Shown one piece after another: positions 1 to 64,000 of a DNA stretch of 64,000 nucleotides. Origin of the DNA: Naegleria gruberi. Lineage: Eukaryota. The position numbers were made by a program, and so were the translations under genes. The DNA lies in the NCBI GenBank assembly GCA_000004985.1, contig GG738916.1. One strand, given 5' to 3'. Within the stretch, counting starts at the first letter, position 1, and each line of letters begins with the position of its first letter. The notes beneath the pieces were generated by a model that was given only the letters and a program-made list of their open reading frames with translations, had not been told where the DNA came from and did not search any database.

Positions 1-2135
1 GAGCTAGTTGCTTACAAAACTCATGAGAGAATCTGCAACACTGATAAATGAGCTTCAGAGTGGAAACCACAGCAGGGAGATCTGTTGATTTTAGCAAGCG
101 AGCAAGAGGAGCCATGTTGTTGTTCCTTGTCAGAAGTCTTGCAATCATGGCTCTAACAGTATTATCTTGATTGCATTCCAATACTTCCGTGACTGGGTAC
201 TTGTCAGAGTGGAAAATGCATGGAAAAGGGAATATATCTCCTTCACTAGGGTGAACCAACTCTGCCAGGGCCATAATCGTTGCGTTGGACAGGGCAACTG
301 TGTACTTTTCTTCAGTTTTAGTGCTACTTGTATCAAGACCTGACAACAAAATCGCAAACGACTTTTCATTCATGGTTTGATAAACAGAACTTGATTGGAA
401 AGGCATTATACATGACTTGATAGCAATTTCTTGTAAACATTTCATGGTATTTAACTGTACACTTAGCGTATTGTCCAACTTATATTCCATAAGATTGTTA
501 ACAATTGAGAAAAAATCTTTGAGTGTTTGAGCCATATTTTCAATTCCAAATTGAAGGGCATAGCTCAGTGAAATTAAAGCATCCGTTATTATAGTTCTAG
601 CATCAAAGGTAGCACCTGAGAATTCCTTTAAAAAACCAAATAAATTGGCAACAAGGTTAGCATCAATCAAATTATCGGTATCAGTATCTTTACATTTCTC
701 CAAGCATTTAGAGAGAATCTTTAGTGAGGTCTGTACAGTTTTAGTCGCTTTGGTCTTGTAATCATTTTGATTTACCAAAATAAATGATGACAATTTATCT
801 AAATAAAATACATTCTTGAGGACTTTGGTTGGTCCGTTTTCTTCCTTAGACATTACTGATTCAATTTCAGATAAAGGAACTATTTACATATTTAGTTTCA
901 TTACAAATCATTAATTACTTACTTTCCCTAGTGTGTTCTATTACTTTCTTTACATGATGCCCAGATTTAGCTATTACTTCTCCAGCTCTTAATCTTCTCT
1001 GGTTATAGACTATTTTATCAAAATCATGTATTCTCTTTCTTATTAAACTACTCTTCGATTCTCTTTCTCGTTGGTCTCTAAAAAGGTGATTAAAAAAGTT
1101 GTAAAATGAAAAGCTCACTTACCTCTCCTCTCTTGTTTCTTGAAGAAATGGGTGGTCCAATAATCTTGGCCAATCAAGTCTTTGGCTTGGTGACTTTGTT
1201 AATAGACCTTTAAGAAAACTTCTCAATGTTGGACTTATGTATGGTGGATATTTTACAGTGTCTTTTACAATTAACTGAATTAATGAAAAGAAATTGTTTG
1301 TATAAAATGGTGGTTTTCCAACCACCAACTCGAACAATATAATTCCTAACGACCACAGGTCAACTGTATGATTATAGGGATGCTCTTGGACAAGCTCTGG
1401 AGCCATATACAGAGGAGTACCTTTAATAGATGTCAACATCATGGTATTGTTTGACATTACTCTAGCAAATCCAAAATCGCAAAGCTTTACAGTACCATCA
1501 GCTCCAATTAGAATATTTTGTGGTTTCATGTCTATTAAAATGCTTCCCATACAGAATGATTACGAGTACTTACCTCTGTGAATAATTCTATTCGAATGAA
1601 TGTAATATAAGGCACTCACAAGCTGTCTTGCAATTTTGACTACTATTTCCTCAGGCAATCTTTCGTCATCTTCCAAAATTTCGTACAATTCTCCCTGTGC
1701 ATACTCCATCACAACACAAAATTCCTCGTTCGTTTCAAAAGAATCAAGAAGCAATACTATATTTTCATGATCCAACTTTCTTAGAATATTAATTTCCTGT
1801 CTCAATGTATTTAATTCCTTCTCATTCTTTCCCTTCTTTGGAATAAACTTTAAAGCCACAGTTTGGCTTGTTTGTTTTCTCCTTCCCTTGAACACTCTAC
1901 CAAAAGATCCCTCTCCAATTAAATCCAAAACATGATAATCATCAATGGAACTTCCCTTCTGAGCAACCATTGTTCTCGGTGTAATTGCACTCGTTTCATT
2001 ACTATTCGCATTAACTACCAATAATTGTTGTCGTTGTTGTTGAGGTGAGGGTGATAAAGGTCTTGCCTGTTGTTGTTGTTGATTGTTCATCCCCGCAACA
2101 GCAAGTGAGGGTTTTGCTGATGAGGGTCTTTGCAT
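1..2135 (-). CDS. tsuA: Fused-family Ser/Thr protein kinase (STK36/Fused ortholog, Dictyostelium tsunami-like). N-terminal kinase domain plus start of the long C-terminal region; the 3' part runs off the window start.
   Basis: Exons on the minus strand, derived by hand: 2135..1574, 1531..1123, 1077..923, 880..1. Introns 1573..1532, 1122..1078 and 922..881 all have GTAAGT donors and AT-rich ...AG acceptors. The HRD motif is re-formed across intron 1 (IIHR|DMKPQNILI). DFG (KLCDFGFAR), APE and the C-lobe segment [55 protein letters not shown] match Fused/STK36 closely. Exon 880..1 is an uninterrupted ORF (…[24 protein letters not shown]…) absent from the ORF track because it has no stop inside the window. 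A-rich context before the ATG at 2135. Confidence 0.8.
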
Positions 2136-2913
2136 TTATTTTTTTTTTAAAGCCTTTGATGGCCATCATTGTGTTTGCGCGCTGTTTATTCTTTTTCTCT
2201 CAAAAGATTCGACTACGGTATTGCTGTATTAATGCACCAAACTTGACTACTCGACATGAATCAAAATTGCTCAAGAAAAATTTATTAAGGATTATTTGGG
2301 CTTGCAGGATGAATATTTTGCCACGTCTGGAGATTGGCTTCGCACATGATTTTAAGCAATTTGGCAAAACAACTTTTTTGTGTTTTAAAGTGCTTTATTT
2401 TGAAACAACACAAGAAATCAAACAACAATCTTTTGATAATTAGCTGAACCATTGAGCCAACTTTGAAATCTTGTCAAATAACATCAAGTCTTTTTTCAAT
2501 AATTGCCAAATCCTTAAAATTTTCATCTCACGATCTGGCATTTTATTGTCTTGATGATATCTCGGAATTGTCATTCAAGATCAATTAATAGTAACCCACC
2601 ATGAAATTGTAAACATGAGAGCACTTATCTAACACTAGTAGGAGTATAGTTGTTTCTTATCTAATTTATGCTCCTCAAATTGTTGATTTGGGCCAACAAA
2701 CAAGATTTTGCCGAAACTGAAATTTCTAACATTTTGAAATTAAACTCCATTCAACAAGATTAGAATTCAATGCATGGCTATCTAACAAAATAATTGACAA
2801 TTCTGATTTTTGAATTGGTCATTTATCCAAATTCTTCACATTTTAAAAACTAAACATTATTGTAAACCCTGCAACTAAAACAAAAAATCAAGTTTCTCAA
2901 TCACAAAAAAAAA

Positions 2914-4179
2914 ATGCAACCAAACAGAAACGAACCACAGCCCATTCCTCCCTTCTCTGAAAGTTATTCCTATGATTTAGGACCTTTACCACAATACCAA
3001 CTAGAACCAACTCTTTCCGATTTTAATAATAACCAAAACATCACCAATGACAATTCCACCAATTCCACAAACAGTACTAGAACCAAAAAAACGAGACAAT
3101 TTCGTCGTGATCGTGATACACAAATCAGTACTCCTCCGACCTCATCATCATCATCATCATTAAATAATATTAATAATAATAATAATTCTAGAAATTTAGA
3201 AAAAAACAATTCAAGTAGCAGTAATAATAATAATAATAACATGGTGAGTGTTGCTCCTGGTATTTCCATAATACCTGGTAATCAACATTTGATAAATAAT
3301 AATGCAAATTCACTTCCGGAGAGGATTGAAGGTGGAGCTACTAAATGTCCAATCTGCACACGAAATAAACAATCGTGTGAAGAAGCTAAATCCCTGATGG
3401 GTAAGCTAGGAGTTAGTAATCCATTCCTCAAGGCACAGAATGATGCATTCAATAAAAAGGTTACGAGACATAAGGGGAAAATCAAAATGAAGGAATTCAA
3501 TGCATCAATTAGAGAGGAATTTAAACAATTATTGGGGAAAATTGAGGGGAAAATATTTAGAAATGAAGAGGAATATTCAACATTTCTAAAGAGGGAATAT
3601 TATGATCATTTGAATGAATACTTAAAAGAGACAGTAAATAGTAATGAGGATGATGAAGAGTATCATAGCAATGAGGATGATGAAGAAGATGTCTCAGAAA
3701 TTAGTACTGAGGAAGATGAGGGCAGTGATACTGAAACATCAGATGAAGATGAAGAATACCCAAAGAAGAGAAAGAGTAAAGCATCGACACCAAGCTCTAA
3801 AAAGAGTAAAGCTGACAAGTCAACAGCCAAAGCAAGCAGTTCAACCACTAACGTTGCTTCCTCTTCATCCTTTGCATCTGTTGCTCCATTAGGTGAAGCA
3901 AAAGTTGAGCTTGTTGCCTATCAAGAAAAGTACAAGGATCTTAACATTTACATGTTATGCATTCTTAATCTTTCAGATTTTGATAATTTTGACAAATTCA
4001 AATCAGCAATCAAAAAGGAATTGCTAATTACACATGACAATTTCAAAATTTACTTTAAATTTGGAATACTTGGGAAGAGTTTCATTATTACAAATTCCAA
4101 AATACTTGAAAATCTTAAACAACAAGTAATTGCTTGTCCATCAACCTCACGTGAAATTATCGAAATAAGAGGAATGTAA
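2914..4179 (+). CDS. Hypothetical low-complexity protein (Asn/Ser-rich N-terminus, acidic Asp/Glu/Ser-rich middle, Lys-rich stretch). Possibly the N-terminal part of the following F-box/LRR gene.
   Basis: 421-codon ORF with an A-rich Kozak-like context (aaaaaaaaATG). (AAT)n and acidic codon runs are typical of dictyostelid coding sequence. The stop TAA at 4177..4179 is in the same frame as the 4195..6612 ORF (see findings). Confidence 0.55.
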   Translation: MQPNRNEPQPIPPFSESYSYDLGPLPQYQLEPTLSDFNNNQNITNDNSTNSTNSTRTKKTRQFRRDRDTQISTPPTSSSSSSLNNINNNNNSRNLEKNNSSSSNNNNNNMVSVAPGISIIPGNQHLINNNANSLPERIEGGATKCPICTRNKQSCEEAKSLMGKLGVSNPFLKAQNDAFNKKVTRHKGKIKMKEFNASIREEFKQLLGKIEGKIFRNEEEYSTFLKREYYDHLNEYLKETVNSNEDDEEYHSNEDDEEDVSEISTEEDEGSDTETSDEDEEYPKKRKSKASTPSSKKSKADKSTAKASSSTTNVASSSSFASVAPLGEAKVELVAYQEKYKDLNIYMLCILNLSDFDNFDKFKSAIKKELLITHDNFKIYFKFGILGKSFIITNSKILENLKQQVIACPSTSREIIEIRGM

Positions 4180-4194
4180 AATACAGTTCAACGA

Positions 4195-6612
4195 ATGTCA
4201 CTTGTTATGTTCAAAGTTCAACCTGTCTGTCAAAATCAAAAAACATCAAAAAAAATGTTTTGCTTTCTCTTGCCCAATCGGAATAGTAGAAATAACAACA
4301 ATACCATCACTTCCATCTCTACCACTTCAAATGTAAATGACCACCTTTCGTCCGAATTATTGTCAATTATACTTTCGTATTTTTCATTCGAAGAGAAAAT
4401 TAGTGTGATGAGATTTGTTTCTAAAACTTGGTTTACTTTCTGTTGGATTAGTACTGATTCCATCAATATTGATGCTAAATGGAGTGAACAATATGTAAAA
4501 TATATTGTAAACAAAGTTATTCAAAAACAAACTCTTCCATATTTGGAAGAATTGACTGTTTCTTCAGAACATGCTCTTACAAATGATTTTCTAGTGGGTG
4601 ATTTCCTAACAAAATCAAGAAAATTGCAAAGACTCTTCTTGAAACAACCCATCAATTCATCTCAATTATTTAATGTCACCAATCATTTGAATAATTTGAC
4701 AAACATTTATTTGAATATTCATAATGTTAAGAATGAAACTCTCATTTCAACATTTAAAGATTTGGATTTTAATGATTTGAGACCAAAGACTGTAATATTG
4801 CCAAAACTCAAGTCGTTAACTTTACAAAATGCACATTTGGATGCTGAACATTCAGCATCGATCCTATTTCTCTTCCTTTTTAAGAATATTTTAGTGAACT
4901 TTTCTAATCATTTGCAATCCAGAACTGATCTTCCATCTACCATTGATTGTAATTTGTTGGAAGAAGTTGAATTAATCAAGTGTGATGGAATTGATGAGAT
5001 TTTTGAAAAATTGGAAAAGATTACAAAAGAATATTGTGAAAAGGAATTAAAGATTTATGGATCTACTGTTGAAAAATCATTCAGAAATTGCATTCCCCTC
5101 AATTCATTGACATTCAAGTTTTGTTCTGATGTTGGAGACAAGGCATGTGTTTCTAGTTCCAAATTATTTAAGAATCTCAACAAGTTGTGGTTTGATAAGA
5201 ATAAGAAACCAACAGAGTTGACCTTTGGTGTTGCTCCACAAAGTGGTTTTACAGGTATTTTGCACGAGAACAATGGATTGGTGTCTGTCTTGTATCAATT
5301 CAGAGATTCTTTGCGGAGTTTAAAGCTGTCAGAGTTTCTTTTCCATACATCAACCACTCCAGAGGATACACCTTACAATTTTACAAAAGTATTGAGTTTA
5401 TTGACGAATTTGAAAGATATTCAACTTGATTTAGGAAGCACCAATACATCAGTCTCGACTCAATCTGTATTTTTAGCTCAGAACATGTTTGAAATTTCGA
5501 ACAGTGTTGAAAGAATAGTTCTCAATGAATGTGGTGATATATTGACACAAGAATTTTGGGATGTCATGACTGGAAACAATGTTAAAGACGAGACTACCAT
5601 TTTTTATCCTAATCTACACACACTCACTGTTCACAGTGGCAAAATGTATAACATTACCTCTAGTTTAATTAGAGAAAATGCATTCCCTAAATTGGAAAAT
5701 GTTACCTTTGACTATTGTTGCAGAATTGAGAGTTTGTACAAGGATGCAAAAGAATCCTCAACTTCAACCTTCGAACAGAATGAAGAAGTCATCACCACCA
5801 ACAAGAAACAATTTAAAAACATTACATTCGATAGATGTATCAGATTGAAACAAGGAATGAATCAATTTATTTCCATGTGCAATCCAAAACTGATTGATAC
5901 GTTTGACTTTTTGCAAATGAAAGAATGCACACGTTATGATTGGTTAGGTAAATTGACCAGTGTGAAGCATGTCAACTTGACCAGCAATATTAATCTCAAG
6001 GATGATGATTTGAAGTATTTGGCAAATTGTGAACAACTTGTCTCACTTTCTCTAGCTCACAACAAGACTCTGAATGGTTCTGGACTCAAATACCTGGCCG
6101 ATTCTACAAGAATTTGTGAAACTTTGCAGTTCCTTAATGTAGATTGGTGTTCCAAATTTGAAGATCAAGCTCTAGAGCATATTTCAAAGTTTACCAATCT
6201 AAGACAATTACACATTTTACATGTAAAGATATTGTCTCGCTTTGATTTATTGAAGAGCTTAACCAAGTTGGAAACTCTGTTGCTTGTTCGTTGTTTCAAC
6301 TTGTCTGACGAGAGTATTATTCCAGTCATTGAAAATTGTAAAGATCTGAAGGTGTTATCACTTCATGGAGGGCATCACGGTTACAATGAAGCCATGTCCA
6401 ATAAGATTTTGAAAGCAATTTCTCAAAATTTACACAATATCAGACATTTGACTGTTAATTTTGCTCCAATCACCAACGATGGCGTTAAATTGCTTGCCAA
6501 ACTTCATTACTTGGAATATTTGGATGTAATGAGAAGTAAGGCATCCGATAAGATTTTAAAATACTTCCCAAACACTTCAGTTGTTCTTGATATCAAACAA
6601 ATATCCCAATAA
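4195..6612 (+). CDS. F-box/LRR-repeat protein (FBXL-like; cysteine-containing LRR subtype).
   Basis: 805-aa ORF. It has an F-box-like segment (LLSIILSYFSFEEKISVMRFVSKTWF). C-terminal repeats with the LRR_cc signature (LKYLANCEQLVSLSLAHNKTLNGSGLKYLADS…LQFLNVDWCSKFEDQALEHISKFTNLRQLHI…). Confidence 0.75.
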   Translation: MSLVMFKVQPVCQNQKTSKKMFCFLLPNRNSRNNNNTITSISTTSNVNDHLSSELLSIILSYFSFEEKISVMRFVSKTWFTFCWISTDSINIDAKWSEQYVKYIVNKVIQKQTLPYLEELTVSSEHALTNDFLVGDFLTKSRKLQRLFLKQPINSSQLFNVTNHLNNLTNIYLNIHNVKNETLISTFKDLDFNDLRPKTVILPKLKSLTLQNAHLDAEHSASILFLFLFKNILVNFSNHLQSRTDLPSTIDCNLLEEVELIKCDGIDEIFEKLEKITKEYCEKELKIYGSTVEKSFRNCIPLNSLTFKFCSDVGDKACVSSSKLFKNLNKLWFDKNKKPTELTFGVAPQSGFTGILHENNGLVSVLYQFRDSLRSLKLSEFLFHTSTTPEDTPYNFTKVLSLLTNLKDIQLDLGSTNTSVSTQSVFLAQNMFEISNSVERIVLNECGDILTQEFWDVMTGNNVKDETTIFYPNLHTLTVHSGKMYNITSSLIRENAFPKLENVTFDYCCRIESLYKDAKESSTSTFEQNEEVITTNKKQFKNITFDRCIRLKQGMNQFISMCNPKLIDTFDFLQMKECTRYDWLGKLTSVKHVNLTSNINLKDDDLKYLANCEQLVSLSLAHNKTLNGSGLKYLADSTRICETLQFLNVDWCSKFEDQALEHISKFTNLRQLHILHVKILSRFDLLKSLTKLETLLLVRCFNLSDESIIPVIENCKDLKVLSLHGGHHGYNEAMSNKILKAISQNLHNIRHLTVNFAPITNDGVKLLAKLHYLEYLDVMRSKASDKILKYFPNTSVVLDIKQISQ

Positions 6613-6627
6613 TTGTACCATAAATAA

Positions 6628-8355
6628 CTATCTATTTCTATAACTGGTCATGCTTGGATTGTATGCTCTATTATTCATATTAGGATTCTGTTGATTGTTA
6701 GTGATAGGTAACAGATTAGCCCTCACACCCATATAATACGAAAGCAAGAGTTCAACAAGGTAAACCAAAACAGTCCTTATTGGAAGATTCATCAAAAACA
6801 CTCTCAACTTGTCAGTTAATCCACTTTCCTTTCTGTAGAATGGATTAAGAAGTGAGTCAGTCTTTGGTGGTGAATCGATCTTGTTATTTAAGGAAATACA
6901 ATGACTTTCCAAATCTTTGAGTTTTTGTTCGTACTCTTCAATAAGTTTCTCCAGGTTATTCTTCTTTGTCTTTCTTGTTTCGGTTTCTTCAAGTCCATTA
7001 GTTGCTGTGGTTAAATTTCTTTCCTTCTTTTTCCTTTTTTTCCTTTCAACTTTTTCTACAGGTTTAACAATAGTTGGTTGACCAACAATTTCCTTTACAG
7101 CACTTCCTAAATCTTCCAGAGCTGGCTTGAACAAACTCAGCAATTCTCTATTGAGAGTTGAGATGGAAACAGCCAAGTGTTCAATTTCATCAATCAGTGT
7201 TTTTACCTGTTCAGTTGATTCCGCTTTCAATAAAGCAAAACAATTATATTTGAACATCCAAGTTGCTACTGCATCCTCTGTATTCATCAATTCCTTGAAA
7301 GTTTTCTTTGATTTTTCAATAAGCACTGCCAATGATTCGTTAATTTTCTTCTTTTTCTTTGATTTTGCATTTGTTTGCACTGAAAGAGCCAAACTTGTCA
7401 AAATATTTGCTAAATTCAATTTCAATTCCTCTATAAATTGTTGAAATTCTTTTGCCCTCTCAATCTTTTCTACAGAAACAAAATTCCTTACATGAAATGA
7501 ATTTTTCAAATAATCTGAATCAACATGAGGATAATTCTCCAATGCTCTTTCTCTTTCAGTTCTTGAATTTGCCTTGGCCATTGTAAAGATATAATCCAAA
7601 CTTGAATCAATCAAATCATACAAATAATAGACAACAATTGATCTCAATCCTTCCTTAATCATTGAAGATAACCAATGAGGAGATGATATTGGATTTTTTC
7701 CTCCATTCAAATCCACACTTTCCAACATCATGAAAACATTTCCAATACTTTCTGATCTGAACTTTCTAAAAAACAAATAATATAGACACGAAACCACCAA
7801 ATGCACAACTCTAAACGATTTCCTTCCAAACATTGACAAATTCTCCAACTCTAACCTTCTCATCTGATTCGAAGTTTCAATAATTTCATCCAACATTTGT
7901 TTCTTCTCCCTCATACGAGCTGATTCCTTCCACAAATAATTCTCAAAATCCGAATCTGCCTCCAAATCCTGATAGAAACCCCTCCTCCCAACCTCTGTCT
8001 GCTCTAGGAATGTAAAAACATCTTGTCTTTGCTTGGTGGCAAGCCTCTCATATTGTTCCGAATCTAAAATTGCTTCTCTCCTCCTCAGCAAACGTTCCAA
8101 AACGTAGGATGAAAATACAATAATCGAATCATCAATTAATAAACTCCAGAAAAGTGATGTAAATCGATTCCGAATAAACGGATTAAACAATGATGATAAT
8201 TGAAAATTATTTAGAAAATTAAATTGTGATGATGATGAATTGTAATAATTGCTTCCGAATGAGTTGTTATTATTGAATCCATAGCTATTATTATTGCTAT
8301 TAAAATTATTAAATTGACTCGAATGATTATTCAAATAATCGAAAGAGTTTTCCAT
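6628..8355 (-). CDS. Hypothetical protein, Asn-rich N-terminus, predicted coiled-coil segments and a Lys-rich stretch.
   Basis: 575-aa uninterrupted ORF with a true ATG at 8355..8353. Dictyostelid-type low complexity (NNFNSNNNSYGFNNNN). No family recognised by eye. Confidence 0.55.
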   Translation of the reverse strand: MENSFDYLNNHSSQFNNFNSNNNSYGFNNNNSFGSNYYNSSSSQFNFLNNFQLSSLFNPFIRNRFTSLFWSLLIDDSIIVFSSYVLERLLRRREAILDSEQYERLATKQRQDVFTFLEQTEVGRRGFYQDLEADSDFENYLWKESARMREKKQMLDEIIETSNQMRRLELENLSMFGRKSFRVVHLVVSCLYYLFFRKFRSESIGNVFMMLESVDLNGGKNPISSPHWLSSMIKEGLRSIVVYYLYDLIDSSLDYIFTMAKANSRTERERALENYPHVDSDYLKNSFHVRNFVSVEKIERAKEFQQFIEELKLNLANILTSLALSVQTNAKSKKKKKINESLAVLIEKSKKTFKELMNTEDAVATWMFKYNCFALLKAESTEQVKTLIDEIEHLAVSISTLNRELLSLFKPALEDLGSAVKEIVGQPTIVKPVEKVERKKRKKKERNLTTATNGLEETETRKTKKNNLEKLIEEYEQKLKDLESHCISLNNKIDSPPKTDSLLNPFYRKESGLTDKLRVFLMNLPIRTVLVYLVELLLSYYMGVRANLLPITNNQQNPNMNNRAYNPSMTSYRNR

Positions 8356-8415
8356 AAATTCAAATTTTTATATTTTTTTTTAATGTTTTTTAAATTTTTA
8401 CAATTTTAATTATAT

Positions 8416-9423
8416 TCAATCTTTCAATAATAATTCCAAAATGGCCATTCTCATGTAGACACCATTATTCATTTGTCTAAAGTAGGCTGCTCTTTCGTCA
8501 GTGTCAATACTTTCGTCCAATTCGTCAACTCTTGGCAATGGATGCATAATGATTGGCAAGTGTTGATTTCTGGAATGTTGTAAATCGTCCTTCTTGAGAC
8601 AGAATGATGATTTGTAGCTCAAATATTGATCTTCATTTTCAAATCTTTCCTTTTGCAATCTGGTTGCATAAATTACATCCAATTCCTTCATAATTTCAGG
8701 TGTCAATTTTTCACATTCAACAATTTCATGAACATTTCCATAATTCTTGACACATTCCTCAATAACATAATCTGGCATTTTCAATCCAGATGGAGAAATC
8801 AAGTATAATTTAAGCGGTTGGGTATTATAATATTTGTATAATAATCTCAATAAGGAATGAACAGTTCTACCAAATTTCAAATCACCAAACATGCAAATTG
8901 TCTTTAAATTGAAATCAATTTGTTGAGAAACTCTCTTTTCTTCTTCAGTAATTGTAAACAAGTCCAATAAAGCTTGAGTTGGATGTTCACCATCACCATC
9001 TCCAGCATTAATCAATGGCTTTTCCAATTTTGGTAAAACTTCTTGATGAACTCCTCTCTTTGGATGTCTCATAACAGTTAAATCACCATATTGCTCCATA
9101 GTACGAAGAGTATCTTGCAAAGATTCTCCCTTAACACTACTACTACTTTGAATATCAAGAGTAATTGGTTTACCACCCAATTTCAATACAGCAGATTGGA
9201 ATGAGCATAAAGTTCTAGTCGATGGTTCAAAGAATAACAAGTTTACAATCTTATCGGAAAGGACAGTATTATATTGATGATATTGTTTAGTTTTGTGATA
9301 ATTTTTAAATTCACCAGCTCTCAATGACAACTGTTCAATAAGTGACTTGTCGACTTGTTTGATGGAAAGTAAACTCTTCAAATTATTTTCAACACCTGTA
9401 CCAGAAGATGATGGAGAACTCAT
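8416..9423 (-). CDS. Aspartate carbamoyltransferase (ATCase) catalytic-chain-like protein, stand-alone, eukaryotic CAD-type sequence.
   Basis: 335 aa. Motifs seen: STRT(L)CSF (carbamoyl-phosphate loop; compare CAD STRTSCSF), VMRHP, GDGDGEHPTQALLDLFTI, GDLKFGRTVHS, ATRLQKERF, IMHPLPRVDEL, AAYFRQMNNGVYMRMAILELLL. True ATG at 9423..9421. No upstream in-frame coding sequence is visible between 9424 and 9925. Confidence 0.8.
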   Translation of the reverse strand: MSSPSSSGTGVENNLKSLLSIKQVDKSLIEQLSLRAGEFKNYHKTKQYHQYNTVLSDKIVNLLFFEPSTRTLCSFQSAVLKLGGKPITLDIQSSSSVKGESLQDTLRTMEQYGDLTVMRHPKRGVHQEVLPKLEKPLINAGDGDGEHPTQALLDLFTITEEEKRVSQQIDFNLKTICMFGDLKFGRTVHSLLRLLYKYYNTQPLKLYLISPSGLKMPDYVIEECVKNYGNVHEIVECEKLTPEIMKELDVIYATRLQKERFENEDQYLSYKSSFCLKKDDLQHSRNQHLPIIMHPLPRVDELDESIDTDERAAYFRQMNNGVYMRMAILELLLKD

Positions 9424-9925
9424 TCCTTTTTTTTCAATTTAATTGTGCAGCAAGTGATTGGACCCAAATTATCCTTCATCATTGATTGAGGAGGTGAGGA
9501 CTTGGATATTGTTTTAAATCTCCAGGTGGGTACTTCTTGAAGAAAAGTTTCAAAAGAGTGTTATCTGAGCAGTTGAAGAAGTTTGAGATTTTCAATAATC
9601 AGCTCGCTTGAGGCCTATTAGAAAATAAATGTTCATGATTTAGTTGAATTAAAAATATTGGATATCAAGTTAAAATGAAAAGGTATTCAAGTCAAATGTT
9701 CACTCTCAACATGTCCACTTGGAAGGTTCAAAGAAAAAGAGGATTATAAATTAAGCAAAAAGTTTAGTAAACAAATGAATTATAATAATTATATACAACA
9801 ATTCGGTTGTATAGGATGATTGTTGACACTCTAAGATTTGATTGATAAGAGTGAGTGATCCGAATTAGCTATTATTGCACATTAGTAAATCTCAATCTCA
9901 AATACAATCCTATTTGACTATAAAT

Positions 9926-10997
9926 TTAATAATAATAACTCTTCTTGACAGCAGGCTTCAAAATCTGGAATGAGCACATCAAAGTCTCATCGACAGACAT
10001 CATTGCACCTGCATTATCGAATTCGTTACAGTAATTTGGAGCACTGAAAATCGTCACCAATTGCCTCTTGGCAAAGAATTTGTATCCTTCTTCTACGACT
10101 TGGTGAGCACGACAGACAAGATCCAAATCATGTTTTTTCAGGAATTTTTCTACAACATCATTACCAAATGTGAAAGAAACACCTCTATCATTTTCTCCCC
10201 ATCCTTGTATGCCTTCTTCTGGATCACTCCACAACAAATCACACAACAAGCCACTATCTGGAACATCACTACAAAAAGTTAATAATATTAAACAGAGGGA
10301 TTACTTACGTTGGACGCATAACCTTTCTAATTTGTTCCATATTGTGAAGTTCTGGCGATAAACCACCGTGCATACAGAAAATCTTTTCATCAATAATAGC
10401 AGCAACAGGCATGCAGTTGAAGCAATCAGTAAAGCTCTTCCATAATCTTATGGAGTATCTTCTTTTACATTCGTCATAAAAACCATAAATTCTGTTGATG
10501 GAAGCGCATTCTATTGTTGTTGTTGATATTAATAAACTAGTAATAACAACAATAATACATACCGTGATTACCTCTCAAAAGGAAGAAATTTTCTGGATAT
10601 TTAATTTTGTAGGCAAGCAAAAGGCAAATAGTTTCCAAGGATTGCTTTCCTCTGTCTACGTAATCTCCCAAAAAGAGATAATTTGCTTCTGGTGGGAAAC
10701 CTCCGTATTCGAACAATCTCAAAAGATCATAGTATTGTCCATGGACATCTCCACAAATTTTAATAGGTGCTTCGAGTTCCAGCAAAGCAGGCTGAGATAT
10801 GAAAATTTCCCTAGATTTTAATATTAATTGTTTAATTTCGTTTTCAGTTAGACTCACTAATAAAAAAGTTCGAACCATTTCTTTGATGATTTTGAATACA
10901 AACCTTGTTTTCCTGGTCGAGAACCTCTAACTTCCAACAATTTAAAGATGATGGCATCAATGTCGATATCAGCCGTTGGTGTTGTAGGTGTAGACAT
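9926..10997 (-). CDS. pppB: Serine/threonine protein phosphatase PP1 catalytic subunit (PPP family), 4 exons, 310 aa.
   Basis: Exons (minus): 10997..10904, 10856..10563, 10510..10309, 10268..9926. Introns 10903..10857 (GTTTGT…TAG), 10562..10511 (GTATGT…TAG) and 10308..10269 (GTAAGT…TAG). Total 933 nt, in frame. Translation matches PP1c almost residue-for-residue: [31 protein letters not shown]|[11 protein letters not shown]…[18 protein letters not shown]…[35 protein letters not shown]|[19 protein letters not shown]…MRPT|[16 protein letters not shown]…[32 protein letters not shown]. Symbol as used for D. discoideum PP1c; species identity unconfirmed. Confidence 0.85.
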
Positions 10998-11796
10998 TTT
11001 TTTGTTGTTGTTTTATGAAGAATTTTGAATCAGCGCACTACAAAAAAATTGCTCTGATAATTTAAATAATATTATTGTTGATGATGATGTGTTCTTGTTG
11101 TCGAGTCTAACAACAATAAATTTATTTCCAATAGTACAAGAGAGAGATGAAGGAGCAAGATACGATTAGCTTGTCAAGTGTTGATACAATGCGACTCGTA
11201 TTTTTTTTGGATACAAAGCGCTGAGCGGCAAAACCTGTCTTCCCTGTGGTTGACTAGCATTTACAATTGCCAAGCGCCAAACAAGAAAATTTCTAACGGC
11301 CACTGAAAGCACTCAGAACGACAAGTTGTCTTCAACATGTTTCTACAGTTTTTGTGCAAACTTCATATGTGTAAATAATGTGTTGATGGATGATTCGACA
11401 ATTCCGTAATTCAATTGTTTCAACTACATACCTGTTATTAATTAACTTGTTTGATGATGAAATATTGCTTGTTGGTATTAAATATATTTGAGAATCTTTT
11501 AATTGGATGATGAACCTATGAATTGTAATATTCAAATAATCTCTAATGTGTTGATCCATAATTCTCGTGATGATGTTTAATTTTGAAAATCCTTAATCGG
11601 ATATCTCTATGACTTTGGAGGAAAATATTTGAACTATTTGGACGTTGTATTGAAGTTTACAAGAAGTCAACGAACGATTATCTCATAATACGATCACCAA
11701 TTAATTATTAATTTTAATTAATTGCAATCATGAAATTCATTGCTTGGTTGTATTGCAATAAGAACAATTTGAAATTTTGATTTTAAAATTAAAAAA

Positions 11797-11955
11797 ATGA
11801 AAGATTTAAAGAAGGGTGTTGGTCTGTGTATTGTATTAGGATTGGCTTGTATTGCATTGTATGCCTTTATTATTATGGCATCAGTAATTGCTCAGAGAAG
11901 TCCTGTTAAGGATGGAAATCTTACTTTTGCCACTTATTCAAAAGCAAATGTTTAA
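11797..11955 (+). CDS. Possible small single-pass membrane protein (52 aa).
   Basis: ATG in an A-rich context (aaaaaaATGaaagat). ORF MKDLKKGVGLCIVLGLACIALYAFIIMASVIAQRSPVKDGNLTFATYSKANV has one clear hydrophobic helix. Below the ORF-track length cut-off; no homology recognised. Confidence 0.2.
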   Translation: MKDLKKGVGLCIVLGLACIALYAFIIMASVIAQRSPVKDGNLTFATYSKANV

Positions 11956-12145
11956 AATTATTTCCGATGATGGAATATTACTTTTAATGATCAATAGATT
12001 TTGGACTTTAAATTTTCGGAAGGGACAAACCCTAAATTATAATTAACTGTTAATTTACAGTAGCAATGAAACAGAATATTGTGCAACAGTTGTTCTGAGC
12101 AGAAAATTATTATAAATTAATTAATTGAAAATGAGTACTATGGAT

Positions 12146-13210
12146 TTATAAAACTGGTGAGCCCTGGATGATATTGTAAATAAAATTAGTGACAGCATTC
12201 ATTCTAGTGAGAGGAAGAAAATGACCAGAGTGTTTCATTACACGCAATCTGTAGTTACCCTTATTTGGTAAAACTTGTTGCTTGACAAAGCTTTCACACA
12301 GGTTGGATCGAAGTAAATAATCGTTATCACCATGTAAATGAGAAATGGGGAGATCATTGTTGAATCTATCCCATTCAACTTGTTCATCCTTTTTCAAAGT
12401 ATTATCCAAATCGTGAGCAGTAAAATTGAATTCTGCAATCAGCATTTGAAAAACAAAATTTGGATCCTTATCCAACATCATGTCATCCAATACTGTCTTG
12501 TATTTTAACATGATATTTCTATCTTCCTTCCAAACAGAAACCATATTTGATTCCATTAGTGAACTAATCTTGTTGAGATATCTGTTGGCCCACAAGTAGA
12601 ATCTAACAATTCCATTCAAGACAAATCTTGGGAAATAATTCATAACAACCTTCTTAATTTTTAGATAACGAGGATCAACGCAGTGAGTAAAAGATGGACA
12701 GCTTCCAACCAACATGACACCTTTCAATTTCTTTGCAATTTCAGGATATCCTTTCATTAATTCTTGTGCAACAAATATTGAAATCATTCCTCCAACACAA
12801 AATCCACCAACAAAGAATTGTTCAAAATCCTTATCCAAAATTTCCTTTTCATAATTCTTGACAATATAAGCTGTCAATTGTTTGGCATATGAATGTAATG
12901 TCAACTCATCAACTTTTCCGTATACTTTTTCATCCAATTCGAATAAATCTATCACTTGCAAAATATCACCGTAAACCTTCTTTTGATTTGAAAATATTCT
13001 GTGATCAGTGAACAGACTCGGAAATAAAAACATTCTAGTATTTGTCTTTTTCTGTTGTATCAAATCATTATTAACAATTATCTCCTCATCCGTTCCTTCG
13101 GTCATGCACTCATCATCATCAAGTTGATTATTTTCCTTCTTGTTGCTGAATAATAAATAATAGCCACCTCCAACCAAGACAGCAATTCCAGCATAGAGGA
13201 GTGTTGTCAT
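12146..13210 (-). CDS. Alpha/beta-hydrolase, thioesterase-like protein with N-terminal transmembrane anchor.
   Basis: 354-aa ORF with an N-terminal TM (LLYAGIAVLVGGGYYLLF). Nucleophile-elbow-like GFCVGG (Cys in the GxSxG position) inside FFVGGFCVGGMISIFVAQEL. C-terminal GHF motif (MKHSGHFLPL) as in type-II thioesterase / alpha/beta hydrolases. Confidence 0.45.
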   Translation of the reverse strand: MTTLLYAGIAVLVGGGYYLLFSNKKENNQLDDDECMTEGTDEEIIVNNDLIQQKKTNTRMFLFPSLFTDHRIFSNQKKVYGDILQVIDLFELDEKVYGKVDELTLHSYAKQLTAYIVKNYEKEILDKDFEQFFVGGFCVGGMISIFVAQELMKGYPEIAKKLKGVMLVGSCPSFTHCVDPRYLKIKKVVMNYFPRFVLNGIVRFYLWANRYLNKISSLMESNMVSVWKEDRNIMLKYKTVLDDMMLDKDPNFVFQMLIAEFNFTAHDLDNTLKKDEQVEWDRFNNDLPISHLHGDNDYLLRSNLCESFVKQQVLPNKGNYRLRVMKHSGHFLPLTRMNAVTNFIYNIIQGSPVL

Positions 13211-14049
13211 TTTTTATTGGTAGAAGAATCTAATAATTTACCACAGCAGTTTATTGAACTTGGTATTGCTCCTGTGTAATCCAATATGCTTCTATCATAC
13301 TCATAAATGCAAAAATTGAGCAATGTTAGTAAATTTATTTACTAACATCCCGAAGAATATTCTATTGTTATTAGAGCGAGGAAACACACTAGGTACTTCC
13401 TCACGTATCAAAAATTTTGAAGGAGGGCAATAGCCAATGGCAATTGACCATATACAGGACAGCTTTTCAGAGTGCAAGGAAAAGCGTCGACTGCATAACT
13501 TTCCAACCTTCTTGATCATTGGAAAGTCCTTCAAGGTAAGTATGAAGATTTAAGAGAGGCAGTAAGACCATCCTTAAATTGTCCCTCAAAACCTCAACTG
13601 TTGGCTATATAAAATTATGGTCCATTATTTTTAAAAATATTTCTTATTACAATTTTGAAGCTATGGATTGGAAAAATAATCGCAGATCTATGTTTGTGTT
13701 AAGCCCGATAAATCAACAATATATTCATGTTGGTATTCTGTATATTCAAAGATTCAAGTAATTCTAACATTCTTTTAAAAAATGTGTTTGTAAACAATTT
13801 CCTATGTCAATATGTGTCGAACGTAATTGAAAAAATTGAAGTTCCAACCTACGGTGCAGTTTTTAGTGTGGGAATTTGCAGATAATGTTGATGTTGCCTC
13901 TTGTGATGACATTTTTTAATTAATGGCAGGAAAGAACTGTAGACTAATCCTCAAATCAATTATTCATTGCTCAGTAGTATAATAGATTGTAACAGTTAAC
14001 CTTAAATTGTCCTTGAAAACCTAAACAAATGCAAATAGACAAACATAAA

Positions 14050-14547
14050 TTAAACTTTATCATCATGAAAATTCCAACGAGTATTCTTTGGAGAATGTGA
14101 ACAACTCATTACATAAGTATCATTATCAATTGGTTTCTTCTTTTGAGTTGCACTACTCAACATGGATTGAATCGACATGCAAACACTCTGAATATTCATC
14201 ACAGGTGTCCATCCATCATATAAAATGTTAAGGCAAATATGTCCATTTGTATAGACATGTTCATGGAGAGGAACGTGAGGAGGTACAAATACTACTTCAG
14301 GTGATTGCAATGGATAATCATTGGAAAATGTAAATTTCAAAAGATATTGTTCTCCCGAGTAGATTGTATTTCTTGCTCCGTGTAATGTACAATAAATTGT
14401 TTCTAAATTATTGATTGGTTGATTTATGAAAATATCAATACCAACTCCACTTCCCTGTATGATTTGTCCACTCTGCATTCTCTTCTGATTATCTTCTTGT
14501 TCCTTTACAAGTTTTTGAATTTCCTTTTGAATTCTTTTGGCATACAT
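14050..14547 (-). CDS. Ubiquitin-conjugating enzyme E2, UBE2W-like.
   Basis: 165 aa. UBC fold with catalytic Cys in HVYTNGHICLNILYDGWTPVMNIQSVCMSIQSMLSS. C-terminal KKKPIDNDTYVMSCSHSPKNTRWNFHDDKV matches the UBE2W-specific tail (…PPDNSFYVRTCNKNPKKTKWWYHDD). HPN/HPH motif reads HEH here. Confidence 0.8.
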   Translation of the reverse strand: MYAKRIQKEIQKLVKEQEDNQKRMQSGQIIQGSGVGIDIFINQPINNLETIYCTLHGARNTIYSGEQYLLKFTFSNDYPLQSPEVVFVPPHVPLHEHVYTNGHICLNILYDGWTPVMNIQSVCMSIQSMLSSATQKKKPIDNDTYVMSCSHSPKNTRWNFHDDKV

Positions 14548-14822
14548 TTTTATTTACAATTAATTCCAATTAGTATGATGATGGTGGTGATGATGATGGA
14601 GAAGTATAATTATTATCGATGATTATTATTGTGATGATGCTATTGATGAATTGTCTACTTGTTCCGATTCTTGTAATAGTGCTTCACAATTATTCTTCTA
14701 TTTTTTTATGGTTGCTTTATTTGCTTTGATTTTCTATCTTTGTTCATCGTATTGTAAGATATGAACATTATCAGATTTTTCTAAAGTTAAATAGTAAATA
14801 TGAATATAGTATTGGAATATAT

Positions 14823-15977
14823 TTACTGTTCGTCATGATCTGCAAATTTCCAAATGTAAATAGTAAGTGTGGCAGCTGCTACTGCTAAAATTACACCCCA
14901 AATAGCCAAAGACTGATTGATGAGAGAATCGTTTGCTGGTGGTTTCCATTCTTCTTGTTTTTTGTTTTTCTTTCGTTTGTTAGAGAGAAGAGGTTGTCCA
15001 ATTGTCATGGCATTGGTCATCTTTGGAGGAATTTGATTCTTCTTTGGAAGTGGTTGACTTGGTTCAATATTAAATCCAAGAGCTTGTAAAATTGGTGAGA
15101 GAGGAGATCTAGGTGAGTGAACTGGAGAGGAGAAGGTAGCTGATTGTGGTGAGAGAGGGCTTGGATAGTTCTTGAGATATTCATCATTGAGAAGTTGTTC
15201 TTTGGTCTTTTCTAGATCGTCTTCTGAGCTTTCTTCATCTGAAATTTCCAAATTGGACAGCAGGGTTGAATCATCATTGGTGAGTTCACTAATTCTATCC
15301 TTTGAAGTGATGTGAACTGTGCACAGTTTATCATAGCAGGAGATTAAATTCATAAAATTAGGTTTTGGCACTTGGAATGGAATATTTCTGATTGGTAGAC
15401 TCTTTAGGTCCATTTCGTTCCACAATAATTGTTCAATCATATCTCTATTAATGTTACCAGGACAATAGACGAATGAGCAGTAAACTTTTTGTTGACCTTC
15501 TCCATCAAAATATTTCTTCCAAGTTTCAGTTAATAATTCGGTCAACTTTTCCTGGAATTTCACCTCTTGATTTCTTCTAATTTCACTACCGGCAGATTTT
15601 GCCTTATGTCCAGTTTGAATGTCGTGTTGTAATTGTCTTCCTCCTTGCTTCTTTCTAGATACATAATTCGAAAAAGTCTTGTGAACTATTGCCTTCCCTA
15701 AGGATGGATCAAAAATTGCTCCAGAAAAGTGTCCACCATGCATAATACACACAAAAATCAAATCACTCTTTGATTGAGGCAGCATGAATTTATATTCCTC
15801 CTGATTAAACCACGCATTCCAAAAAGTTAAATATTTATCATCATCAATTTCCAATCCGAACAATCCAGGAATTTGATTTAAATTCTTTTCAATCTTTTTC
15901 AATGGTTCTTGTTGAAAGAGGGCCACAATTTCCTCCTGATTAATTTTATATTTTCCCACTTTATGTTCCATCATCAT
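14823..15977 (-). CDS. VLRF1-domain protein (Vms1/ANKZF1-type release-factor-like domain) with C-terminal transmembrane tail.
   Basis: True ATG at 15977 (the track start at 15980 is TTG). Segment IFVCIMHGGHFSGAIFDPSLGKAIVHKTFSNYVSRKKQGGRQLQHDIQTGHKAKSAGSEIRRNQ resembles the VLRF1 core (HAGYFAGAI…HKTFHRYTVRAKRG.AQ… in ANKZF1, recalled from memory). C-terminal hydrophobic helix AIWGVILAVAAATLTIYIW. No ankyrin or zinc-finger modules. Confidence 0.45.
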   Translation of the reverse strand: MMMEHKVGKYKINQEEIVALFQQEPLKKIEKNLNQIPGLFGLEIDDDKYLTFWNAWFNQEEYKFMLPQSKSDLIFVCIMHGGHFSGAIFDPSLGKAIVHKTFSNYVSRKKQGGRQLQHDIQTGHKAKSAGSEIRRNQEVKFQEKLTELLTETWKKYFDGEGQQKVYCSFVYCPGNINRDMIEQLLWNEMDLKSLPIRNIPFQVPKPNFMNLISCYDKLCTVHITSKDRISELTNDDSTLLSNLEISDEESSEDDLEKTKEQLLNDEYLKNYPSPLSPQSATFSSPVHSPRSPLSPILQALGFNIEPSQPLPKKNQIPPKMTNAMTIGQPLLSNKRKKNKKQEEWKPPANDSLINQSLAIWGVILAVAAATLTIYIWKFADHDEQ

Positions 15978-16360
15978 CAAAAGCCTAGAATATTAAACTA
16001 TTTAATATTTAAATATATTATTAATAAATAGATGGTTAAATTATTCTACAATCCTATCCGATAAAAAAGTCTGTTGACGATGAAAAGATTACTATTACAA
16101 TAGAGAGAGACACCTAGTTATCTTTTGATATTTTTTTATAATCAAATTTCGAATATTTGTGACTTTTTCCCGCCAATTACAATAATTTCTTTTTTACTTC
16201 ATTAAAGAGAATGCTCTTCATCAGATCTCGCACTTGCCCTTTATTGTTCTGGAAAACTTCAAGGCAATTAGAGCATTCTGGTTGACAAACATCAAATAAA
16301 CTTTATTAAAAAAAAATAGAAGAAACAAATTCCTATTCTTTGAATCATCACTGAATACAT

Positions 16361-18787
16361 ATGCCCAATCATTCTAAATTATTTAGTAGTAAATTACATC
16401 ACAGCGAGGACGATGATGATATCTTCTCATCAGCTTCATCGGGAGGTTCATCAGCTTCCTCCGATCTGATCGATGTTCTGATCAAGAATACAACATCATC
16501 ACTGAAGGGGAAATCATCACTCGATTTTAAATCACTCCCAACAGGGATTATATTGAAAATTATTAGAGAGTATTATATTTTGGATTTGACTCAGTATTTT
16601 ACAATTTTAGTGAGAATGATTTATCACAAGTATAGAAATAACAAGACGAATGGTTTCTTTTTGATGAAATTGTTTTTTGGAAGGGTGAAGAAGGAAAGGT
16701 CTTTGGGATTTATGGATAAATATGACATGTCTTTGAATCCATTGTTTAATTCATTGACAAGTATTTCGAATAGTAGTAGTGTTAATACGGACAGTTGTTC
16801 AACAAGTGTTGGTTCTAACAAGTCGGAGGAAAATGAAAGAGTAGTCGTTTCCCTTTTCAAAAATGTATCATTATCAATAGAGCAAAGTTTTGTCGATCAA
16901 GAACAAGCAAAACACAAACATTACTATCAAATGATTGTTTGGTTGCATCAAATGTCAACATTGGAGTTTTTGTTTGGAGGAATACCACTGAATTATGTGG
17001 AATGGAATGTTCCTTATCCAGCCATTTTGGCCTCAGCTTTAAATAATCATGATTCCAATACACAATTGTTGGAAGAGATGAATTCCTCTCAGGTGGTAGT
17101 TGCTGGAGCTAAAAGTAATAGAAAATTTATTATTCGATCAGATGAACAATTTGAGGATTTGAATAGAAATCGTGTGAATAGCTTAATTCAAAATACACTT
17201 TATACGAGTAAGGAGGAAAAGACAGTGCTCAATTCTGATATATTATTCTACATTTACTTGAATGGAGTAAAGAGTGCCAAGTTGAAACTCTCTAATTTTG
17301 ACCTAGGTTTCGATCACATGACAACAAACAAGAGTAAGACTAATTTATTTTATTTGGAAAATATTGATTACCAAGGAAATAGTGATATGATGATGGAAGC
17401 ACTCAAATATTCAAAGAATATCAAGTTCTTAAACTTTATTGACTTTCCATTATCAGATCTGACCCACCTTTCGAATAACATGTTAAAATTATCACTGGAA
17501 ATTGCCAACATTTTCAATATCAAGGGAATTGAAAATATTGGAAAAATGGAAAAGCTTACCGAGCTGAAAATCATTATTGCAAAAAGTTTGCTGACAACCA
17601 CAATGAATAATTGCGATCCAATCATTGAAAAATTACAATTACAAAATCTTGACAAACTTAGGAAATTCCATCTCGAGAAAGAACCAACTATTAACTGTTC
17701 TGATTATAGAATTTTACTCAAATTGGTCAATTGCTTAACTAGCAAATTGAGAGAATTAACGTTTGCACGATTTCCTTATCCCAATATGGTTCATTCCCTT
17801 GTTAGAGAAAGATTTACAGAATTGAATTCTCTTATAATCAATGAGCCAACCATGTTGGAATTTTATGATGAACCAGTTCAATTTGATGGATTGGAACACT
17901 TTACACTCAAACTTTCCCCACAAATAGTGGCAGAAAACTCGAATTCGACTGTTAATTTACAATGCAAATTGACCAGTACCCAATTCGAGAATTTAAAGTT
18001 TAACTTCACAAATTCAAACTCTCTATGTTTCAATTTGGCTCCAAAGAATGCTTCAAATTACAAGAGTCATATTGTTGATAGTTTGGTCAATCAGGTTTTT
18101 GATAAGAACTCTCACATCTATGTCATCAGTTTTACAAATACTAGAATATCAAAACTCGAATCCATCTCTCACATGTTTCAGAAACCAAATTTTGTTCACG
18201 TACAAGTCCTCAATTTACTGCATTGTCTCAAACCAGAAATGTCAGTCACTCCAGAACTCGTGGATCAATTGGGAAAATCCTGTCCAAACCTAATTACACT
18301 CAAATGGTCTAATTTCAAGGAAAAGAAATGCTTTGAACATTTACAAAAACACTACAGACACCAACTACAGAATCTTTCTCTAAGACATTGTATTATTAGT
18401 AATTCTAAAGCTTTCGGATATCTATTCTCCATGAGTAAGCTCAAAAAGTTCTCACTCCAACTAGATCAAGCATTCCCTGCAAACTTCCATCAAACCATTT
18501 CCACACCACTTTTGACCTCCAAAACTACTTCAAATGGAAACGCTGATGAGCAATCAATTACTCAAGAAAATTCAACCACAATTCTATCTCTCTACAATGG
18601 ATGTTCTAATTTGGAATTATTTTCACTCGAAACTCCTGCATTTACAGATCCACAAGTATTGAGAGAATTATTTTCTAAAAAGAATAGAAATTTAACAAGA
18701 TTAACGATTCAAATCACTTCAAATAAGGATCAATTAGATACTCTACACGAAATTCTCAAAGAAGTTCAAAATGGAAAATTCAAATAA
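16361..18787 (+). CDS. Leucine-rich-repeat protein (probable F-box/LRR-like substrate-adaptor family member).
   Basis: 808-aa single ORF with ATG at 16361. Acidic/Ser-rich N-terminus, then many L-x-x-L-x-L repeat units (LKLSLEIANIF…LTELKIIIAKSL…LQNLSLRHCIISNSKAFGYLFSMSKLKKFSLQ). An F-box is not clearly recognisable. Confidence 0.55.
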   Translation: MPNHSKLFSSKLHHSEDDDDIFSSASSGGSSASSDLIDVLIKNTTSSLKGKSSLDFKSLPTGIILKIIREYYILDLTQYFTILVRMIYHKYRNNKTNGFFLMKLFFGRVKKERSLGFMDKYDMSLNPLFNSLTSISNSSSVNTDSCSTSVGSNKSEENERVVVSLFKNVSLSIEQSFVDQEQAKHKHYYQMIVWLHQMSTLEFLFGGIPLNYVEWNVPYPAILASALNNHDSNTQLLEEMNSSQVVVAGAKSNRKFIIRSDEQFEDLNRNRVNSLIQNTLYTSKEEKTVLNSDILFYIYLNGVKSAKLKLSNFDLGFDHMTTNKSKTNLFYLENIDYQGNSDMMMEALKYSKNIKFLNFIDFPLSDLTHLSNNMLKLSLEIANIFNIKGIENIGKMEKLTELKIIIAKSLLTTTMNNCDPIIEKLQLQNLDKLRKFHLEKEPTINCSDYRILLKLVNCLTSKLRELTFARFPYPNMVHSLVRERFTELNSLIINEPTMLEFYDEPVQFDGLEHFTLKLSPQIVAENSNSTVNLQCKLTSTQFENLKFNFTNSNSLCFNLAPKNASNYKSHIVDSLVNQVFDKNSHIYVISFTNTRISKLESISHMFQKPNFVHVQVLNLLHCLKPEMSVTPELVDQLGKSCPNLITLKWSNFKEKKCFEHLQKHYRHQLQNLSLRHCIISNSKAFGYLFSMSKLKKFSLQLDQAFPANFHQTISTPLLTSKTTSNGNADEQSITQENSTTILSLYNGCSNLELFSLETPAFTDPQVLRELFSKKNRNLTRLTIQITSNKDQLDTLHEILKEVQNGKFK

Positions 18788-18823
18788 AGATTAAAAGGAA
18801 TCTTGCAGTTTCATTTAACTCAA

Positions 18824-19977
18824 TTACTTCTTTACAATATAATCAAAAACAATAGGTTGTTCCACACCATCCGATGAAGCATTAATAAATAGAGTGTTTC
18901 CAACTTTCTGATATCCATAAGCTCCATGTACATGTCCAAAACATGAAACTTTCAAATTGGTCAAATATTGTAATCTCTCTTTCAAAGCATAACTTCCATA
19001 CTTTCCACTTCCATCAAGAATCTTATTTGGTGGTGTATGGGTCATTAATATATCAGTATCTGTATCAATTAAATCATAAACAGATTTCAAATCCTCTTCC
19101 TTTTTGTAAAACCCTGTATTGTCCAATAATTTTGTAAAGTAATTTTCACCTTGAAAGTCACCCATGTTAGGGACGAAAGGTGTTCCAAATATTTTGACTC
19201 CCTCAATGGTAATACTGGAATTCACCAATACAGCAGTGGCATTCGAAAGTAATTCATCATATTTTTCTTTTGTTTTTGGGTATTCCTAAAATACATTCCA
19301 ATAAATTTCCAATAGTGTCAAATATATTCGAAACTTACATGATTTCCACAAATCACAATCTTGTGCTTGTAATTTACAGTTCCAAGCCAATCATTAAACC
19401 TGGAAACTTCTGCATTCGATCCAGCATATGTAAAATCACCACAATGCAATAATACATCTGCCTCCTGTGGTAAATTCAACATTCCATGTTTGTTATGAGT
19501 GTCACTCGTCACTACAAATCTAACCACTCTCAACCCATCCTCTGAAATTGTCTCATTCTCTTCATTTATCTTGAACGGAACTACTTTACATTGTTCCACT
19601 TCCTTCTTAATTTTTAATTTCAATTCCTCGGCCAAACTTTTTGGTCGAGCAGAGGAAGAACAAGCATCTTCCTTTGGAATATATTTCAATGAGGAAGGAG
19701 GTGGAGGAACTCTCATTGTGTTGGCAGATGGAGGAGGAGGTGGAGGAACATTTCTATTTGGAGAAACAGCAATGACATTAAACTTTCTGATTGGATTGAG
19801 CAGAATTTTCTTGTTTTCATTTGATACAATGAGTGGGGGTGGAGGAGGAGGTGTTATTGATGAAATAATATTATTATCGTGAGTAGTAGTAGTAGTATTG
19901 GAATCGGAATGGTGAGGGCTATTAGTAGAGATCATTTTTTTTAATTGTTGTTTTGAGTGAACTTCTCTTTTGTTCAA
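18824..19977 (-). CDS. Metallophosphoesterase (calcineurin-like phosphoesterase domain protein), 2 exons, about 366 aa.
   Basis: Exons (minus) 19977..19339 and 19285..18824, intron 19338..19286 (GTAAGT…TTTTAG). The GNHE metal-ligand motif is re-formed across the splice (ICGNH|EYPK). Other motifs: GDFTYAG (GDxxxxG), GHVHGAYGY (GHxH). Pro-rich low-complexity N-terminal region. Confidence 0.75.
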
Positions 19978-20075
19978 ATGAATACATACAAGTTCAAAGT
20001 TCCTATCAACTCTAATTTATTGACAGCAACGTCGAATCATAAAAGATATAATCAATTAGCTAATTGTGAGAGAGT

Positions 20076-21069
20076 TTAATAATTATCAATGTAGGCAGCT
20101 CTATCATTAGCTCTATTCAACCATCCTTGCAAGAATTTGTTATTGGCAGTTCCTGGTCTTCCCCAATACAAGTAATCTTGTCTGTGTCTTTCGTTTAATT
20201 GTCTGGCGAAAGCTTTTGGATCTTGTCCATTGTAACCACCAAATTCATTAAGGTATTGTCTTGATCTACCAGTACCAGAGTTGACAGCAATATCAGAACA
20301 GACATAGAAAGCAGGTTGTGGTAAGTTAGAACATCCTCCAGGTCCAAAATAATTTTCAGAATATAATTGAGCTGCACTTGATTTGTAAAGTGATGGATTT
20401 TGGTTATAGGCATAATAGCAAAAGTCAGCTGGATGACCAGAGAAACCATTATTAAATGGTGCAAAGAAGCCATTTCTATTATTCCAACATTCTCTGTAAA
20501 ATTTCAAAATTTCAGTTTTTCGAATACAATTGAAAAGAAACTTACGATGGAGTAACACCCATACATGTATAACCAATCTTTCCTTGGAATTCATTACCAG
20601 AATCACTTGCCCAATTTTGACATCTTCCTTCACTCTTGAATATTTCTGCCAATGTTTCAGCTGCCTTATCACCAGTCTTGCTGTCAGGTCCAGAATATGA
20701 TTCTTGACAGGCCATCTTTAAAAATTGAGCAGAAACCCATTGATTATCTCCAATACGAGCCCACTTGACACCATTAACATTACTAGTTTCGTATACAGTT
20801 ACTTGAGTTTCTGGTCCTAAAGTTTTAACAACTTGTCCACCAGGAGAAGTTCTAACATTCAATGCATTATCAACATTGGTACAACGAGTTTCAGGCCAGA
20901 ATGATTCACTATCAGACAATCCAGAAAAAGAGGATTTGGTCAATTGGTGTCTAATTTCTTGAACGATAGCTTTGGCCAATCTTCTTTCCAAGCTCAAGGC
21001 ATTCAAGCTGCTTGCAACCAACAGGACAGAAAACAACACGGTAGCAACAATGAGTGTGCTAGATTTCAT
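20076..21069 (-). CDS. Secreted protein: signal peptide + bacterial-type SH3 (SH3b-like) domain + C-terminal lysozyme/peptidoglycan-hydrolase-like domain. 2 exons, about 313 aa.
   Basis: Exons (minus) 21069..20546 and 20493..20076, intron 20545..20494 (GTAAGT…TTTTACAG). Frames of the two track ORFs (20542..21114 and 20076..20672) join exactly. Signal peptide MKSSTLIVATVLFSVLLVASSLNA. SH3b-like segment NVRTSPGGQVVKTLGPETQVTVYETSNVNGVKWARIGDNQWVSAQFL. C-terminal Cys/Gly/aromatic-rich domain (GYTCMGVTPSECWNNRNGFFAPFNNGFSGHPADFCYYAYNQNP…) of bacterial flavour; exact family not assignable by eye. The upstream M at 21114 is probably 5'-UTR. Confidence 0.6.
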
Positions 21070-21567
21070 TATTGTGTTATTTTTTTTGTGAGATGCTTTT
21101 TCGTTACTAGACAACGCTGCATTCTTGATGATTCACCCACTTTCGTACATGTGATGAATTTAGCCAATTTACCCTTGAGAAATTATAATTATCTCTCTGA
21201 AGTTATTTTGAACCATTTATTTGCTTTCAAATATCACCAAGTTCAAATCAAAATAAATAGAAAAATATTGTAATAATGAAAACCTAAATTATTAAGGTAA
21301 TACACTCAAAAGTTCAGACTTTATCATCCAATACATTCTAAAACAAAGACCTGCAACTCTTTCAATATTTGCAACTGTTGTAATTGATTCAGTATTGCAG
21401 AATTATTATTGGTGGGTTGCAACACACAAATTCAGCACTGCACTGTTACATTCTTAATAAGGTTACGTTCTGAATATAATCTTGAAGCATTAAATTGTCA
21501 AAGATGAAATATTCAGCTAAATGCATCCTAAAAGTCTTTTCGTGCCCTTTTTCAAAAAATTAAAAAA

Positions 21568-23320
21568 ATGCTTTCTTTTTTACGCAAGGCTTTGACACAC
21601 AACAATAACAATAATAATAACAATAAGAATAACAATACTGATAACAATAATAATAATAATAGTGATAACAATCATTTTATTCCTAATGATATTTTAATAA
21701 TAATATTTCAATTTCTTAATCAACAAGATTATATAAAAATATCATTTGTTTGTAGATATTGGAGATTTGTTGTTCAACAACCATTCCGAAAGGAATTTAC
21801 AAATTTTATTTTAAACTCTTCATATTCAATAGTTTATTGTACATTTATTATTAATGCATTTGAGTTTTTTAAATTCTTTTCTTCCATAACATTATAACAC
21901 TGTACCTGAATCAACATTTAAAACTCTGCTTTCTTCAATGAAATTACAAAGTTTATTTATTGATTCTTGTGTTGTTAAAAATAATATACCATTCAATTCT
22001 GTAAAACAATCTAATATAACTGAATTAGGATTAAATTGTAAAATGAAAAAGAAAGATTTACGTGCTTTATTTATTGTAATTCCAAATTTGAAACATTTAA
22101 GTTTAGGAATGGTAGTAACCGAATGTTTAATTAACACAGAATCATTTCTGAGTACACATTGTCATAAATTAGAAACACTCCATTTACAATTATTACCTGA
22201 AAATCAAAAAAAAATTGTAAAATTATTACATGGAATATTTAATCCATCAACAACAATATCCAATCTCATTGATATTAGAATATTTGTAACAGATAATAAT
22301 CCAACAAGTAATAGAAAATTAAATAATTTTACATTTAATTTTAATTCATTTCCAAATTTAAAATATTTATTTCTTGATATTACCTATATTTATACATTAG
22401 AATCAATTAGTAATGTATTAAATTCAAATAATATTTCAAAATTACAAGAATTTGGATTTGGAACTATTAGAAAAGCTATTGAAAAATTACAATTTAATTC
22501 GAGTGAAAATTTACAAAATTTAAAAAAATTATTTTTAAATAGAACAGAAATGATGACAAATATTGATAATCTTCCTTCATTAGAATTATTATATATAGAT
22601 GAATATGCAAAAAAACATTATTCCGCTACAAAATATTCAAAACCATGGAATTTAGCATCTAATGTGAAAATGCCATCTCTAAAATATTTACATTTAAATC
22701 TTTTTAATGAAACTCATTTACCTGATCGATTAAATGTGGAACCATTTAAAAATATTAAATATTTTTATTTTGAATCTGAATATAATATTGATTTATCAGA
22801 ATTGAGTAAATTAAATTTAGAAATATTAATTCTTAAAATTTCTGAAGAATATAATAAGAATATACTTCATCACATTTCTAAAATATCAACATTGAGAGAT
22901 TTAACATTTAGTAATCCTATTAGTGAAATTGATTTGAAATTACTTTGTAAATTACCAAATTTAGAATATCTGAATATTAGATTGGAATTTTATAGTGAAA
23001 CATCTTTTACTTTTAATTCACTAACTACACTCTCAATTCATTCAAAAAATTTGAAAGGATTAAATTTCTTTCAAATATCAAATTTACCAAAATTTAAAAC
23101 TTTACTAATTCGTAATCCTTATGATAATAACTATACATGGTGGTTGCAACCATTATTTCCAAATTTACAAATAATTAAAGCAAGTACTGACAGTTTTGGA
23201 ATATTTTTAACATCTCAATATAATGATGATATGAATTTTGGTGAGTATGAAGTTTCACAAAGAGCAGCAAATCATTTCCAAAATGAAAACGTATGGCTCT
23301 TTCCAAAAAAATTTATTTAA
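21568..23320 (+). pseudogene. F-box/LRR protein, paralog A of the 27373..29145 gene, disrupted by an 8-bp indel (frameshift) at about 21885-21890.
   Basis: About 95% nucleotide identity to 27373..29145 over gene plus about 150 bp of 3' flank. Paralog B reads cttccataacattatttttccataatactgtacc where A reads cttccataacattataacactgtacc. This splits A into ORFs 21568..21897 (F-box part, IPNDILIIIFQFLNQQDYIKISFVCRYWRFVV) and 21938..23320 (LRR part). Confidence 0.6.
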
Positions 23321-24031
23321 TATTAAAGCTCTGTATCAGAGGTTTCTCCTTGGTCACAGTTGATTTTTTAGAAGGATCTCCTTCAGCCAATATCTTTGGT
23401 TTCAAATGGTGAATTCAAGCAAGCCAATGCTGAGAAGGCCAAAGTTGACAATGATTATGTTTGTAAACATTTCAAATCCTATTTTTCAAAAAATTCAAAT
23501 AAAAAGTTGGTACATCATCATAGTTGTTATTTATCATCATTATAAAAGCCTCTTGGATGGTTCAAGAGATGCTGAATTCAAATGTTATAGAGATTGAACA
23601 GAATATTGTTGTACATTATATTTATTGTACCCAAGAAGGAACTTTTGGAATAAAGGACAGTTCCTTCAAGTTTACCAATTCAAATGCCTTTCATTTGGAA
23701 TAAGCCAAGCTCCCAGGAACTCACCAAGATTATGAAAAAACTGGTAACCAAGTGGAGACAACAAGGTATTATTTTGTTCCTAAAATTCAGAAAGAAAAGG
23801 GTGTCTTTACTCCCTGACTCAAACTGAAGCAATTTAGACTTCAAACGTAATATTTCCATCATTTGCAAGCCTAAGAACTGAAAAAGGATAAGGAATTGCT
23901 TTAGTGTTGAGAAATGAAGGAGAATTTTGTGAAGAATTAAGACAGGCCAAAATTAAATCCTTACAAGTCTGATTTCTAACTTGGAAAATTTATTTATTTA
24001 TTGATTGGCCCATGGTTTTACCTCATTTCCA

Positions 24032-26504
24032 TTATTTTCTGTTTACTCTCAACCAATAATCGATAATAACTTTCAAGAAATTATTGCATGGTATATTTTC
24101 TTGACAAGATAATTGGATTTTTTGTAAATAATCAAGAGTTAAATTATTTGAGCAAAATATCTTGAAATACTCAACTAGCTCTCTACAATCATTATTATTT
24201 TGTGAAACTGAAGCTAAATTTAGTAATATAATAAATTCAGTATCATTAATGGAATATAATTTTTCAACAATCAAGATACAGACATGTTTAACAATCCATG
24301 TAATATCCAATTGTTGTGCAATGATTAAAATACCAACCAAATCATTCAATTTAAGGTAATTGAACTCATATCCATAACATAATTTACATATGATTTGTAA
24401 TATTGTATTAATTTTAGCTGAATTATTGAACAAATCAATAATCCAATGATCTGATACCATCATTTCAATGAATTCATACAAGTCAACCACATTATTTTCA
24501 TTATTTTTAAATAGAATATTTAAAACTGAACTATGAACGGATAGAATTGATTTATGTAATTGCAATAATTCATTTTTATCCTTATTAATAATTACATGAA
24601 TATCACTATTACTTTCATCATTATATAATAATTTTAATGATTCAGTTACATTTTTGGCAATATTTTCAAGATTATCAATTTTATAATTAATTTGTTTAAA
24701 TGGTTGTTTAACATTATTAATTTTATCTTGAATAATTTCGAATAATGGATCTGATTTCAATAAAGTTGCATTTTCTTTAATAAATGCAAGACACTTATTT
24801 GCCAACAATAGCAAAATACTATTTTTAGCTTGTTTTAAAATATTTAAAGAAAGATAATTATTAACTATTCGTAAAATCCTCATAATGTTATCTACATTCA
24901 TTCTATTTGAAATGTCATTAAATAACAATAATTTAATTTCATGCTTGATATCATTAATATCATTTAATATAAATAGACAAGTTACTAAATTTAATTCTAA
25001 TTCTCCAAATGAAATGAAATTAATAAATTTATCATAATTACTAAATAAATCATCTATATTTAAACAATTTAAATCAATAATTGCGTTTTTAATTAAATAA
25101 TATAAAACTTTTTGGTCATTCTCATTTAAATGTTCAATTATATCATTTTTAATTAAATTATAAAAATCATTTGAAATATTTTTTAATAAATTTAAATCTA
25201 AATAAAAATTAGAATTAATTTCATAATTGAACTTAAAATTATCAGTTACCATAATATCATTAATCTTGAGACTATTCTCATTATCTGTTTCATGAATAAA
25301 AATAGTAAAATTTTTACCACAACAAATTTGAATTTCATCACCTTCCTTAATAGTAAATGGTAATTCAATTAATTTTAGTTCATTGGCTGATTTATTAGCA
25401 TATCCTAATTCGCCAAATTCATTAGATCCAAATGAATAGAACTTTTGGTCTACTGTTTGCAAAACACTGTGGAAGGTACCACTTTCCATATTAATAATAT
25501 TATCCATATTTGCTTGTTTAGAATTATAGTCAATATATTTGCATTCATTATTATATAACGATAAAATTTGATATTCATTCAATATTAATTGATCATAATT
25601 TTTCTCAAATTTAAACTCATTATAATTATTATGTAATTTAATTACTTTTTTAGGATTGTAATAATCTGCCAAGCCATAATCAATTAAAGTATAATCTAGA
25701 ATTTACAATAGAAGAATCATTAAAAATAATGAAACTAGTTCTTCCATTACATTTAATATCCTTAATATCTTCAATATTCTTATTAACTAATTTGGTAACA
25801 TTCATAAAATTATTTAAGGTAAAATAATCTTCAACATGTAATTTACCATTTACAATACTTTCAATTACAAATGGTTGGAATGATTGTGAATATTCATTCA
25901 TTCCACAAACATACAATTCATTTTCAAATGTTGTGAAAAATGTCAAATGAAATGTTACAAATATTTTGTTTACTTTTAACTTTTCTAAATTTGTATTTTG
26001 TAATAAATTAACGGCTACATCATTTGATTTTTTAGCAATGATAGCCAATTGTCCATGTTCATTATTACCAATACCAAATATGGAATTTAATTTAGATAAA
26101 AATACAACATGTTCTTTACCAATCGCAAAATCAATAATTTTGTCACTAGTATTTAAATTATTAAATTTAATCAATGTAGGAATATTAGAAATATTATTAA
26201 TAAATGAACAATTTCCCATTTTGTAAACATATCCCTTACGCGTAAGAAATATGCACAATTGATCTTGACTTTTAAATTTAATAATCTTATCATTAATTAA
26301 ATAATTTTGTAAATAATCAATTTTATCAAAACATGTATCATTTAATTTTGTAACAGTAATAATATCACTTTGTTTCTTCCAGAATCCATCTCCGCATCCG
26401 TAAACAAATTGTGATTTAGAAGAATTAATACCGAAAGCAGTGTTATTAGGTTCTGTTTCGTCGTCCACTACTTGATCAACATGGTGAATGGTGAATTGAT
26501 TCAT
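24032..26504 (-). CDS. RCC1-repeat and BTB-like domain protein (RCBTB-like), present as two ORFs in different frames.
   Basis: ORF 26504..25680 (true ATG at 26504) and ORF 25672..24032 (track start is a TTG). RCC1-like blades (GIGNNEHGQLAI, YSFGSNEFGELGY). A BTB-like segment (LQLHKSILSVHSSVLNILFKNNENNVVDLYEFIEMM). Very Asn/Ile-rich. The junction at 25672..25682 needs a -1/+1 shift or a non-canonical short intron. Confidence 0.5.
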
Positions 26505-27372
26505 TTTTTTTTATAGAGTGGTCTCTCGGTTGTTATTGATACAAGAGACATTAATAAACTTGTACACCTTTTATTTTGTTATAGATTGTTACAACAAATA
26601 TTGTGCTTACTCAGCATTGCATTCATTGGTTTTGTCTAGCTAGATCGGCGGAAATGAAATCTCATTCGTGTGATTGATGTGAGAGATGTTACGCGCCAAA
26701 ATTTCTACACCAAAAAATAAGCAAAGCCACTTTTTCGAACTCTTATTTGAAAATCCATTAAGGAAATTAAACTCTCAGTACTTTCAAGAAATACCTCTAC
26801 TCATCATCATTGGTATTTAATTCAATCAACATAAATCAGCATCAATTTGGAATATTTCAATTAGAGTAGCTGGGATACATCTCACCAAAAGTAATAAGAG
26901 CAATATTGTGTGATGGTGTTTCTTCTTGGAATGAAGAAAGTTGCCAACCTCGGAAATATCAAACATTATCATTAAGCTGTAATTCAACATCACATTATAT
27001 TTATTTTTATATTAATAGTAATACTTGTTCATTAGGAATTTCTTCAACTAATTAATATATTTTCATCATGAATTCCAAAAACATTGTATGATTATTAGGG
27101 ATGTCTAATCTAATATCACCATCAAGAGAGTTGGATTATTTGTATTCATCGAGTTGTGGAATTTTACTTCATCATACCTTATCATCAGCAAGCTCACTTC
27201 AGATCATTAAGGTAAATATCTTAATGGTCATCATCAACCAGTTGCAGATTAAAACTGTGATTTAATGTCTCAATTAAGTTGATTGCTATGTTTGGAAAAT
27301 ACACGAACGATTCAATATTTCAATTTTTAAAAAGGAAGGAAGATTCTTCATGACTTTCAAAAAATTAAAAAA

Positions 27373-29145
27373 ATGCTTTCTTTTTTGCACAAGGCTTTGA
27401 CACACAACAATAACAAGAATAACAATAATAATACTAATAATACTAATAACAATACTGATAACAATAATAATAGTGATAACAATAATTTTATTCCCAATGA
27501 TATTTTAATAATAATATTTCAATTTCTCAATCAACAAGATTATATAAAAATATCATTTGTTTGTAGATATTGGAGATTTGTTGTTCAACAACCATTCCGA
27601 AAGGAATTTACAAATTATATTTTAAACTCTTCATATTCAATAGTTTATTGTACATTTATTATTAATGCATTTGAGTTTTTTAAATTCTTTTCTTCCATAA
27701 CATTATTTTTCCATAATACTGTACCTGAATCAACATTTAAAGCTCTACTTTCTTCAATGAAATTACAAAGTTTATTTATTGATTCTTGTGTTGCTAAAAA
27801 TAATATACCATTCAATTCTATAAAACAATCTAATATAACTGAATTAGGATTAAATTGTAAAATGAAAAAGAAAGATTTACGTGCTTTATTTATTGCACTT
27901 CCAAATTTGAAACATTTAAGTTTAGGAACGGTAGTAACAGAATGTTTAATTAGCACGGAATTATTTCTGAGTACACATTGTCATAAATTAGAAACACTCC
28001 ATTTACAATTATTACCTGAAAATCAAAAAAAAATTGTAAAATTATTAAATGGAATATTTAATCCATCAACAACAACAATATCCAATCTCATTGATATTAG
28101 AATATTTGTAAAAGAATATTATACAACAAGTAATAGAAAATTACATAATTTTACATTTAATTTTAATTCATTTCCAAATTTAAAATATTTATTTCTTGAT
28201 ATTACCTATATTTATACATTAGAATCAATTAGCAATGTATTAAATTCAAATAATATTTCAAAATTACAAGAATTTGGATTTGGAACTATTAGAAAAGCTA
28301 TTGAAAAATTACAATTTAATTCGAGTGAAAATTTACAAAATTTAAAAAAATTATTTTTAAATAGAACAGAAATGATGACAAATATTGATAATCTTCCTTC
28401 ATTAGAATTATTATATATAGATGAATATGCAAAAAAACATTATTCCGCTACAAAATATTCAAAACCATGGAATTTAGCATCTAATGTGAAAATGCCATCT
28501 CTAAAATATTTACATTTAAATCTTTTTAATGAAACTCATTTACCTGATCGATTAAATGTGGAATCATTTAAAAATATTAAATATTTTTATTTTGAATCAG
28601 AATATAATATTGATTTATCAGAATTGAGTAAATTAAATTTAGAAATATTAATTCTTAACATTTCTTTAAAATATAATAAGAATATATTTCATCACATTTC
28701 TAAAATATCAACATTGAGAGATTTAACATTTAGTAATCCTATTAGTGAAATTGATTTGAAATTACTTTGTAAATTACCAAATTTAGAATATCTTTATATT
28801 ACATTGGAATTTTATAGTGAAACATTTTTTACTTTTAATTCACTAACTACACTTTCAATTCATTCAGATAATTTGAAAGAATTAAATTTCTTTCAAATAT
28901 CAAATTTACCAAAATTGAAAACTTTACTAATTCGTAATCCTTTTGATAATAACCATACATGGTGGTTGCAACAATTGTTTCCAAATTTACAAATAATTAA
29001 TGCAAGTACTAACAGTATAGGAATATTTTCAACATCATCTCAATATAATGATGGTATGAATTTTGGTGAGTATGAAGTTTCACAAAGAGCAGCAAATTAT
29101 TTACAAAATGAATATGTATGGCTCTTTCCAAAAAAATTTATTTAA
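27373..29145 (+). CDS. F-box/LRR-repeat protein (intact paralog B).
   Basis: 590-aa uninterrupted ORF. Poly-Asn N-terminus, F-box (IPNDILIIIFQFLNQQDYIKISFVCRYWRFVV), then LRRs (LPNLKHLSLGTVVTECL…LPNLEYLYITLEF…). Confidence 0.75.
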   Translation: MLSFLHKALTHNNNKNNNNNTNNTNNNTDNNNNSDNNNFIPNDILIIIFQFLNQQDYIKISFVCRYWRFVVQQPFRKEFTNYILNSSYSIVYCTFIINAFEFFKFFSSITLFFHNTVPESTFKALLSSMKLQSLFIDSCVAKNNIPFNSIKQSNITELGLNCKMKKKDLRALFIALPNLKHLSLGTVVTECLISTELFLSTHCHKLETLHLQLLPENQKKIVKLLNGIFNPSTTTISNLIDIRIFVKEYYTTSNRKLHNFTFNFNSFPNLKYLFLDITYIYTLESISNVLNSNNISKLQEFGFGTIRKAIEKLQFNSSENLQNLKKLFLNRTEMMTNIDNLPSLELLYIDEYAKKHYSATKYSKPWNLASNVKMPSLKYLHLNLFNETHLPDRLNVESFKNIKYFYFESEYNIDLSELSKLNLEILILNISLKYNKNIFHHISKISTLRDLTFSNPISEIDLKLLCKLPNLEYLYITLEFYSETFFTFNSLTTLSIHSDNLKELNFFQISNLPKLKTLLIRNPFDNNHTWWLQQLFPNLQIINASTNSIGIFSTSSQYNDGMNFGEYEVSQRAANYLQNEYVWLFPKKFI

Positions 29146-29282
29146 CATTAAAGCTCTGTATCAGAAGTTTCTCCTTGGTCAAATCTGAATAGTGAATTCA
29201 AGTAAGGCCAAAGTTGACAATGTTCAATGAATAATGTTTGTAAACATTTCAAATCCTATTTTCAAAAAATTCAAATAAAAAA

Positions 29283-30829
29283 ATGTCAAGATTAACTTTT
29301 CCGTTACTTCTTGCTACATTGATAATCGCTTTCGTTTTGGTGTCATCAGCATCATTATCGGATCGGGTTAATGCCTTGACTCCACTCATAAAAACATCAA
29401 AATTATTCTCCATCAAACAACAGAATAATAACAAGCAATTATTTATTACTGCTACAATTTATCCTAATTTTAAAATTGTTCATGGAGTGAAGGATTTAAA
29501 ATTTGGTTTGGCTACTATTGAATATAATGATCAGTTACATGCACAAGGATTTGATACATTGGTTTTAGAGACGAGACAATCTACAAGTTTGGTGGAAGAC
29601 TTTGCTATTGCTCAGGGGGCTGGATATTTGGAAGGCTATTTGACAATGCAGAGAATTTACAATCATTTTGTGAATATTAATAGTGTATCGTGGTGGAATG
29701 CTAAGGAGAATAGAACTTTGGGAATGTCAAGTAATATTCGTCAATTTTTCAAAGATCAAAANACATGGATTTTACAACAAGTGAGCCAACACATGAATGG
29801 AACAACAGAAGAGGATTTATATTGGCNNNNNNNNNNNNNNNNNNNNNNNNNNNNNNNNNNNNNNNNNNNNNNNNNNACTGATATTATTTCAGTCATACCG
29901 TTGGGTGGGTATTTAGTGCCTTGACAAGAATGATGAAGACATACACTCTCAATTTTGCAAATCCACTCACAAAGTCTCGCACAGTGACATTTTCGAGTTA
30001 TCCTGGATCATTAGGCAGTAATGATGACTATTATCAAACTGATGGTGGTCTTGTTGTTATCGAGACAACCATTGGCATTTTGAATAATACTCTCTACGAT
30101 AATACTCATCCTCAATCATTGTTGAGTTGGTTTAGAGTTGTCTTGGCCAATAGAATGGCTACAAGTGGCAGAGAATGGTTTGAAGTTTTTAGTATTAATA
30201 ATGGAGGAACCTATAATAATGAGTGGATGATTCTCGATGTGAAAAAGTTTATTCCTGGTCAAGCTCAATTGACAAAGGATTTATTCTGGGTAATTGAACA
30301 AATACCTGGAACAGTGGTGGGATCAGATCAAACAAATCTTCTCTCCACTCGCGGATACTTTGCATCTTATAATGTTCCTTTCTATCCTTCCATTTATGAA
30401 AAAACTGGATATGCAGAATATGTGAAGAAATTTCCAGAGACTTATCATTATATGAGTTATGATAAGTGTGCCAGATCTGAAATATTCAGAAGAGATCAAC
30501 ATTTAGTCAAAGATCTGCCATCCATGCAACGAATTATGCAATATGATAATTATCATGATGAATTTTCATTCGGAAATCCTGACTGGGTAATCTCAGCAAG
30601 AGACGATTTAGCTCCAAATGTTCCAAATGGACAAAAGAGTTGTGGAGGTGGATATGACTGTAAAATATCATCTATTTCTAAATGGAATTTTGTATTTTTC
30701 AGAAGTGGACCAGCTCACCAATTTACACCTGTTTTCAAGTTTGAGAATCAATGTGGACCTCAATACTCACATGTTGGATTGCCTTTGGAGTGGAACTTCC
30801 CTTGGATTCAATTGGATAGCAGAGTTTAA
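29283..30829 (+). CDS. Phospholipase B-like protein (PLBD/LAMA family), interrupted by assembly gaps.
   Basis: Signal peptide MSRLTFPLLLATLIIAFVLVSSAS. PLB-like motifs ATIEYNDQLHAQGFDTLVLETRQST…AQGAGYLEGYLTMQRIYNHF. Second track ORF 29921..30829 (…WFRVVLANRMATSGREWFEVFSINNGGTYNNEWMILD…) continues the same protein. The frame break coincides with N at 29762 and the 50-N gap 29827..29876. Confidence 0.75.
29827..29876. other. Assembly gap (50 N) inside the PLB-like gene; single N also at 29762.
   Basis: Run of n. Confidence 1.
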
Positions 30830-31082
30830 TTTATACCCAAATGATTCATTTCAAGATTTCAGGATTAATGTGCATAATTGAGTGCATGACCATTTGTTGA
30901 ATTTATTCTTGAAAATATTAAAACGGATTAAAGTAAATTATGATAAATTCCTCTATTTGTAAGATACCGAATAACAACGATCCTTTTTAGTAAATTATTC
31001 AATTCAGGAAAAACAGAAATTCCCTTTAATACTGCAGATGTATGAAATGATATAGTCACCATTCAAAAAAACAAATATCAAA

Positions 31083-31322
31083 ATGCAACCTCAACAAAGC
31101 ACCACTGGCAGTACAATGCAAAATATTAAGGAGAAAGTCAAACATCCATTCACTCATGACACTGACACCAACATTACCTATCCAACCAGAGAACAAAAGA
31201 AATTAGCAGAATCTGGCACTACAGTTCCTCAATCCACCGTTGGAAGTGGTGGAATGTTAAATCAACCAACAACCACTCAATCCAATATTGGTAGAGAAGA
31301 ATACTTGGAAAAGAAATTGTAA
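31083..31322 (+). CDS. Possible small hydrophilic protein (79 aa).
   Basis: ATG in an A-rich context (caaaATGcaacct). Ser/Thr/Gln-rich, charged C-terminus. No homology recognised. Confidence 0.25.
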   Translation: MQPQQSTTGSTMQNIKEKVKHPFTHDTDTNITYPTREQKKLAESGTTVPQSTVGSGGMLNQPTTTQSNIGREEYLEKKL

Positions 31323-31382
31323 ATAAATTAAATTCCTGATTGGTTGTTAATTCGTCACCAGCAAAAAAACTTTACAAAAAAA

Positions 31383-32504
31383 ATGGCGCAAAATATCTTT
31401 GAAGTTTTGCCCAACGATTTGATCGGAGAAGTTCTCTCTCATATCAGCCATGTTGAATTACTTGTTACCTTCTCTCAAGTTTGTAAATATTGGCAGAGAA
31501 TTTGTTATGAATTAATTTGGAATTATTATGAAGAATCATTTACACATATTACGAATAATCCGAAACAAGTATTTGTTGATTTGGATCAATTTTTACATTC
31601 AAAAGAAGGAAAGAAATTTATTAGATATTTACTACGTAAACAGGTTTATGAATTTGCTTGTAAATTGGCTCAGAGTTCAACACTTTCCGATAAATCATGT
31701 AATGTGAAAGAAAAGTGGGTCGATGTGGAATTGAGTATATTGAAGGGATGTTTTAAAAGATTCTCTGATTTGGCAGAGCAACCAACGATTCCAATTCTAC
31801 AACCAAAAGTTTACAAAGATCCACCACCAACATCAGGATTGTTCAGTAGTGCTTTATCATTTATTGGATCAATGTTTTCAAAGAATTCATCAAGTAGTTC
31901 CAAAGCTACACCAATTAGTGTTGAGCCAAAACCAGAATATGATTTTCTAACAAAGGTACTTTTGGATGGCGACTATTCAAGTGGAAAGACTTCATTGCTT
32001 AATTGTGCAATGAATGAAACGCCAGTGGATCCATCAAATAATCATCATATCACAACGATTGGAATGGATTTTGCCATTAAGAATTTCCATTTTGGAGATA
32101 CCACTAAAGTCAAGCTGGTAAGTAACATTTCAAACTGACTTTGCAAACTCTAACAGCAATTGTGGGATCAATGTGGACCAGAACGTTTTCGTCAAATAAC
32201 TCTTCCATTCTATAGACATGCATCGGTTATTCTCTTACTGGTCGATCCTTCATCAACTCATGTTCTTCGATCAATGAATGAAAAAGTGGAAGTAATCAAA
32301 AATAATGCTACAAAACCAGAAGTTATTCTAATCACAACAAAGAAAGATAAGAAAGATGAAGTGAGATTAATTTCAAATGAGCAAGCTGACAAATTAGCCT
32401 ATGACAATTTTGGAACTTTACATTTGGATATTACCAATACTCAATTGGAAGAACCCAAAAATATTATTTGGTATTGTGCTTTACTCAAGTATTTACTTTC
32501 TTAA
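31383..32504 (+). CDS. F-box domain + Rab-like small GTPase domain protein with a degenerate catalytic motif. 2 exons, about 360 aa.
   Basis: Exons 31383..32117 and 32157..32504, intron 32118..32156 (GTAAGT…TAACAG, 39 nt). F-box-like LIGEVLSHISHVELLVTFSQVCKYWQRI. GTPase motifs: G1 GDYSSGKTSLL, switch-I TIGMDF, KVKL|QLWDQCGPERF spanning the splice (G3 DTAGQ replaced by DQCGP, so the catalytic Gln is Pro), and G4 TKKD instead of NKxD. Confidence 0.65.
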
Positions 32505-32737
32505 TTTTAGTACATGTACTGGAAGAATGGTCAAATCTGTCAAATCAAGTATTTTAGATTGGAATTCCATATCATAGGAACAAGTATTATTGTACATTAT
32601 TATTAAATGGTTTACCACCCGAGTTCACTCTCCCATCAAGACTCTTTTGAAAATTAAAAACAAAATTAATCAACTGACGTCATTCAATTCACATTGAGCT
32701 GGCCATGTTCCATTAAGATTGTTTTTTAATTAAAAAA

Positions 32738-34468
32738 ATGAAAAAACTATGTGCCAAGAGATGGGATCACAAATGTCCAATCATTTTCCATAACACTCTT
32801 TCCGAGCCCATTCAAATGATCTGGATTGATTATGAGGGAAATGAACAACCGTTTACAGTTTTAAATTCTGGCGGGAAATGTTGTCAGCAAGCCGGTGCTA
32901 CTCATCCTTTCATAATGAGAAGAATGAATGATGAGAAGAGGAAGGTTGTATCGATTTTTGTTCCGACAGAAGAGACTGTTGATTATTTTGAGGTTGTTCC
33001 TGGAATGTTTATGTATGATGAGGAGAGGGATGGGAAAATGGTTGATGAAGATGATGAAGAAATTGTGGTGGGTGATCAAGTGGAGGAGATAGAGGAAGAA
33101 ATAATTGAGGACCAATCAAAACACGTAACAATTTGCAAGATGACAAAAGCTCGTGAGGAGGATTGGAAATTAATTAGGTCAAGATTTGATGGACATGAAC
33201 TTGTGGATATTAGCATTAGAAATGATACATCTAGGAAATATAATGTATTTAGGGTAGACGAGGAAGGAAATCAAACTTCTCACGGATATTCAGCCCCAAT
33301 CTCAACTTTCTGGGCTACATTTGCATATCCAGGAAACGTATTTTTATTGAAGAACGAATGTGGTTCAGTTGAGTTTGTCTTGAAAGTTTCAGATAAGTCC
33401 ACCGTGTATATTATTGAATCTAACTATCTGGAGTCAACAGCATGTATTGATGATGATAAACAGTCTAGTTGCAGAAATATCCTATTGAAGAATGAAGATA
33501 AGAGAATCGGTCCTCGTAAAATGGGGTTCAATTCTCCTGAAATTGTTCAAGATATTGTTAATGAGCTAAAAAGGAGGAATTCGAAATTTATAGATGAAGA
33601 CTTTCCTCCAAGGAGTGATTGTGTTAGAGCTCAAAATTTATTCAAAAGACCTGCTATTTTCAAGAATATTTCTGTCATGGATCCAATTCAAGGAAAATTA
33701 GAAGATTGCTTTTTAATATCTAGTATTAGTGGGGCTGCATTAAGAACTAGATTATTGAGGAAAGTATTCACTCATTGTGAGGCCATAGATCCAAAGCTAG
33801 GTCTTTATGCTTTGACATTCTATTTAGAGCCAAATAATGAGAAAATGACTCTTCTATTGGATGATTATTTGCCTGCTGAAAATGGACATTTAAAGTTTGC
33901 TCATTCTCAAGATAGAGGAGAGTTGTGGATTTCTCTTATTGAAAAAGGCATTGCAAAATTGGTTGGAGATTATGACAAGATTAACCCTCAAACGAATTCT
34001 CATCTATTCTATCCCTCTAATATTCTTTCATTGCTCCTTGGTGGGAGATCAAAACAATTAGATTGGTTCTCTGGTCAAAGTACAACAGCAACTGATATGA
34101 TGAAGAAGGGAACTTTCTGGCCTCTCATTGAAAAACTAATGGACAGCTCATTAAGCGTTCCGGTTTGTGGAACCAAACCAGGTAAAGAAGGATCTGATTC
34201 GATCAATTCTAATGGCCTTGTAAATGCTCACGGTTATTCGCTTCTTAGCTATAGAAAATTCCCAGAACATGATTTGAAATTGGTCAACCTGAGAAATACA
34301 TGGGGAAGAATTGAGTACAATGGACCATGGTCAGATAATAGTCCAGAGTGGGATCAATATCCAGATGTTAAAAAAGCACTTGAATATCGAAATGCAGATG
34401 ACGGATGTTTCTATATGACCTATGAAGCATTTGAGAATTGTTTCGGAATTGTTTGGTGGAACGATTAA
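32738..34468 (+). CDS. Calpain-like cysteine protease (CysPc catalytic domain).
   Basis: 576 aa. Catalytic Cys context QGKLEDCFLISSISGAA. His context NAHGYSLLS. Asn/Trp context NLRNTWGRIEYNGPWSDNSPEW. Confidence 0.8.
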   Translation: MKKLCAKRWDHKCPIIFHNTLSEPIQMIWIDYEGNEQPFTVLNSGGKCCQQAGATHPFIMRRMNDEKRKVVSIFVPTEETVDYFEVVPGMFMYDEERDGKMVDEDDEEIVVGDQVEEIEEEIIEDQSKHVTICKMTKAREEDWKLIRSRFDGHELVDISIRNDTSRKYNVFRVDEEGNQTSHGYSAPISTFWATFAYPGNVFLLKNECGSVEFVLKVSDKSTVYIIESNYLESTACIDDDKQSSCRNILLKNEDKRIGPRKMGFNSPEIVQDIVNELKRRNSKFIDEDFPPRSDCVRAQNLFKRPAIFKNISVMDPIQGKLEDCFLISSISGAALRTRLLRKVFTHCEAIDPKLGLYALTFYLEPNNEKMTLLLDDYLPAENGHLKFAHSQDRGELWISLIEKGIAKLVGDYDKINPQTNSHLFYPSNILSLLLGGRSKQLDWFSGQSTTATDMMKKGTFWPLIEKLMDSSLSVPVCGTKPGKEGSDSINSNGLVNAHGYSLLSYRKFPEHDLKLVNLRNTWGRIEYNGPWSDNSPEWDQYPDVKKALEYRNADDGCFYMTYEAFENCFGIVWWND

Positions 34469-34734
34469 TCATTTCTAATTAATTTAATAGCTCCAACTGA
34501 ATACTAAAGCTCAAGCTTTGCGTGTTGGTTGCATTTATTTTCCATCACAATGCTGAAACAACTTACCAAATGTGACTTACAAGACATTGTAATGTTGTCT
34601 TTGAATTGTAGCTTGTAATGGAAAAATGGCGTTCAAAAAAAAAATAGCATGTTGAATAGCTTGCTGTCCATCATTCTGAGAAAATATCAATCCATCAATA
34701 ATAGCACAACTTGATAATAATTAATAGTATTAAC

Positions 34735-36459
34735 ATGATGAATTATTGTAAAATATTACAATTGAGTCAAGATATATTATGCAATGTAATTATTCCCTAC
34801 TGTAATTCACATACTTTGATTGCTTTTGCTGGGGTTTGTTCCGAGTGGAGAAGAATTGTCAAAGAAAGTGATACTAGAGGAATCAAGTGTGTAAATGTGA
34901 AGCATAAATCAGCAAGATACAGATTTGAATCATTAAATGATGAGGAGGAAATGAGTGGATTAATGAAAGGTGACCTCTTGCAAATATTCTCACAAATGGA
35001 AATAAGAACTTTTCCAGAATTTGAGGAAACTATTTTTCTTAACAGATCTTTTTTTAAAAAGTTATTCAATTCAAAAAAACTGGAATTATTGACATTACAA
35101 AATACTAATATTATTACAATTATTATTCCTGCTAAAGATATTTCACCAATTATAACTCTGAAATTAATAAGTGTTCAAATGGAAGTTGAAAATTTAAGAA
35201 CTATATGCACTAATTTACTAAATTTAACAGATCTAACATTAATTGATAATGGGCTTGATTATAAGGCAACACTTGTATTGACCAAATCAAAGTTGACTCG
35301 TCTAACACATCTTACACTTCGTAATAGAATTGGAGATGAAGGTGTTAATCAATTATTGACTCAACCAGGAAATATTAGAACTTTGAAACATATTAACTTT
35401 GTTGCAAGACCTCCAGAATCATCTCAAAAAGACAATATTTCATACATAGCACCAATTAATAGTTCAATGTTACCAAATCTTGAATCTTTTTCAATAGATT
35501 TGGAGATGTCTACAAAATCAATTATGAATGTGTTGAATAGTGGTAATTCATGGAGAGAATTGACTTTTTTTCACTCACATTTAAATAGTGAATGTATGAA
35601 ACAAATTGGAAAAATTCATACACTCCAAAAACTTTGTTTTCAATCAAAATTGGAAGTAGATTTACCTTACAGATGTTTATTACCTCTTCAAAATAATCTC
35701 ACTCATCTAGAAATTGGTCCTGTTGACAATAATACATTCTCCGAATTGAGTGAGGGTAACTTTGTTAATTTGAAATATTTATGCATTCTAAATACAAAAC
35801 AAGGAAATGAAATAGATGAATATGTAATACGAAAATTCTGTGAAAAAGTTCAAAATCTAACCTATTTAGAGTTAAGAAGAGTAGTAATGAAAAGTGGATG
35901 TATGAATCACATATCCCAACTTTCAAAAATTACTGATTTACGAATTATTCAAACACATATTGATAGTGAAGAAATGAAATATTTATCAAGAATGAGTAAC
36001 TTGACAACATTATATTTAGGAAGTGAAATTACATTTGATGGAATTTCATATTTATGCAACGGAAATTTACTAAATTTACACACTTTAAAGTTTACAAGAG
36101 TTCCTTCAGGCAAGTTCAAATATGACTCAAAGTTTACATCAAGTTTAGCTCATTCAAATTTTCCAAAATTAAGATATTTGAGTTTTTATTATGAATTTGA
36201 TATTTATGCAACTGATATGTTACATTCTGGTCCATCTCTGAAAAATTTGATACATTTAGAACTTTATTGGGTAGATTTAACAATTACACCTATTTTAGTA
36301 CCTATAGTCAATAATCTGGCGCCTAAATATCTGACTGGAATTGGAGGCTTTCCAAAGCTTAAAGCTTTCTCACCAGAAGCCATACCACAATTAAGACAAC
36401 CAACAAAAATCAACTATATGACTGGACATACCGATATACGAATTGATGAATTTATTTAA
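34735..36459 (+). CDS. F-box/LRR-repeat protein (member of the AGVCSxWRRIV subfamily), copy 1 of an inverted pair.
   Basis: True ATG at 34735 (track start 34711 is TTG). F-box LSQDILCNVIIPYCNSHTLIAFAGVCSEWRRIV, then LRRs. About 98% amino-acid identity with the product of 52527..54365 on the opposite strand. Confidence 0.75.
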   Translation: MMNYCKILQLSQDILCNVIIPYCNSHTLIAFAGVCSEWRRIVKESDTRGIKCVNVKHKSARYRFESLNDEEEMSGLMKGDLLQIFSQMEIRTFPEFEETIFLNRSFFKKLFNSKKLELLTLQNTNIITIIIPAKDISPIITLKLISVQMEVENLRTICTNLLNLTDLTLIDNGLDYKATLVLTKSKLTRLTHLTLRNRIGDEGVNQLLTQPGNIRTLKHINFVARPPESSQKDNISYIAPINSSMLPNLESFSIDLEMSTKSIMNVLNSGNSWRELTFFHSHLNSECMKQIGKIHTLQKLCFQSKLEVDLPYRCLLPLQNNLTHLEIGPVDNNTFSELSEGNFVNLKYLCILNTKQGNEIDEYVIRKFCEKVQNLTYLELRRVVMKSGCMNHISQLSKITDLRIIQTHIDSEEMKYLSRMSNLTTLYLGSEITFDGISYLCNGNLLNLHTLKFTRVPSGKFKYDSKFTSSLAHSNFPKLRYLSFYYEFDIYATDMLHSGPSLKNLIHLELYWVDLTITPILVPIVNNLAPKYLTGIGGFPKLKAFSPEAIPQLRQPTKINYMTGHTDIRIDEFI

Positions 36460-37459
36460 TTAAGCCAATTAATAATTCTTACTTCTAGCACTCCAGAGAA
36501 GATCAAACCAAGTTATCTTTGTTATTAATAATTCGACTAAATCTGAAATATTTGTTACTATAGAGCTATTTATTATAACCTGCACCAAAAAAAATGAGGT
36601 TTATAAGGCAAGCACTGGAGGTTGTAGTGCCTCAATCGGAACAAGGGACCATTTTAATGATGTTTATTGGAACGTGCTCCTTACACTGAAAAAGTTCAAA
36701 ACGGAAATATTGAATGGGTTCCTCATGATGAGTTGGAATTTACCACAAAAACTCAAACTTTATTATCACAAATGAGAGTGTTATGAATGGGTCATCAGGT
36801 GGTTGTTTACAATCTTATCAATGCCAAAAAACTCAAGTTGGTGAGTATACAATTGTTGAATTTCATGGAATTCACTTTGGAGGAGAATTTTGAAAGTGTC
36901 AACATTGCTTGAAGAATATCAAACACTTGAAAGAGAAGAATATCAGATGGTCTGATTGGAATCGATATATTAATAAGTGGGACCATTGTACCTGTAAATC
37001 ACCAACCGGTTTAGCTTACAACTACTCTGTCTCTGTTCATCATCCACTATTTAAAGATGAAAACAAAAAGCTAATTCTTGAGGATTTATTGGAGTTATTG
37101 GATGTTAATATTGAAGATGAACGGTTGGCAAGATTAAAAGAATACCTCCAATAGTAAGATCCCTGTAAGAAAACACTTTCTGTATGATAGATCCCAACTA
37201 AACATAACATTGATATTTACCCATAGAATCTTCAATATCTGATATAAGAAAGAAGGAATTGTTTATAAACATTTATTTATTGGTGGCAATACCATGTTGG
37301 AGGGACTAACTTCTATAGCTCCAGAATATTTCAAGGTAAATGCTCCACCTGAGAGAAAATACTGGTAGTTCAATGTTTGACCATCTTACCTGTTGAAAAT
37401 AGAGCGAGAAGCTTCATAATAATACAATTAGTACATAATTGGTTTATATACATGTGAAA

Positions 37460-37530
37460 TCGGGTGTGGTATAGTGGTAGCATTCCAGACTGTCACTCTG
37501 GCGACCCGGGTTCAATTCCCGGCACTCGAG
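37460..37530 (+). tRNA. tRNA-Asp (anticodon GTC).
   Basis: Cloverleaf by eye. Acceptor stem TCGGGTG/CACTCGA with one G-T pair and discriminator G. U8 present. Anticodon stem CCAGA/TCTGG with loop CTGTCAC (GTC at 37492..37494). T-arm CCGGG-TTCAATT-CCCGG. Starts with U as eukaryotic tRNA-Asp does. No intron. Confidence 0.8.
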
Positions 37531-37930
37531 ATCAATTTTTAACTTTATCTCCAATAAATGATTATTACTTTTTACATCCAGGTAGGGATGATATGTAATC
37601 TAGCTAAATATCAATTTTCAAAGTTTCATCTCTTAAAACCACCGAGAAAATAATCAAAGATTTGTCACTCTCATTTAGCTTAAAAATATTACCAAGTTGC
37701 TGCAAGTTCCAAGTTCCTTGCCTTTCAAATTATTTCCGCTTATCAATCAAACTAGAAACAATTCTATTGGTTGATACACCACCAATCTTTCAAAATTGTC
37801 TCCTTTCCACTCCCAATTTGCAACAAGTTTGAACTTTAAAATAGTTATAAATACTTTCATTGTATTCGAAACTTTAGAAAAACAACAAAACAAATATCTA
37901 AACAACTAAAACAACTCAAAACTAATCAAA

Positions 37931-38383
37931 ATGATGCTTAATTGTCAATTCAGTGATGAAATTATCAAAACCTATGAAGAAATGAGAATGGGAAAGGGTT
38001 CGAATAAGGATAACAAGTTCCTCGTATTAAAAATGCAAGAAAGTTCCATTCAAATCGATCAAGAATTGTCTCAACTCTCTTCATTGGAAGAATTGACTTC
38101 CAATCTCCCACCAAAGAATTCTCGTTTCATTTGCTATCATTTAAGTTTCGAAATGCCATCTCAAAACGAAAGTTGTCAAATCAGAGAAGGAACCAGAACC
38201 AAAATGATGTTTCTCACATGGTGTCCAAACGAAACCAATGTTAAGGAAAAGTTTCAAGTAGCTGCCACTGTCAAAACAGTTAAACAAAAATTAAATGGTT
38301 TGAGTGCAACTATTCACTGCTCAACCAAGAGTGAAATTGATGAAAAGACAATGATTGAAAATTGTTTAACTTTTATGAAATGA
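37931..38383 (+). CDS. ADF-H domain protein (cofilin/GMF/coactosin-like actin-binding protein).
   Basis: 150 aa. Layout and motifs of the ADF-H fold: RFICYHLSFE…KMMFLTWCPNETNVKEKFQVAATVKTVKQKLNGLSATIHCSTKSEIDEKTMIEN (compare cofilin [31 protein letters not shown]). Confidence 0.6.
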   Translation: MMLNCQFSDEIIKTYEEMRMGKGSNKDNKFLVLKMQESSIQIDQELSQLSSLEELTSNLPPKNSRFICYHLSFEMPSQNESCQIREGTRTKMMFLTWCPNETNVKEKFQVAATVKTVKQKLNGLSATIHCSTKSEIDEKTMIENCLTFMK

Positions 38384-38396
38384 GTTTGTTTAACAT

Positions 38397-38933
38397 TCAC
38401 AATTTGCTAGATAACCAATCTAAACCTTCGAATAAACCAGTGCCATTCATTGCGCTACATGGTTGGATGTACCAATCTTGTTTGATCGAATTTAAGCGCA
38501 ATATCTTTGAAAGATCTGTAACATTGGTGGCTCTTGGTATATCTTGCTTATTAGCCCATACTAATAACTTGGCATTTGATAGTGATGGATCTTCCATAAC
38601 TTTATGCAATGTTTCTGAAACCTCTTCAAACCTCTCTCTATCATTCGAATCGACGATGAATATGACAGCATCTGTTCCATTATAATAGTGTCTCCACAAG
38701 GTTCTAATCTTATCCTGACCACCAATATCAAAAACTCTGAATTGAACTCTCTTATATTGAATCACTTCAGCATTGAAACCAATAGTAGGAATAGTATCTA
38801 CATTCTCATCTAATTGAATCTTGTACAGAGTTGATGTTTTACCAGCTGCATCCAAACCTAAAAAGAGAATTTTGGCTTGCTTGTTTTCGAATAAGGACAA
38901 GTTCTTGATCATGTTAGAAAGCAATTGACCCAT
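38397..38933 (-). CDS. ARF-family small GTPase (ARF/ARL).
   Basis: True start MGQLLSNMI (N-myristoylation-type Gly2) at 38933..38931; the track ORF extends upstream artefactually. [41 protein letters not shown] and [16 protein letters not shown] are close to ARF1. Confidence 0.85.
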
Positions 38934-39240
38934 TGTTGCGTAATGTATTTTGTTGTAGCTTGAAGTATTGTTGCTGTTTTTTTTCAATTTGTTGTTGAGT
39001 AATTTTCATTCAAGTTCAATGCAAAGGTTGTTTTTAAAGTGAAATCCTCGCTATCATTTCGTCACCATTTTTTGTAAACTTCGTCATTAGATAAAAATAG
39101 ACTGTTTTTAAAAAGACAGCAACAATAAGAACCAATGTAGGGAGAAATATTAAAAACAATATTTATTCTCTTCTTCTAAAAGGTAAAATAAAAGCAATAG
39201 TTTTTAATGTTAAAGAATTGAGCTTAATAAAAAAGACTAC

Positions 39241-39400
39241 AGCACCACAGGTTCCCAAGTTGTCTCCAACCTCAGTACTGATGTGGCTCGACGATGCTTA
39301 ACTTCTCAAATCGGACGGGATGAGGTGCATTCATCGTGATATGGCCGTAGCCATTCCCTATGTATAAATCTTAATGTTGAATAAGAATATTACTGATTTT
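39241..39400. ncRNA. Candidate structured non-coding RNA / GC-richer island in a divergent promoter region (speculative).
   Basis: About 45% G+C in a locus that is otherwise under 25% G+C. No credible ORF. A DUSE-like TCCCAAG sits at 39258. A TATAAAT box sits at 39364. Confidence 0.2.
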
Positions 39401-39878
39401 TAAATCTAATGTTTTCGTCTATGAATTCTATCTATTCTAACAATATTCTTTTCAATTTACAATTAAGACGGGAAGCCTGCCAGGAATATGGCGACAATCC
39501 CGCTACAGTCTTTGACTGTATGAACAGTGAAGGCAACGATCTTGCGATAGTTGGTTTGTTCAATTTGGTTGAGGAAATTAAGAAGATAACTGGCCTACTA
39601 TTTATTTGTTGGCAATTAGCAAAAAGTTCTTCTTAAATTTTGGTTTGATTCTTTCCCTCAATATTTAAAGCCAAATTGAATGTTCAACCCCAAACTAAAT
39701 ACAAAAACAGTCATCAAAATGTTTTCAACATGGTTAAACAGCAACAATTTAATATACTAATTTGTTAACAAATTATTAATCACTTTGATGTTTTTGATGT
39801 TGTTGTATTCATCGGATCACCTTCATCATCAAAATAATAATAATTTATTAATAAATATTTAAAAAACAAGAAGAAAAA

Positions 39879-41741
39879 ATGAGCGGAATGCCTCAACCAC
39901 GTTCTCCATCTGCTGGTCCACCTCCACCTTCAAGCGGTAGTAGCAGACATCACCACAGCAGTAGTAGTAGAGGTTCCTCTTCTTCCTCTCATCATCGTAG
40001 TGGCGGAAGTAGTAGTGGTTCCCATCATAGATCTGGAAGCTCTAGCAGAGACTCTCATCGTGACTCTCACCGATCATCATCTTCATCAAGAAATTCTAGT
40101 AATCCATCTAGTTCTCATCCACACGATGACAAAAGAAAACGTCCATCATCCTCTAAATCATCATCATCTAAACATCGCTCTAGTGGCTCTAGTAGCAAAC
40201 ACGATAGTCGTTCACAACGTTCTAAACCATCATCCTCAAATACTGTCAAAGCTCCTCCATTGTTTAAAACTGTTGAACATCCATTGAAGGAATTGGTAAA
40301 GAGTTCATTCCTTTGTAATATGAAATTCCAAACAGGTTTACCAGAAATTTTATTGGATCCTGTTTTATTAGAATATCCAAAGGATTTTACAGAAAATTTC
40401 ATCGGATACAAAACAACAAGTTTAGAAAAGAATCACAAATTCGAATTATTGACAGAAAATAATTTAGGAATCAACATGAATCTGATTAATCCTTTTGTAT
40501 ATTATAAAGATGAATCTGCCAAACTTGATCCTGAAGATGAATTATTATTGAAACCAGTTAAATCAGCAAAGAAGGAAATTGCTCGTGAATTGGTTGAAAA
40601 CTTGTCATCAAGACCATCCTGGCTTAAAGCTCCAACTTATGTTGATATGATCAATTATAAGAAGGCTGTTAAAGGTTATGGCGAAGATTTAATTCAAGAT
40701 GTTGAAGAAGAACATGTTCAGAAAATCAAACCAAAAACAGTTCCTAGAAAAGTCGAAGAAAAGAGTAGATTTGAAAAGGCTAAACAATTAGATGCCAAAT
40801 TCCAATCAGATACCTTAACCAGAACATTACCAAATGGTCAAAAAGTTAAAGCTATTGCTTGCTATTCACTTTTACCTAATTTTGCCACAATGGGCACTAA
40901 ATTTATGGCTGCAAACTTTGGAAGTGATAATCATACATTATTAGGAAAGAGAGGACGTTTTGGTGAATTAACAGCAAAGGATGCTAGTGATTCCCTTATT
41001 CTCATTCAACCAACAGATGATATTATTTTAGCAGAAAAGGCAGCTGATGACAGAAATGTTCAAGTTGCTCAATACTATGTTCCAGTTTCTAATAATGATG
41101 AAGAGGAATTATTTAATAGTGAAAAGACTGTTGGTAATATTGTGGAATTAGTTCGTGAATATGGTGGTACAATCTATGAAAAGAATAGCTCCAATGTTCA
41201 AGTTAATAAGGAAAATGAAAAGAGATTCAAATTACCAAACCACTTAATGTCTAAAGATAAGATGACCCAAGCAGAAATTGAACCGTGTGTTGCTTTGAGA
41301 TTTGATGACAATACCAGTCAATGTGTATATTCCTACATTCAAGAAGGTGTCAACTTTAAGGTCTTACCAAAGAAGAAGAAACGTAGAGTTTTCACTAAAG
41401 TTAAATTGAATGGTAAAAATCCAGATGAAGAAGTTCAATTCGAATCTCTGACAGATATCATTGCCAGCACTGAAGAACTTGGAGCAACTAAGCAAGGACC
41501 TTCTTATGAAGATGAAGAAATGCAAGAAGAAACAACTCAACAACAATCAGAAGAAGAGGAAGAAATTATTTCACCATCCGATAGAGGATCAGCAAAGAAG
41601 AGAGCTGTTCAATCCGATGATGAAGATGAAAACATGGAAGAAAGTGCACCAAATGGTGGTGAAGAAAACATGCCATCCTCTCCGACTATTGGTGATCAAC
41701 GTGCACCTTTATCCGAAGATGAATATGATGAAGAAGAATAA
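39879..41741 (+). CDS. RNA polymerase II-associated factor 1 (Paf1) homolog with Ser/Arg/His-rich N-terminal extension and acidic C-terminus.
   Basis: 620-aa ORF. FLCNMKFQTGLPEILLDPVLLEYPKDFTENFIGYKTTSLEKNHKFELLTENNLGINMNLINPFVY aligns with the Paf1 N-terminal conserved block ([25 protein letters not shown]…[22 protein letters not shown]…LINPDTY). Confidence 0.75.
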   Translation: MSGMPQPRSPSAGPPPPSSGSSRHHHSSSSRGSSSSSHHRSGGSSSGSHHRSGSSSRDSHRDSHRSSSSSRNSSNPSSSHPHDDKRKRPSSSKSSSSKHRSSGSSSKHDSRSQRSKPSSSNTVKAPPLFKTVEHPLKELVKSSFLCNMKFQTGLPEILLDPVLLEYPKDFTENFIGYKTTSLEKNHKFELLTENNLGINMNLINPFVYYKDESAKLDPEDELLLKPVKSAKKEIARELVENLSSRPSWLKAPTYVDMINYKKAVKGYGEDLIQDVEEEHVQKIKPKTVPRKVEEKSRFEKAKQLDAKFQSDTLTRTLPNGQKVKAIACYSLLPNFATMGTKFMAANFGSDNHTLLGKRGRFGELTAKDASDSLILIQPTDDIILAEKAADDRNVQVAQYYVPVSNNDEEELFNSEKTVGNIVELVREYGGTIYEKNSSNVQVNKENEKRFKLPNHLMSKDKMTQAEIEPCVALRFDDNTSQCVYSYIQEGVNFKVLPKKKKRRVFTKVKLNGKNPDEEVQFESLTDIIASTEELGATKQGPSYEDEEMQEETTQQQSEEEEEIISPSDRGSAKKRAVQSDDEDENMEESAPNGGEENMPSSPTIGDQRAPLSEDEYDEEE

Positions 41742-41805
41742 ATTTTAATTTATATTAATATAATTACGTGATTTTTAAATATTATGTTTTAATGTATTAT
41801 CAAAT

Positions 41806-42436
41806 TTAAGCAGATCTTGGCTTGGAGATGTAGTTCACACCAAATGAAGACAACAACAATGAAGCAACATAGTTGATACGGACATCAATTCTCTTCAAGG
41901 AATAGAAAGAGAAGAACAAAACCAAAGCGAAGAAGATAATGTTAGAAATGAACAAAGCGTGACCAGTAGCTCCTAATTCAGCCAACTTATCCTTCTTGGC
42001 ATAAGCTTCTTCCTTATCCTTCTTGTTGAATGAACCCTTAGCATTGGTAACAATCTTTTCATAGTTATCAGTCAAAATTGGCTTCTTACGCAAATAATTG
42101 AAAACATAAGCTTTAGAAAGGAAATAAGCAGAAACACAAGAGACGATGAGGAAGAGTAAAATAGTACCTCCAGTGAATTCCAAATTCAAAACTCCTTGGA
42201 AAAGATCTAATATTGTTCATCAATAATAAAATCAATCATCATCATATAATAAATTTGATCGAAATTTAAGTTCATAAATTTAAATACTAACATGATGGTA
42301 AAATAGTGGAAACTAATGCTACAAGATAGAAGAAGAGATTTTGATTAAAGTTGATAGTTCTGTCCTTTTTGGCTTCTCTTACGAGTTGGGTCAAAACTTT
42401 TTCGTCTTCCTTCTTAGCGGCGAGTCTGGTTGACAT
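41806..42436 (-). CDS. Translocon-associated protein subunit gamma (TRAP-gamma/SSR3), 2 exons, about 181 aa.
   Basis: Exons (minus) 42436..42292 and 42206..41806, intron 42291..42207 (GTTAGT…TATTAG). Four predicted TM helices. C-terminal …RIDVRINYVASLLLSSFGVNYISKPRSA resembles SSR3 …[24 protein letters not shown]. Confidence 0.7.
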
Positions 42437-43477
42437 TTTTTATGTGTGTTGTGTGGTTTTACTTGCTTGTTTGCTGAAGCTCATTTTTCACCACGTCAGC
42501 TGCAAAGCTTGAAAAAAATTCAAATGTTTACAAAAAATCATTAGAAAACACAGCACCAACAAACGATGACTCATCACCATTATCAACATTAACACAAAAA
42601 GAAAAACCCTAAAGAGACCTCTTATTATTCATGGAATAAAGATTACTTTGAGTGATTAGGAAATTTATTAAAAACAATATGTGGTGTGTGGGATAACAAT
42701 TTTGTCAACAAGAATTTATTGTCGGAAGTTGTGCTGATTATATCTGTTCAACATTGAGCTGCAATATTAATGAGATGATGAAGATTGATTGTTTGATCGA
42801 GATGGAAGCTTGGATCTTCTCTCAACAAGTTGCACTTCTTTATCAACCTGTTTAGAACAAAAATCCATACCAAAGAGAAGAATCGAGGAAGATTGATGAA
42901 GTCTTTTGAATAATTGGAATATATTCTTTTAATAGTAGCACTTACTGCTTTTCCTTCTCAATAATGATATTCATATTATCACCTTGAATAAGGATGAGTA
43001 TTGGAAACATGAGATAATGCTGATTTACTTACTACACTCTTTCAAGCCTTTCAAAATTTCCTCAAGATTAGTCAAGGCTGATGATTTTTCTGCACTCAAA
43101 CCCTTTCTGTTTTGGTTTGATAGAGAAGATTCTCCTGGGGTTTGTTTAGGCATGTTTTTTTAGAATGTTTAATTGATTTTGTCGTCCTTAATCATAACAC
43201 TATTGTACAATTGACATGGTGCTCAACATTGGATGAAGGAATAAATTTGACATTTAACAGAAGAAATTCCTCTGCTATCGAATTTTCACAATACATTACT
43301 ACAACATTGTTTCATCATTACGAAACTATTATTAAAGTTATTTGTTGCTCATCATACAATTCATAGATAATTCTTCTTGCTAGTTTTCTTCTCCATTCAA
43401 CTCATCAAAGGCCGGTAAGCAGCCGGAAAGAAAAACCACAATACAAAAAAAATACATTAACACCCTCACCCTTCACC

Positions 43478-45155
43478 ATGTCTGTTGTATTTGACGAATT
43501 TGGAAGACCATTCATCATCCTCAGGGAACAAGATAAGAAACAAAGATTGAAGGGATTGGAAGCCATCAAGGTTTGTACTGATAATTATCATGAATCACCA
43601 ATATAAAAATTGTACCGAATATTTTTGACTTCTATACAACAATAACAACAATATCAATCATAATAATAATTTAATAATATCTAATACAACAACAACAACA
43701 ACAACAATTAAATAGGCTAACATCCAAGCTGCTATTAAAGTTGTGAATACATTAAAGACCTCTCTTGGTCCAAGAGGGATGGATAAGATGATGGTCAGTC
43801 CCGATGGAGATGTTACAGTGACTAACGATGGTGCTACAATCCTTGAAAAAATGCAAGTCAACCATCAAGTTGCTAAGCTTTTAGTAGAACTTTCTCAATC
43901 ACAAGACGACGAAATTGGTGATGGTACCACTGGTGTTGTTGTTTTGGCTGGAGCTTTGCTCGAAAAATCATTGGAATTACTTGATCGTGGTATTCACCCA
44001 ACCAAGATTTCTGAAGGATATGAAAAGGCTTGCGAATTTGCCTGTGATGAATTGGAAAAAATCAGTGATAGACTTGAATTCTCAAAGGATAATATTGAAC
44101 CACTTTTCAAGACTGCTTCCACAACACTTAACTCTAAGATTATTAACAAGTTTAGAGAAAAGTTCGCCAAGATGTGTGTTGATGCTGTTCTTGATGTTGC
44201 CGATATTGACAGAAAGGATGTTAACTTGGATTTGATTAAAGTTGAAGGAAAGACTGGTGGTAGACTCGAAGATTCATGCCTTGTTGATGGTATTGTTGTT
44301 GACAAAGAAATGAGTCACCCACAAATGGTTAAATCAATTGAAAATGCCAAGATTGCTATTTTGACTTGCCCATTCGAACCTCCAAAGACCAAGAATAAGG
44401 GTAACGTTGAAATTGACACTGTTGAAAAGTATAATTCATTGTATGAACTCGAACAAAACTACTTTGTTGAACAAGTTAAGAGATGTAAAGACTCTGGAGC
44501 CAACCTCATTATTTGTCAATGGGGCTTTGATGATGAAGCTAACCACTTGCTTCTCCAAAATGAACTTCCATCCGTTCGTTGGGTTGGTGGTGTTGAAATT
44601 GAATTGATTGCTATTGCCACTGGAGGCCGTATCATTCCAAGATTTGAAGAATTGTCAGCTGACAAGTTGGGTTCTGCTGGAAGAGTCCGTGAAGTCACTT
44701 TCGGTACAACATCTGATAAGATGATTTTCATTGAAAACTGTGCTAACACTAAGGCTGTCACTATCTTTGTCAGAGGTGGTAACAAGATGATCATTGAAGA
44801 AGCCAAGAGATCTATCCATGATGCTCTCTGCGTTGTAAGAAACCTTGTCAGAGACAATAGAATTGTTTATGGTGGTGGTTCTGCTGAAATTGCTTGTTCA
44901 TTGAGATTATCTAACGAAGCTGATAAGGTTACAGATGTTGACCAATATGCTATTAGATCTTTTGCAGATGCTTTGGAATTCGTTCCGCTTGCTCTTGCTC
45001 AAAACTCTGGTTACAATCCAATCGAATTTGTTTCAAATGTCAAGGGCGAACAATGTATGAATAAGGGAACTAAGGACATGAAGGACCAAGGAGTCTTTGA
45101 AACACTTGTCGGTAAGCAACAACAAATGAGGCTGGCCAGTCAAGTTGTCAGATGA
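43478..45155 (+). CDS. T-complex protein 1 subunit epsilon (CCT5) chaperonin, 2 exons. C-terminus possibly affected by a 1-nt frameshift.
   Basis: Exon 1 is 43478..43570 ([31 protein letters not shown]). Intron 43571..43715 (GTTTGT…AAATAG) contains a (CAA)n run. Exon 2 is 43716..45155. Near-identical blocks to CCT5: [96 protein letters not shown]. Confidence 0.85.
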
Positions 45156-45635
45156 TCTTGAAGATAGACGGTAATTATTTTTTTTTTATATTATTTTCTT
45201 ACATTATTTTAACAAACTTCTATTGTTTAATTATTCGGATATTATTAAATCGTTACTCAAAAATTTTCACAGATGGTAAGTATTTTAAAAATCATTTACA
45301 AATTTACCTTTATTATAGTGATAATGAACAACTCAAGCCAATTCTAAATCAACTTTTTTACATTTTACAACCAAATAAATTATTTAATTTTATAAAATTT
45401 TGCAAAGTGGTGCTCTTTGGATAACTTGAGTGATTTATCCGTTTACAAAAGTAATAAGAAAATTCACATTCTGTTTGTTAATGAATTTGCCATTACAATA
45501 ATTTCTTATTGGAATGTGTTGTGACAATTGCTTAGGCTTCTACATGCACTATCGAATGTTTGCTTTCACGGTTCAGTTCGGTTTTCAACCATACCCTACA
45601 ATGTATAATTCATCGTTCGAGTAACATGAAATAAT

Positions 45636-46400
45636 TTATTCATCTTTGGTTTTTTTGTAAAGTCTATATCTTCTTTTCTTAAAACACAAACAACAAAAGC
45701 TACTAGGAATGCAACAACCAGCACATATAATAACTTTGCATCCTGTACAAAGTGATAAATATTTTGCAAATTTGGGAATTGAGACAAACTTATATTGGAG
45801 TAATATAGAAAGAGACCAAGTTGTAAAATTGAGAATACATAAAACCAATAAACCCCAACTGAGTCCTGTAATTCTTTCAAAGTCTTTAGATTTGCAATTA
45901 TTATAAGCTCCATTTACTAGAACAAATAATACAATTGAACTAATAGACCACACAATACCAAATATTAAACAAATAATTAGCAAAGCAGATCCTGCCTTTG
46001 AATTTCGATATTCCCTTTCTTGTAAATCTATTGAAAAATATGAATACCAAATAAAAGTTGCCGGAACAGCTAAGAGTATGAAAAAACACCTCATATAGTC
46101 AAAGAACATTGTTTGGAAAGCAATACTTGTATAGTCTCTAGAGTCAACTATTATGGATCCAGGAGATGTACTGTTGGTATTTGTTATATTGGCCATTGTT
46201 GTTGTGTTTGTTTCTGTAGTAGATGATAAAGAACAACCATAACCAGGTACATTATTCACAATGATATATGGGTCTGTTTGTAATCTTGAAGCATTACTCC
46301 AAAAAGCTGCATGGCCAATACATGAAATAAATATCATGAGAAAGTTAAATAGGGTTAGGTACTTTCTGATGCGTTCGTTATCTTCTAGTTTGTCTGTCAT
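45636..46400 (-). CDS. Tetraspan (4-TM) membrane protein with Cys-rich cytoplasmic tail; lineage-specific family.
   Basis: 254 aa. Four hydrophobic helices, N-glycosylation-type sequons in the first loop, tail CTGCKVIICAGCCIPSSFCCLCFKKRRYRLYKK. Confidence 0.55.
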   Translation of the reverse strand: MTDKLEDNERIRKYLTLFNFLMIFISCIGHAAFWSNASRLQTDPYIIVNNVPGYGCSLSSTTETNTTTMANITNTNSTSPGSIIVDSRDYTSIAFQTMFFDYMRCFFILLAVPATFIWYSYFSIDLQEREYRNSKAGSALLIICLIFGIVWSISSIVLFVLVNGAYNNCKSKDFERITGLSWGLLVLCILNFTTWSLSILLQYKFVSIPKFAKYLSLCTGCKVIICAGCCIPSSFCCLCFKKRRYRLYKKTKDE

Positions 46401-46531
46401 GGTTGTATCGGTATTTTTTTTAGGGTGTGAAAGTTAAGTTGACAATTATGCATAATTAAATTAATTAAATGGTTATTCGAATATTTTATTCGAAAGCTTG
46501 ATAATTATTAGCGAAGAATCATCACACAAGC

Positions 46532-47983
46532 TTATTGATTCAAAACATTTGTTCGTATTGTTCTGGGGTTTGAAGCATTTGGACGTTTTCTCACCACATT
46601 GTGCGTTTGTTGAAGGTAATATGGATCGTTTTGCAAATAAAGAGGGTTTCTATCAATTTTGTGAATTTGGTTAAACGTTCTCACAAATTCTGAAACGTTT
46701 CTATCTTTGGATTCATCCTCATCCCAAAAGACCTTGTCAATTATTGTTGAGATTGCATCACGAATGAGCTTACCATATCGTTTGTGGAACGTCATGCTAT
46801 AGTAACAAATATAAGACAATACCCAAATAAAAACCTGAGCCAACGCCAAAACAAAGACTGTTAACACAACATTAAGTTTGTCTTGTGCATTGGAGGAACA
46901 ATCAGTGTAGACTGCAATGTGCCAAGAAAATTGAATGACCACAGAAGCTACAGCAACAATACATGAAATTCCAAATGAAAGAATTAAGAGAGAGAAACTG
47001 AACATGTCCATAAAATAGTCATATGCTTGATCTCTAACTTGGGAATTAAAATCACCAAACCAAGTAATTGCAAGAGGAACAGCAATAGCAACAATATAAT
47101 TTCTAACAAATTCTGTCAAACCAACCAAAACACTGCTATTATACTGTTCAAATCTTTGGCAACTATCACTAGGAGGATTTGCAACATAGCCATTATTAAT
47201 GATCATCAAATTAGAATCAGTCAATAAACGATTCAACATGGTAAAGAAAATAGCATATGAGACACATGTTGTCATCAAAAACAGGACTGAAAAGCAGCTT
47301 ATCATACTTCTAACTGCTTCATTGGTGGTTTTTTGGTAGCTGTAGAATTCACTATCCAAAAATAAGTCTTTGAGTGATTCTAATGTTTCGTGGTCAATTT
47401 CTTTTGTATTGTTTCTACTCTTTGAAAGTTTAGAAGAACGTAGGATTTTGATTTGTTCATACGCATCTTTAAATTCTTTAGGTGGAAGAGTATCCTTTAC
47501 AAATCTATCAAACTTTTCAATAATTATTCCATAGTCATCGTGCACAATATTTTTGCGTGTCATGGTTGACATTAGTCGAGTGTAAGATATCAACTTTTGA
47601 GCAAGAGACATATTTGGACCAATGTTATTACTACCACCATGTGAAATCAAGGTATTTCCAATATTTAATGTTTGCATAGGTCCATTGGTACCAATAACTA
47701 TAGATGTAACAGGTTGACCACCTGTTGATGAACTTGGTATTACACCATCAGATAAACTATTAATTGTGGAAATTGAGTTGTTAGTTCTTGTCAATACTAT
47801 CTCATCTGTTATGGGTTCAATTTGAGTCAAGACATTTTGTGTTGCTTGCAAATGATTATTTGGTACAACAATAAGAGTTTGTGGTGGTAATGATGATGAG
47901 CGTTGTGGTACTTCCTCCTCGATAATAGTAAGCTCCTCCTCCTCCTCACTCACCAAATTGTTTCTGTTGTTGGATGCTGACAT
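46532..47983 (-). CDS. Multi-pass membrane protein with N-terminal soluble domain; paralogous family with 49702..51195 and 51362..52504.
   Basis: 483 aa. Ser/Thr-rich N-terminal region, then a TM-loop-TM-TM-TM architecture (…AIFFTMLNRLL…IVAIAVPLAITWFGDF…FSFSLLILSFGISCIVAVASVVIQF…VVLTVFVLALAQVFIWVLSYICYY). Confidence 0.55.
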   Translation of the reverse strand: MSASNNRNNLVSEEEEELTIIEEEVPQRSSSLPPQTLIVVPNNHLQATQNVLTQIEPITDEIVLTRTNNSISTINSLSDGVIPSSSTGGQPVTSIVIGTNGPMQTLNIGNTLISHGGSNNIGPNMSLAQKLISYTRLMSTMTRKNIVHDDYGIIIEKFDRFVKDTLPPKEFKDAYEQIKILRSSKLSKSRNNTKEIDHETLESLKDLFLDSEFYSYQKTTNEAVRSMISCFSVLFLMTTCVSYAIFFTMLNRLLTDSNLMIINNGYVANPPSDSCQRFEQYNSSVLVGLTEFVRNYIVAIAVPLAITWFGDFNSQVRDQAYDYFMDMFSFSLLILSFGISCIVAVASVVIQFSWHIAVYTDCSSNAQDKLNVVLTVFVLALAQVFIWVLSYICYYSMTFHKRYGKLIRDAISTIIDKVFWDEDESKDRNVSEFVRTFNQIHKIDRNPLYLQNDPYYLQQTHNVVRKRPNASNPRTIRTNVLNQ

Positions 47984-48089
47984 TATTTTTTAAAAATGTG
48001 GAAAATTTTAAAAAAACTTTTAAAAAAATCACCTTATAACCATGAATACCAAAAGTGATTTTAAATCCAAAACAGAAAAAATAGCCTAA

Positions 48090-49646
48090 ATGCGCCTGTT
48101 ACCTTTTCTAAAGTTGAATAACAAACCAAGAAGAGAATCAGCACGGCAATTATTGCTCTCTGATGATATTATTTACATTATTCTTCCATGCTTGCATCAA
48201 AATGAAATTATTAAATTTGCTGGTGTTTGTTCATCGTGGAGAAGAATTGTTATTGATGCTTCCGAAGGTAGTTTCTCTAATGTATTATATCATAGGAGTG
48301 AATTTAAGAAAATACCAATGAAAATGGAGAACAAGAGTGAAAACCAACAAGTTTTATTAATGTTTTCAAAATTTGATTTCTCTGATTGCAATTTAACTTT
48401 ATCACAATTCAAAAGAATATTCATGTCAACTAAATTGACATCATTGACACTATGCCGTACAAATATTATGATTTTCCCTTCTGAATCACTCACATTTCTA
48501 ACCATTAATCAAATTAATCTTTCTCTAAACAATATTGAACAATTAATATTTCAATTTAAAAATTTGAAAAATTTAATTTTATTACATACTAATGTTGATT
48601 GTGAGTGCATTGATCTTATTATTAATAATAATCAATTAGAGAGTCTTATTATTGAGCAGAAAATAATATCTGAGAGAGGATTCTCTGCCGTGTTCAATCC
48701 TCATTTCAATTCATCACTCAATACCCTTCATGTTAAGAGTTTGAACACAGAGGAATTTCTTAGTTTTAATATTGATACACTTAAATTTCCTCATTTGAGA
48801 ACATTGGAAATTATTGGATTATTTGATAGATTAGTGCTTGAGAAAATATTTAATTATGGTCTTGAATTAACGTATTTAGCAATATTGACAACGAGCATTA
48901 TGAGCTACGATGTTGATTTTTCATATGTACATCAAATACCCTCTCTCAAATCATTTTCCTATAATGGACCTCTTAATAATGTAGATGTTCAACAATTTCT
49001 TAATAAGGATATGGAACATATTCTGTTTTCAGATCTTGACACAGTATCATCATTGAATTTATCTAGAATACTTTGTGACAAATATACTAGTTTAATTTCA
49101 TTAGAGCTTTCAAATTGTGAATTACCTACAAATTGTGGACAATACATTTACAATTTAAAACACTTGACAAAACTAGATATGGGATATAGTAAAATACAAT
49201 CAACAATTTGTGGATATATTTTCAAGATGAAAACTCTGGTTCATCTCAATCTAAAATGTTGTAAATTAAGAGATGACGGATTGAAGTATTTAGAACATCA
49301 CAACTTGGATAATATACAGACATTAATTCTAGAAGAAAACGAATTTACATATATTGGCTTTGAATACTTAATTCGTGCCAAATTTCACCGTCCATTGAAA
49401 TATCTTTCCATTTTTGACCATATTAATAATAAGGGAACAATACATTTTGACACTGACCACACTCTTAATGTTAAAACACTCTTTATTTGTGATAGGTATA
49501 TAGATTATAGGGGAGTAATTTCTATTCTACAAAATTGTATAATAGAAGAATTAATTATCAAGAAACCACAATTACTCTATCTTGGATCACACTCCATTAA
49601 ACAACTTTCAAAGAAGAATCACGTGAAGGTAGTAATGTTTATATAA
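48090..49646 (+). CDS. F-box/LRR-like protein (AGVCSxWRRIV subfamily, divergent member).
   Basis: 518 aa. F-box-like LLSDDIIYIILPCLHQNEIIKFAGVCSSWRRIV, then LRR-like units (LKNLILLHTNVDCECIDLII…LTKLDMGYSKIQ…LVHLNLKCCKLRDDGLKYL). Confidence 0.65.
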   Translation: MRLLPFLKLNNKPRRESARQLLLSDDIIYIILPCLHQNEIIKFAGVCSSWRRIVIDASEGSFSNVLYHRSEFKKIPMKMENKSENQQVLLMFSKFDFSDCNLTLSQFKRIFMSTKLTSLTLCRTNIMIFPSESLTFLTINQINLSLNNIEQLIFQFKNLKNLILLHTNVDCECIDLIINNNQLESLIIEQKIISERGFSAVFNPHFNSSLNTLHVKSLNTEEFLSFNIDTLKFPHLRTLEIIGLFDRLVLEKIFNYGLELTYLAILTTSIMSYDVDFSYVHQIPSLKSFSYNGPLNNVDVQQFLNKDMEHILFSDLDTVSSLNLSRILCDKYTSLISLELSNCELPTNCGQYIYNLKHLTKLDMGYSKIQSTICGYIFKMKTLVHLNLKCCKLRDDGLKYLEHHNLDNIQTLILEENEFTYIGFEYLIRAKFHRPLKYLSIFDHINNKGTIHFDTDHTLNVKTLFICDRYIDYRGVISILQNCIIEELIIKKPQLLYLGSHSIKQLSKKNHVKVVMFI

Positions 49647-49701
49647 AGATTCATTTCATTCATTTATTTGATTATCCAGAGTTGTGGTTTTTATCTTGAT
49701 T

Positions 49702-51195
49702 TCAATAAGTTCTGTTTAAATCATTTTCTAGTTCCAACCAATGCCAACTTTTCCATTTCTCAATTGCTTGTTTTTGAGGTTCATTTTTAAGCTTGGTGAT
49801 GGCAACATCCAGCTCATGCTGTCTATTTCCAATTTCTCTGTGTTGAAGTTCAATTTCTTCAGTGGAGTTAGATGCTTGAATAACAGGCTCTGTAAATAAC
49901 ACACTATAGTTCACATTTTGAATGCTGTGTGTTTTGGTATTGTGATAGCTGTAGTATTTTCTTTTCTTTTGGTTTTTTGCCTTCCTAAATTGTCTATTCA
50001 TTAAAATTCTAAAACAACCGAATGCAGGTATAAACAGCATAAACAAAATACTACCAACAACTTGAGTCCAAAATGCACCAAGCATGAGCTTTAGGTATTC
50101 ATTTGGAGCTATTAAATTAATGGCTGTATTAAAACTGATACCAATGGCAATGTTTAAGATAATGGTAATAAAAGTAATGAATTTAAATGTAACCTCGAGA
50201 ACATTTGTAACGGTATCACTATTAATCAATATACTCTTATTGTTGATTGAATTTAACATGGCATCCATAATTGTCAAAAAGGCTGCATATGAACCTGTTT
50301 TGAAAAAGCTTGAATTTAAAATATCGACTATAGAAGCCAATATTTTGCTATCTCTGAAGTTTTGATTATGATCAGTATACTGAGTAGTATCATTTCTGCT
50401 GAAGTAGCTTGGATAGATACCTATAGGGCCTTGTTTGTCAATTCCTAACCCTGACAAAGTGTCGAAGGGAATGAGATCACTAAGAGTGGTCATTACAATT
50501 AACAAACTGATAGCAGCACCGAACGCAAGATTGTACCATGAAACAAGTGAGGTTTCTCTTTTTTGAACAAAGTCCTTCTTGTTTGTTTTGATATCTTTCT
50601 CAAGAGTTTCGTATTTCTTTTCAACTTCTCTTATAGCTGTAAGAAATTTTCTTTTCCCCTCCCAACCATTTTTAGCATCTTGGTTAGCAAACAGATTTAC
50701 TAAAGCTTCAACATCTTCTACCAAAACATTTCCATCAACAAGGATAACACTATTATAAATATTTTTGTAAAGGCTATTCAACTTTGTAATATCTACACCG
50801 TGCCAAAACGATGTCCAAGTAGTTGCACCATTCTCCCCAAAATAAAAATCGTAAAAAGCTATTTCAGTGTTGACTGGTGAATCTGGTATTTTGCTAATTA
50901 CACCCTTCAAACCATAGTAGCTAGTGGCAATCAACTCAATTCTCTCTCCAACATAGTCTGTAGTGTCAATTCCTTCTAAATCACCCAAAGTGTTGTACTT
51001 TCGTATTTTCTCAACATTTGCTTGTACAAAATTATGACAGTTGTGGAAGGATGTAGAGGCAAATTTGATAAGTTTTCCCACCTTTTTCCATTTTTTGTAA
51101 CGCCAAGCATAGTCGCTGGTGTCTCCTGTGCGTGCCACAATACCACAACAACCTTTGTTGGTTTTCTTGCCTTTTGCTTTGTTCTGAGATGACAT
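49702..51195 (-). CDS. Multi-pass membrane protein (same family as 51362..52504 and 46532..47983).
   Basis: 497 aa. N-terminal soluble region with IREVEKKYETLEKDIKT…KRETSLVSWYNLAFGAAISLLIV, paralleling IRALEEKYLGFKKSIKT…KPREASLIALFNISFGIWMG in the neighbouring gene. Then four TM helices and a basic tail. Confidence 0.55.
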   Translation of the reverse strand: MSSQNKAKGKKTNKGCCGIVARTGDTSDYAWRYKKWKKVGKLIKFASTSFHNCHNFVQANVEKIRKYNTLGDLEGIDTTDYVGERIELIATSYYGLKGVISKIPDSPVNTEIAFYDFYFGENGATTWTSFWHGVDITKLNSLYKNIYNSVILVDGNVLVEDVEALVNLFANQDAKNGWEGKRKFLTAIREVEKKYETLEKDIKTNKKDFVQKRETSLVSWYNLAFGAAISLLIVMTTLSDLIPFDTLSGLGIDKQGPIGIYPSYFSRNDTTQYTDHNQNFRDSKILASIVDILNSSFFKTGSYAAFLTIMDAMLNSINNKSILINSDTVTNVLEVTFKFITFITIILNIAIGISFNTAINLIAPNEYLKLMLGAFWTQVVGSILFMLFIPAFGCFRILMNRQFRKAKNQKKRKYYSYHNTKTHSIQNVNYSVLFTEPVIQASNSTEEIELQHREIGNRQHELDVAITKLKNEPQKQAIEKWKSWHWLELENDLNRTY

Positions 51196-51361
51196 TCTCA
51201 GTCCTGTAACCTTGTGTTATTTTTTCTCGGCTATTAAAAGTATATTAACTTTTAAACAGAAAATAATACGGTGCGATTGAGCTCTTGAATGGTTTTGTCT
51301 GGTTGACCGTGAAACCTAATTCAATTTTTGGATAAAAAAAATATTAAAGAGCACTTTCAGC

Positions 51362-52504
51362 ATGGTTAACATTCGTGATTTTGATAAACAGCCTGAAGCA
51401 CGAAGTAAAGCAGCACGAAATGAAGCAACCCTAAAAGAAGAAGAGGACAACACCACACTTTATCAATGGTTCCTAGATCTTGGTAGAGCAATCCAAAATG
51501 CAGGTACAGAAGATAGTCCCTTGTCTAAATTGATGTTAGTTTCCAAAGAACAATGGTTTTTGGATGCCAAAGAATTTGTTTTTAAGCCACCTAAAACACA
51601 ATACAAACATAGATATGTTCTTGTACTTATTTCCAATTTGAAGACTTTGATTGTTGGTACTGAAATTTTACTCAAGAAAAAAGACGACAATGTTGATAAA
51701 ATAGAGCAGCTAACCAGTATAAGAGCTTTGGAAGAAAAGTATTTGGGGTTTAAGAAATCGATCAAGACTCAACAAAACTCATTGCAAAAGCCAAGAGAAG
51801 CTTCATTGATAGCATTGTTCAACATATCATTTGGAATTTGGATGGGTTTGTTCCTTTTGTTGTTGTCCCTTGGTTCAAATGCTGGTTTTGCTTACAAAGT
51901 TGAGACAACTGCAAATGATTTGGCAAAAGCCATAAATTCTACATTCATATCAAAACCTATTAGCAACATGACACTTAATTCTTCAAGCAATATCACACCA
52001 AACAATATAACAAACCACAATGAAGAGATCATTGCAGACATTCGTTGGTACATGGCATCAAGAGGATTCACCAATTTATTCAGCCTTTTCAGTAGCAGTG
52101 TTGTTCGTATTACAACTTTTTCAATCCTGATTACCATTATTGACTTGCTTCTTGGACTTGAATTTAAGGATTACCTTACCTCTGCCTCCTTTAAAAAGAG
52201 AAGACAATATTTTTTCTATACTTTTTACTTTTGGATTAGTTCTGGATTTTTAGCTCACCTTTTTATTTTTGTACTCTTTGTAGCATTGTTTAATGGTGCA
52301 GTAATTGGTGATGGAACAATGTCCTTTCAAACTTTTGTGTCAGTGGTCAAGTCTGTGCAGATTGTTGGCCTAATTGGAATGTCTGTTGTATTGCTCTCTA
52401 CTGTATTCATCAAAATTTTCCTGGTTTGGCAAGTAAGGAAGAGTGAAGAAAGATTTGTTGGTTCTAAAAAATCTAAAGGTTGCTGCCGTTGCTTTTGTTG
52501 TTAA
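51362..52504 (+). CDS. Multi-pass membrane protein with Cys-rich C-terminal tail (paralog of 49702..51195, divergently transcribed).
   Basis: 380 aa. TM helices and tail SKKSKGCCRCFCC. The two ATGs (51195 minus, 51362 plus) lie 166 bp apart. Confidence 0.55.
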   Translation: MVNIRDFDKQPEARSKAARNEATLKEEEDNTTLYQWFLDLGRAIQNAGTEDSPLSKLMLVSKEQWFLDAKEFVFKPPKTQYKHRYVLVLISNLKTLIVGTEILLKKKDDNVDKIEQLTSIRALEEKYLGFKKSIKTQQNSLQKPREASLIALFNISFGIWMGLFLLLLSLGSNAGFAYKVETTANDLAKAINSTFISKPISNMTLNSSSNITPNNITNHNEEIIADIRWYMASRGFTNLFSLFSSSVVRITTFSILITIIDLLLGLEFKDYLTSASFKKRRQYFFYTFYFWISSGFLAHLFIFVLFVALFNGAVIGDGTMSFQTFVSVVKSVQIVGLIGMSVVLLSTVFIKIFLVWQVRKSEERFVGSKKSKGCCRCFCC

Positions 52505-52526
52505 TAATATAAATTAGTTTGCTTTA

Positions 52527-54365
52527 TTAAATAAATTCATCAATTCGTATATCTGTATATGCAATCAAATAGTTGATTTTTGTTGGTTGTCTTAATTGTG
52601 ATATGACTTTTGCTTTAAGGGCTGCAAAACCTCCAATTCCAGTCAGATATTTAGGTGCCAGATTATTGACTATAGGTACTAAAATAGGTGTAATTGTTAA
52701 ATCTACCCAATAAAGTTCTAAATGTATCAAATTTTTCAGAGATGGTCCAGAATGTAACATATCAGTTGCATAAATATCAAATTCATAATAAAAACTCAAG
52801 TATCTTAATTTGGGAAAATTTGAATGAGCTAAACTTGATGTAAACTTTGAGTCATATTTGAACTTGCCTGAAGGAACTCTTGTAAACTTTAAAGTTTGTA
52901 AATTTAGTAAATTTCCGTTGCATAAATATGAAATTCCATCAAATGTAATTTCACTTCCTAAATATAATGTTGTCAAGTTACTCATTCTTGATAAATATTT
53001 CATTTCTTCACTATCAATATGTGTTTGAATAATTCGTAAATCAGTAATTTTTGAAAGTTGGGATATGTGATGCATACATCCACTTTTCATTACTACTTTT
53101 CTTAACTCTAAATAGGTTAGATTTTGGACTTTTTCACAGAATTTTCGTATTACATATTCATCTATTTCAGTTCCTTGTTTTGTATTTAGAATGCATAAAT
53201 ATTTCAAATTAAGAAAGTTACCCTCACTCAATTCAGAGAATGTATTATTGTCAACAGGACCAATTTCTAGGTGAGTGAGATTATTTTGAAGAGGTAATAA
53301 ACATCTGTAAGGTAAATCTACTTCCAATTTTGATTGAAAACAAAGTTTTTGGAGTGTATGAATTTTTCCAATTTGTTTCACACATTCACTATTTAAATGT
53401 GAGTGAAGAAAAGTCAATTCTCTCCATGAATTACCACTATTCAACACATTCATAATTGATTTTGTCGACATCTCCAAATCTATTGAAAAAGATTCAAGAT
53501 TTGGTAAAATTGAACTATTAATTGGTGCTATGTATGAAATATTGTCTTTTTGAGATGATTCTGGAGGTCTTGCAACAAAGTTAATATGTTTCAAAGTTCT
53601 AATATTTCCTGGTTGAGTCAATATTTGATTAACACCTTCATCTCCAATTCGATTACGAAGTGTAAGATGTGTTAGACGAGTCAACTTTGATTTGGTCAAT
53701 ACAAGTGTTGCCTTATAATCAAGTCCATTATCAATTAATGTTAGATCTGTTAAATTTAGTAAATTAGTGCATATAGTTCTTAAATTTTCAACTTCCATTT
53801 GAACACTTATTAATTTCAGTGTTGTAATTGGTGAAATATCTTTAGCAGGAATAACAATTGTAATAATATTAGTATTTTGTAATGTCAATAATTCCAGTTT
53901 TTTTGAATTGAATAACTTTTTAAAAAAAGATCTGTTAAGAAAAATAGTTTCCTCAAATTCTGGAAAAGTTCTTATTTCCATTTGTGAGAATATTTGCAAG
54001 AGGTCACCTTTCATCAATCCACTCATTTCCTCCTCATCATTTAATGATTCAAATCTGTATCTTGCTGATTTATGCTTCACATTTACACACTTGATTTCTC
54101 TAGTATCACTTTCTTTTACAATTCTTCTCCACTCGGAACAAACTCCAGCAAAAGCAATCAAAGTATGCCAATTAAAATAGGGAATAATAACATTGCAAAA
54201 TATATCTTGACTCAATTGTAATATTTTGGAATAAATCATCATGTTAATACTATTATCTGTTGTTGTTGTGCTATTACTATCGGTTGTTGTGTTATTATTG
54301 ATGGATTGATAGTGGGTACTTTCTCTAGAAAAACAACAGAATGATGGACAACAAGTTGTCAACAT
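52527..54365 (-). CDS. F-box/LRR-repeat protein, inverted near-identical paralog of 34735..36459, with a longer N-terminal extension.
   Basis: 612-aa ORF with ATG at 54365. About 98% identical to copy 1 across the F-box and all LRRs. The N-terminal 40-aa extension (MLTTCCPSFCCFSRESTHYQSINNNTTTDSNSTTTTDNSIN) is degraded by indels in copy 1. Confidence 0.75.
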   Translation of the reverse strand: MLTTCCPSFCCFSRESTHYQSINNNTTTDSNSTTTTDNSINMMIYSKILQLSQDIFCNVIIPYFNWHTLIAFAGVCSEWRRIVKESDTREIKCVNVKHKSARYRFESLNDEEEMSGLMKGDLLQIFSQMEIRTFPEFEETIFLNRSFFKKLFNSKKLELLTLQNTNIITIVIPAKDISPITTLKLISVQMEVENLRTICTNLLNLTDLTLIDNGLDYKATLVLTKSKLTRLTHLTLRNRIGDEGVNQILTQPGNIRTLKHINFVARPPESSQKDNISYIAPINSSILPNLESFSIDLEMSTKSIMNVLNSGNSWRELTFLHSHLNSECVKQIGKIHTLQKLCFQSKLEVDLPYRCLLPLQNNLTHLEIGPVDNNTFSELSEGNFLNLKYLCILNTKQGTEIDEYVIRKFCEKVQNLTYLELRKVVMKSGCMHHISQLSKITDLRIIQTHIDSEEMKYLSRMSNLTTLYLGSEITFDGISYLCNGNLLNLQTLKFTRVPSGKFKYDSKFTSSLAHSNFPKLRYLSFYYEFDIYATDMLHSGPSLKNLIHLELYWVDLTITPILVPIVNNLAPKYLTGIGGFAALKAKVISQLRQPTKINYLIAYTDIRIDEFI

Positions 54366-54507
54366 GCTCTCTTATTTTTTTTTGAACCTTAACTCCATTT
54401 TCCCCATTTTTCTTTTGATTCGGCAAAATACACAAAAACGTACAAAAATGTAAAAAATATTACAACGATGACTTTTGAAAGAGTTTACCAAAACCGACTG
54501 TTAAAAA

Positions 54508-55790
54508 ATGAAGAGAGCTCGAGATGAAATGAGAAGCGCAAACAACATTGTCCTGTTATTATTCTTGTTGATGATGATGACAATCTTTTCCACAACAACA
54601 ACAGCAGCAACTACAAGTTCCACCACTAAATTATCATATATTTCAACAATTGCAGGAAGTGGATTAATATCAGCAGCAGGTATGGAAGGAGATGGTGGTT
54701 TGGCTATCAATGCCCAATTAAATTCTCCCTCCTATTCAATAAGTATTTCCCCTCTCAGCAATAATAATTACACTGAAACACTTATTGTCGATACACAAAA
54801 TGGAAGAATTAGAAAAATATTTATGAATGGTACAATTTTCACATTACCAATTAATATGCAAACAGGTAACAAGTTTAAACCAACCATGGCTGTTTTATTT
54901 AGAAATGAATTATACATGACAGATGTGTTAAATCATAGAATTCTTTCTGTTTGCCTTTCACGTTATTTGGTGACCATTGTTTCTGGAAAGCAAAACTGTA
55001 ATGAACATTCTGATTGTGATGGTTTTAGTGGTGATGGTGGTTTAGCTAGTAGAGCAAAATTAAATTCACCTAATGGTCTCTCTATTTCTCAGAATGGTGA
55101 AATTTACATTGCTGACACATTGAACCATAGAATCAGAAAGATTAATAGTTATGGAGTGATTTCAACTATTGCTGGAACTGGTAGAGCATCCTTTGGTGGT
55201 GATGGTGGATTTGCTGTTCTTTCACAATTAAACTCTCCAAATGGTGTTCATATTTCACAGAATGGTGAAATTTACATTGCTGATACATTGAACCATAGAA
55301 TTAGAAAGATTAATAGTTATGGTGTGATTTCAACAGTGGCAGGAACTGGTAGAGCATCATTTGGTGGTGATGGTGGTTTGGCTATAAACTCTCAATTGAA
55401 TTCACCATATGGCGTCCATGTTTCACAGAATGGTGAAATTTACATTGCTGACACATTGAATCATCGAATTAGAAAGATATTTGTGAATGGAACTATTACA
55501 ACCATTGCTGGAAGTAGTAGCGATGGATCATTTGGTGGTGATGGTGGTTTGTCAATTGCGAGTCGACTTAATTCTCCTAAAGGTGTTTTTGTTTCTCCAA
55601 ATAATAATGAAATATTAATTGCAGACACATCAAATAACAGGATTAGAAAGATCATTGAATGTGGTACAACTCTTCAATTTACACAAGATTTCAATGGAGC
55701 TATGAGTTGTGTGAATACATGCAATGGAACACGATCCAATTCAAAATCAGTTTGTAATGGCAATGGTATCTGTAATGGTTTTAATGAATG
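54508..55790 (+). CDS. Secreted NHL-repeat beta-propeller protein, 5' part of an NHL/EGF-array gene, truncated by the assembly gap at 55791.
   Basis: Signal peptide MKRARDEMRSANNIVLLLFLLMMMTIFS. Six NHL repeats of the form LNSPNGxxISQNGEIYIADTLNHRIRKI, then the first EGF-like Cys pattern (CVNTCNGTRSNSKSVCNGNGICNGFNEC) before the gap. Nucleotide sequence is about 98% identical to 56163..57363. Confidence 0.65.
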
Positions 55791-55841
55791 TNNNNNNNNN
55801 NNNNNNNNNNNNNNNNNNNNNNNNNNNNNNNNNNNNNNNNN
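55791..55841. other. Assembly gap (51 N) truncating the first NHL/EGF gene copy.
   Basis: Run of n. Confidence 1.
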
Positions 55842-56160
55842 CACCGAATAGTCACTGAATGTTTACCATATAATAACCGAATGGTTACTGAATATTTATT
55901 GAATAGTTACCCACCAATTTCATTCCTTTACCCAACAATCAACCGACTACCAACCAACTAACACTGAACTAAAACGGTCAGGCGATTATGGGCTGATATT
56001 CGATTAATTTCTGGAAAATCGTTCAGTTATTTTCGGAAACAAGTTGGGGGAAATTAGGGTTGTAGTCGGTGGTAGTAGGGTTGTGGATGGGGTTTAGACG
56101 GAACATAGCCAACTAAAAACCAACTATAACACTGTCTATTACCCAAGTACTCCACTCTTA
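55842..56160. repeat. Compositionally atypical GC-richer block with internal direct/inverted sub-repeats, bounded by an assembly gap; possible repetitive-element fragment.
   Basis: Motifs agtcactgaatg / ggttactgaatat / cgttcagttatt recur. caaccgactaccaaccaactaac is partially mirrored by ggttgtagtcggtggtagtagggttgtgg. The block replaces the upstream region seen in front of the first NHL gene copy. Confidence 0.3.
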
Positions 56161-56179
56161 GGAGAGAGCTCGAGATGAA

Positions 56180-59100
56180 ATGAGAAGCGCAAACAACATT
56201 GTCCTGTTATTATTCTTGTTGTTGATGATGACACTCTTTTCCACAACAACAACAATAGGATACTTTTCGTATGTGAAAGCAACAACTGCAAGTTCCACCA
56301 CTAAATTATCATATATTTCAACAATTGCAGGAAGTGGATTAATGGCAGCATCAGGTATGGAAGGAGATGGTGGTTTGGCTATCAATGCCCAATTAAATGC
56401 TCCCTCCTATTCAATAAGTATTTCCCCTCTCAACAATAATAATTACACTGAAACACTTATTATAGATACACAAAATGGAAGAATTAGAAAAATATTTATG
56501 AATGGTACAATTTTCACATTACCAATTAATATGCAAACAGGTAACAAGTTTAAACCAACCGTGGCTGTTTTATTTAGAAATGAATTATACATGACAGATG
56601 TGTTAAATCATAGAATTCTTTCTGTTTCTCTGTCAAGTTATTTGGTGACCATTGTTTCTGGAAAGCAAAACTGTAATGGACATTCTGATTGTGATGGTTT
56701 TAGTGGTGATGGTGGTTTAGCTAGTAGAGCAAAATTAAATTCACCAAATGGTCTCTCTATTTCTCAGAATGGTGAAATTTACATTGCTGACACATTGAAC
56801 CATAGAATCAGAAAGATTAATAGTTATGGAGTGATTTCAACTATTGCTGGAACTGGTAGAGCATCCTTTGGTGGTGATGGTGGATTTGCTGTTCTTTCAC
56901 AATTAAACTCTCCAAATGGTGTTCATATTTCACAGAATGGTGAAATTTACATTGCTGATACATTGAACCATAGAATTAGAAAGATTAATAGTTATGGTGT
57001 GATTTCAACAGTGGCAGGAACTGGTAGAGCATCCTTTGGTGGTGATGGTGGTTTGGCTATAAACTCTCAATTGAATTCACCATATGGCGTCCATGTTTCA
57101 CAGAATGGTGAAATTTACATTGCTGACACATTGAATCATCGAATTAGAAAGATATTTGTGAATGGAACTATTACAACCATTGCTGGAAGTAGTAGCGATG
57201 GATCATTTGGTGGTGATGGTGGTTTGTCAATTGCGAGTCGACTTAATTCTCCTAAAGGTGTTTTTGTTTCTCCAAATAATAATGAAATATTAATTGCAGA
57301 CACATCAAATAACAGGATTAGAAAGATCATTGAATGTGGTACAACTCTTCAATTACACAAGATNNNNNNNNNNNNNNNNNNNNNNNNNNNNNNNNNNNNN
57401 NNNNNNNNNNNNNNNNNNNNNNNNNNNNNNNNNNNNNNNNNNNNNNNNNNNNNNNNNNNNNNNNNNNNNNNNNNNNNNNNNNNNNNNNNNNNNNNNNNNN
57501 NNNNNNNNNNNNNNNNNNNNNNNNNNNNNNNNNNNNNNNNNNNNNNNNNNNNNNNNNNNNNNNNNNNNNNNNNNNNNNNNNNNNNNNNNNNNNNNNNNNN
57601 NNNNNNNNNNNNNNNNNNNNNNNNNNNNNNNNNNNNNNNNNNNNNNNNNNNNNNNNNNNNNNNNNNNNNNNNNNNNNNNNNNNNNNNNNNNNNNNNNNNN
57701 NNNNNNNNNNNNNNNNNNNNNNNNNNNNNNNNNNNNNNNNNNNNNNNNNNNNNNNNNNNNNNNNNNNNNNNNNNNNNNNNNNNNNNNNNNNNNNNNNNNN
57801 NNNNNNNNNNNNNNNNNNNNNNNNNNNNNNNNNNNNNNNNNNNNNNNNNNNNNNNNNNNNNNNNNNNNNNNNNNNNNNNNNNNNNNNNNNNNNNNNNNNN
57901 NNNNNNNNNNNNNNNNNNNNNNNNNNNNNNNNNNNNNNNNNNNNNNNNNNNNNNNNNNNNNNNNNNNNNNNNNNNNNNNNNNNNNNNNNNNNNNNNNNNN
58001 NNNNNNNNNNNNNNNNNNNNNNNNNNNNNNNNNNNNNNNNNNNNNNNNNNNNNNNNNNNNNNNNNNNNNNNNNNNNNNNNNNNNNNNNNNNNNNNNNNNN
58101 NNNNNNNNNNNNNNNNNNNNNNNNNNNNNNNNNNNNNNNNNNNNNNNNNNNNNNNNNNNNNNNNNNNNNNNNNNNNNNNNNNNNNNNNNNNNNNNNNNNN
58201 NNNNNNNNNNNNNNNNNNNNNNNNNNNNNNNNNNNNNNNNNNNNNNNNNNNNNNNNNNNNNNNNNNNNNNNNNNNNNNNNNNNNNNNNNNNNNNNNNNNN
58301 NNNNNNNNNNNNNNNNNNNNNNNNNNNNNNNNNNNNNNNNNNNNNNNNNNNNNNNNNNNNNNNNNNNNNNNNNNNNNNNGCCAATTCTGTGAAATTCCAA
58401 TTTGTAATGGAACAATGGCAACTGATGCTTTGGTTTGTAATGGCAATGGTACATGTATTCAACCAGATATATGTAATTGTACTTCAGAATGGGGTGGACA
58501 GTATTGTGAAATTCCATATTGTAATGGAATATTGGCAAATAATATATCTGCTTGTGAAGGACATGGTAACTGTATTAGCCCAAATATTTGTGAGTGTAAT
58601 TCGACATATGGTGGAGAATTTTGTGAATCTCCAAAATGTAACTTTACACTGGCAACTGATCCTTATGTATGTACTGGAAATGGAGAATGTATTCAACCAG
58701 ATGAATGTATTTGTAATACCAATTGGACTGGTCAATTCTGTCAAACTCCACTTTGTAATGGTACGAGTGCAACTGATGCATTGGTTTGTAATGGAAACGG
58801 TCAATGTGTGAGTCCAAATATTTGTGAATGTAATTCAAGTTGGTCAGGAGAACTTTGTGAAATTCCAATTTGTAATGGAACTTTGGCCATTGATGAATTT
58901 GTGTGTAGTGGTAATGGTGCATGTATTGGTCCAGATGTTTGTGAGTGCAATTCTACATGGGGTGGACAATATTGTGAATCTCCAAAATGTAACTCTACAC
59001 TGGCAACTGATCCTTATGTATGCAATGGTAATGGAGAATGTTTTCAACCCAATGAATGTATTTGTAATTCAAATTGGACAGGTCCATTTTGTGAAATTCC

Positions 59101-61044
59101 AATATGTAATGGTATTAAGGCTACCAATGATAGTAATTCAACTTTAACCACCAATGAAACAGTGGTGTGTAGTGGAAATGGTCTTTGCATTCGTCCAGAC
59201 GAATGTTTATGTAATTCAAATTGGGCAGGTCAATATTGTGAAATTCCAATATGTGGAGATGTTTTGGCAACCAATGAAACAGCATGTAATGGCAATGGTA
59301 AATGTGTTCAACCAAATGAATGCATTTGCGACTCAAATTGGACAGGTCAATTATGTGAAACTCCAATATGTAGTGGTATAATTTCCACTAATATATCTGT
59401 TTGTAGTAGAAAGGGTGATTGTGTTGGTGCCAATCTTTGTATCTGTTTAACTGGTTGGGGAGGTGAAGATTGTTCCACACCAATTTGTAATAATATTCTA
59501 TCTACCAATGCTACTACCAATACTGATAGTAATGGAACTATAGTTAGCAATAATACATTGGTGTGTAGTGGACATGGTGAATGTACTAGTCCAAATCAAT
59601 GCAATTGTAATTTAAATTGGGGTGGTAAACAATGTGAAATACCTAAATGTCAAGGTATTTTGGCTAATAATGAGGCAGTTTGCAACTCTAGAGGATATTG
59701 TGTCAATGAAAATCAATGTCAATGTAATGAAATGTGGGGAGGTCAATTTTGTGAAATTCCATTTTGTAATGGAACTTTAGCCACTGATTCAAATGTGTGT
59801 AATTCATTGGGAGTATGTGTTGGTCCAAATCAATGTAAATGTCTCTCAGGTTGGGGTGGTAAACTATGTACAATACCATCATGTAATGGAATTCTTGCAT
59901 TTGATGAGAATGAAGTGTGTATCGCAAAGAGTAATGCATGTAGTGGAAATGGAAAGTGTATTGATCTTAATCGATGCAAATGTGACAAAGGTTGGACTGG
60001 ACCATTATGTTCAACACCAACATGTAATGGAACATCGGCCACTGAACTAACTGTTTGTAATGGTTTTGGAGTGTGTGTTGCACCAGATACGTGTAATTGT
60101 TATAGANNNNNNNNNNNNNNNNNNNNNNNNNNNNNNNNNNNNNNNNNNNNNNNNNNGCAACACCAACATGTAATGGAATTGTTGCCACAGATCCAAACGT
60201 GTGCAATTCAAGTGGTGTTTGTGTCGATTNTGATAAGTGTGAATGTTTTTCTGGTTATGGAGATGCATTCTGTGGCACTCCAACTTGTAATGGAATTCTA
60301 GCAACTCAAATTAATGTAGAAGTAGCTGTTTGTAGTGGTCGTGGAGTGTGTTTGGGACCAAATAAGTGTGTCTGTGAACCGAATTGGGGTGGTTTCATGT
60401 GTAATATTCCAAAATGCTACGATATTGAAGGAGACAAGAAAGGTGCTTGCTTTGGAAATGGTGATTGTATAGCAGTTGACTCATGTAAATGTTATCAAGG
60501 TTATATTGGTTATGATTGTCGTACTGTTGCTCCTGATAATAATTGTGGTGGATCAGGTTCAGGAACTACTTTTTGGGATGTTGTCTTGGAGGGTATGAAG
60601 ATAATTCGTACAGTGTTATCCGGTGCAGTGTCACTAGCTAGTTCAATTAGTGATGTTATTTCATCCTTAGGAAAAGGTTTGATTGACCTTCTTGGAGGAA
60701 TTGTTCCAAGCATTGCAAATATTTTCAGCTCCATTCCAAAATTAATAGAGAAAATTATTTCCTTTATTATCAGTACGGCAGAGAAGTTTATTAACTTTAT
60801 TCTCGGTTTATGGACAAAGATATTAGATTTTATATCATGGTTATTGACCTATCTTCCAAAAATATTTTCTGGAGTTACAACTCAACAAGTGGCAACAGTT
60901 TTGATTGTCATTGGTGTTGTCATACTTTTAATCATTATTTGTGTATTGTTGTATTTACTTAGTCCATATGTTACATTGGTACTTGAATTTTTCAAAATTA
61001 TTACCAGTTTTTGCTCAGCTCGTAAGAAGGCACTTAAGGAGTAG
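56180..61044 (+). CDS. Giant type-I membrane protein: signal peptide, 6-bladed NHL propeller, about 28 tandem EGF-like repeats, single TM. Interrupted by gaps 57364..58379 and 60107..60156.
   Basis: ORF 56180..60301 continues as ORF 60199..61044 once gap-induced frame offsets are allowed for. EGF units have the form C-E-I-P-x-C-N-G-x-x-A-T-D-x-x-V-C-N-G-N-G-x-C-x-x-P-x-x-C-x-C-N-x-x-W-x-G-x-x, period about 114-120 nt. C-terminal TM is VATVLIVIGVVILLIIICVLLYLL followed by a short tail. Stop at 61042..61044. Confidence 0.7.
57364..58379. other. Assembly gap (1016 N) between the NHL and EGF parts of the giant gene.
   Basis: Run of n. Confidence 1.
58378..60540 (+). repeat. Coding tandem-repeat array (EGF-like module, about 117-nt period, about 18 units visible after the 57364..58379 gap).
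   Basis: Recurrent nucleotide strings tgtgaaattccaatttgtaatgga / tgtaatggaaatgg / aattggacaggtcaattttgtga at regular spacing. Protein-level C-x-I-P-x-C-N-G periodicity. Confidence 0.8.
60107..60156. other. Assembly gap (50 N) inside the EGF array; single N at 60219.
   Basis: Run of n. Confidence 1.
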
Positions 61045-61171
61045 TACAATTATAAACCATTTAGTTGTTGTTTCCAATAATCTCAAAAATATTAGATTTT
61101 TTCCCTTGGTCAACCAAAGTTTTCTTGATTAGTTTCAAAAGAAAAGAGACAATAATAAACAAATTCTCAAT

Positions 61172-63185
61172 TTATTTAGGTACCAACTTTTTCTTTTCAA
61201 TAGAATCGCCAGAACAACAACATCTTGCAACACAACAGCAACAAATTGTCAATGAAATGGTAATCAATACAAATAAAACTGATACACCAACAACAACAGC
61301 AATAACTCTGTTTGTGTTAAGTGAAGAAGTATCAAGGAAATCTATAAAGATGAAAGAATCCAAAAAGTCAACAATAACTTGCTTCACTTTGTAGTAAACA
61401 TATAAAAGTTCACCCCAGAAACTACTTGCTGGTGCTTTGTTATCAACTAATGTACCATTGGATGCAATGTAAAAATCATACTCAACTACGAGTGAGGAAG
61501 TATAGGTACCACAAGTGAGAGTCATCATTGCATAGCCTGTGAAATTTTTGGTTGGATAAATTGTAATTGAGTTTGTATCAGAATTTGACAAGGATACATA
61601 AGTTGGTGTAAATGAAGGTGTAGATGATTCAAAGAAACAACCTTGTTGAGTTTTAGATTTAACTACACAAGATGTTGATAAACAACTGACAAGAGTTGGT
61701 TGTGAATTGTCAGTTGTCAATATTGTCATGTTACCAACAATTTTCAATGAAACTGATGCTAATGAAACACCTTTAAATGAAATTGAAGAAAGAACTGTTG
61801 GATCAGTTGGTTCAACAGTAACTGGAATAAAAGATGCTCCATTACGTGTTTCACCTTTGAAAGAAACACGTTTAAGCATATTATCAGGCCAAGTATATGC
61901 TAATATTTGTGTATCTGCATCTCCTTTGATTAATTGTGGGTTAGAATCACCACCATCAGTATATCTCTCTATATAGATACAATTTGGTTCCTTGAAAAAA
62001 AGTTTGGTAGAAATGACTGGATTGGAGTTGATTGAATTTTCTTTGAAATTATAAATTTTAAAATTTCCAGTTATAGAACCACAAGTAGTTGATAAAGTAA
62101 GACTATTTGAAGTTTCAGTGGATTTCCAGCAAGAATTCCTTCAATATTGCTACCAATAATAATAGGTTCAGTTGAATCTATACCTAAATAACCAAATCCT
62201 AGAATATTTTCAGGCCTACTAATGGCATGTGAAATACATCCTTTGAAGCAATGATGGATGCTTGTAAATTCAAATCTGAATATTCGGCAAATTTGGCCAA
62301 GAAAGAAGCTCTACTTGCAGCATGGGCCTCTAAAATACGTCTAGTAATAGAGGCATTATCAAAAGAAGCTACAGTATAAGCAGGGGAACTTTCACAACCA
62401 GTTGAAAAGTGTACCATTGATTGAATTTCTGAGAGTTCAGGAAGTGTAACATCAAAATTACAACTACCTCTTGGTGATTGACAATTATATTTGATTTCAC
62501 TGTTTTTAATATTGCTGACCTTAATCCAACCAATCTTTGAAATATCAGAAACGTTAAAACCATTTACTACTGAAGAAGGTAGTAAGTAAAAATCTGATTT
62601 AGATGTTAAATCAATAACTGAATAATCTGCAACAAATGGAAGGGTAGTTGAATTTAAATCCATAATGAAATTTAAACCAGTGTAACCAATTGGAATTGAT
62701 GCTTGATTATTTACAACTGAAACTTGAGAAGAACTTCCTTGATATTTAACAGTAATAAAACCGCTATAGGTAGGAGGATCCAATTTACAAACTTTGAAAC
62801 GTCTAAAAGCTTCAAATGCCAAATTATAACAAGAAGTACTATAACCTGGGTCAGTGTTTGGAATACTAAAAGAAACGGTGTTCAAATAGTTATTACCTGT
62901 AAAATCAGGTGGAGAACAAACATTGCTTTTTGAGCAAGCAGAAGTATATCTTGGAATTGGATCATCTGTATAATAACAACTAGAAGATGATAATTTAACA
63001 ATAAAATCCATTCCAAGTGTAATATCAACAATGGAATTGTCATCTGTAATCTTGAAACAAACTTTGTCATTCAATGTTCGGGTATAACCAGTATCAACAG
63101 AATAAATACAACTGGTTGAATTATTGGCACCAAGGCATGACTTTTGTTGACCTTTAGAAAGTGCTATTGGAAGACACTGTTCATA
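61172..63185 (-). CDS. Large extracellular/glycosylated membrane protein with C-terminal TM and poly-Cys tail (possibly IPT/TIG-type adhesion family). Fragmented by a frame break and the 63186..63680 gap.
   Basis: ORFs 62199..63074 and 61172..61879, same strand. Extracellular-type composition (many N-x-S/T sequons, Cys pairs). C-terminus VIAVVVGVSVLFVLITISLTICCCCVARCCCSGDS. The 5' end is lost in the gap. Family assignment is speculative. Confidence 0.4.
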
Positions 63186-63680
63186 NNNNNNNNNNNNNNN
63201 NNNNNNNNNNNNNNNNNNNNNNNNNNNNNNNNNNNNNNNNNNNNNNNNNNNNNNNNNNNNNNNNNNNNNNNNNNNNNNNNNNNNNNNNNNNNNNNNNNNN
63301 NNNNNNNNNNNNNNNNNNNNNNNNNNNNNNNNNNNNNNNNNNNNNNNNNNNNNNNNNNNNNNNNNNNNNNNNNNNNNNNNNNNNNNNNNNNNNNNNNNNN
63401 NNNNNNNNNNNNNNNNNNNNNNNNNNNNNNNNNNNNNNNNNNNNNNNNNNNNNNNNNNNNNNNNNNNNNNNNNNNNNNNNNNNNNNNNNNNNNNNNNNNN
63501 NNNNNNNNNNNNNNNNNNNNNNNNNNNNNNNNNNNNNNNNNNNNNNNNNNNNNNNNNNNNNNNNNNNNNNNNNNNNNNNNNNNNNNNNNNNNNNNNNNNN
63601 NNNNNNNNNNNNNNNNNNNNNNNNNNNNNNNNNNNNNNNNNNNNNNNNNNNNNNNNNNNNNNNNNNNNNNNNNNNNNNNN
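63186..63680. other. Assembly gap (495 N) removing the 5' part of the minus-strand membrane glycoprotein gene.
   Basis: Run of n. Confidence 1.
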
Positions 63681-64000
63681 TATTTATTTAGTAAAAATTG
63701 TGTAATCGGCAATTTAAATGTGCGAATGACTTTTGTGGCTCAATGGCTTGGTTGACTACCTACCTACGCTTTGGTGTGGCCACAACATGAACCACCTGGA
63801 TTGTTGACTGGGATCCACACTCTTTTCACAACAATTTACTCCCACAACGTGTATCAGAGAAACTAAACTAAAGGTACGAAACTAAACGAAACCAACCTAA
63901 TCATCAAAGTTAACAAGAACATACAATTAGAATAACAAAATCACAATTGTACCATTCCTTTTCAACCAATTATTGATTGTGTTTTTCACAAATTCTTAAA

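What the first reader, a model, noticed from the sequence alone, without database searches (positions are those of the whole stretch)
4195..54365. Local expansion of F-box/LRR substrate-adaptor genes (8 members in 50 kb)
F-box-like N-termini followed by leucine-rich repeats occur at 4195..6612, 16361..18787 (F-box weak), 21568..23320, 27373..29145, 31383..32504 (F-box + Rab-like), 34735..36459, 48090..49646 and 52527..54365. Three share the AGVCSxWRRIV F-box variant and two share the poly-Asn IPNDILIIIFQFLNQQDY type. Such clusters are typical of fast-evolving, lineage-specific families of SCF adaptors.
Basis: partly seen in the sequence, partly recalled or inferred. Interest (0 to 1): 0.5.

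Follow-up and report, generated by a model that had tools for sequence, protein, structure and literature searches.

The report
Mixed F-box gene neighbourhood in Naegleria
This stretch of the amoeba Naegleria gruberi's genome carries seven genes for F-box proteins (the parts of ubiquitin ligases that choose targets), but they are a mix of unrelated types plus two very recent gene copies, not one eight-member family, which is ordinary for this kind of gene.

Summary
The window is a Naegleria gruberi nuclear scaffold. The ORFs exist at the stated coordinates and the two quoted motif groups are real.

Seven of the eight genes have F-box support:
- C, D and E pass Pfam's cut-off; A sits exactly on it.
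- F and G are sub-threshold (E about 0.002-0.006); H is 95% identical to F.
- B has none by any test.

LRR status:
- Solid for A (human FBXL2, E 5e-12) and for H, and by homology F and G (AlphaFold solenoid; best fold match COI1).
- Weaker for C and D.
- E has no LRR. It is an F-box + Rab-like GTPase already catalogued by Herman et al. 2021.

"One local expansion of eight" does not hold. Only C/D (92% identical, 5.8 kb apart, C frameshifted) and F/H (95%, inverted, 16 kb apart) are recent, gene-sized, N. gruberi-specific duplicates. G is an old paralogue of H (24%). A, B and E are unrelated to the rest.

N. lovaniensis synteny shows H is the ancestral copy. It also shows that the block holding C, D, E and F is missing between B and Paf1 there.

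I could not test enrichment over the genome background. This is ordinary birth-and-death of probable SCF adaptors. The oddest point is that C, D and an RCC1-BTB gene between them form an AT-rich island (GC3 9-17%), and C/D have no close relative in any database searched.

The parts
4195..6612 (+). A: F-box (about 4342-4455) plus an FBXL-type (cysteine-containing) LRR protein, 805 aa. The true start may be the ATG at 4255, which follows an A-rich leader.
   Evidence: Pfam F-box 20.5 bits, equal to the cut-off, on the N-terminal fragment. LRR_14 E 9.5e-8. C-terminus matches human FBXL2 (6o60_C), E 4.7e-12. Sequence read. Unrelated to the other members.
16361..18787 (+). B: 808-aa conserved Naegleria protein with a probable LRR-like C-terminal half. 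No F-box shown, so it is not counted as a member.
   Evidence: 100% identical to an annotated N. gruberi predicted protein with no Pfam domain; N. lovaniensis orthologue at 38%. No Pfam hit. No local F-box HMM hit. hhalign probability 0.5%. AlphaFold pLDDT 43, with strand/helix repeats at 376-494 and 646-785. Foldseek top hits are LRR proteins including D3, COI1 and TIR1, but TM is only about 0.2.
21568..23320 (+). C: frameshifted copy of D (F-box about 21679-21783). An 8-bp deletion at 21893/21894 gives a stop at 21895-21897. The remaining 460 codons are open in another frame from 21938. Probable young pseudogene.
   Evidence: DNA alignment with D. 92% amino-acid identity to D. dN/dS 1.08 over the LRR part. 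Pfam F-box-like 35.1 bits.
27373..29145 (+). D: intact 590-aa poly-Asn + F-box (about 27490-27594) + LRR protein. It has no close relative in the databases searched.
   Evidence: Pfam F-box-like 32.4 bits; LRR_4 E 3e-5, below the cut-off. PDB best hits are the FBXW7 F-box (E 0.027) and the Skp2 LRR (E 0.07). A full HMMER scan of 1.84 billion representatives gave only 4 hits, E 6e-5 to 5e-4. GC3 0.11.
31383..32504 (+). E: F-box (about 31401-31523) + divergent Rab-like GTPase, 360 aa. Exons 31383-32117 and 32157-32504; GT..AG intron 32118-32156. No LRR. Switch II reads WDQCGPE (canonical WDTAGQE from general knowledge).
   Evidence: Spliced protein: Ras 67 bits, F-box-like 29.8 bits. Splice sites read. 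The identical sequence is listed as 'Rab ... F-box' (corrected XP_002670359.1) in Herman et al. 2021, Additional file 10.
34735..36459 (+). F: derived, N. gruberi-specific copy of H (F-box about 34756-34869 + LRR), 574 aa. The ancestral N-terminal extension is broken into a 21-codon upstream ORF starting near 34649.
   Evidence: 95% amino-acid identity to H. dS 0.063, dN/dS 0.32. Pfam F-box 17.8 bits, E 0.003. Upstream sequence comparison.
48090..49646 (+). G: old paralogue of H/F (F-box about 48153-48257 + LRR), 518 aa.
   Evidence: 24% identity to F/H over the full length, E 5e-14. Shares the invariant FAGVCSxWRRIV. Pfam F-box-like 18.4 bits, E 0.002. LRR motif hits at 20-26-residue spacing in two runs.
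52527..54365 (-). H: ancestral F-box (about 54105-54221) + LRR gene of the F/G/H group, 612 aa, about 17 strand-helix repeats.
   Evidence: Orthologues in N. lovaniensis (43%) and N. fowleri (41%). Conserved order NHL-H-TM380 in N. lovaniensis. AlphaFold pLDDT 80-95 over residues 125-600. Foldseek COI1 E 6.6e-9, ribonuclease inhibitor TMt 0.70. N-terminal profile: the top six PDB hits are all F-boxes, but E is 0.1-0.6.
21550..23505 (+). Duplicated DNA segment (C copy), matching 27355-29281 as a direct repeat, 92.6% identity. It runs from about 20 bp upstream of the ATG to the A-rich leader of the gene that follows D.
   Evidence: Self-BLASTN. Boundary sequences.
27355..29281 (+). Duplicated DNA segment (D copy).
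34631..36473 (+). Duplicated DNA segment (F copy), inverted relative to 52513-54387. 94% identity overall; the core 34722-36365 is 98% identical. It is gene-sized.
52513..54387 (-). Duplicated DNA segment (H copy).
24032..26504 (-). Context: an RCC1-repeat + BTB gene (two ORFs in different frames) lying between C and D. It has the same extreme AT-richness as C and D.
   Evidence: Pfam RCC1, RCC1_2 and BTB. GC3 0.15.

Best explanation
The window is a duplication-prone stretch of the Naegleria gruberi nuclear genome. It carries seven F-box genes of at least four unrelated types:
- A, an FBXL2-like F-box/LRR protein.
- E, an F-box + Rab-like GTPase of a family already described in Naegleria.
- The C/D pair, which has no close relative in the databases searched.
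- The H/F/G group.
B is a conserved LRR-like protein with no demonstrable F-box.

Shown here:
- Two very recent, gene-sized, N. gruberi-specific DNA duplications. H was copied in inverted orientation to give F, and both copies are under purifying selection. C and D are direct duplicates, and C is already frameshifted.
- One older duplication, G versus H.

Inferred from what is known of F-box and FBXL proteins, not shown here: the intact F-box/LRR proteins act as substrate receptors of SCF (Skp1-Cul1-Rbx1) ubiquitin ligases. The N-terminal three-helix F-box would dock on Skp1 and the LRR solenoid would bind the substrate. E would link a GTPase module to SCF. The pattern is ordinary birth-and-death turnover of adaptor genes, not one eight-member expansion.
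For: Organism: B is 100% identical to an N. gruberi predicted protein, and F/H match one at 95%.

F-box:
- Pfam.
- The same weak hit at the same position in the H orthologues.
- The top six PDB hits of the F/H/G N-terminal profile are all F-boxes.

LRR:
- A versus FBXL2, E 4.7e-12.
- H-family profile versus PDB LRR proteins, E 2e-7.
- H AlphaFold solenoid; Foldseek COI1, TIR1, ribonuclease inhibitor, FBXL2.

Family structure: all-against-all BLASTP.

Duplications:
- Self-BLASTN.
- dS 0.03-0.13 for C/D and 0.063 for F/H; dN/dS 0.32 for F/H and 1.08 for the LRR part of C/D.
- C frameshift.

Synteny:
- N. lovaniensis has NHL-H-TM380 in the same order.
- There, B to Paf1 is about 4 kb against 21 kb in the window, so the block holding C, D, E and F is not at that position.

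E is listed in Herman et al. 2021.

Other local paralogue pairs in the window are two pairs of membrane proteins and the NHL-repeat genes.
Against: - F-box scores for F, G and H are below Pfam's curated cut-off, and the modelled F-box helices of H have pLDDT below 50. Skp1 binding is not established for three of the seven.
- No Skp1, Cul1 or substrate evidence was obtainable.
- The LRR of C/D rests on sub-threshold hits.
- The genome-wide frequency of F-box genes in N. gruberi could not be measured. Two N. lovaniensis loci also carry extra F-box-like/LRR genes: one has a weak Pfam F-box hit (E 0.043) and the other is judged from its N-terminal sequence only. So the density of unrelated F-box genes here may or may not exceed chance.
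- C's frameshift could in principle be an assembly error in this gapped draft.
Confidence: 0.75

Rival explanations
1. One reading: all eight genes are members of one fast-evolving F-box/LRR family that expanded locally by repeated tandem duplication.
For: - Seven share an F-box and six an LRR-type C-terminus.
- hhalign aligns the H-family profile with D co-linearly through the F-box and first repeats, probability 97%.
Against: - BLASTP finds no relationship of A, B or E to the others beyond the roughly 35-residue motif.
- hhalign gives 98.9% between the H family and an arbitrary RI-type LRR protein, so the D match is not specific.
- Against the H family, A scores 43% (LRR region only), B 3.8% and E 18%.
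- E has a GTPase and no LRR, and belongs to another family.
- B has no F-box.
Confidence: 0.08
2. Apart from the two recent duplications, the clustering is chance. F-box and F-box/LRR genes are so numerous in Naegleria that several unrelated ones within 50 kb is expected somewhere in the genome, and a reader scanning the genome in 64-kb windows would meet such a window.
For: - The two N. lovaniensis loci fetched for other reasons (about 44 kb) each contain an extra F-box-like + RI-type LRR gene.
- An F-box-like gene also sits beside the H orthologue in N. fowleri.
- Herman et al. report many F-box-GTPase genes in Naegleria.
Against: - Those loci are syntenic to this window, so they are not an independent background sample.
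- No genome-wide count was available.
Confidence: 0.4
3. The AT-rich island (C, RCC1-BTB, D; 21.5-29.2 kb) is foreign DNA, for example from a giant virus or an AT-rich symbiont that encodes F-box, LRR and BTB host-manipulation proteins.
For: - GC3 is 0.09-0.17 against 0.18-0.35 in all other genes of the window.
- C/D have no close relative among 1.84 billion representative proteins and no orthologue in N. lovaniensis or N. fowleri.
Against: - No viral-contig relative of D or of the RCC1-BTB protein was found.
- Among D's four weak hits (E 6e-5 to 5e-4), the only named F-box match is an N. fowleri F-box protein; the best hit overall is a Planctomycetota LRR protein matching the LRR region.
- The intergenic spacers inside the island have normal GC of 30-33%.
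- The A-rich leader before the ATG looks like that of neighbouring native genes.
Confidence: 0.08
4. F, G and H (and B) are LRR proteins whose N-terminal motif no longer works as an F-box. They would act outside SCF, for example as scaffolds or innate-sensor-like LRR proteins.
For: - Pfam scores are below the cut-off.
- The leucine-proline dipeptide usual at the start of an F-box is replaced by Leu-Ser.
- The F-box helices in the H model have low confidence.
Against: - The motif is the most conserved stretch of the family across three species and G (invariant FAGVCSxWRRIV).
- The best PDB matches of that stretch are all F-boxes aligned in register.
- UniRef names the N. lovaniensis orthologue an F-box domain-containing protein.
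Confidence: 0.15

Closest known systems
Human FBXL2 / FBXL20 and Skp2 (FBXL class of SCF substrate receptors)
   Same: A has an N-terminal F-box followed by cysteine-containing LRRs that align with FBXL2 at E 4.7e-12. D's best PDB matches are the FBXW7 F-box and the Skp2 LRR.
   Different: - A is 805 aa, with about 500 residues of unassigned sequence between the F-box and the FBXL-like repeats.
- No CaaX motif was examined.
- No orthology is shown, only domain-level similarity.
Plant COI1 / TIR1 / D3(MAX2) F-box-LRR receptors
   Same: They are the best structural matches of the H model (COI1 E 6.6e-9, about 585 aligned columns). The overall plan is the same: a short F-box followed by a long single LRR solenoid of about 17 repeats.
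   Different: - Sequence identity is 12-14%.
- TM is only 0.44-0.47, and ribonuclease inhibitor fits the repeat geometry better (TMt 0.70).
- There is no evidence of a small-molecule pocket.
Naegleria-specific F-box + Rab-like GTPase clades (Herman et al. 2021, BMC Biol, PMC8296547, Additional files 4 and 10)
   Same: E is literally one of the listed genes (identical 360-aa corrected model). The paper already notes birth-and-death evolution and disrupted copies in these clades.
   Different: Nothing. E is a known member and is not an F-box/LRR protein.
Lineage-specific tandem arrays of F-box genes in plants and nematodes (general knowledge; not checked in the literature here)
   Same: Recent local duplicates, a pseudogenised copy (C), and relaxed constraint on the substrate-binding half (dN/dS about 1 for the C/D LRR).
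   Different: - The scale is tiny: two duplication events, not dozens.
- Neighbouring F-box genes are of unrelated types.
- The F/H pair is under purifying selection (dN/dS 0.32).

Membership tests
F-box protein family (Pfam PF00646 / PF12937) | F-box motif detected by the curated HMM at or above the gathering score: members C, D, E, A | tested here: met
   C 35.1, D 32.4 and E 30.5 bits against a cut-off of 24.3. A scores 20.5 bits against a cut-off of 20.5 on the N-terminal fragment, and 15.5 bits in the full-length scan.
F-box protein family (Pfam PF00646 / PF12937) | F-box motif detected by the curated HMM at or above the gathering score: members F, G, H | tested here: inconclusive
   F 17.8 bits and G 18.4 bits (E 0.002-0.006), below the cut-off. 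H gets no hit although it is 95% identical to F. Orthologues give weak hits at the same site. The top six PDB hits of the family's N-terminal profile are all F-boxes, at E 0.1-0.6.
F-box protein family (Pfam PF00646 / PF12937) | F-box motif detected: member B | tested here: not met
   No Pfam hit at E<=10. No hit with a local F-box HMM run with filters off. hhalign probability 0.5%. Only the LPxxIxLKI start resembles an F-box.
F-box protein family | Three-helix F-box fold | tested here: inconclusive
   The H model has helices 53-63, 66-73 and 77-84 at the motif, but pLDDT is below 50. The B model has helices 61-106 at pLDDT of about 33.
F-box protein family | Binding to Skp1 and assembly into an SCF ligase | not testable with these tools
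   No complex prediction or experiment was available.
FBXL subclass (F-box followed by leucine-rich repeats) | LRR solenoid C-terminal to the F-box | tested here: met
   - A: FBXL2 E 4.7e-12.
- H, and by homology F and G: PDB LRR hits at E 2e-7, AlphaFold pLDDT 80-95, Foldseek COI1/TIR1/RI.
- C/D: weaker. LRR_4 24.6 bits is below the cut-off; a bacterial LRR protein matches at E 6e-5.
- E: not met; it has a GTPase instead.
Naegleria F-box-Rab-like GTPases (Herman et al. 2021) | N-terminal F-box plus divergent Rab-like GTPase; listed in the published catalogue | tested here: met
   E's spliced sequence is identical to the entry marked 'Rab ... XP_002670359.1* F-box'. Pfam Ras 67 bits plus F-box-like 29.8 bits.
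Single locally expanded (tandemly duplicated) gene family | All members mutually homologous over their length and closer to each other than to genes elsewhere | tested here: not met
   Only C-D (92%), F-H (95%) and G-F/H (24%, E 5e-14) are related. A, B and E are not. Whether they are closer to each other than to genes elsewhere could not be tested without the genome.

The most novel reading that the evidence does not exclude
C, D and the RCC1-BTB gene between them (21.5-29.2 kb) are a newly born or newly acquired, extremely AT-rich island of cullin-RING ligase substrate receptors: SCF-type F-box/LRR and Cul3-type BTB. D and C have no close relative in any database searched, including the sister Naegleria species. 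On this reading the island would be a young adaptor module, possibly of foreign origin or shaped by conflict with intracellular bacteria or giant viruses, caught between birth (D intact) and death (C frameshifted).
Probability: 0.1. Interest if true: 0.5.

Novelty: new member of a known kind. Interest (0 to 1): 0.2.

Why it matters
It matters little beyond annotation. It shows that birth-and-death turnover of F-box adaptor genes operates in a heterolobosean amoeba, with two datable, species-specific, gene-sized duplications.

It also yields practical corrections for the N. gruberi genome:
- C/D appear to be missing from the annotated protein set.
- C is probably a pseudogene.
- B should not be called an F-box protein.

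If the AT-rich island proved to be a recent acquisition or a de novo adaptor module, it would be a small but neat case of how ubiquitin-ligase specificity factors arise.

Tried and rejected
- Word-indexed homologue search with full-length D returned nothing. The poly-Asn tract probably saturated the candidate list. I replaced it with the exhaustive HMMER scan.
- Exact-product look-ups for N. gruberi proteins G, D, P0001 and P0004 found no record. So the official gene models around the window could not be read.
- Viral-contig scans with D and with the RCC1-BTB protein were negative.
- A regular-expression LRR count did not separate candidates from controls, except for G. I dropped it in favour of profile and structure evidence.
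- hhalign of the H family against D looked like evidence of common descent (97%). A control with an unrelated RI-type LRR protein scored 98.9%, so I rejected it as evidence of local duplication.
- AlphaFold of B with a two-sequence alignment gave pLDDT 43. Its Foldseek hits only suggest LRR-like repeats.
- I considered retroposition as the mechanism for the gene-sized duplicates. It is rejected: the copies include about 20-45 bp of upstream sequence, and in C the neighbouring gene's leader, and there is no poly(A) remnant.
- Literature searches found no genome-wide F-box count for Naegleria. The 2010 genome paper is not held in the library.
- L003 (N. fowleri) was not available in the scripting sandbox, so it was checked only by pairwise comparisons.

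Full report
**What the window is.** The sequence is 31-39% GC outside one AT-rich stretch. It has N-gaps, short introns, and densely packed eukaryotic genes. B (16361-18787) is 100% identical to a "predicted protein [Naegleria gruberi]" on a 245-kb scaffold. F/H match another N. gruberi protein at 95%, with orthologues in N. lovaniensis (43%) and N. fowleri (41%). The window is therefore part of the published N. gruberi nuclear genome.

**Checking the observation.** All eight ORFs exist at the stated coordinates. I use these labels:
- A = 4195-6612
- B = 16361-18787
- C = 21568-23320
- D = 27373-29145
- E = 31383-32504
- F = 34735-36459
- G = 48090-49646
- H = 52527-54365 (minus strand)

The quoted motifs are real. 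FAGVCS(E/S)WRRIV occurs in F, G and H and is invariant in the N. lovaniensis and N. fowleri orthologues. IPNDILIIIFQFLNQQDY behind a poly-Asn tract occurs in C and D.

**F-box evidence.**

| Gene | Pfam F-box result |
|---|---|
| C | 35.1 bits, above cut-off |
| D | 32.4 bits, above cut-off |
| E | 30.5 bits, above cut-off |
| A | 20.5 bits on the N-terminal fragment, exactly at cut-off; 15.5 bits full length |
| F | 17.8 bits, E 0.003, below cut-off |
| G | 18.4 bits, E 0.002, below cut-off |
| H | no hit, but 95% identical to F |
| B | no hit even at E<=10 |

Further support for F, G and H:
- Both H orthologues give weak F-box hits at the same position.
- A profile of the F/H/G N-termini finds FBXW11, Skp2 and beta-TrCP F-boxes, aligned in register, as its six best PDB matches. 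The E-values are only 0.1-0.6.
- UniRef names the N. lovaniensis orthologue "F-box domain-containing".

Further tests on B:
- An F-box HMM built from the other members plus three human F-boxes, run with filters off on all six frames, recovers the seven others and nothing else in the window.
- hhalign of the B/orthologue N-terminus against the F-box alignment gives probability 0.5%.

So there are seven F-box genes, not eight, and no hidden extra ones.

**LRR evidence.**
- A: the C-terminus aligns with human FBXL2 at E 4.7e-12.
- H family: the profile hits PDB LRR proteins at E 2e-7. The AlphaFold model of H has pLDDT 80-95 across residues 125-600, with about 17 strand-helix repeats. Its best structural matches are COI1 (E 6.6e-9), ribonuclease inhibitor (TMt 0.70), TIR1 and FBXL2.
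- D: only modest support. LRR_4 is at E 3e-5, below the cut-off. A planctomycete LRR protein matches at E 6e-5 in a library of 1.84 billion proteins. The Skp2 LRR matches at E 0.07.
- B: the model is poor (pLDDT 43), but it shows strand/helix repeats, and Foldseek returns LRR proteins at TM of about 0.2.
- E: no LRR. Once the GT..AG intron at 32118-32156 is removed, it is a 360-aa F-box + Ras/Rab-type GTPase (Ras 67 bits).

**Are they one family?** No. All-against-all BLASTP gives three links:
- C-D, 92% identity.
- F-H, 95% identity.
- G-F/H, 24% over the full length, E 5e-14.

All other pairs share at most the roughly 35-residue motif. hhalign links the H family to D at 97%. The same profile scores 98.9% against an arbitrary RI-type LRR protein from N. 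lovaniensis, so that link is not evidence of local descent. Against the H family, A scores 43% (LRR only), B 3.8% and E 18%.

E is already catalogued. Its exact sequence appears in Additional file 10 of Herman et al. 2021 (PMC8296547) as a Rab-family gene with an F-box, a corrected model of XP_002670359.1. That paper describes Naegleria-specific F-box-Rab-like clades with birth-and-death evolution.

**The real duplications.** Self-BLASTN finds two gene-sized repeats:
- 21550-23505 matches 27355-29281, direct, 92.6% identity.
- 34631-36473 matches 54387-52513, inverted, 94% overall, with a 98% core of 1.64 kb.

For C/D:
- C carries an 8-bp deletion relative to D. It creates a TAA at 21895-21897 and shifts the remaining 460 codons into another frame.
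- dN/dS over that part is 1.08. C is probably a young pseudogene.
- The C copy also includes the A-rich leader of the gene that follows D. Together with the absence of a poly(A) remnant, this argues for DNA-level duplication and against retroposition.

For F/H:
- dS is 0.063 and dN/dS is 0.32, so both copies are constrained.
- H keeps the N-terminal extension seen in the orthologues. In F that extension is broken into a 21-codon upstream ORF.

**Synteny.**
- In N. lovaniensis the H orthologue is flanked by an NHL-repeat fragment and a TM380-like gene, as in the window. H is therefore the ancestral copy and F the N. gruberi-specific derivative.
- The B orthologue in N. lovaniensis lies next to the UBC gene, and about 4 kb from Paf1, TRAP-gamma and CCT.
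- In the window, B and Paf1 are 21 kb apart. So the block holding C, the RCC1-BTB gene, D, E, the calpain gene and F is not at that position in the sister species.
- Other local paralogue pairs in the window are TM254/TM483, TM380/TM497 and two NHL-repeat genes. The neighbourhood is generally duplication-prone.

**Is the density more than chance?** The two duplications are not chance. For the unrelated genes (A, E, the C/D lineage, the H/G lineage) I could not obtain a genome-wide F-box count from the tools or the literature.
- The two N. lovaniensis loci fetched for other reasons each carry an extra F-box-like + RI-type LRR gene.
- N. fowleri has an F-box-like gene next to the H orthologue.
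- So the background density may be high. These loci are syntenic to the window, however, so they are not an independent sample. This question stays open.

**Mechanism.**
- Shown: domain composition, duplication history and selection regime.
- Inferred from the established biology of F-box and FBXL proteins: the intact proteins (A, D, F, G, H) serve as SCF substrate receptors. The F-box docks on Skp1 and the LRR solenoid binds substrates. E couples a probably GTPase-impaired Rab-like module (WDQCGPE in place of the canonical WDTAGQE, the latter from general knowledge) to SCF.
- Not tested: Skp1 binding.
- For F/G/H the motif is divergent (Leu-Ser replaces the usual Leu-Pro), so I give about 15% to the possibility that it no longer functions as an F-box.

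**An oddity.**
- C, D and the RCC1-BTB gene between them have GC of about 21% and GC3 of 0.09-0.17. Every other gene in the window has GC3 of 0.18-0.35. The spacers between these three genes have normal GC.
- An exhaustive HMMER scan of 1.84 billion representative proteins finds no close relative of D, not even an annotated N. gruberi model. There are only four hits at E 6e-5 to 5e-4; the best is a planctomycete LRR protein and another is an N. fowleri F-box protein.
- Viral-contig scans were negative.
- I read this as a young, fast-evolving, apparently unannotated native gene pair. Foreign origin is not excluded (about 8-10%).

**Verdict.** This is ordinary birth-and-death of probable SCF adaptor genes in a known genome: new members of a known kind, with low interest. 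The AT-rich island holding C, D and the RCC1-BTB gene is the only mildly unusual feature.

Noticed in passing
window 21500-29200: C, the RCC1-BTB gene and D have GC of about 21% and GC3 of 0.09-0.17. All other genes in the window have GC3 of 0.18-0.35, and the spacers between these three genes are 30-33% GC. D/C have no close relative among 1.84 billion representative proteins and appear to be unannotated in N. gruberi.
   Followed up: partly
window 24032-26504 (minus strand): An RCC1-repeat + BTB/POZ gene, a Cul3-adaptor-like architecture, sits between the two F-box duplicates. Its two ORFs are in different frames, meeting at about 25672-25682, which implies a short intron or a frameshift.
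   Followed up: partly
window 32738-34468 (+): A calpain-family cysteine protease (Peptidase_C2, 163 bits) has an N-terminal stretch that just misses Pfam's VHL beta-domain cut-off (20.3 against 21 bits). That is an unusual VHL-like + calpain combination, next to the F-box genes E and F.
   Followed up: no
window 54508-60301 (+): Two NHL-repeat genes have N-terminal 1.2-kb parts that are 96% identical (54512-55689 and 56163-57363). The second continues into a long array of 117-nt (39-aa) cysteine-rich EGF-like repeats. The region is interrupted by assembly gaps (55792-55841, 57364-58379, 60107-60156), so copy number is uncertain.
   Followed up: no
window 45636-52504: Two pairs of weakly related multi-pass membrane proteins are interleaved with G and H: TM254/TM483 (E 6e-5) and TM380/TM497 (32% over 84 aa). 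A TM380-like gene also neighbours the H orthologue in N. lovaniensis.
   Followed up: partly
window 14050-15980 versus L002 624-9892: The UBC-VLRF1 segment is inverted relative to B when compared with N. lovaniensis. That species also has three extra genes there: an F-box-like RI-type LRR gene, DUF4116 and asparagine synthase.
   Followed up: partly
L002 3121-4323 and L001 7135-8016 (N. lovaniensis): These are members of a highly regular 28-residue RI-type LRR family (LRR_6 up to 204 bits). Their N-terminal segment (PFIDDIIxEILxFLESLFIxQxCMKISKQWRQV) is weakly F-box-like. Pfam gives E 0.043 for the L002 gene and no F-box hit for the L001 gene. They suggest that F-box/LRR genes are abundant across Naegleria genomes.
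   Followed up: partly
window 34649-34714: F retains the ancestral start codon of H. Indels turn the former N-terminal extension into a 21-codon upstream ORF ahead of the main ATG at 34735, which might reduce translation of F.
   Followed up: no
window 4177-4255: The ORF 2914-4179 and gene A are in the same frame and only 15 bp apart. An A-rich leader (CAAAAAACATCAAAAAAAATG) precedes a second ATG at 4255 and resembles the leaders in front of C, D and the 29283 gene, so A's true start may be 4255.
   Followed up: no

What the first reader, a model, noticed from the sequence alone, without database searches (positions are those of the whole stretch)
14823..15977. Membrane-anchored VLRF1-domain protein lacking the usual Vms1/ANKZF1 accessory modules
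The core HGGHFSGAIF…HKTFSNYVSRKKQGGRQ resembles the VLRF1 release-factor/nuclease-like domain that acts on stalled ribosomal peptidyl-tRNA. Here it is not combined with zinc-finger, ankyrin or VIM modules. It ends in a single hydrophobic helix, suggesting a tail-anchored variant. That location would suit quality control at the ER or mitochondrial surface.
Basis: partly seen in the sequence, partly recalled or inferred. Interest (0 to 1): 0.5.

Follow-up and report, generated by a model that had tools for sequence, protein, structure and literature searches.

The report
Membrane-anchored Vms1-like ribosome rescue factor
This Naegleria gruberi gene joins the enzyme domain that frees unfinished proteins from stalled ribosomes (the Vms1/ANKZF1 type) to a C-terminal membrane anchor through a long floppy linker; related amoebae share the arrangement, no paper found here describes it, and it suggests a rescue factor fixed to an organelle surface, most likely the ER.

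Summary

No zinc finger, ankyrin, VATC, VIM or F-box was found. A roughly 125-residue disordered acidic/Ser-Pro linker leads to one hydrophobic helix, followed by nine acidic residues. That is the layout of a tail-anchored protein.

The whole architecture recurs in N. fowleri, N. lovaniensis, Willaertia magna, Acrasis kona and environmental relatives. On the catalytic domain alone these 14 proteins form one clade (bootstrap 165/200). Acrasis also has a soluble paralog with an F-box-like N-terminus, so the anchored form is probably a specialised paralog rather than the only release factor.

The anchor (GRAVY 2.25, tail charge -2) fits the ER rules drawn from yeast and mammals. The most likely function is release of peptidyl-tRNA from 60S subunits docked on the membrane. 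Localisation and activity are inferred, not shown.

No paper found here describes this architecture. I rate it a new variant of a known kind, of moderate interest.

The parts
14823..15977 (-). Complete single-exon CDS of the tail-anchored VLRF1 protein, from the first ATG at 15977 (NCBI model XP_002670395.1 starts at 15974) to the stop codon at 14823-14825
   Evidence: ORF list. 100% identity to N. gruberi predicted protein P0001. It is the only VLRF1 domain in the 64-kb window.
15765..15974 (-). N-terminal element (aa 1-70 of the 383-aa protein): strand-helix-strand-strand, packed on the catalytic core. It carries the clade motifs G(R/K)YK and NQIPGL. It is not an F-box.
   Evidence: AlphaFold block-mean pLDDT 75-91, elements E7-10, H14-20, E38-44, E47-52. 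Conserved in alignment A4. No F-box Pfam hit. hhalign against the F-box-type clade aligns only the core.
15303..15755 (-). VLRF1 (Vms1-like release factor 1) catalytic domain, RNase H-like fold
15633..15656 (-). Catalytic loop motif RKKQGGRQ. The last Gln (Q114 in 383-aa numbering) aligns with the yeast Vms1 catalytic Q295 of the GxxQ motif.
   Evidence: phmmer alignment to Vms1. R, G and Q are invariant in 204 of 204 VLRF1 domains. The role of Q295 is taken from PMC7026593.
14919..15290 (-). About 125-residue disordered linker. In order: an acidic/Ser cluster, the motif EYLKNYPSPLSP, the motif SPRSPLSPILQALGF, and a Lys-rich patch just before the anchor.
   Evidence: pLDDT below 50 over most of residues 235-346, except short predicted helices at about 259-268 and 294-298. 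Composition S17 P15 E11 D7 K12. Motifs are conserved in the clade.
14853..14909 (-). Transmembrane tail anchor LAIWGVILAVAAATLTIYI
   Evidence: GRAVY 2.25, Hessa sum -1.36, and the only such segment in the protein. AlphaFold helix 348-378. Conserved in all 11 aligned clade members.
14826..14852 (-). Nine-residue acidic C-terminal (predicted lumenal) tail WKFADHDEQ, net charge -2
   Evidence: Orthologs carry acidic, Tyr-rich tails such as DDYY, EEYYYETN and EDYTKE.

Best explanation
The gene encodes a catalytically competent Vms1/ANKZF1-type release factor that is tail-anchored in a membrane. Its N-terminal VLRF1 domain faces the cytosol on a flexible tether of about 125 residues. The proposed mechanism has four steps. 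(1) The protein is made on free ribosomes and inserted post-translationally through its single C-terminal helix, most likely into the ER. The Lys-rich patch stays on the cytosolic side and the short acidic tail goes to the lumen. (2) When a ribosome translating at the membrane stalls and is split, the 60S subunit stays docked and still carries peptidyl-tRNA. (3) The tethered VLRF1 domain enters the vacated A site and places its GxxQ loop (Q114) at the peptidyl-transferase centre. There it severs the nascent chain from the tRNA, as Vms1/ANKZF1 do by cleaving the acceptor arm or CCA end. (4) This frees the chain and the subunit. Because it lacks VIM, ankyrin and zinc-finger modules, it does not recruit Cdc48/p97 the canonical way; membrane tethering replaces soluble recruitment modules. 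Shown here: domain identity, intact catalytic residues, tail-anchor topology features, and conservation as a distinct clade. Inferred: which membrane, the substrate, and the activity.
For: Domain identity and fold. Family-invariant residues are retained (R107, G111, Q114, G129, R133, R134, E137). Predicted topology follows established descriptions of the fold: three beta-strands, then a low-confidence flexible loop carrying the Gln, then a helix that begins with two Arg, as described for VLRF-1 in PMC6514570. Tail-anchor criteria are met: one TMD, 9 residues from the C-terminus, no N-terminal hydrophobic signal. Conservation: the same N-terminal element, VLRF1 domain, acidic/SP linker, basic patch, TMD and short acidic tail occur in N. 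fowleri, N. lovaniensis, Willaertia magna, Acrasis kona and environmental relatives. The clade is monophyletic on the catalytic domain alone, 165/200 bootstraps. [quoted passage not shown] Paralog specialisation: Acrasis kona has both the anchored protein (KAL0481407.1) and a soluble one (KAL0490060.1) that falls in the sister group. The function of the family as a peptidyl-tRNA-cleaving release factor on 60S comes from PMC7026593. The release step in ER-RQC is described as not understood in PMC12047416.
Against: There is no experimental localisation or activity for any member. The TA-targeting rules come from yeast and mammals and are untested in Heterolobosea. Some clade members have weaker anchors or different tails: Acrasis has Hessa +2.2, and P0153 ends in KSK with charge +2. 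The residue before the catalytic Gln is Arg, not the 'tiny' residue of the published GxuQ motif (PMC6514570). However, Arg is the commonest residue at that position among the 204 relatives sampled. I could not recover a second Naegleria VLRF1 protein with the capped searches, so 'specialised paralog' in Naegleria itself rests on Acrasis and on one sentence in the literature. Neighbouring genes give no support: the adjacent UBE2W-like E2 is not syntenic in N. fowleri or Acrasis.
Confidence: 0.55

Rival explanations
1. The enzyme and anchor are the same, but the membrane is the mitochondrial outer membrane. This would hard-wire the role that soluble yeast Vms1 plays when it protects mitochondria from stalled, co-translationally imported precursors.
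For: Yeast Vms1 accumulates on mitochondria and rescues ribosome-stalled mitochondrial polypeptides (PMC7026593). The best structural match is the 'Vms1 mitochondrial localization core', 5whg. Some clade members have less hydrophobic anchors (GRAVY 1.74-1.99) or a basic tail (P0153 KSK).
Against: In Naegleria the TMD is strongly hydrophobic (GRAVY 2.07-2.37) and the tail is acidic (-2 to -4) in four of four species. In yeast and mammals, mitochondrial tail anchors combine lower hydrophobicity with positive tail charge (PMC5450235).
Confidence: 0.15
2. It is the general ribosome-quality-control release factor of Naegleria. The anchor would serve only to concentrate or restrain it, for example by keeping a dangerous peptidyl-tRNA-cleaving enzyme away from translating cytosolic ribosomes. 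There would be no specific link to membrane-bound ribosomes.
For: No second Naegleria VLRF1 protein surfaced. The long disordered tether would allow action on nearby free 60S particles.
Against: Acrasis has a soluble paralog alongside the anchored one. Burroughs & Aravind report an F-box-VLRF1 protein in Naegleria (PMC6514570), and this protein has no F-box. My searches could not query by organism, so absence of a paralog is not established.
Confidence: 0.15
3. The domain has been put to a task outside ribosome quality control, such as membrane-localised tRNA or RNA cleavage, or a non-catalytic block of ribosomes at the membrane.
For: The clade lacks all modules that connect canonical Vms1 to Cdc48 and the 60S zinc-finger site. 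Conserved Ser/Thr-Pro motifs in the linker hint at regulation by phosphorylation.
Against: All family-invariant catalytic and rRNA-binding positions are kept under clear purifying selection across the clade. Inactive relatives in the superfamily typically lose the Gln (PMC6514570).
Confidence: 0.1
4. The C-terminal helix is an artefact of gene prediction or read-through, and the real protein is soluble.
For: None beyond the general error rate of automated models. A few unrelated hits do end in odd hydrophobic stretches that look like read-through (P0114, P0118, P0122).
Against: The ORF is uninterrupted in the raw DNA. The anchor, the basic patch before it and the acidic tail after it are conserved in independently assembled genomes of five named species.
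Confidence: 0.02

Closest known systems
Yeast Vms1 / human ANKZF1 (canonical eukaryotic VLRF1 release factors of ribosome-associated quality control)
   Different: No Rei1-like C2H2 zinc finger, no ankyrin repeats, no VATC treble clef, and no VIM for Cdc48/p97. Instead there is a disordered acidic/Ser-Pro linker and a C-terminal transmembrane anchor. Canonical Vms1 is soluble and is recruited to organelles conditionally. Arg replaces the small residue before the catalytic Gln.
F-box-like + VLRF1 proteins of ciliates and heteroloboseans (architecture noted by Burroughs & Aravind 2019; e.g. Paramecium A0C9S0, Acrasis KAL0490060.1)
   Same: These are the nearest sequence relatives outside the anchored clade. 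They have the same RKKQG(G/K)RQ type of loop and also lack zinc-finger, ankyrin and VIM modules.
   Different: They carry a weak N-terminal F-box or F-box-like match (Pfam E 5.8e-5 to 0.27). They end right after the VLRF1 domain, with no linker and no membrane anchor. The N. gruberi protein has no F-box by Pfam, hhalign or predicted structure.
bVLRF-1 of Bacteroidetes/Heimdallarchaeota (stand-alone prokaryotic VLRF1)
   Same: Minimal architecture: N-terminal extension plus VLRF1 core, without the eukaryotic accessory modules. The Pfam model that matches is named after this family.
   Different: These are prokaryotic and soluble. Nothing in the published description (PMC6514570) mentions a membrane anchor or a disordered linker.
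Pth2/PTRH2, the membrane-anchored peptidyl-tRNA hydrolase of the mitochondrial outer membrane (recalled from memory, not tested here)
   Same: A functional analogy only: an enzyme that acts on peptidyl-tRNA and is fixed to an organelle surface facing the cytosol.
   Different: An unrelated fold, an N-terminal rather than C-terminal anchor, and action on free peptidyl-tRNA rather than inside the 60S A site.

Membership tests
VLRF1 (Vms1-like release factor 1) domain family, eukaryotic branch | Significant match to the VLRF1 profile (Pfam PF18826) above the curated cut-off | tested here: met
   113.3 bits against a cut-off of 27, E 1.2e-32, covering profile positions 2-144 of 145
VLRF1 (Vms1-like release factor 1) domain family, eukaryotic branch | Catalytic glutamine in a GxxQ loop between strand 3 and the first helix of the RNase H-like core | tested here: met
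   G111-G-R-Q114 aligns with yeast GGSQ (Q295). G and Q are invariant in 204/204 relatives. The loop lies between E94-102 and H128-151 in the models.
VLRF1 (Vms1-like release factor 1) domain family, eukaryotic branch | Tiny residue (Ser/Ala) immediately before the catalytic Gln (the GxuQ motif of Burroughs & Aravind 2019) | tested here: not met
   The residue is Arg (GGRQ). Arg is in fact the commonest residue at this position in the 204 protist-biased relatives sampled (114 R, 47 S, 15 A, 15 K). The published motif therefore seems too narrow, and this does not count against membership.
VLRF1 (Vms1-like release factor 1) domain family, eukaryotic branch | Conserved arginines at the start of the helix after the catalytic loop (rRNA binding) | tested here: met
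   R133 and R134 in SAGSEIRRNQE; R is present in 204/204 and 198/204 relatives
VLRF1 (Vms1-like release factor 1) domain family, eukaryotic branch | Fold closest to the solved Vms1 structure, then to eRF1/aRF1/Pelota | tested here: met
VLRF1 (Vms1-like release factor 1) domain family, eukaryotic branch | Release of nascent chains from 60S-peptidyl-tRNA (tRNA acceptor-end cleavage or hydrolysis) | not testable with these tools
   Needs a biochemical assay
Canonical Vms1/ANKZF1 orthologs (multi-domain architecture) | N-terminal Rei1-like C2H2 zinc finger | tested here: not met
   No Pfam zinc-finger hit at E<=10. No C2H2 regex match, and only 5 Cys in the protein.
Canonical Vms1/ANKZF1 orthologs (multi-domain architecture) | Ankyrin repeats and the VATC/VTC treble clef C-terminal to VLRF1 | tested here: not met
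   No Ank or PF18716 hit. The region after the domain is predicted to be disordered. As a positive control, the Pyxidicula homolog P0156 does give Ank hits.
Canonical Vms1/ANKZF1 orthologs (multi-domain architecture) | VIM (RX5AAX2R helix) that binds Cdc48/p97 | tested here: not met
   No regex match in the Naegleria proteins. The only relaxed-pattern match in the clade lies inside the catalytic domain of P0210. No SHP box either.
Tail-anchored membrane proteins | A single transmembrane segment within about 30 residues of the C-terminus and no other hydrophobic segment or signal peptide | tested here: met
   TMD at 356-374 of 383 with 9 residues after it. Next best segment has Hessa +7.8. Maximum Kyte-Doolittle value over the N-terminus is 0.15.
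Tail-anchored membrane proteins | Post-translational insertion (GET/TRC40 or EMC) with the N-terminal domain in the cytosol | not testable with these tools
   Inferred from the Lys-rich patch before the TMD and the acidic tail after it
F-box + VLRF1 architecture reported for Naegleria and ciliates | N-terminal F-box domain | tested here: not met
   No F-box hit in P0001-P0004 at E<=10. The predicted N-terminus is strand-helix-strand-strand at block-mean pLDDT 75-91, not a three-helix F-box. hhalign against the F-box clade aligns only residues 71-225.

The most novel reading that the evidence does not exclude
Heteroloboseans split the Vms1 job between two paralogs. One is a soluble form with an F-box-like N-terminus. 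The other is this dedicated, ER-membrane-anchored release factor, which clears peptidyl-tRNA from translocon-docked 60S subunits without Cdc48 recruitment modules. That would be an organelle-specific release step for ribosome quality control, hard-wired by a tail anchor. It would be a natural solution to the step that is still unexplained in animal ER-RQC. It would also have arisen independently of the zinc-finger/ankyrin/VIM elaboration seen in animals, fungi and plants.
Probability: 0.35. Interest if true: 0.65.

Novelty: new variant of a known kind. Interest (0 to 1): 0.5.

Why it matters
Vms1/ANKZF1 is the enzyme that frees unfinished proteins from split, stalled ribosomes. How that step is brought to ribosomes sitting on organelle membranes is poorly understood. 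In yeast, soluble Vms1 is recruited to mitochondria conditionally. In mammalian ER-RQC, the timing and agent of peptidyl-tRNA cleavage are described as not understood (PMC12047416).

A lineage that permanently tethers the catalytic domain to a membrane would be a natural experiment. It has dropped, or never acquired, the Cdc48-, zinc-finger- and ankyrin-based recruitment modules. It would show which parts of the canonical protein are needed for catalysis and which for targeting. It also offers a minimal, roughly 230-residue catalytic unit for biochemistry.

It refines the evolutionary account of the family as well. The published survey lists only an F-box version for Naegleria. Finally, N. fowleri, the brain-eating amoeba, carries the ortholog, with a lineage-specific architecture that differs from human ANKZF1.

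Tried and rejected
1. F-box at the N-terminus of this protein, to reconcile it with Burroughs & Aravind's 'F-box in Naegleria'. Rejected: no Pfam hit, a non-helical predicted fold, and hhalign aligns only the core.

2. Search for a second Naegleria VLRF1 protein. Three word-indexed searches and one exhaustive profile search (only the top 150 of 1650 listed) found none. The tools cannot be restricted to one organism. One search returned only proteins of 338 aa or fewer, and one search scored only 8000 candidates. The question stays open; a paralog was found only for Acrasis.

3. Conserved gene neighbourhood. The UBE2W-like E2 directly downstream looked suggestive, but neither it nor the 808-aa upstream gene is next to the N. 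fowleri or Acrasis ortholog.

4. Cdc48-binding motifs (VIM, SHP) and FFAT-like motifs in the linker. No VIM or SHP was found. Only loose 'IFDV/VFNL' matches occur in some non-Naegleria members, which is too weak to use.

5. NCBIfam gave no hit, as expected for a eukaryotic protein.

6. AFDB Foldseek was unavailable.

7. My first monophyly test failed. It wrongly included P0241, a separate anchored VLRF1 from another clade, and omitted three cluster mates. It was corrected.

8. The supplementary files of PMC6514570 are not held, so the accession behind the 'Naegleria F-box' statement could not be checked.

Full report
**What is there**

The window is Naegleria gruberi nuclear DNA at about 33% GC. 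The minus-strand ORF 14823..15980 is 100% identical to the N. gruberi 'predicted protein' XP_002670395.1 / EFC37651.1 / UniProt D2VZY7 / NAEGRDRAFT_53615, 383 aa. The DNA reads TTG ATG ATG ATG GAA at the start. The ORF is uninterrupted. The orthologs begin with the same G(R/K)YK element, so the N-terminus is complete and no upstream exon hides a zinc finger. This is the only VLRF1-encoding segment in the 64-kb window.

**Domain identity**

- Pfam PF18826 (bVLRF1, the Pfam VLRF1 model) matches ORF residues 76-226 at E 1.2e-32, 113 bits against a cut-off of 27. Nothing else reaches E<=1.
- phmmer against PDB sequences finds only yeast Vms1 entries (6r84, 5whg, 6r86) at E about 4e-6. RKKQGGRQ sits on the yeast RRKQGGSQ, and SAGSEIRRNQE on SAGSALRRYNE.
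- Two AlphaFold models were made. One used 7 sequences (mean pLDDT 66.8). The other used the 11 clade members (mean pLDDT 70.2, with block means for residues 1-230 mostly 75-95 and only the catalytic loop lower).
- Both models show three consecutive beta-strands (71-102), a low-confidence loop carrying the Gln, and a long helix that begins with the Arg pair. This is the layout Burroughs & Aravind describe for the VLRF-1 clade (PMC6514570).
- In a 204-sequence alignment of full-length VLRF1 domains, the N. gruberi protein keeps the positions that are invariant or nearly so across the family: R107, G111, Q114, G129, R133, R134 and E137.
- Q114 aligns with yeast Q295, the Gln of the GxxQ motif (PMC7026593).
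- The one departure from the published 'GxuQ' motif is an Arg before the Gln. Arg is the majority residue at that position in this protist-rich sample.

**What is absent**

No zinc-finger, ankyrin, VATC or F-box Pfam hit appears, even at E<=10. There is no C2H2, VIM (RX5AAX2R) or SHP regex match. As a control, a canonical homolog from Pyxidicula does give ankyrin hits in the same scan.

**The tail**

After the domain comes a segment with pLDDT below 50 over most of residues 235-346. It is rich in Ser, Pro, Glu, Asp and Lys. Then comes a single hydrophobic helix.

| Feature | Value |
|---|---|
| Anchor sequence | LAIWGVILAVAAATLTIYI, residues 356-374 of 383 |
| Kyte-Doolittle mean (GRAVY) | 2.25 |
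| Summed Hessa dG | -1.36 |
| Next best segment in the protein | +7.8 |
| Residues after the anchor | 9 (WKFADHDEQ, net charge -2) |
| Flank before the anchor | Lys-rich patch |
| N-terminal hydrophobic signal | none |
| AlphaFold helix | 348-378, block-mean pLDDT about 74-92 |

These are the defining features of a tail-anchored protein with its bulk in the cytosol.

**Is it real and conserved?**

- The word-indexed search found orthologs in N. fowleri (533 aa), N. lovaniensis (535 aa) and a metagenomic Naegleria-like contig (429 aa).
- The exhaustive profile search over 1.84 billion cluster representatives found 1650 VLRF1 proteins at E<=0.001.
- Among the best 150 were further proteins with the same layout. 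They come from Willaertia magna (KAL9646011.1), Acrasis kona (KAL0481407.1) and several environmental contigs. Both named species are heteroloboseans.
- The 11-sequence alignment shows a shared plan, in this order: N-terminal G(R/K)Y...PGL element; VLRF1 with RKKQG(G/K)xQ; an acidic stretch; an aromatic residue followed by (S/T)P-L-(S/T)P; a basic patch; the TMD; and, in most members, a short acidic and often Tyr-rich tail.
- A neighbour-joining tree was built from the catalytic domain only (148 columns, 204 sequences). It places the 14 anchored proteins in one clade, with 165 of 200 bootstraps.
- The anchor therefore marks a genuine subfamily. It is not an annotation accident.
- Two anchored VLRF1 proteins fall outside this clade: a canonical zinc-finger/ankyrin-type protein from the amoebozoan Pyxidicula, and the environmental protein P0241. 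They suggest the idea arose more than once.

**Relation to the published Naegleria architecture**

Burroughs & Aravind (2019) state that Naegleria and some ciliates have an F-box fused to the VLRF1 core. Their text never mentions a membrane anchor.

The closest non-anchored relatives of the N. gruberi protein are proteins of about 300-400 aa. They have a weak N-terminal F-box or F-box-like match (Pfam E 5.8e-5 to 0.27) and a VLRF1 domain at the very C-terminus. Paramecium proteins are among them.

The N. gruberi protein is not of this type:
- It has no F-box hit.
- Its N-terminus is predicted with good confidence to be strand-helix-strand-strand.
- hhalign against the F-box clade aligns only residues 71-225.

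Acrasis kona has both kinds. The anchored one is KAL0481407.1. The soluble one, KAL0490060.1 (partial), falls in the sister group of the anchored clade, and its relative P0298 carries the best F-box-like match.

So heteroloboseans most likely carry two paralogs, and the one in this window is the anchored paralog. I could not retrieve the Naegleria soluble paralog itself, because the searches cannot be restricted by organism and are capped.

**How it most likely works**

Established for the family: Vms1/ANKZF1 bind the 60S subunit left after a stalled ribosome is split. They insert the VLRF1 domain into the A site and sever the nascent chain from the tRNA by cutting the acceptor end (PMC7026593).

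Shown here: the N. gruberi protein has that domain with all key residues intact. The domain is linked by a disordered stretch of about 125 residues to a tail anchor.

Inferred:
- The protein sits in a membrane with its catalytic domain in the cytosol, on a tether long enough to reach the subunit interface of a 60S docked at a translocon.
- It releases peptidyl-tRNA there.
- Membrane tethering replaces the zinc-finger, ankyrin and VIM recruitment modules.

The membrane is most likely the ER. In all four Naegleria-type proteins the anchor is strongly hydrophobic (GRAVY 2.07-2.37) and the tail is acidic (-2 to -4). In yeast and mammals, a hydrophobic TMD (above 1.75 in yeast) with low tail charge directs proteins to the ER, while positive tails direct them to mitochondria or peroxisomes (PMC5450235). 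These rules are untested in Heterolobosea, and some distant clade members deviate, so a mitochondrial location stays a live alternative. In mammalian ER-RQC, the peptidyl-tRNA cleavage step is explicitly described as not understood (PMC12047416). That gap is what makes a hard-wired ER version interesting.

**Context that did not help**

The gene 276 bp downstream on the same strand encodes a UBE2W-like E2 (E 1.2e-39 to 2mt6). The divergent upstream gene encodes an 808-aa protein with no Pfam match. Neither is adjacent to the ortholog in N. fowleri or Acrasis. The neighbourhood therefore carries no functional signal.

**Novelty and verdict**

Databases already label the N. fowleri and N. lovaniensis orthologs automatically as 'VLRF1 domain-containing protein'. 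The domain call is therefore not new.

I found no description of the following in the searchable literature:
- the conserved tail-anchored architecture;
- its status as a separate heterolobosean clade beside a soluble paralog with an F-box-like N-terminus;
- its likely ER placement.

The one evolutionary survey of the family lists a different architecture for Naegleria.

I rate it a new variant of a known kind, with interest about 0.5. Localisation and activity remain to be tested.

Noticed in passing
window 14050-14547 (- strand): A 165-aa ubiquitin-conjugating enzyme whose best solved relative is human UBE2W (2mt6_A, E 1.2e-39), the E2 known for N-terminal ubiquitylation. It lies 276 bp downstream of the VLRF1 gene on the same strand. 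It is not adjacent to the VLRF1 ortholog in N. fowleri or Acrasis, so the pairing looks coincidental.
   Followed up: yes
window 16361-18787 (+ strand): An 808-aa ORF divergently oriented to the VLRF1 gene, with a 380-bp intergenic region. It has no Pfam match at E<=1. By eye it has leucine-rich-repeat-like periodicity and a Ser/Asp-rich N-terminus.
   Followed up: partly
L001 (Acrasis kona JAOPGA020000762.1) 6001-7298, and protein P0147 (KAL0490060.1): Acrasis kona encodes two VLRF1 proteins: a tail-anchored one (its gene contains an intron) and a soluble one with a long N-terminal region related to F-box-like VLRF1 proteins. This points to a two-paralog system in Heterolobosea.
   Followed up: partly
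protein P0156/P0262 (Pyxidicula operculata transcriptome) and P0241 (JGI environmental): A canonical VLRF1-plus-ankyrin protein from an amoebozoan, and an unrelated environmental VLRF1 protein, also end in a hydrophobic helix. This suggests that C-terminal membrane anchors were gained independently in the family.
   Followed up: partly
alignment A4, C-terminal tails (N. gruberi window 14826-14852): The few residues after the anchor are acidic and often Tyr-rich across most of the clade (DDYY, EEYYYETN, DLSYYDSQ, EDYTKE). This is unusual conservation for a lumenal stub and is unexplained.
   Followed up: no
alignment A4, linker (N. gruberi window about 15090-15190): Conserved short motifs in an otherwise disordered linker: an aromatic residue followed by (S/T)P-L-(S/T)P (EYLKNYPSPLSP), and SPxSPLSP followed by a hydrophobic/aromatic patch (ILQALGF / FFGF). 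They could be proline-directed phosphorylation or docking sites.
   Followed up: no
window 22000-30000, 56000-58000 and 62000-64000: Stretches of markedly lower GC (21-27%) than the window average of about 33%. Not examined.
   Followed up: no

Follow-up and report, generated by a model that had tools for sequence, protein, structure and literature searches.

An intron-containing SH3b–GH108 gene of a Naegleria-clade amoeba: a probable secreted peptidoglycan hydrolase from a divergent subfamily

Bacterivorous amoebae have to break peptidoglycan. The locus described here lies in a 64-kb stretch of DNA (the window, i.e., the whole stretch that was analysed) and raises the question of whether a gene of bacterial appearance truly belongs to such an amoeba, which enzyme it encodes, and where it came from. 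The original prediction, made from the letters, had proposed a secreted protein with an SH3b domain and a bacterial-type muralytic domain, horizontally acquired by a dictyostelid. We have found that the core of this idea, an SH3b domain joined to a bacterial-type muralytic enzyme with predicted secretion, holds on the domain matches and on hydropathy. Judging from the sequence evidence, the product is quite probably a peptidoglycan hydrolase that enters the secretory pathway of its host, a bacterivorous amoeba of the Naegleria clade.

Gene structure and host

The gene occupies positions 20076–21069 on the minus strand, from the start ATG at 21069 to the stop TAA at 20076–20078, and consists of two exons with 313 codons; coordinates and strand are exactly those predicted. 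Exon 1 (20546–21069, minus strand, 524 nt) carries residues 1–174 and 2 nt of codon 175, while exon 2 (20076–20493, minus strand, 418 nt including the stop) matches at 100% in tblastn over residues 176–313. The spliced CDS of 942 nt is translated into 313 residues, in agreement with the earlier residue numbering. Instead of the two introns that had been claimed, there is one spliceosomal intron of 52 nt (20494–20545, minus strand; GTAAGT...TACAG), placed after the second base of codon 175. The exon 1 frame runs into a TAA within the GTAAGT donor (20545), and the second frame resumes at 20493.

This splice should be real because the junction is colinear with unbroken homologues, the intron and the CDS differ in their pattern of change between two contigs, and a paralogue has an intron at the same site. 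In the alignment, GVTPSECWNNRN of the window protein stands against GVTPSQCWNNRN and GVIPQECWENRN, and the junction GVTPS|ECWNNRN meets no break in the homologues, including the intronless, paralogue-like P0005 on contig L011. The metagenome contig L001 (ENA ERZ929261) is 99% identical to the window over the gene and its flanks. Over the 942-nt CDS the two differ at 5 sites, 4 of them synonymous and one causing F188L, and over the 52-nt intron by 2 substitutions and a 1-nt indel. The paralogue comes from the same metagenome (ERZ929261, L010:1561-2605), and its exons 1 and 2 are 63% and 78% identical, respectively, to those of the window gene. Position and phase of its intron are the same, but the intron is longer. 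From these sequences it appears that the sampled organism or a close relative has at least two SH3b–GH108 genes.

The same intron has left a trace in the databases. The database protein P0004 is exactly exon 1, i.e., a prokaryote-style gene call that ends at the TAA inside the GTAAGT donor. More generally, P0004, P0012, P0015, P0017, and P0013 show that prokaryote-style calling of metagenome contigs cuts amoeba genes at their introns, and the resulting entries appear as "SH3_3-only" and "GH108-only" fragments, which mask the two-domain architecture. Annotators should be aware that such callers turn the lysozyme gene into two "proteins".

As to the host, the CCT-epsilon gene of the window (43743–45155) shows 89% identity to N. 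lovaniensis, 83% to Willaertia magna, and 93% to another assembly, and no dictyostelid is among its best matches. The closest named homologues of the lysozyme gene itself are N. lovaniensis and N. fowleri proteins. The dictyostelid attribution is thus abandoned, and the host, as far as these matches tell, is a Naegleria-clade heterolobosean. Eukaryotic genes found elsewhere in the window encode calpain, Paf1, CCT-epsilon, F-box/LRR, and NHL-repeat proteins, and the lysozyme CDS, with a GC of 0.38 and a GC3 of 0.25, falls inside the range of its neighbours.

Several other features of the window deserve mention in their own right. The genes just upstream of the lysozyme gene (21568–29145) are very AT-rich, with a GC of 0.21, a GC3 of 0.09–0.15, and poly-Asn runs; they lie at 21938–23320, at 24032–25672, and at 27373–29145 (the F-box/LRR gene). 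The remaining genes of the window have a GC of 0.33–0.39, so the composition contrast with the adjacent AT-rich genes is sharp. An ORF at 14823–15980 (minus strand) matches the Pfam family bVLRF1, "Bacteroidetes VLRF1 release factor" (1.2e-32), on this eukaryotic contig; perhaps it codes for a peptidyl-tRNA hydrolase of the Vms1/ANKZF1 type, or else it is some other gene of bacterial type. At 56180–60301 there is a 1373-aa ORF, and within it, at 57294–58811, several of the remaining frames of the two strands also contain overlapping ORFs of more than 350 aa, which suggests a long low-complexity or repeat-rich coding region.

Domains, fold and putative active site

The N-terminal residues, about 1–24 (MKSSTLIVATVLFSVLLVASSLNA; 20998–21069, minus strand), form a predicted signal peptide. 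Over residues 6–17 the Kyte-Doolittle 11-residue mean rises to 2.87, and a comparable hydrophobic start is present in 17/17 full-length homologues; the secretory-type N-terminus proposed earlier is thus borne out as judged by hydropathy. The following residues 25–58 (LSLERRLAKAIVQEIRHQL...; 20896–20997, minus strand) make up a spacer or possible pro-region, helical at low confidence in the model of a homologue. As a side observation, this segment reads as an amphipathic helix conserved in the Naegleria paralogues P0012 and P0015 but absent elsewhere in the family's lineages, and it might act as a propeptide or make contact with membranes.

The SH3b domain covers residues 59–121 (20707–20895, minus strand) and is flanked by Cys63 and Cys121. 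Its match to SH3_3 (PF08239) reaches 25.7 bits over residues 69–118, just under the Pfam cut-off of 27 (E=1.3e-5). The same profile is matched at E<1e-3 by 4/18 relatives (best 2.7e-8), and Naegleria homologues have precomputed PF08239 matches. In the homologue model, the region adopts an SH3-like beta-barrel fold resembling known cell-wall-binding SH3b domains. A linker (residues 122–135; 20665–20706, minus strand) follows, with low pLDDT in the same model and variable residues in alignment A2.

The rest of the protein, residues 136–313, belongs to the glycoside hydrolase family GH108. The Pfam profile PF05838 (Glyco_hydro_108) matches residues 141–248 with 51.4 bits against a cut-off of 21.2 (E=1.6e-13), the alignment spans profile positions 2–85 of 85, and all 18/18 aligned relatives match it as well. 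The domain also hits PHROG 315, "endolysin" (7.7e-11), while NCBIfam profiles gave no match to the protein. The C-terminal domain is therefore assigned to a hydrolase family rather than to a non-hydrolase eukaryotic one. Taken with the SH3_3 match and the Foldseek results, these assignments confirm the predicted pair of SH3b and muralytic domains. CHAP and NlpC/P60, two of the families suggested earlier for a search, have no Pfam match in the protein.

Two lobes can be distinguished. The catalytic lobe (residues 136–250, with the motif EGRCQNWASDSGNEFQGKIGYTCMG; 20268–20664, minus strand) contains the intron, and the C-terminal helical lobe (residues 251–313; 20079–20267, minus strand) is PG_binding_3-like and ends in a GWLNR motif. 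The PG_binding_3 profile (PF09374) itself scores 12.9 bits, well below its cut-off of 24.6, and reaches E<1e-3 in only 2/18 relatives; the GWxxR motif of this lobe is conserved, and a structural superposition on SagA spans both lobes. The structural model used throughout is that of the N. lovaniensis homologue P0001 (same architecture, 62% identity in A2) and not of the window protein. With a mean pLDDT of 86, it shows the two-lobe alpha-helical lysozyme-like fold seen in SagA and TtsA, and Foldseek is concordant. A PDB sequence search with the single sequence returned 7dnp only, weakly (E=0.14), and the E-value fell to 0.0023 with a profile.

SagA and T4 lysozyme have a Glu/Asp/Thr triad, which in SagA consists of Glu17, Asp26, and Thr31 (PMC8334348). 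In the window protein, Glu147 (codon 20629–20631, minus strand) is the predicted general acid, corresponding to SagA Glu17 and T4L Glu11; in the profile alignment it falls on the Glu of EGGY in the solved GH108 proteins 7dnp, 2is5, and 2ikb. Asp156 (20602–20604, minus strand), the equivalent of SagA Asp26 and T4L Asp20, sits 9 residues further on, a spacing as in SagA, and is Asp in 57/57 aligned sequences. Thr168 (20566–20568, minus strand), likewise invariant (57/57), is proposed from the alignment as the third residue and counterpart of SagA Thr31 and T4L Thr26, being the sole candidate and lying beyond a 7-residue insertion. Within the subfamily defined below, the Glu is kept in 39/41 members and the Asp and Thr in 41/41 each, and all three are present in 16/16 more distant GH108 sequences. 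Since the Tyr of EGGY is replaced by Cys150 and the insertion precedes the catalytic Thr, the specificity could differ from that of the characterised GH108 enzymes.

Cysteines of the enzyme domain tend to come and go together across the 57 sequences. C150 and C169 are both present in 48, only one of them in 0, and neither in 9. For C177 and C200 these numbers are 9, 1, and 47, and for C229 and C240 they are 45, 2, and 10. Because of this pairwise co-occurrence, we infer that C150–C169, C177–C200, and C229–C240 would form three disulfides in the enzyme domain.

Relatives, phylogeny and age of the gene

We have scanned 1.84 billion representative proteins with an HMM built on an alignment that is headed by P0001 and also includes the two exons of the window gene. 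Among 1365 GH108-like matches, only 41 clusters have E<1e-30, and beyond them the scores drop to those of ordinary GH108 proteins. The window gene is therefore a member of a small, distinct, and divergent GH108 subfamily, recognisable by the motif EGxCQN...DxGN...G(Y/F/W)TCxG. Its named eukaryotic members come from N. lovaniensis (two genes), N. fowleri, the anaerobic fungus Anaeromyces robustus, and the cnidarian Hydractinia symbiolongicarpus, in which the gene lies on a 37-Mb scaffold; at least three Naegleria species are represented. Many further members are eukaryote-like: they have a signal peptide, and their N-terminal module is cysteine-rich or of the LysM or SH3b type. In their source databases, the N. 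lovaniensis homologues are called "TtsA-like glycoside hydrolase..." and "SH3b domain-containing protein". A side case is an N. fowleri protein of 947–948 aa (P0152 / P0306; A0A6A5BG60) with a C-terminal GH108 domain beginning "...GKIGYTCMGVTP", which is without the EGxCQN segment and its catalytic Glu and ends before the GWLxR motif; it may be a merged or truncated gene model and not a genuine fusion.

The relatives are not only eukaryotic. In 185,579 bacterial and archaeal species genomes, only three loci were found, with 51–55% identity: two in a Kamptonema MAG and one in an Actinomycetota MAG. The same bacterial protein cluster also occurs in cultured Kamptonema and Phormidium isolates (WP_007358322, WP_449415976). 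These bacterial members have an N-terminal membrane anchor and no SH3b domain. One Kamptonema locus (L006, 138-3628) encodes the bacterial protein closest to the amoeba enzyme. Its GH108 gene and the stop of the M23 peptidase gene upstream of it overlap, and MobA/VirD2 relaxase and NikA/MobC genes adjoin it; the metagenomic protein P0160 is an M23–GH108 fusion. The locus looks as if a mobilisable or conjugative element carried two enzymes as a module for opening peptidoglycan. At the other (L005, 407-2943), the neighbours include Hsp20 and a 559-aa protein with no Pfam match. As tblastn of the catalytic domain against phage and plasmid collections gave no match, and a scan of IMG/VR gave no relative, no phage or sequenced-plasmid donor was found in these collections.

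A neighbour-joining tree was built from 57 catalytic domains with 200 bootstraps; most of its tips are unnamed metagenomic sequences, called eukaryote-like or bacteria-like by sequence features alone. The window protein clusters with P0005 and P0006, both SH3b-less, and the sister of this group consists of N. lovaniensis and N. fowleri genes (96.5% bootstrap). P0005 is also noted as an intronless relative on a eukaryote-like contig (L011), adjoining an ABC transporter. The eukaryote-like tips keep together, and below them the bacterial forms with a membrane anchor branch off as a grade that leads to canonical GH108; backbone bootstraps are low. The C150/C169 pair is present in 7/16 more distant sequences, mostly bacteria-like ones with a membrane anchor, and this distribution favours a bacterial origin of the subfamily. 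With such low bootstraps and mostly unnamed tips, the tree suggests, but does not prove, that the eukaryotic sequences are nested within the bacterial ones.

Introns vary among the Naegleria genes. The site used in the window gene recurs in L010; N. lovaniensis P0001 has two introns, both at other sites, and the single intron of P0003 falls close to the C-terminus. Overall, there are several Naegleria paralogues whose intron positions differ. The N. lovaniensis homologues lie on 656-kb and 689-kb scaffolds, and comparison of the window with the two N. lovaniensis loci revealed no synteny apart from the lysozyme gene itself.

Based on the above analyses, horizontal acquisition from bacteria is plausible, since GH108 has been described almost only from bacteria and phages and the eukaryote-like tips stand above a bacterial grade. 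The acquisition proposed in the original prediction thus needs qualifying: a bacterial grade is basal in the tree, but the nearest relatives are other eukaryotic genes and the backbone is weakly supported. The recency that the proposal implied does not fit the host-like composition (GC 0.38, GC3 0.25), the paralogues with differing introns, or the presence in at least three Naegleria species. Any transfer would be old, given the eukaryotic nearest relatives, the paralogues, the independently gained introns, and the host-like GC. Altogether, GH108 would seem to be a bacterial and phage family taken up long ago by a few eukaryotes for the breakdown of bacterial walls.

Proposed function, rival readings and known systems

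Since domain families of this kind typically belong to bacteria and phages, one may ask whether the gene got into the assembly as contaminating bacterial DNA, or as bacterial DNA that was inserted recently and has no function. Such a reading has to face a spliceosomal intron with GT-AG ends, eukaryotic genes on both sides within one 64-kb contig, a host-like composition, an independent metagenome contig that has the same gene and intron and differs from the window CDS mostly at synonymous sites, and paralogues and other homologues in N. lovaniensis and N. fowleri with introns of their own. It is effectively refuted, and we give it next to no weight. Considering the intron, the eukaryotic flanking genes, the host-like GC, and the homologues on N. 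lovaniensis scaffolds, the gene is truly integrated in a eukaryotic genome.

For the function of the product, two other readings have been weighed. Its substrate might be a non-peptidoglycan polysaccharide, e.g., a chitin/chitosan-like one, of the amoeba's own cyst wall or of fungal prey, which we regard as improbable. Slightly more improbable still, the protein might be a catalytically inactive peptidoglycan binder on a lysozyme scaffold, serving as a lectin, sensor, or opsonin. Inactive derivatives do exist, as Q or K replaces the Glu in two subfamily members, but the window protein retains Glu147, Asp156, and Thr168, residues conserved in 39–41 of the 41 members and in all canonical outgroup sequences. 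Hydrolysis of prey peptidoglycan is most likely the function, as far as these residues and domains can tell.

Such an enzyme could work as follows. The signal peptide would lead the protein into the ER, where its eight cysteines would probably form four disulfides, C63–C121 around the SH3b domain and C150–C169, C177–C200, and C229–C240 in the enzyme domain. It might then be delivered to phagolysosomes or released outside the cell, where the SH3b module would dock onto the bacterial cell wall. The GH108 domain would act as a T4-lysozyme-like two-lobe "clamp", made of the catalytic lobe and a C-terminal helical lobe that holds peptidoglycan. The MurNAc-beta-1,4-GlcNAc bond would be cut with Glu147 as the general acid and with Asp156 and Thr168 placing the water, and the outcome would be lysis and digestion of bacterial prey, or antibacterial defence. 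The eukaryotic members would most likely descend, by an old transfer, from the gene of a membrane-anchored bacterial muramidase, and later diversification in Naegleria would have brought paralogues, intron gains, and the presence or absence of SH3b.

The literature on GH108 concerns phages and bacteria. For eukaryotes, the searchable literature yielded only a mention of GH108 transcripts from anaerobic gut fungi, which are counted there with the CAZymes gained by lateral transfer (bioRxiv 10.1101/487215). Several lysozyme genes have been reported for Naegleria (PMC9928731), but no paper was found that joins Naegleria with GH108, and no enzymatic or expression data were found in the literature for the window protein or any subfamily member. 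The capture of bacterial wall hydrolases by eukaryotes is a well-known theme, and the GH108 case adds a member to it. A broader reading, which we put forward tentatively and consider somewhat doubtful, is that the disulfide-locked subfamily (EGxCQN...GYTCxG) is a eukaryotic lysozyme class that goes back to muramidases with a membrane anchor, carried by mobile elements in cyanobacteria and other bacteria. These would have been captured patchily by Heterolobosea, anaerobic gut fungi, a cnidarian, and many unnamed protists, and re-armed each time with a different targeting module (SH3b, LysM, or cysteine-knot repeats). If this reading is true, GH108 would join the eukaryotic lysozyme types, which include i-type, g-type, GH24 phage-type, and GH25. 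If the enzyme is active, a GH108-type muramidase would enter the eukaryotic antibacterial toolkit, and with its disulfides and SH3b targeting it would be one to consider where a robust lytic enzyme is wanted. The subfamily ties together Naegleria, anaerobic fungi, Hydractinia, and cyanobacterial muramidases near mobilisation genes.

Among known systems, the GH108 N-acetylmuramidases (Brucella abortus SagA, PDB 7DNP; Salmonella Typhi TtsA; coliphage N4 gp61) have PF05838 in common with the window protein, together with the Glu/Asp/Thr triad, the same Glu-to-Asp spacing, and a C-terminal helical lobe ending in GWxxR. The window gene differs from them in being eukaryotic and intron-containing. 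SagA has 174 residues in two domains without SH3b, whereas the window protein has a predicted signal peptide and an N-terminal SH3b domain. It further differs from the three enzymes by EGxC in place of EGGY, the 7 residues inserted ahead of the catalytic Thr, two or three putative disulfides, and a weak PG_binding_3 match (12.9 bits). Comparators with a GH24 or GH184 catalytic domain are not GH108, and their sequence identity is only 14–23%. One lysozyme of the genus, the N. fowleri "Nf lysozyme" (A0A6A5BDE0), was considered as a GH108 protein and rejected, since its primer-derived termini differ from those of the GH108 homologues and it matches lysozyme 2DQA, presumably of the invertebrate type. 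That match was made with HHpred (PMC11964265).

Closer to the window protein are the GH108 proteins of Kamptonema/Phormidium (WP_007358322, WP_449415976) and of the Actinomycetota MAG. They carry the motif EGGCQN...DSGN...GFTCMG, as in the window subfamily, have the same four invariant cysteines, and show their 51–55% identity over the whole catalytic domain. They have a transmembrane anchor and no introns, in contrast to the signal-type segment and SH3b domain of the window protein. The position of the Kamptonema gene beside M23 peptidase, MobA/VirD2 relaxase, and NikA/MobC genes suggests that its product opens the cell's own wall for the transfer apparatus and does not attack prey.

Finally, laterally acquired peptidoglycan hydrolases are known from other eukaryotes. 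They include GH25 muramidases, for which repeated capture across domains has been shown (PMC4241558), the phage-type lysozymes of bivalves (PMC5303276), and the NlpC/P60 enzymes of Trichomonas vaginalis with SH3b domains (PDB 6BIM, 6BIQ; PMC12612818). The present subfamily offers a further opportunity, comparable to GH25, to test whether antibacterial genes have been captured repeatedly from one domain of life by another. It resembles all of these systems in combining a bacterial-type wall hydrolase with a patchy distribution and a presumed antibacterial use, but the window enzyme is of another catalytic family, GH108.

Follow-up and report, generated by a model that had tools for sequence, protein, structure and literature searches.

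Introduction

F-box/LRR substrate receptors of SCF (Skp1-Cul1-F-box) ubiquitin ligases attach to Skp1 through the F-box and recognize the substrate through the LRR solenoid. FBXL receptors such as human Skp2 and plant COI1, TIR1, and MAX2/D3 carry the F-box at the N terminus and, after it, a long LRR solenoid. AT-rich adaptors of giant viruses and intracellular bacteria are often found in paralogous clusters. Effectors with F-box and LRR domains have been described in Legionella (PMC12482156), and LRR paralogues and clusters are reported in Naegleriavirus (PMC11043551). F-box families are described as undergoing birth-and-death evolution, with tandem duplicates, pseudogenes, and fast-changing substrate-binding domains (PMC3719486, PMC8120010, PMC8665587).

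The locus described here contains two copies (A and B) of an F-box/LRR gene and lies within a 64,000-nucleotide stretch of DNA (the window) from a scaffold of Naegleria gruberi NEG-M. Four ORFs of the window encode products identical to N. gruberi proteins of a single 245,038-bp scaffold. The protein predicted from copy B resembles the FBXL receptors in its N-terminal F-box, its predicted long LRR solenoid, and its similar overall length, but it shows no sequence orthology to Skp2, COI1, TIR1, or MAX2 and begins with a poly-Asn N terminus. As in the plant and Caenorhabditis families, there is a local direct duplicate with one copy frameshifted, dN/dS approaches 1 in the repeats and has a low value in the F-box, and several other F-box/LRR genes are located nearby. 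The locus differs from those families in its host (a heterolobosean amoeba), its extreme codon composition, and the restriction of relatives in other Naegleria to the F-box region. The closest of these relatives are N. fowleri FDP41_000915 and FDP41_010594 (XP_044564475, XP_044568242), where the match spans the F-box and the first repeats; these N. fowleri proteins are 310–318 aa, about half the length of B, and have no similarity across the last 400 residues of B. Like the F-box and LRR effectors of giant viruses and amoeba-associated bacteria, A and B would represent AT-rich, repeat-containing ubiquitin-ligase adaptors, but they sit among ordinary Naegleria genes and have no sequence relative among those effectors in the collections searched. 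The locus reads as ordinary gene birth and death and probably arose by a young DNA-level duplication of a native, lineage-specific N. gruberi F-box/LRR gene, after which A was broken and B continued to work.

Extent and boundaries of the duplicated unit

Pairwise alignment of the two copies with MAFFT and blastn resolved one collinear direct repeat of ~1.95 kb (21550..23505 versus 27355..29281). The copies share the same orientation and are 5.8 kb apart, so that the direct segmental duplication recognized in a preliminary description of this DNA is borne out as a non-tandem one. Across the whole unit, with flanks and gaps included, the alignment has 1978 columns and 92.6% identity. The coding sequences (A 21568..23320, B 27373..29145) are 96.3% identical, with 64 substitutions in 1753 aligned positions, slightly above the earlier estimate of about 95%. 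Four gaps interrupt the coding alignment, each of them on the A side:

6 bp after 21646, in frame
8 bp after 21893 (B 27705..27712 = ATTTTTCC), the sole frame-shifting gap
3 bp after 22247, in frame
3 bp after 23210, in frame

All three in-frame indels lie inside trinucleotide or hexanucleotide repeats.

Similarity extends into the flanks on both sides, as reported, and the lengths (previously ~15 bp and ~150 bp) can be refined. Upstream, 18 bp are identical and a further ~15 bp are ~73% identical; downstream, the match covers 185 bp in A and 136 bp in B, with three indels, and in B it stops 1–2 bp before the ATG of a phospholipase B gene at 29283. Homology ends at 23505 in A, and local alignments outside either end of the unit did not outscore shuffled sequence. 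An exact 12-mer, TTTCAAAAAATT, bounds each unit and has four exact copies in the window (0.54 expected), all at unit ends. The features of the boundaries are as follows:

21550..21570, + strand: left boundary of copy A, TTTCAAAAAATTAAAAAAATG, consisting of the 12-mer, an A-run, and the start codon; the blastn alignment begins at 21550
27355..27375, + strand: left boundary of copy B, TTTCAAAAAATTAAAAAAATG
23321..23505, + strand: 3′ flank of copy A, homologous to that of B, with the right boundary repeat TTTCAAAAAATTCAAATAAAAA at its end (23484..23505)
29146..29282, + strand: 3′ flank of copy B, with the right boundary repeat TTTCAAAAAATTCAAATAAAAAA from 29260, leading directly into the phospholipase B ATG
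29283..30829: phospholipase B gene (Pfam Phospholip_B)

Copy B encodes a predicted FBXL-type protein

27373..29145, + strand: copy B gene, intact, 590 aa, with a poly-Asn N terminus, an F-box at residues 40–74, and a predicted LRR solenoid from ~110 to 545

The reading frame of B is uninterrupted for 590 codons, in agreement with the preliminary description; the chance of such a frame at the base composition of B is ~2e-25. The coding sequences of both copies are intron-less. The F-box of B scored above the Pfam cut-offs for PF12937 (F-box-like; 32.4 bits versus 24.3) and PF00646 (F-box; 31.4 versus 20.5), and Pfam LRR_4 scored 24.6 bits, under its cut-off of 27. The AlphaFold model of B, with a mean pLDDT of only 49.9, contains alternating strands and helices with a period of roughly 22–28 residues. 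The top Foldseek matches to this model were all LRR proteins, with TM-scores of only 0.3–0.4, and the best full-length fold matches were the F-box/LRR receptors COI1-ASK1 and D3/MAX2-ASK1. FBXW7 and Skp2 gave weak sequence matches. The F-box/LRR identity assigned earlier is upheld by an F-box over the Pfam thresholds and a predicted fold that matches only LRR solenoids. These results support B as an FBXL-type F-box protein with a C-terminal LRR solenoid, whose expected role would be that of substrate receptor in an SCF ubiquitin ligase.

Both copies are unannotated and absent from the public proteome. In HMMER searches of 1.84 billion representative proteins, the only meaningful relatives were the N. 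fowleri F-box proteins, with 28% identity across 167 aa that include the lesion site of A and E-values of 4.6e-4 library-wide and 2e-8 pairwise, and no homologues of A or B were found in that set past these weak Naegleria F-box matches. The F-box of B also matches the F-box ORF at 48090 in the window, and at least five F-box and/or LRR genes occur elsewhere in the window. The best reading is that A and B belong to a species-specific, lineage-specific, and fast-evolving family of SCF receptors.

An 8-bp lesion splits copy A

21568..21897, + strand: copy A F-box ORF, 109 aa, ending at a premature TAA (21895..21897) made by the frameshift
21893..21894, + strand: site of the 8-bp gap in A, located by pairwise alignments; ATTTTTCC is in B only
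27705..27712 (in B), + strand: the 8 bp absent from A, ATTTTTCC, within the codons of the FFH region in the F-box–LRR linker
21938..23320, + strand: copy A LRR ORF, open from 21890 onward and 460 aa long when counted from its first ATG

Copy A had been described as frameshifted, with its F-box split from the LRR body, and this is seen in its 109-aa and 460-aa ORFs. The 8-bp indel is confirmed in the sequence; its location, given before as 21885–21890, is corrected to 21893/21894, with a 2-bp ambiguity that results from AT microhomology. The F-box ORF of A retains matches above the Pfam cut-offs (F-box-like, 35.1 bits; F-box, 33.7 bits), the protein from the LRR ORF is 91.8% identical to B residues 129–590, and A contains no stop codons when read in the frame of B. 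The first ATG of the LRR ORF (21938) is conserved as Met129 of B and sits behind the 109-codon upstream ORF, and no separate promoter for it was found. A short direct repeat, also noticed previously, is present at the lesion site in B, where TTCCATAA occurs twice (27693..27700 and 27709..27716). Its period is 16 bp, so simple slippage there would not remove 8 bp. Splicing had been raised as a means of removing the frameshifted segment. Seven GT..AG spans would restore the frame of A; each removes coding sequence conserved in B, and in five the F-box core is lost. Judged from the sequence, there is no credible intron that repairs the frame. The state of B is probably ancestral and the 8 bp deleted from A, because only B has a continuous F-box-to-LRR chain and an N. 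fowleri F-box protein aligns straight through the lesion site (B residues 14–172). In the assembly as given, A carries the disabling lesion of a duplicated pseudogene relative to an intact paralogue, and it most likely became a pseudogene recently or represents a null allele.

The lesion is seen in a single draft assembly with N runs nearby (29762 and 29827..29876), and the one independent N. gruberi-like assembly compared ends 145 bp short of copy A. An unlikely explanation, although the one that survives best among the alternatives, is that the gap was introduced during assembly or consensus calling, or belongs to one of two alleles, and that A is really intact and the locus contains two working paralogues. 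The draft assembly has unsized gaps no more than 700 bp from copy B. The copies exceed a Sanger read in length and are 96% identical, so consensus errors are possible. Apart from the 8-bp gap, A carries no disabling mutation, and its three remaining indels are multiples of 3. The adjacent low-GC RCC1-BTB gene is also frameshifted (by 1 bp), which could indicate poorer sequence in this AT-rich stretch. However, loss of 8 bp outside a homopolymer is atypical as a base-calling error, the 64 substitutions otherwise resolve the copies cleanly, and slippage in the tri- and hexanucleotide repeats that hold the in-frame indels yields multiples of 3 without selection. The lesion is probably real rather than an error of assembly.

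Composition of the duplicated genes and the intervening RCC1-BTB gene

24032..26504, − strand: RCC1-BTB gene (Pfam RCC1, RCC1_2, and BTB), with one extra T near 25681 that divides it into two ORFs

Removal of one T from the RCC1-BTB gene gives a single 823-aa ORF; GenBank represents the gene as EFC37655 plus a 491-aa protein. The GC3 of A, B, and the RCC1-BTB gene is 0.09–0.17 and their overall GC is 21–24%, with GC1 and GC2 low too. The 32 other ORFs of the window have a mean GC3 of 0.274 (sd 0.053, minimum 0.185), and the other F-box/LRR genes of the window have intermediate values (0.185–0.23). The low GC is limited to the ORFs; the spacers between A, the RCC1-BTB gene, and B are normal (28–33% GC). 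The preferred explanation, a young native duplicate, leaves the very low GC of the three genes unexplained. Low GC, the boundary repeat, the orphan and unannotated status of the copies, and the second frameshifted gene are all points beyond the preliminary description.

It is improbable that A, B, and the RCC1-BTB gene are foreign, acquired from an AT-rich giant virus or another AT-rich donor with borrowed host-type adaptors, then duplicated and now decaying. Such an origin is favored by the composition, with GC3 far under the mean of the other ORFs and the drop confined to ORFs, by the disruption of two of the three low-GC genes, and by how common adaptors with F-box, LRR, or BTB domains are among giant viruses and intracellular bacteria. 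The low-GC ORFs also have no twin in the independent N. gruberi-like assembly, whereas all four normal genes checked do. However, no viral or bacterial homologue was found in an exhaustive HMMER search, IMG/VR, or JGI metagenomes, and the best match is to Naegleria F-box proteins; for the RCC1-BTB protein, as for B, neither IMG/VR nor the 1.84 billion representative proteins yielded a viral relative. The neighbors are ordinary eukaryotic genes, viral hallmark genes are absent from the window, and other genes of the window share the A-rich leader that precedes the ATG. The intermediate GC3 of the other F-box/LRR genes suggests a native-family continuum.

Proposed history of the duplication

In the preferred reading, a young duplication of a native gene, a unit of ~1.95 kb would have been copied, without a change of orientation, to a site 5.8 kb away. 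Besides the intron-less coding sequence, the unit would have included a leader of 18–35 bp and all of the downstream spacer. Its breakpoints would fall at TTTCAAAAAATT plus the A-run, which precedes both the ATG of the F-box gene and that of the next gene; breakpoints at a short shared sequence suggest, from the anatomy of the unit, short-homology-mediated copying rather than retroposition. The copies would since have diverged by about 3.7%, with a central tract probably exchanged by gene conversion. A would then have lost 8 bp in the linker, uncoupling the F-box from the LRR region, and B would have stayed a working gene. Simple unequal exchange does not explain the 3.85 kb separating the copies.

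More doubtful again than a foreign origin is that A is a retrocopy of the mRNA of B, the unit extending from a transcription start ~18–35 bp before the ATG to just past AATAAA. The unit does begin near the ATG, contains almost no promoter sequence, and ends 5 nt after AATAAA (A 23497..23502; B 29273..29278). However, there is no poly(A) tract, with only five A's ahead of GTTGG at 23506, and no convincing target-site duplication, a 6-nt AAAAGT match being at chance level in AT-rich DNA. No reverse-transcriptase remnant was detected in the spacers, and the 12-mer common to both unit ends is left unaccounted for. Intron loss is not scorable as a sign of retrocopying, given that the gene is intron-less.

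Divergence and probable exchange between the copies

Substitutions between A and B are nearly even across codon positions (21:17:26). Pairwise dN/dS, which pools the changes of both copies, is 0.62 overall; it is 0.90 for the LRR part and 0.20 for the F-box part, the last value from only 7 synonymous and 7 non-synonymous changes, mostly in the poly-Asn tract. The pattern is that of relaxed constraint, in keeping with a duplication in which A was later broken, and the overall value fits one neutral and one constrained copy; diversifying selection on two genes that both work would account equally well for the LRR value near 1. A stop codon results from about 6.5% of random substitutions. If both copies were drifting, about 4 stops would be predicted from 64 substitutions and none is seen (P about 0.015), indicating that the copies have not both been neutral. 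Had A alone been neutral since duplication, the chance of zero stops would still be about 0.12–0.18; A has no second lesion and is only a candidate for neutral decay.

Least probable of all is that split A is still used, as an F-box-only Skp1 competitor, an LRR-only non-degrading substrate binder, or a full-length protein made by a +1 shift. In its favor, both ORFs are open, the F-box dN/dS is low, the first ATG of the LRR ORF corresponds to a conserved codon, Met129 of B, the 18 bp before the ATG of A are the same as in B, and a one-base skip at the stop (TTA TAA C) restores the frame of B exactly with only FFH lost. Against it, the dN/dS reflects few changes, mostly poly-Asn, an internal ATG preceded by a 109-codon ORF is poorly placed for initiation, the +1 site has no known slippery motif, and programmed frameshifting is not known to have been reported in Naegleria.

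The longest identical run between the copies is 330 bp (B 28234..28563; approximate P 8e-6), and codons 260–410 contain 3 substitutions where 16.4 are expected (P = 6.5e-5).

22412..22741, + strand: copy A side of the 330-bp identical tract, with coordinates inferred from the 5822-bp offset; candidate gene conversion

Strong purifying selection on that segment is an alternative source of the identity; the tract suggests gene conversion between the copies.

A direct duplication with one frameshifted copy

Copies A and B are a young duplicate pair from a rapidly evolving family of ubiquitin-ligase adaptors, with one copy newly disabled and signs of gene conversion between the two. Such events are common in plant and nematode F-box families, as described in three reports (PMC3719486, PMC8120010, PMC8665587). 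The kind of event is therefore known, and it is found here in an unannotated, species-specific gene. The features of the block are as follows.

21550..23505, duplicated unit A (coding sequence and flanks)
21568..23320 (+), copy A, the frameshifted gene
24032..26504 (-), RCC1-repeat gene followed by a BTB domain (Pfam), between A and B
27355..29281, duplicated unit B (coding sequence and flanks)
27373..29145 (+), copy B, the intact twin

Global and local alignments agreed on a single collinear direct repeat of 1978 alignment columns, in which units A and B are 92.6% identical with gaps counted. Together with the Pfam F-box matches and the ORFs, these alignments show that the preliminary description was sound in interpreting the locus as a direct duplication of an F-box/LRR gene with one copy frameshifted. 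The coding sequences differ by 64 substitutions (34 transitions and 30 transversions) over 1753 aligned positions; the resulting identity of 96.3% is slightly above the 95% or so first estimated. Copy A has all four gaps. Three of them, of 6 bp (after 21646), 3 bp (after 22247), and 3 bp (after 23210), keep the reading frame and fall within hexa- or trinucleotide repeats; only the 8-bp gap after 21893 (copy B 27705..27712, ATTTTTCC) changes the frame. This gap is known from a single draft assembly and had been placed a few bases too far upstream, near 21885-21890 instead of at 21893/21894. Copy A is left with a 109-aa ORF (21568..21897), followed by a 460-aa ORF starting at the ATG at 21938. 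The integrity of copy B was borne out by an uninterrupted ORF of 590 codons; at 41% A and 38% T, stops would make up about 9% of random codons, and an ORF of this length would arise by chance with a probability of about 2e-25.

Similarity does extend into the 3' flank, over 185 bp in A and 136 bp in B with three indels, and not over the 150 bp or so proposed earlier. Past either unit end, no alignment was better than that of shuffled sequence, and tblastx and sensitive blastn detected no additional similarity in the spacers. A larger original duplication was dropped from consideration because no decayed homology was found outside the unit ends or in the spacers. The spacers were also searched for transposon or retroelement remnants, RNA genes, and tRNAs, and none were found. 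A short palindrome capable of forming a hairpin lies about 10 bp 3' of the stop codon of each copy (23322..23345 and 29147..29170); it reads CTCTG TAT CAGAG in A and differs by one mismatch in B.

Predicted product and relatives

The F-box scored above the Pfam curated cut-offs in both copies, and outside it copy B gave an LRR_4 match below threshold. A PDB sequence search with copy B returned weak matches to Skp2 and YopM. The single-sequence AlphaFold model of copy B is of low confidence (mean pLDDT 49.9) and contains a regular alternation of strands and helices from about residue 110 to 545. Its strong Foldseek matches are all LRR solenoids, among which the F-box/LRR receptors COI1-ASK1 and D3/MAX2-ASK1 gave the longest alignments. 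The architecture is accordingly read as F-box/LRR, with the LRR part supported but falling short of a curated threshold. From what is known of the family, copy B would be expected to serve as a substrate receptor of an SCF ubiquitin ligase.

An exhaustive HMMER search with copy B against 1.84 billion representative proteins produced four matches (E 6e-5 to 5e-4), namely a planctomycete LRR protein, two anonymous environmental proteins, and a Naegleria fowleri F-box protein. The last of these is 28% identical to B over 167 residues, from a poly-Asn tract through the F-box to the first repeats, and its alignment runs unbroken over the position of the lesion (the 8-bp gap) in copy A. These matches indicate that the gene belongs to a native Naegleria F-box family, in which it is specific to its lineage and evolves fast, and the continuity of the alignment through the lesion position indicates that the B form is ancestral. 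A word-indexed protein search with copy B gave no match, its candidate list probably swamped by poly-Asn words. No viral relatives of copy B or of the RCC1-BTB protein were found in IMG/VR, and JGI metagenomes contained no match to the lesion-spanning DNA pattern, in either form, or to back-translated peptides.

Exact-sequence look-ups in public protein collections returned no record for copy B or for the 460-aa ORF of copy A. Since neighboring genes are present in these collections, the N. gruberi reference annotation has apparently missed both the intact 590-aa gene and its broken twin; the order of GenBank/UniProt accessions along the scaffold also appears to leave no slot for either. The locus tag was mentioned in no paper found by literature search.

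Fate of copy A

Pairwise dN/dS between A and B, calculated without an outgroup and hence without assignment of changes to either lineage, was 0.62 overall, 0.20 upstream of the lesion (where there are only 14 changes), and 0.90 downstream, and substitutions at codon positions 1, 2, and 3 were in the ratio 21:17:26. One neutral copy paired with one moderately constrained copy would give this pattern, and two receptors under diversifying selection would give it equally well. In these ORFs a random substitution has a chance of about 6.5% of producing a stop codon. With drift in both copies, about four stops would be expected among the 64 substitutions; none was observed (P ~0.015, by our own arithmetic), indicating that selection has acted on at least one copy. 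If only A was drifting, the probability of gaining no stop is still 0.12-0.18. Copy A is compatible with a very recent pseudogene and may have been intact until lately.

The preliminary description had noted that an intron excising the frameshifted segment would overturn its interpretation. Seven GT..AG spans are able to restore the frame of copy A, and none is credible: every one would delete coding sequence of B that the copies have conserved, making rescue by splicing unlikely. A real intron, in the CCT gene of the window, was read for comparison (GTTTGT...ATAG). A B-like protein lacking three residues would result from a +1 shift of the ribosome at the premature stop of copy A, and nothing supports such a shift.

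A contig of an independent N. gruberi-like assembly in ENA is 98.5% identical to the window from 21405 down to 18826 and ends at 21405, 145 bp short of copy A. The remaining 1.6 kb of this contig (L002 2583..4192) carries a gene call cut at 506 aa and has no counterpart in the window; strains or haplotypes may thus differ in structure here.

Uneven divergence between the copies

The differences between A and B are unevenly distributed along the gene, with successive 200-bp intervals containing 13, 4, 9, 7, 1, 1, 6, 11, and 12. The two copies share an identical run of 330 bp (B 28234..28563; approximate P 8e-6), and codons 260-410 contain 3 substitutions against 16.4 expected (P = 6.5e-5). The simplest reading of the identical run is a recent gene-conversion tract, the alternative being strong constraint on this segment. 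Taken alone, the locus represents routine gene birth and death among ubiquitin-ligase adaptors; as a pair, the copies document duplication, gene conversion, and first-hit inactivation as a dated snapshot, and they do so in a protist with few data of that sort. The two aspects that alone deserve another look are the repeat-bounded unit and the compositional island.

Boundaries of the duplicated unit

The 64 kb contain four exact matches to the 12-mer TTTCAAAAAATT, against 0.54 expected, and 0 of 100 shuffles reached four. Its sites are confined to the two ends of each unit:

21550, left end of unit A
23484, right end of unit A
27355, left end of unit B
29260, right end of unit B

At the left ends the 12-mer extends as AAAAAAATG, which is the start codon of the F-box gene; at the right ends it extends as CAAATAAAAA, which in B reaches the ATG of the phospholipase B gene. 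The 12-mer thus contributes to the start-codon contexts of two genes, the F-box gene and the phospholipase B gene downstream, and its placement shows that the unit runs from one start context to that of the next gene, where homology ends. It was found upstream of no other gene in the window, where an A-run before the ATG is common.

This anatomy would favor a copying event guided by short homology. Simple unequal exchange would leave the copies adjacent, and they are instead separated by 3.85 kb of unrelated sequence; retroposition is argued against by the lack of poly(A) and of a clear target-site duplication. If copy B is the inserted one, it would now separate the phospholipase B gene from the promoter which that gene formerly had.

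The RCC1-BTB gene and the low-GC island

The RCC1-BTB gene is present as two ORFs (274 and 546 aa), separated by a single additional T within AATTGA near 25681; removal of this T gives a single ORF of 823 aa. GenBank annotates it as two proteins, EFC37655 and a 491-aa protein, so the reference annotation splits this gene in two. Two of the three genes of the block (copy A and RCC1-BTB) are therefore frameshifted in the assembly. As BTB proteins act as adaptors for Cul3 ligases, the block carries two kinds of cullin-ligase adaptor, which may be a coincidence.

All three genes have 21-24% GC. Their GC3 is 0.09-0.17, against a mean of 0.274 (sd 0.053, minimum 0.185) in the other ORFs (n=32), and their GC1 and GC2 are lowered as well. 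The drop is confined to the three ORFs, starting and stopping at their edges: non-ORF DNA is 31.7% GC and spacers within the block are 28-33%. Within these ORFs only, base and amino-acid composition resemble those of a genome with a GC content near 20%. Intermediate GC3 values (0.185-0.23) were obtained for three other F-box/LRR genes of the window.

It is more likely that the low-GC genes are extreme cases within a native family, AT-rich and fast-evolving, than that they were transferred. Under the latter explanation, the 21.5-29.2 kb block would hold genes from an AT-rich donor, for example a Naegleria giant virus, copied as a cassette bounded by short repeats and now silenced and eroded. 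The ORF-limited composition is in keeping with such an origin, as are the exact 12-mer that bounds the F-box unit and provides the start context of two genes, and the presence of LRR paralogue clusters in giant viruses of Naegleria (PMC11043551). The origin is nevertheless improbable, given that no search (HMMER, IMG/VR, JGI metagenomes) found a viral or bacterial relative, that the best relative is a Naegleria protein, and that intermediate GC3 values exist in the window. Mutational explanations were also considered. Regional bias would also have affected the spacers; transcription-coupled bias conflicts with GC skews that, relative to the coding strand, are opposite in A/B and the RCC1-BTB gene; and RIP-like mutation of repeats predicts mostly transitions, unlike the near-even mixture found.

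All four normal-GC genes checked have twins in the ENA assembly, which contains no twin of any low-GC ORF. The difference could stem from a bias in coverage against AT-rich sequence, from collapse of the repeat during assembly, or from a true absence. Methylation and heterochromatin maps have been published for N. gruberi (PMC12344493), and the methylation status of the locus was not found in the supplements. Recurrence of an ORF-limited drop to about 21% GC across the genome would mark a gene class of distinct origin or under a distinct mutational or epigenetic regime.

Genomic setting

Four long ORFs of the window match N. gruberi EFC37613, EFC37616, EFC37618, and EFC37659 residue for residue, all from one 245,038-bp scaffold. 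Pfam scans of about 30 ORFs identified ordinary eukaryotic genes (Paf1, CCT chaperonin, calpain, aspartate carbamoyltransferase, phospholipase B, and NHL/EGF proteins), and these results together place the window in the nuclear genome of a heterolobosean amoeba. Its GC content is about 33%, genes are dense, and introns are few. The scans also identified several F-box and LRR genes:

4195..6612, further F-box and/or LRR gene
31344..32138, further F-box and/or LRR gene
34711..36459, further F-box and/or LRR gene
48090..49646, further F-box and/or LRR gene
52527..54365, further F-box and/or LRR gene

The 3' end of the ORF at 31344..32138 looks like a small-GTPase P-loop motif, and the gene therefore probably extends beyond an intron. 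Assembly gaps are present as runs of N:

29762
29827..29876
55792..55841
57364..58379
60107..60156
60230
63186..63680

The first two, just 3' of copy B, explain why the phospholipase B gene seemingly consists of two ORFs.

A secreted lysozyme-like gene with a GH108 domain and a bacterial-type SH3_3 domain lies at 20076..21114 (-), corresponding to L002 335..1327 on the ENA contig, and is a candidate for lateral acquisition from a bacterial or phage source. It comprises two overlapping ORFs in different frames; two gene calls are also present on the independent contig, so the split, whether an intron or a frameshift, is reproducible.

Follow-up and report, generated by a model that had tools for sequence, protein, structure and literature searches.

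A two-exon gene on the forward strand (31383..32117 joined to 32157..32504) of the window, the 64,000-nucleotide stretch of Naegleria gruberi DNA that was analysed, encodes a protein of 360 residues. Exon 1 encodes an F-box, then a linker that is first helical and further on disordered and rich in Ser, and finally the N-terminal half of a Rab-like G domain, with G1 and switch I (Table 1). The product is, by string comparison, 100% identical to a corrected gene model, XP_002670359.1*, which Herman et al. (2021, BMC Biol 19:142, PMC8296547) list in their Table S8.

Table 1. Features of the F-box–Rab-like gene; positions are those of the window, residues those of the 360-residue product.
Feature	Residues	Position	Strand	Remarks
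Exon 1	1-245	31383..32117	+	735 nt, 245 codons; uninterrupted ORF from the ATG at 31383
F-box	6-47	31398..31523	+	FEVLPNDLIGEVLSHISHVELLVTFSQVCKYWQRICYELIWN; Pfam F-box-like and F-box above gathering scores
Family-specific helical linker	48-135	31524..31787	+	clade-conserved motifs GxKF.KYLLRK.VYE.A and W...EL.ILKGYF..F.D
Hydrophobic Phe/Ser/Gly-rich uncharged island	151-166	31833..31880	+	SGLFSSALSFIGSMFS; conserved, within the disordered linker
Rab-like G domain	187-360	31941..32501	+	split by the intron; ends at helix alpha5 (…WYCALLKYLLS)
G1/P-loop GDYSSGKT	196-203	31968..31991	+	intact GxxxxGK[ST]; aligns with Rab8A GDSGVGKT
Switch-I Thr225 in TTIGMDF	225	32055..32057	+	equivalent to Rab8A Thr40; TIGMDF aligns with TIGIDF
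Intron (putative spliceosomal, phase 0)		32118..32156	+	39 nt, GTAAGT...CTAACAG; lies between KVKL and QLWD
Exon 2	246-360	32157..32504	+	closes with the TAA stop; G3/switch II, G4, G5, C-terminal helix
G3 DQCGP	249-253	32166..32180	+	WDQCGPERF against Rab8A WDTAGQERF; Asp and Gly of DxxG kept
G4 TKKD	306-309	32337..32348	+	aligns with Rab8A NKCD
G5 position ITNT	337-340	32430..32441	+	stands where Rab has TSAK

The intron holds two in-frame stops (VSNISN*LCKL*Q), so that if it were retained the protein would end after switch I. Among the GT..AG pairs around it three preserve the frame without stops, and just 32118..32156 gives the paralogue-like KxKLQLWDQCGPERF; this splice produces KVKLQLWDQCGPERF, the counterparts in the paralogues being KIKLQLWDQCGPERF and RVKLQLWDQCGPERY. 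Herman et al. (2021) used the same 32117/32157 junction in their manually curated model, and P0028, a 114-residue homologue from a metagenome, starts at the exon-2 junction point (MWDQSGPERY). The intron that a preliminary description of the DNA, made from the letters alone, had placed within KVKLQLWD is thus borne out by a paralogue-matching splice and by the published junction. The same description had set its reading of G3 against alternative splicing that would restore a canonical DTAGQ. This was ruled out, as no open GT..AG option and no frame near the intron encodes D[TS]AGQ. A fusion artefact joining two neighbouring genes was also ruled out, because a single exon contains the F-box, the linker and G1–G2 and because N. 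gruberi, N. fowleri and N. lovaniensis all have proteins of this architecture.

The N-terminal F-box is recognized by two Pfam families, F-box-like [PF12937; residues 7-47, E = 5.1e-7, 29.8 bits, cut-off 24.3] and F-box [PF00646; E = 6.3e-7, 29.5 bits, cut-off 20.5]. The PDB entries matched by a profile of the family N-terminus (150 residues) are F-box proteins, all of them aligned through profile positions 6-53, with FBXL17 at 2.3e-5 followed by FBH1, FBXO6, Dia2, FBXO44, FBXW7, KDM2B and SKP2. The helical linker (residues 48-135) gave no convincing match in Pfam or the PDB, the sole PDB hits being two unrelated proteins with E-values of 0.65 and 0.83. The second half of the protein matches Pfam Ras over residues 191-337 (E = 1.9e-18, 67 bits, cut-off 21.6), and its closest PDB relatives are Rab8A, Sec4 and Rab1 (E about 5e-19 across residues 185-332). 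The F-box, Ras and Rab matches are far beyond chance, and the N-terminal F-box followed by a Rab-type G domain that had been proposed from the letters stands.

An AF2 structure was built on the paralogue P0001 (61% identical; it shares DQCGP, TKKD and ITNT), in whose alignment the window exons are rows, so the structural values given here are those of the paralogue. With a 23-sequence alignment the model reached a pLDDT of 78.8 and a pTM of 0.80, and with a 6-sequence alignment it was unusable (pLDDT 36.7). In the better model the F-box and the family-specific helices of the predicted helical linker form a helical N-terminal module (pLDDT 80-96). Residues 147-189 of P0001 are disordered, and the α/β G domain is complete. 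The hydrophobic island of the disordered linker, 14-16 residues long, falls in a low-confidence region of the P0001 model (pLDDT about 43). The island is on average 40% identical to its homologues, compared with 13-19% for the flanks. Its 14-residue core has between 0 and 3 charged residues per sequence among 17 homologues, and the hydrophobic moment is moderate.

Alignment with Rab8A confirmed GDYSSGKT as G1 and the Thr of TIGMDF as the switch-I Thr, as the preliminary description had them. It also placed Pro253 on Gln67 of Rab8A, in agreement with the earlier view that Pro has taken the place of the catalytic Gln in DQCGP. The losses of the pseudoGTPase type are this Gln to Pro change and, at G5, the change of SAK to TNT; G1, G2, the DxxG of G3 and G4 are retained. 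G5 was assigned by manual comparison with Rab8A in the family alignment, the columns of which are shifted at that point. The RabF motifs are defined as IGVDF, KLQIW, RFrsiT, YYRGA and LVYDIT. Judged by eye in the PDB alignment, three are kept (IGMDF, KLQLW and RFRQIT) and two are degenerate (FYRHA and LLVDPS). Residues of the Rab effector face are retained in the Rab8A alignment, namely the Phe of IGMDF, Trp248 and Phe263/Tyr264. No CC, CxC or CaaX motif is present at the C-terminus; since the protein ends with helix α5, it has neither a hypervariable tail nor prenylatable cysteines. The G5 change and the absent prenylation tail had both been missed in the preliminary description.

TKKD had been described earlier as a degenerate G4, a reading that did not hold. 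The G4 of Rac and Cdc42 is TKLD, and TKxD is the norm in the clade, with 13 of 19 homologues carrying it and two carrying NKxD. Judged by these sequences TKxD is no sign of degeneracy, because N. gruberi Rab20 combines TKSD with a canonical WDTAGQ (listed in the same Table S8).

The best matches among 5.8 billion proteins are Naegleria family members only: two from N. gruberi (61% and 55% identity), one from N. fowleri (37%) and one truncated N. gruberi model. When a family profile was run against 1.84 billion representative proteins, full-length matches spanning the F-box, the linker and the G domain came from about 15-20 clusters only. Those with a species name are all from N. gruberi, N. 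fowleri or N. lovaniensis and the others are metagenome proteins. The clade is restricted to Naegleria and metagenome sequences. The dictyostelid origin assumed in the preliminary description has to be replaced by Naegleria gruberi (Heterolobosea), given that the best homologues are all Naegleria and the product is the published N. gruberi model.

Motifs were tabulated for 20 family sequences, the window gene and 19 homologues. The P-loop GxxxxGK[ST] is kept in 16/19 homologues and a Thr or Ser at the switch-I position in 13/19. The catalytic Gln is missing in 18 of the 19 and is found at G3 in P0067 alone (DTGSQ); Pro is its commonest replacement (11/20 family sequences, counting the window gene). 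I/T-T/S-N-T at G5 and WYxxLLKYLL at the C-terminus rank with the best-conserved motifs of the clade. The P-loop or G3 is missing entirely from four members (P0066, P0046, P0032 and P0047), which still have the F-box and the C-terminal helix. Measured against the window protein, G1, G3, G4 and G5 have mean identities of 58-68% (51-68% when the C-terminal helix is counted) and the F-box one of 35%; for the linker the values are 13% in its variable part and 19% in its Ser-rich part. DQCGP, TKKD, ITNT and WYCALLKYLLS are common to N. fowleri and metagenome homologues of only 37-60% overall identity, which indicates that the substituted motifs are under purifying selection. Being conserved throughout the clade, the substitutions are clade features and not decay.

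The gene has a published record. Herman et al. (2021, PMC8296547) list XP_002670359.1* in Table S8 as manually corrected and as 'Rab' with the additional domain 'F-box', without a pseudogene flag and with no orthologue outside Heterolobosea. The entry is confined to the N. gruberi sheet and is not assigned as orthologue to any N. fowleri gene. They describe Naegleria-specific F-box–Rab-like clades among the 'divergent lineage-specific Rab' proteins of RabX type (Additional files 4 and 10), the subgroups of which follow birth-and-death dynamics and in one case carry a CaaX motif. No other additional domain is as frequent on Naegleria GTPases as the F-box, which occurs on Rab, Rho, Ran and Gα proteins, and 'GTPase-dependent ubiquitination' was proposed for such proteins, with 'no specific functional prediction' possible (PMC8296547). 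The window gene is a listed member of this F-box–Rab-like clade, identical in sequence and with the N-terminal F-box extension upstream of the divergent Rab-like domain. The gene, its intron, its architecture and the ubiquitination idea are therefore already known, the exact model, the architecture and the idea having been published in 2021. That paper contains no motif-level analysis of the clade, and our additions are modest: an argument at the level of motifs for impaired hydrolysis (near clade-wide loss of the Gln, retention of the P-loop and TKxD, and ITNT at G5) and the hydrophobic island in the linker.

In a family with birth-and-death dynamics the gene might be a functionless duplicate in decay, on its way to becoming a pseudogene and with its GTPase broken, and the lack of any assigned N. 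fowleri orthologue in Table S8 would suit such a fate. We regard this as very improbable: the frame of 360 codons is intact, the splice sites are canonical, Table S8 gives no pseudogene flag, and DQCGP, TKKD, ITNT and WYCALLKYLLS are shared with the 37-60%-identical homologues. The clade is one of rapidly duplicating, Naegleria-restricted F-box–Rab-like proteins.

Loss of the Gln in cis is no proof that hydrolysis is dead. TBC RabGAPs, which act through dual fingers, provide a Gln in trans, and Rap, which with RapGAP is the precedent for catalytic residues supplied by a GAP, reportedly hydrolyses GTP without a catalytic Gln (Scrima et al., 2008). The protein might accordingly be read as an ordinary cycling Rab-like switch, the catalytic residues being supplied in trans by a GAP, on which the F-box merely shortens the lifetime of the protein itself by self-ubiquitination or regulated turnover. 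The intact G1, G2, G3 DxxG and G4 agree with this, as does the Rap precedent, and self-turnover was argued likewise for TbFRP, a euglenozoan protein with fast processing and turnover (PMC3593210). We think it unlikely, however, because Rab cycling normally takes place on membranes and the window protein has no membrane anchor, and because the Gln is gone from nearly the whole clade. Some members even lack the P-loop or G3 and keep the F-box and the C-terminal helix. The clade-wide loss of the Gln together with these losses of P-loop and G3 argues that a switch cycle is not the conserved function.

The reading that we favour, to which we assign a probability of about one half, is that the protein is the substrate receptor of an SCF ligase with a Rab-like domain that would bind nucleotide and hydrolyse it poorly. 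A domain that binds nucleotide and hydrolyses it poorly, as the preliminary description had suggested, would fit the clade-conserved loss of the Gln and the retained P-loop, switch-I Thr and Lys and Asp of G4. It is a reasonable proposal in that selection acts on G1, G2, DxxG and G4 but not on the Gln. The SCF idea of the same description matches the 'GTPase-dependent ubiquitination' suggested by Herman et al. (2021). By its motif the F-box would dock on Skp1-Cul1-Rbx1. The soluble Rab-like domain would probably hold nucleotide with little intrinsic turnover and so be stuck in one conformation. It could then serve as the substrate-recognition module, bringing partners that resemble Rab effectors or Rab regulators to the ligase for ubiquitination. 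We base this role on the domain arrangement, the conserved effector face and the precedent set by Rab40 and its CRL5 ligase. Guanine binding could be weakened in the window protein, since G5 is changed (TNT for SAK), and nucleotide binding may be dispensable for the function of the family, as P0066, P0046, P0032 and P0047 do without the P-loop or G3.

F-box proteins can act with Skp1 without a cullin, an example being yeast Rcy1, which is linked to the Ypt31/32 Rabs. The window protein might likewise belong to a non-SCF Skp1–F-box complex in membrane traffic, with the Rab-like domain as the trafficking module. Its G domain is nearest to the exocytic Rabs Rab8, Sec4 and Rab1, and the linker has its conserved Ser/Gly/Phe hydrophobic island as a possible membrane-binding element. 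The missing prenyl tail speaks against such a role, and the island is short (14-16 residues) and of low confidence in the P0001 model; we hold it to be improbable.

A bolder form of the SCF proposal, put forward as speculation with little expectation that it is right, combines the island with the locked G domain. The proteins would be soluble 'Rab decoys' on an SCF ligase, in which a G domain locked in one nucleotide state by the Gln-to-Pro change, and still bearing the Rab effector-binding triad, captures Rab effectors, GAPs or GEFs for ubiquitination and the island acts as an anchor that senses lipid packing in place of the prenyl tail. If this were true, the family would represent a fast-diversifying means of degrading trafficking regulators, or pathogen effectors that mimic Rabs, at particular membranes.

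Fusions of a small GTPase with a cullin adaptor, such as Rab40-SOCS and RhoBTB, link switches of membrane identity or signalling directly to ubiquitination, and in Naegleria the F-box version of such a fusion has expanded to dozens of genes. Should the Rab-like domain be a recognition module locked by its nucleotide, as in the reading favoured here, the clade would provide a natural case of a GTPase fold recruited as the substrate receptor of an E3 ligase.

Rab40 retains a prenylated tail and the canonical catalytic Gln, whereas the window protein has no lipid anchor and a Pro for the Gln. Both join a Rab-family G domain to a cullin-RING adaptor motif. Rab40 carries a SOCS box and is a receptor of the Cullin5 ligase CRL5, its Rab domain recruiting the substrates (PMC8129794, PMC9070665, PMC10509765). 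In Rab40 the SOCS box lies C-terminal to the G domain and works with Elongin B/C and Cul5; in the window protein the adaptor is an N-terminal F-box of the Skp1-Cul1 type, no Pfam match to a SOCS box was obtained and the chain ends at helix α5. Rab40 and the Naegleria F-box–Rab proteins are independent inventions.

In another discoban lineage, an F-box likewise lies upstream of a Rab-related G domain in TbFRP, a euglenozoan FYVE–F-box–GTPase with a PI3P-binding FYVE domain at its N-terminus and a G domain nearest to Rab18/Ypt6 (PMC3593210). The window protein differs from it in being nearest to Rab8/Sec4/Rab1 and in lacking a FYVE domain (absent from Pfam results at E up to 1). The authors of the TbFRP study did not find an N. 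gruberi orthologue (PMC3593210). Orthology with TbFRP is unsupported by our data as well: in the profile search of the 1.84 billion representative proteins, the full-length matches are to Naegleria and metagenome proteins only.

RhoBTB, which is also reported in Naegleria (Herman et al., 2021, PMC8296547), and the Naegleria BTB–Arf/Ras fusions resemble the window protein in uniting an atypical small GTPase with a cullin adaptor domain. Their adaptor is BTB for Cul3 and not an F-box for Cul1, and their G domain is Rho, Arf or Ras; the window protein has no Pfam match to BTB. A Rab-like domain and an F-box in one polypeptide are further found in Legionella, where Rab-domain effectors with an F-box or U-box have been described (Gomez-Valero et al., bioRxiv 10.1101/350777), and these bacteria parasitize amoebae including Naegleria. 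The effectors differ in being secreted bacterial proteins of other architectures, and no Legionella protein is among the full-length profile matches in the 1.84 billion representative proteins.

A tblastn search of the 64,000-nt window with the window protein found no second Rab-like paralogue, which rules out a tandem cluster of the family there. Apart from the self match it returned weak F-box-like matches in unrelated F-box/LRR genes. The neighbours in the window are ordinary, unrelated nuclear genes, among them those for phospholipase B, a calpain (downstream), Arf, Paf1 and a CCT subunit; NHL/EGF-repeat proteins, an RCC1/BTB protein, an F-box/LRR gene and several LRR-only ORFs are encoded there as well.

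The F-box–Rab-like protein has, between its F-box/helical module and its G domain, a disordered and otherwise variable linker that surrounds a conserved hydrophobic island. Across the clade (the Naegleria F-box–Rab-like family) the island follows the pattern G-[LF]-F-x3-[LF]-x-[FY]-[LIVM]-[GAS]-S-[LFM]-F, with a mean identity of 40% compared with 13-19% for its flanks. Its hydrophobic moment is moderate and AF2 models it with low confidence. The island could be an ALPS-like membrane-binding helix replacing the absent prenyl tail, or it could be a docking peptide.

The Gln-to-Pro change in the G3 motif of the F-box–Rab-like protein is also seen in P0117, a metagenome Rab-like protein of 374 residues from outside the window, where G3 reads DTAGP. 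P0117 ends in a CaaX box (CSLS) and carries an unrelated N-terminal domain, so the proline substitution is not confined to the F-box clade. Two metagenome homologues bear on the intron. P0028 (114 residues) begins precisely at MWDQSGPERY, the same point as the exon 2 ORF of the window, which suggests that the intron site is common to a close relative. P0026 reads uninterrupted across the exon junction (…RVKAQLWDQCGPERF) and thus has no intron at that point.

Features of the window
Feature	Coordinates	Strand	Remarks
Hydrophobic island, Phe/Ser/Gly-rich (SGLFSSALSFIGSMFS)	31833..31880		aa 151-166 of F-box–Rab-like gene; nearly without charge
Small hydrophilic ORF, 79 aa (MQPQQSTTGSTMQNIKEKVKHPF…EEYLEKKL)	31083..31322	+	directly upstream of F-box–Rab-like gene
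Calpain-type cysteine protease	32738..34468	+	directly downstream of F-box–Rab-like gene; Peptidase_C2, E 1e-47
F-box+LRR gene (one) and several LRR-only ORFs	27373..29145 (+); also 34711..36459 (+), 52527..54365 (-), 4195..6612 (+), 21938..23320 (+)
ORF with weak RCC1-repeat matches and marginal BTB	24032..25672	-	BTB 21.8 bits, cut-off 20.5
Phospholipase B-like gene, two overlapping ORFs in differing frames	29283..29924 and 29921..30829	+	Pfam profile positions 2-94 and 192-486
NHL-repeat genes in tandem	54508..55851 and 56180..60301	+

Of the direct neighbours, the upstream ORF has no match in Pfam. The N-terminal 64 residues of the downstream calpain score 20.3 bits against the VHL beta domain, just under the cut-off of 21; a VHL beta domain and a calpain in one protein would, if real, be an uncommon pairing.

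Genes of the cullin-adaptor type look common in this stretch. The F-box of the single F-box+LRR gene is recognized with an E-value of 8e-8, and some of the F-box+LRR/LRR ORFs give weak F-box-like tblastn matches to the F-box of the Rab-like gene, of which none of these ORFs is a paralogue. The ORF with RCC1-repeat and BTB matches may be a further cullin-adaptor fusion; it sits in a region of low GC content (21-27% at 22-30 kb).

Elsewhere, the division of the phospholipase B-like gene between frames implies an intron or a frameshift between its two ORFs. The second NHL-repeat gene runs on into a long teneurin/Delta-like EGF repeat array, which accounts for the numerous ORFs that overlap one another at 57.3-58.8 kb, on the plus and the minus strand alike.
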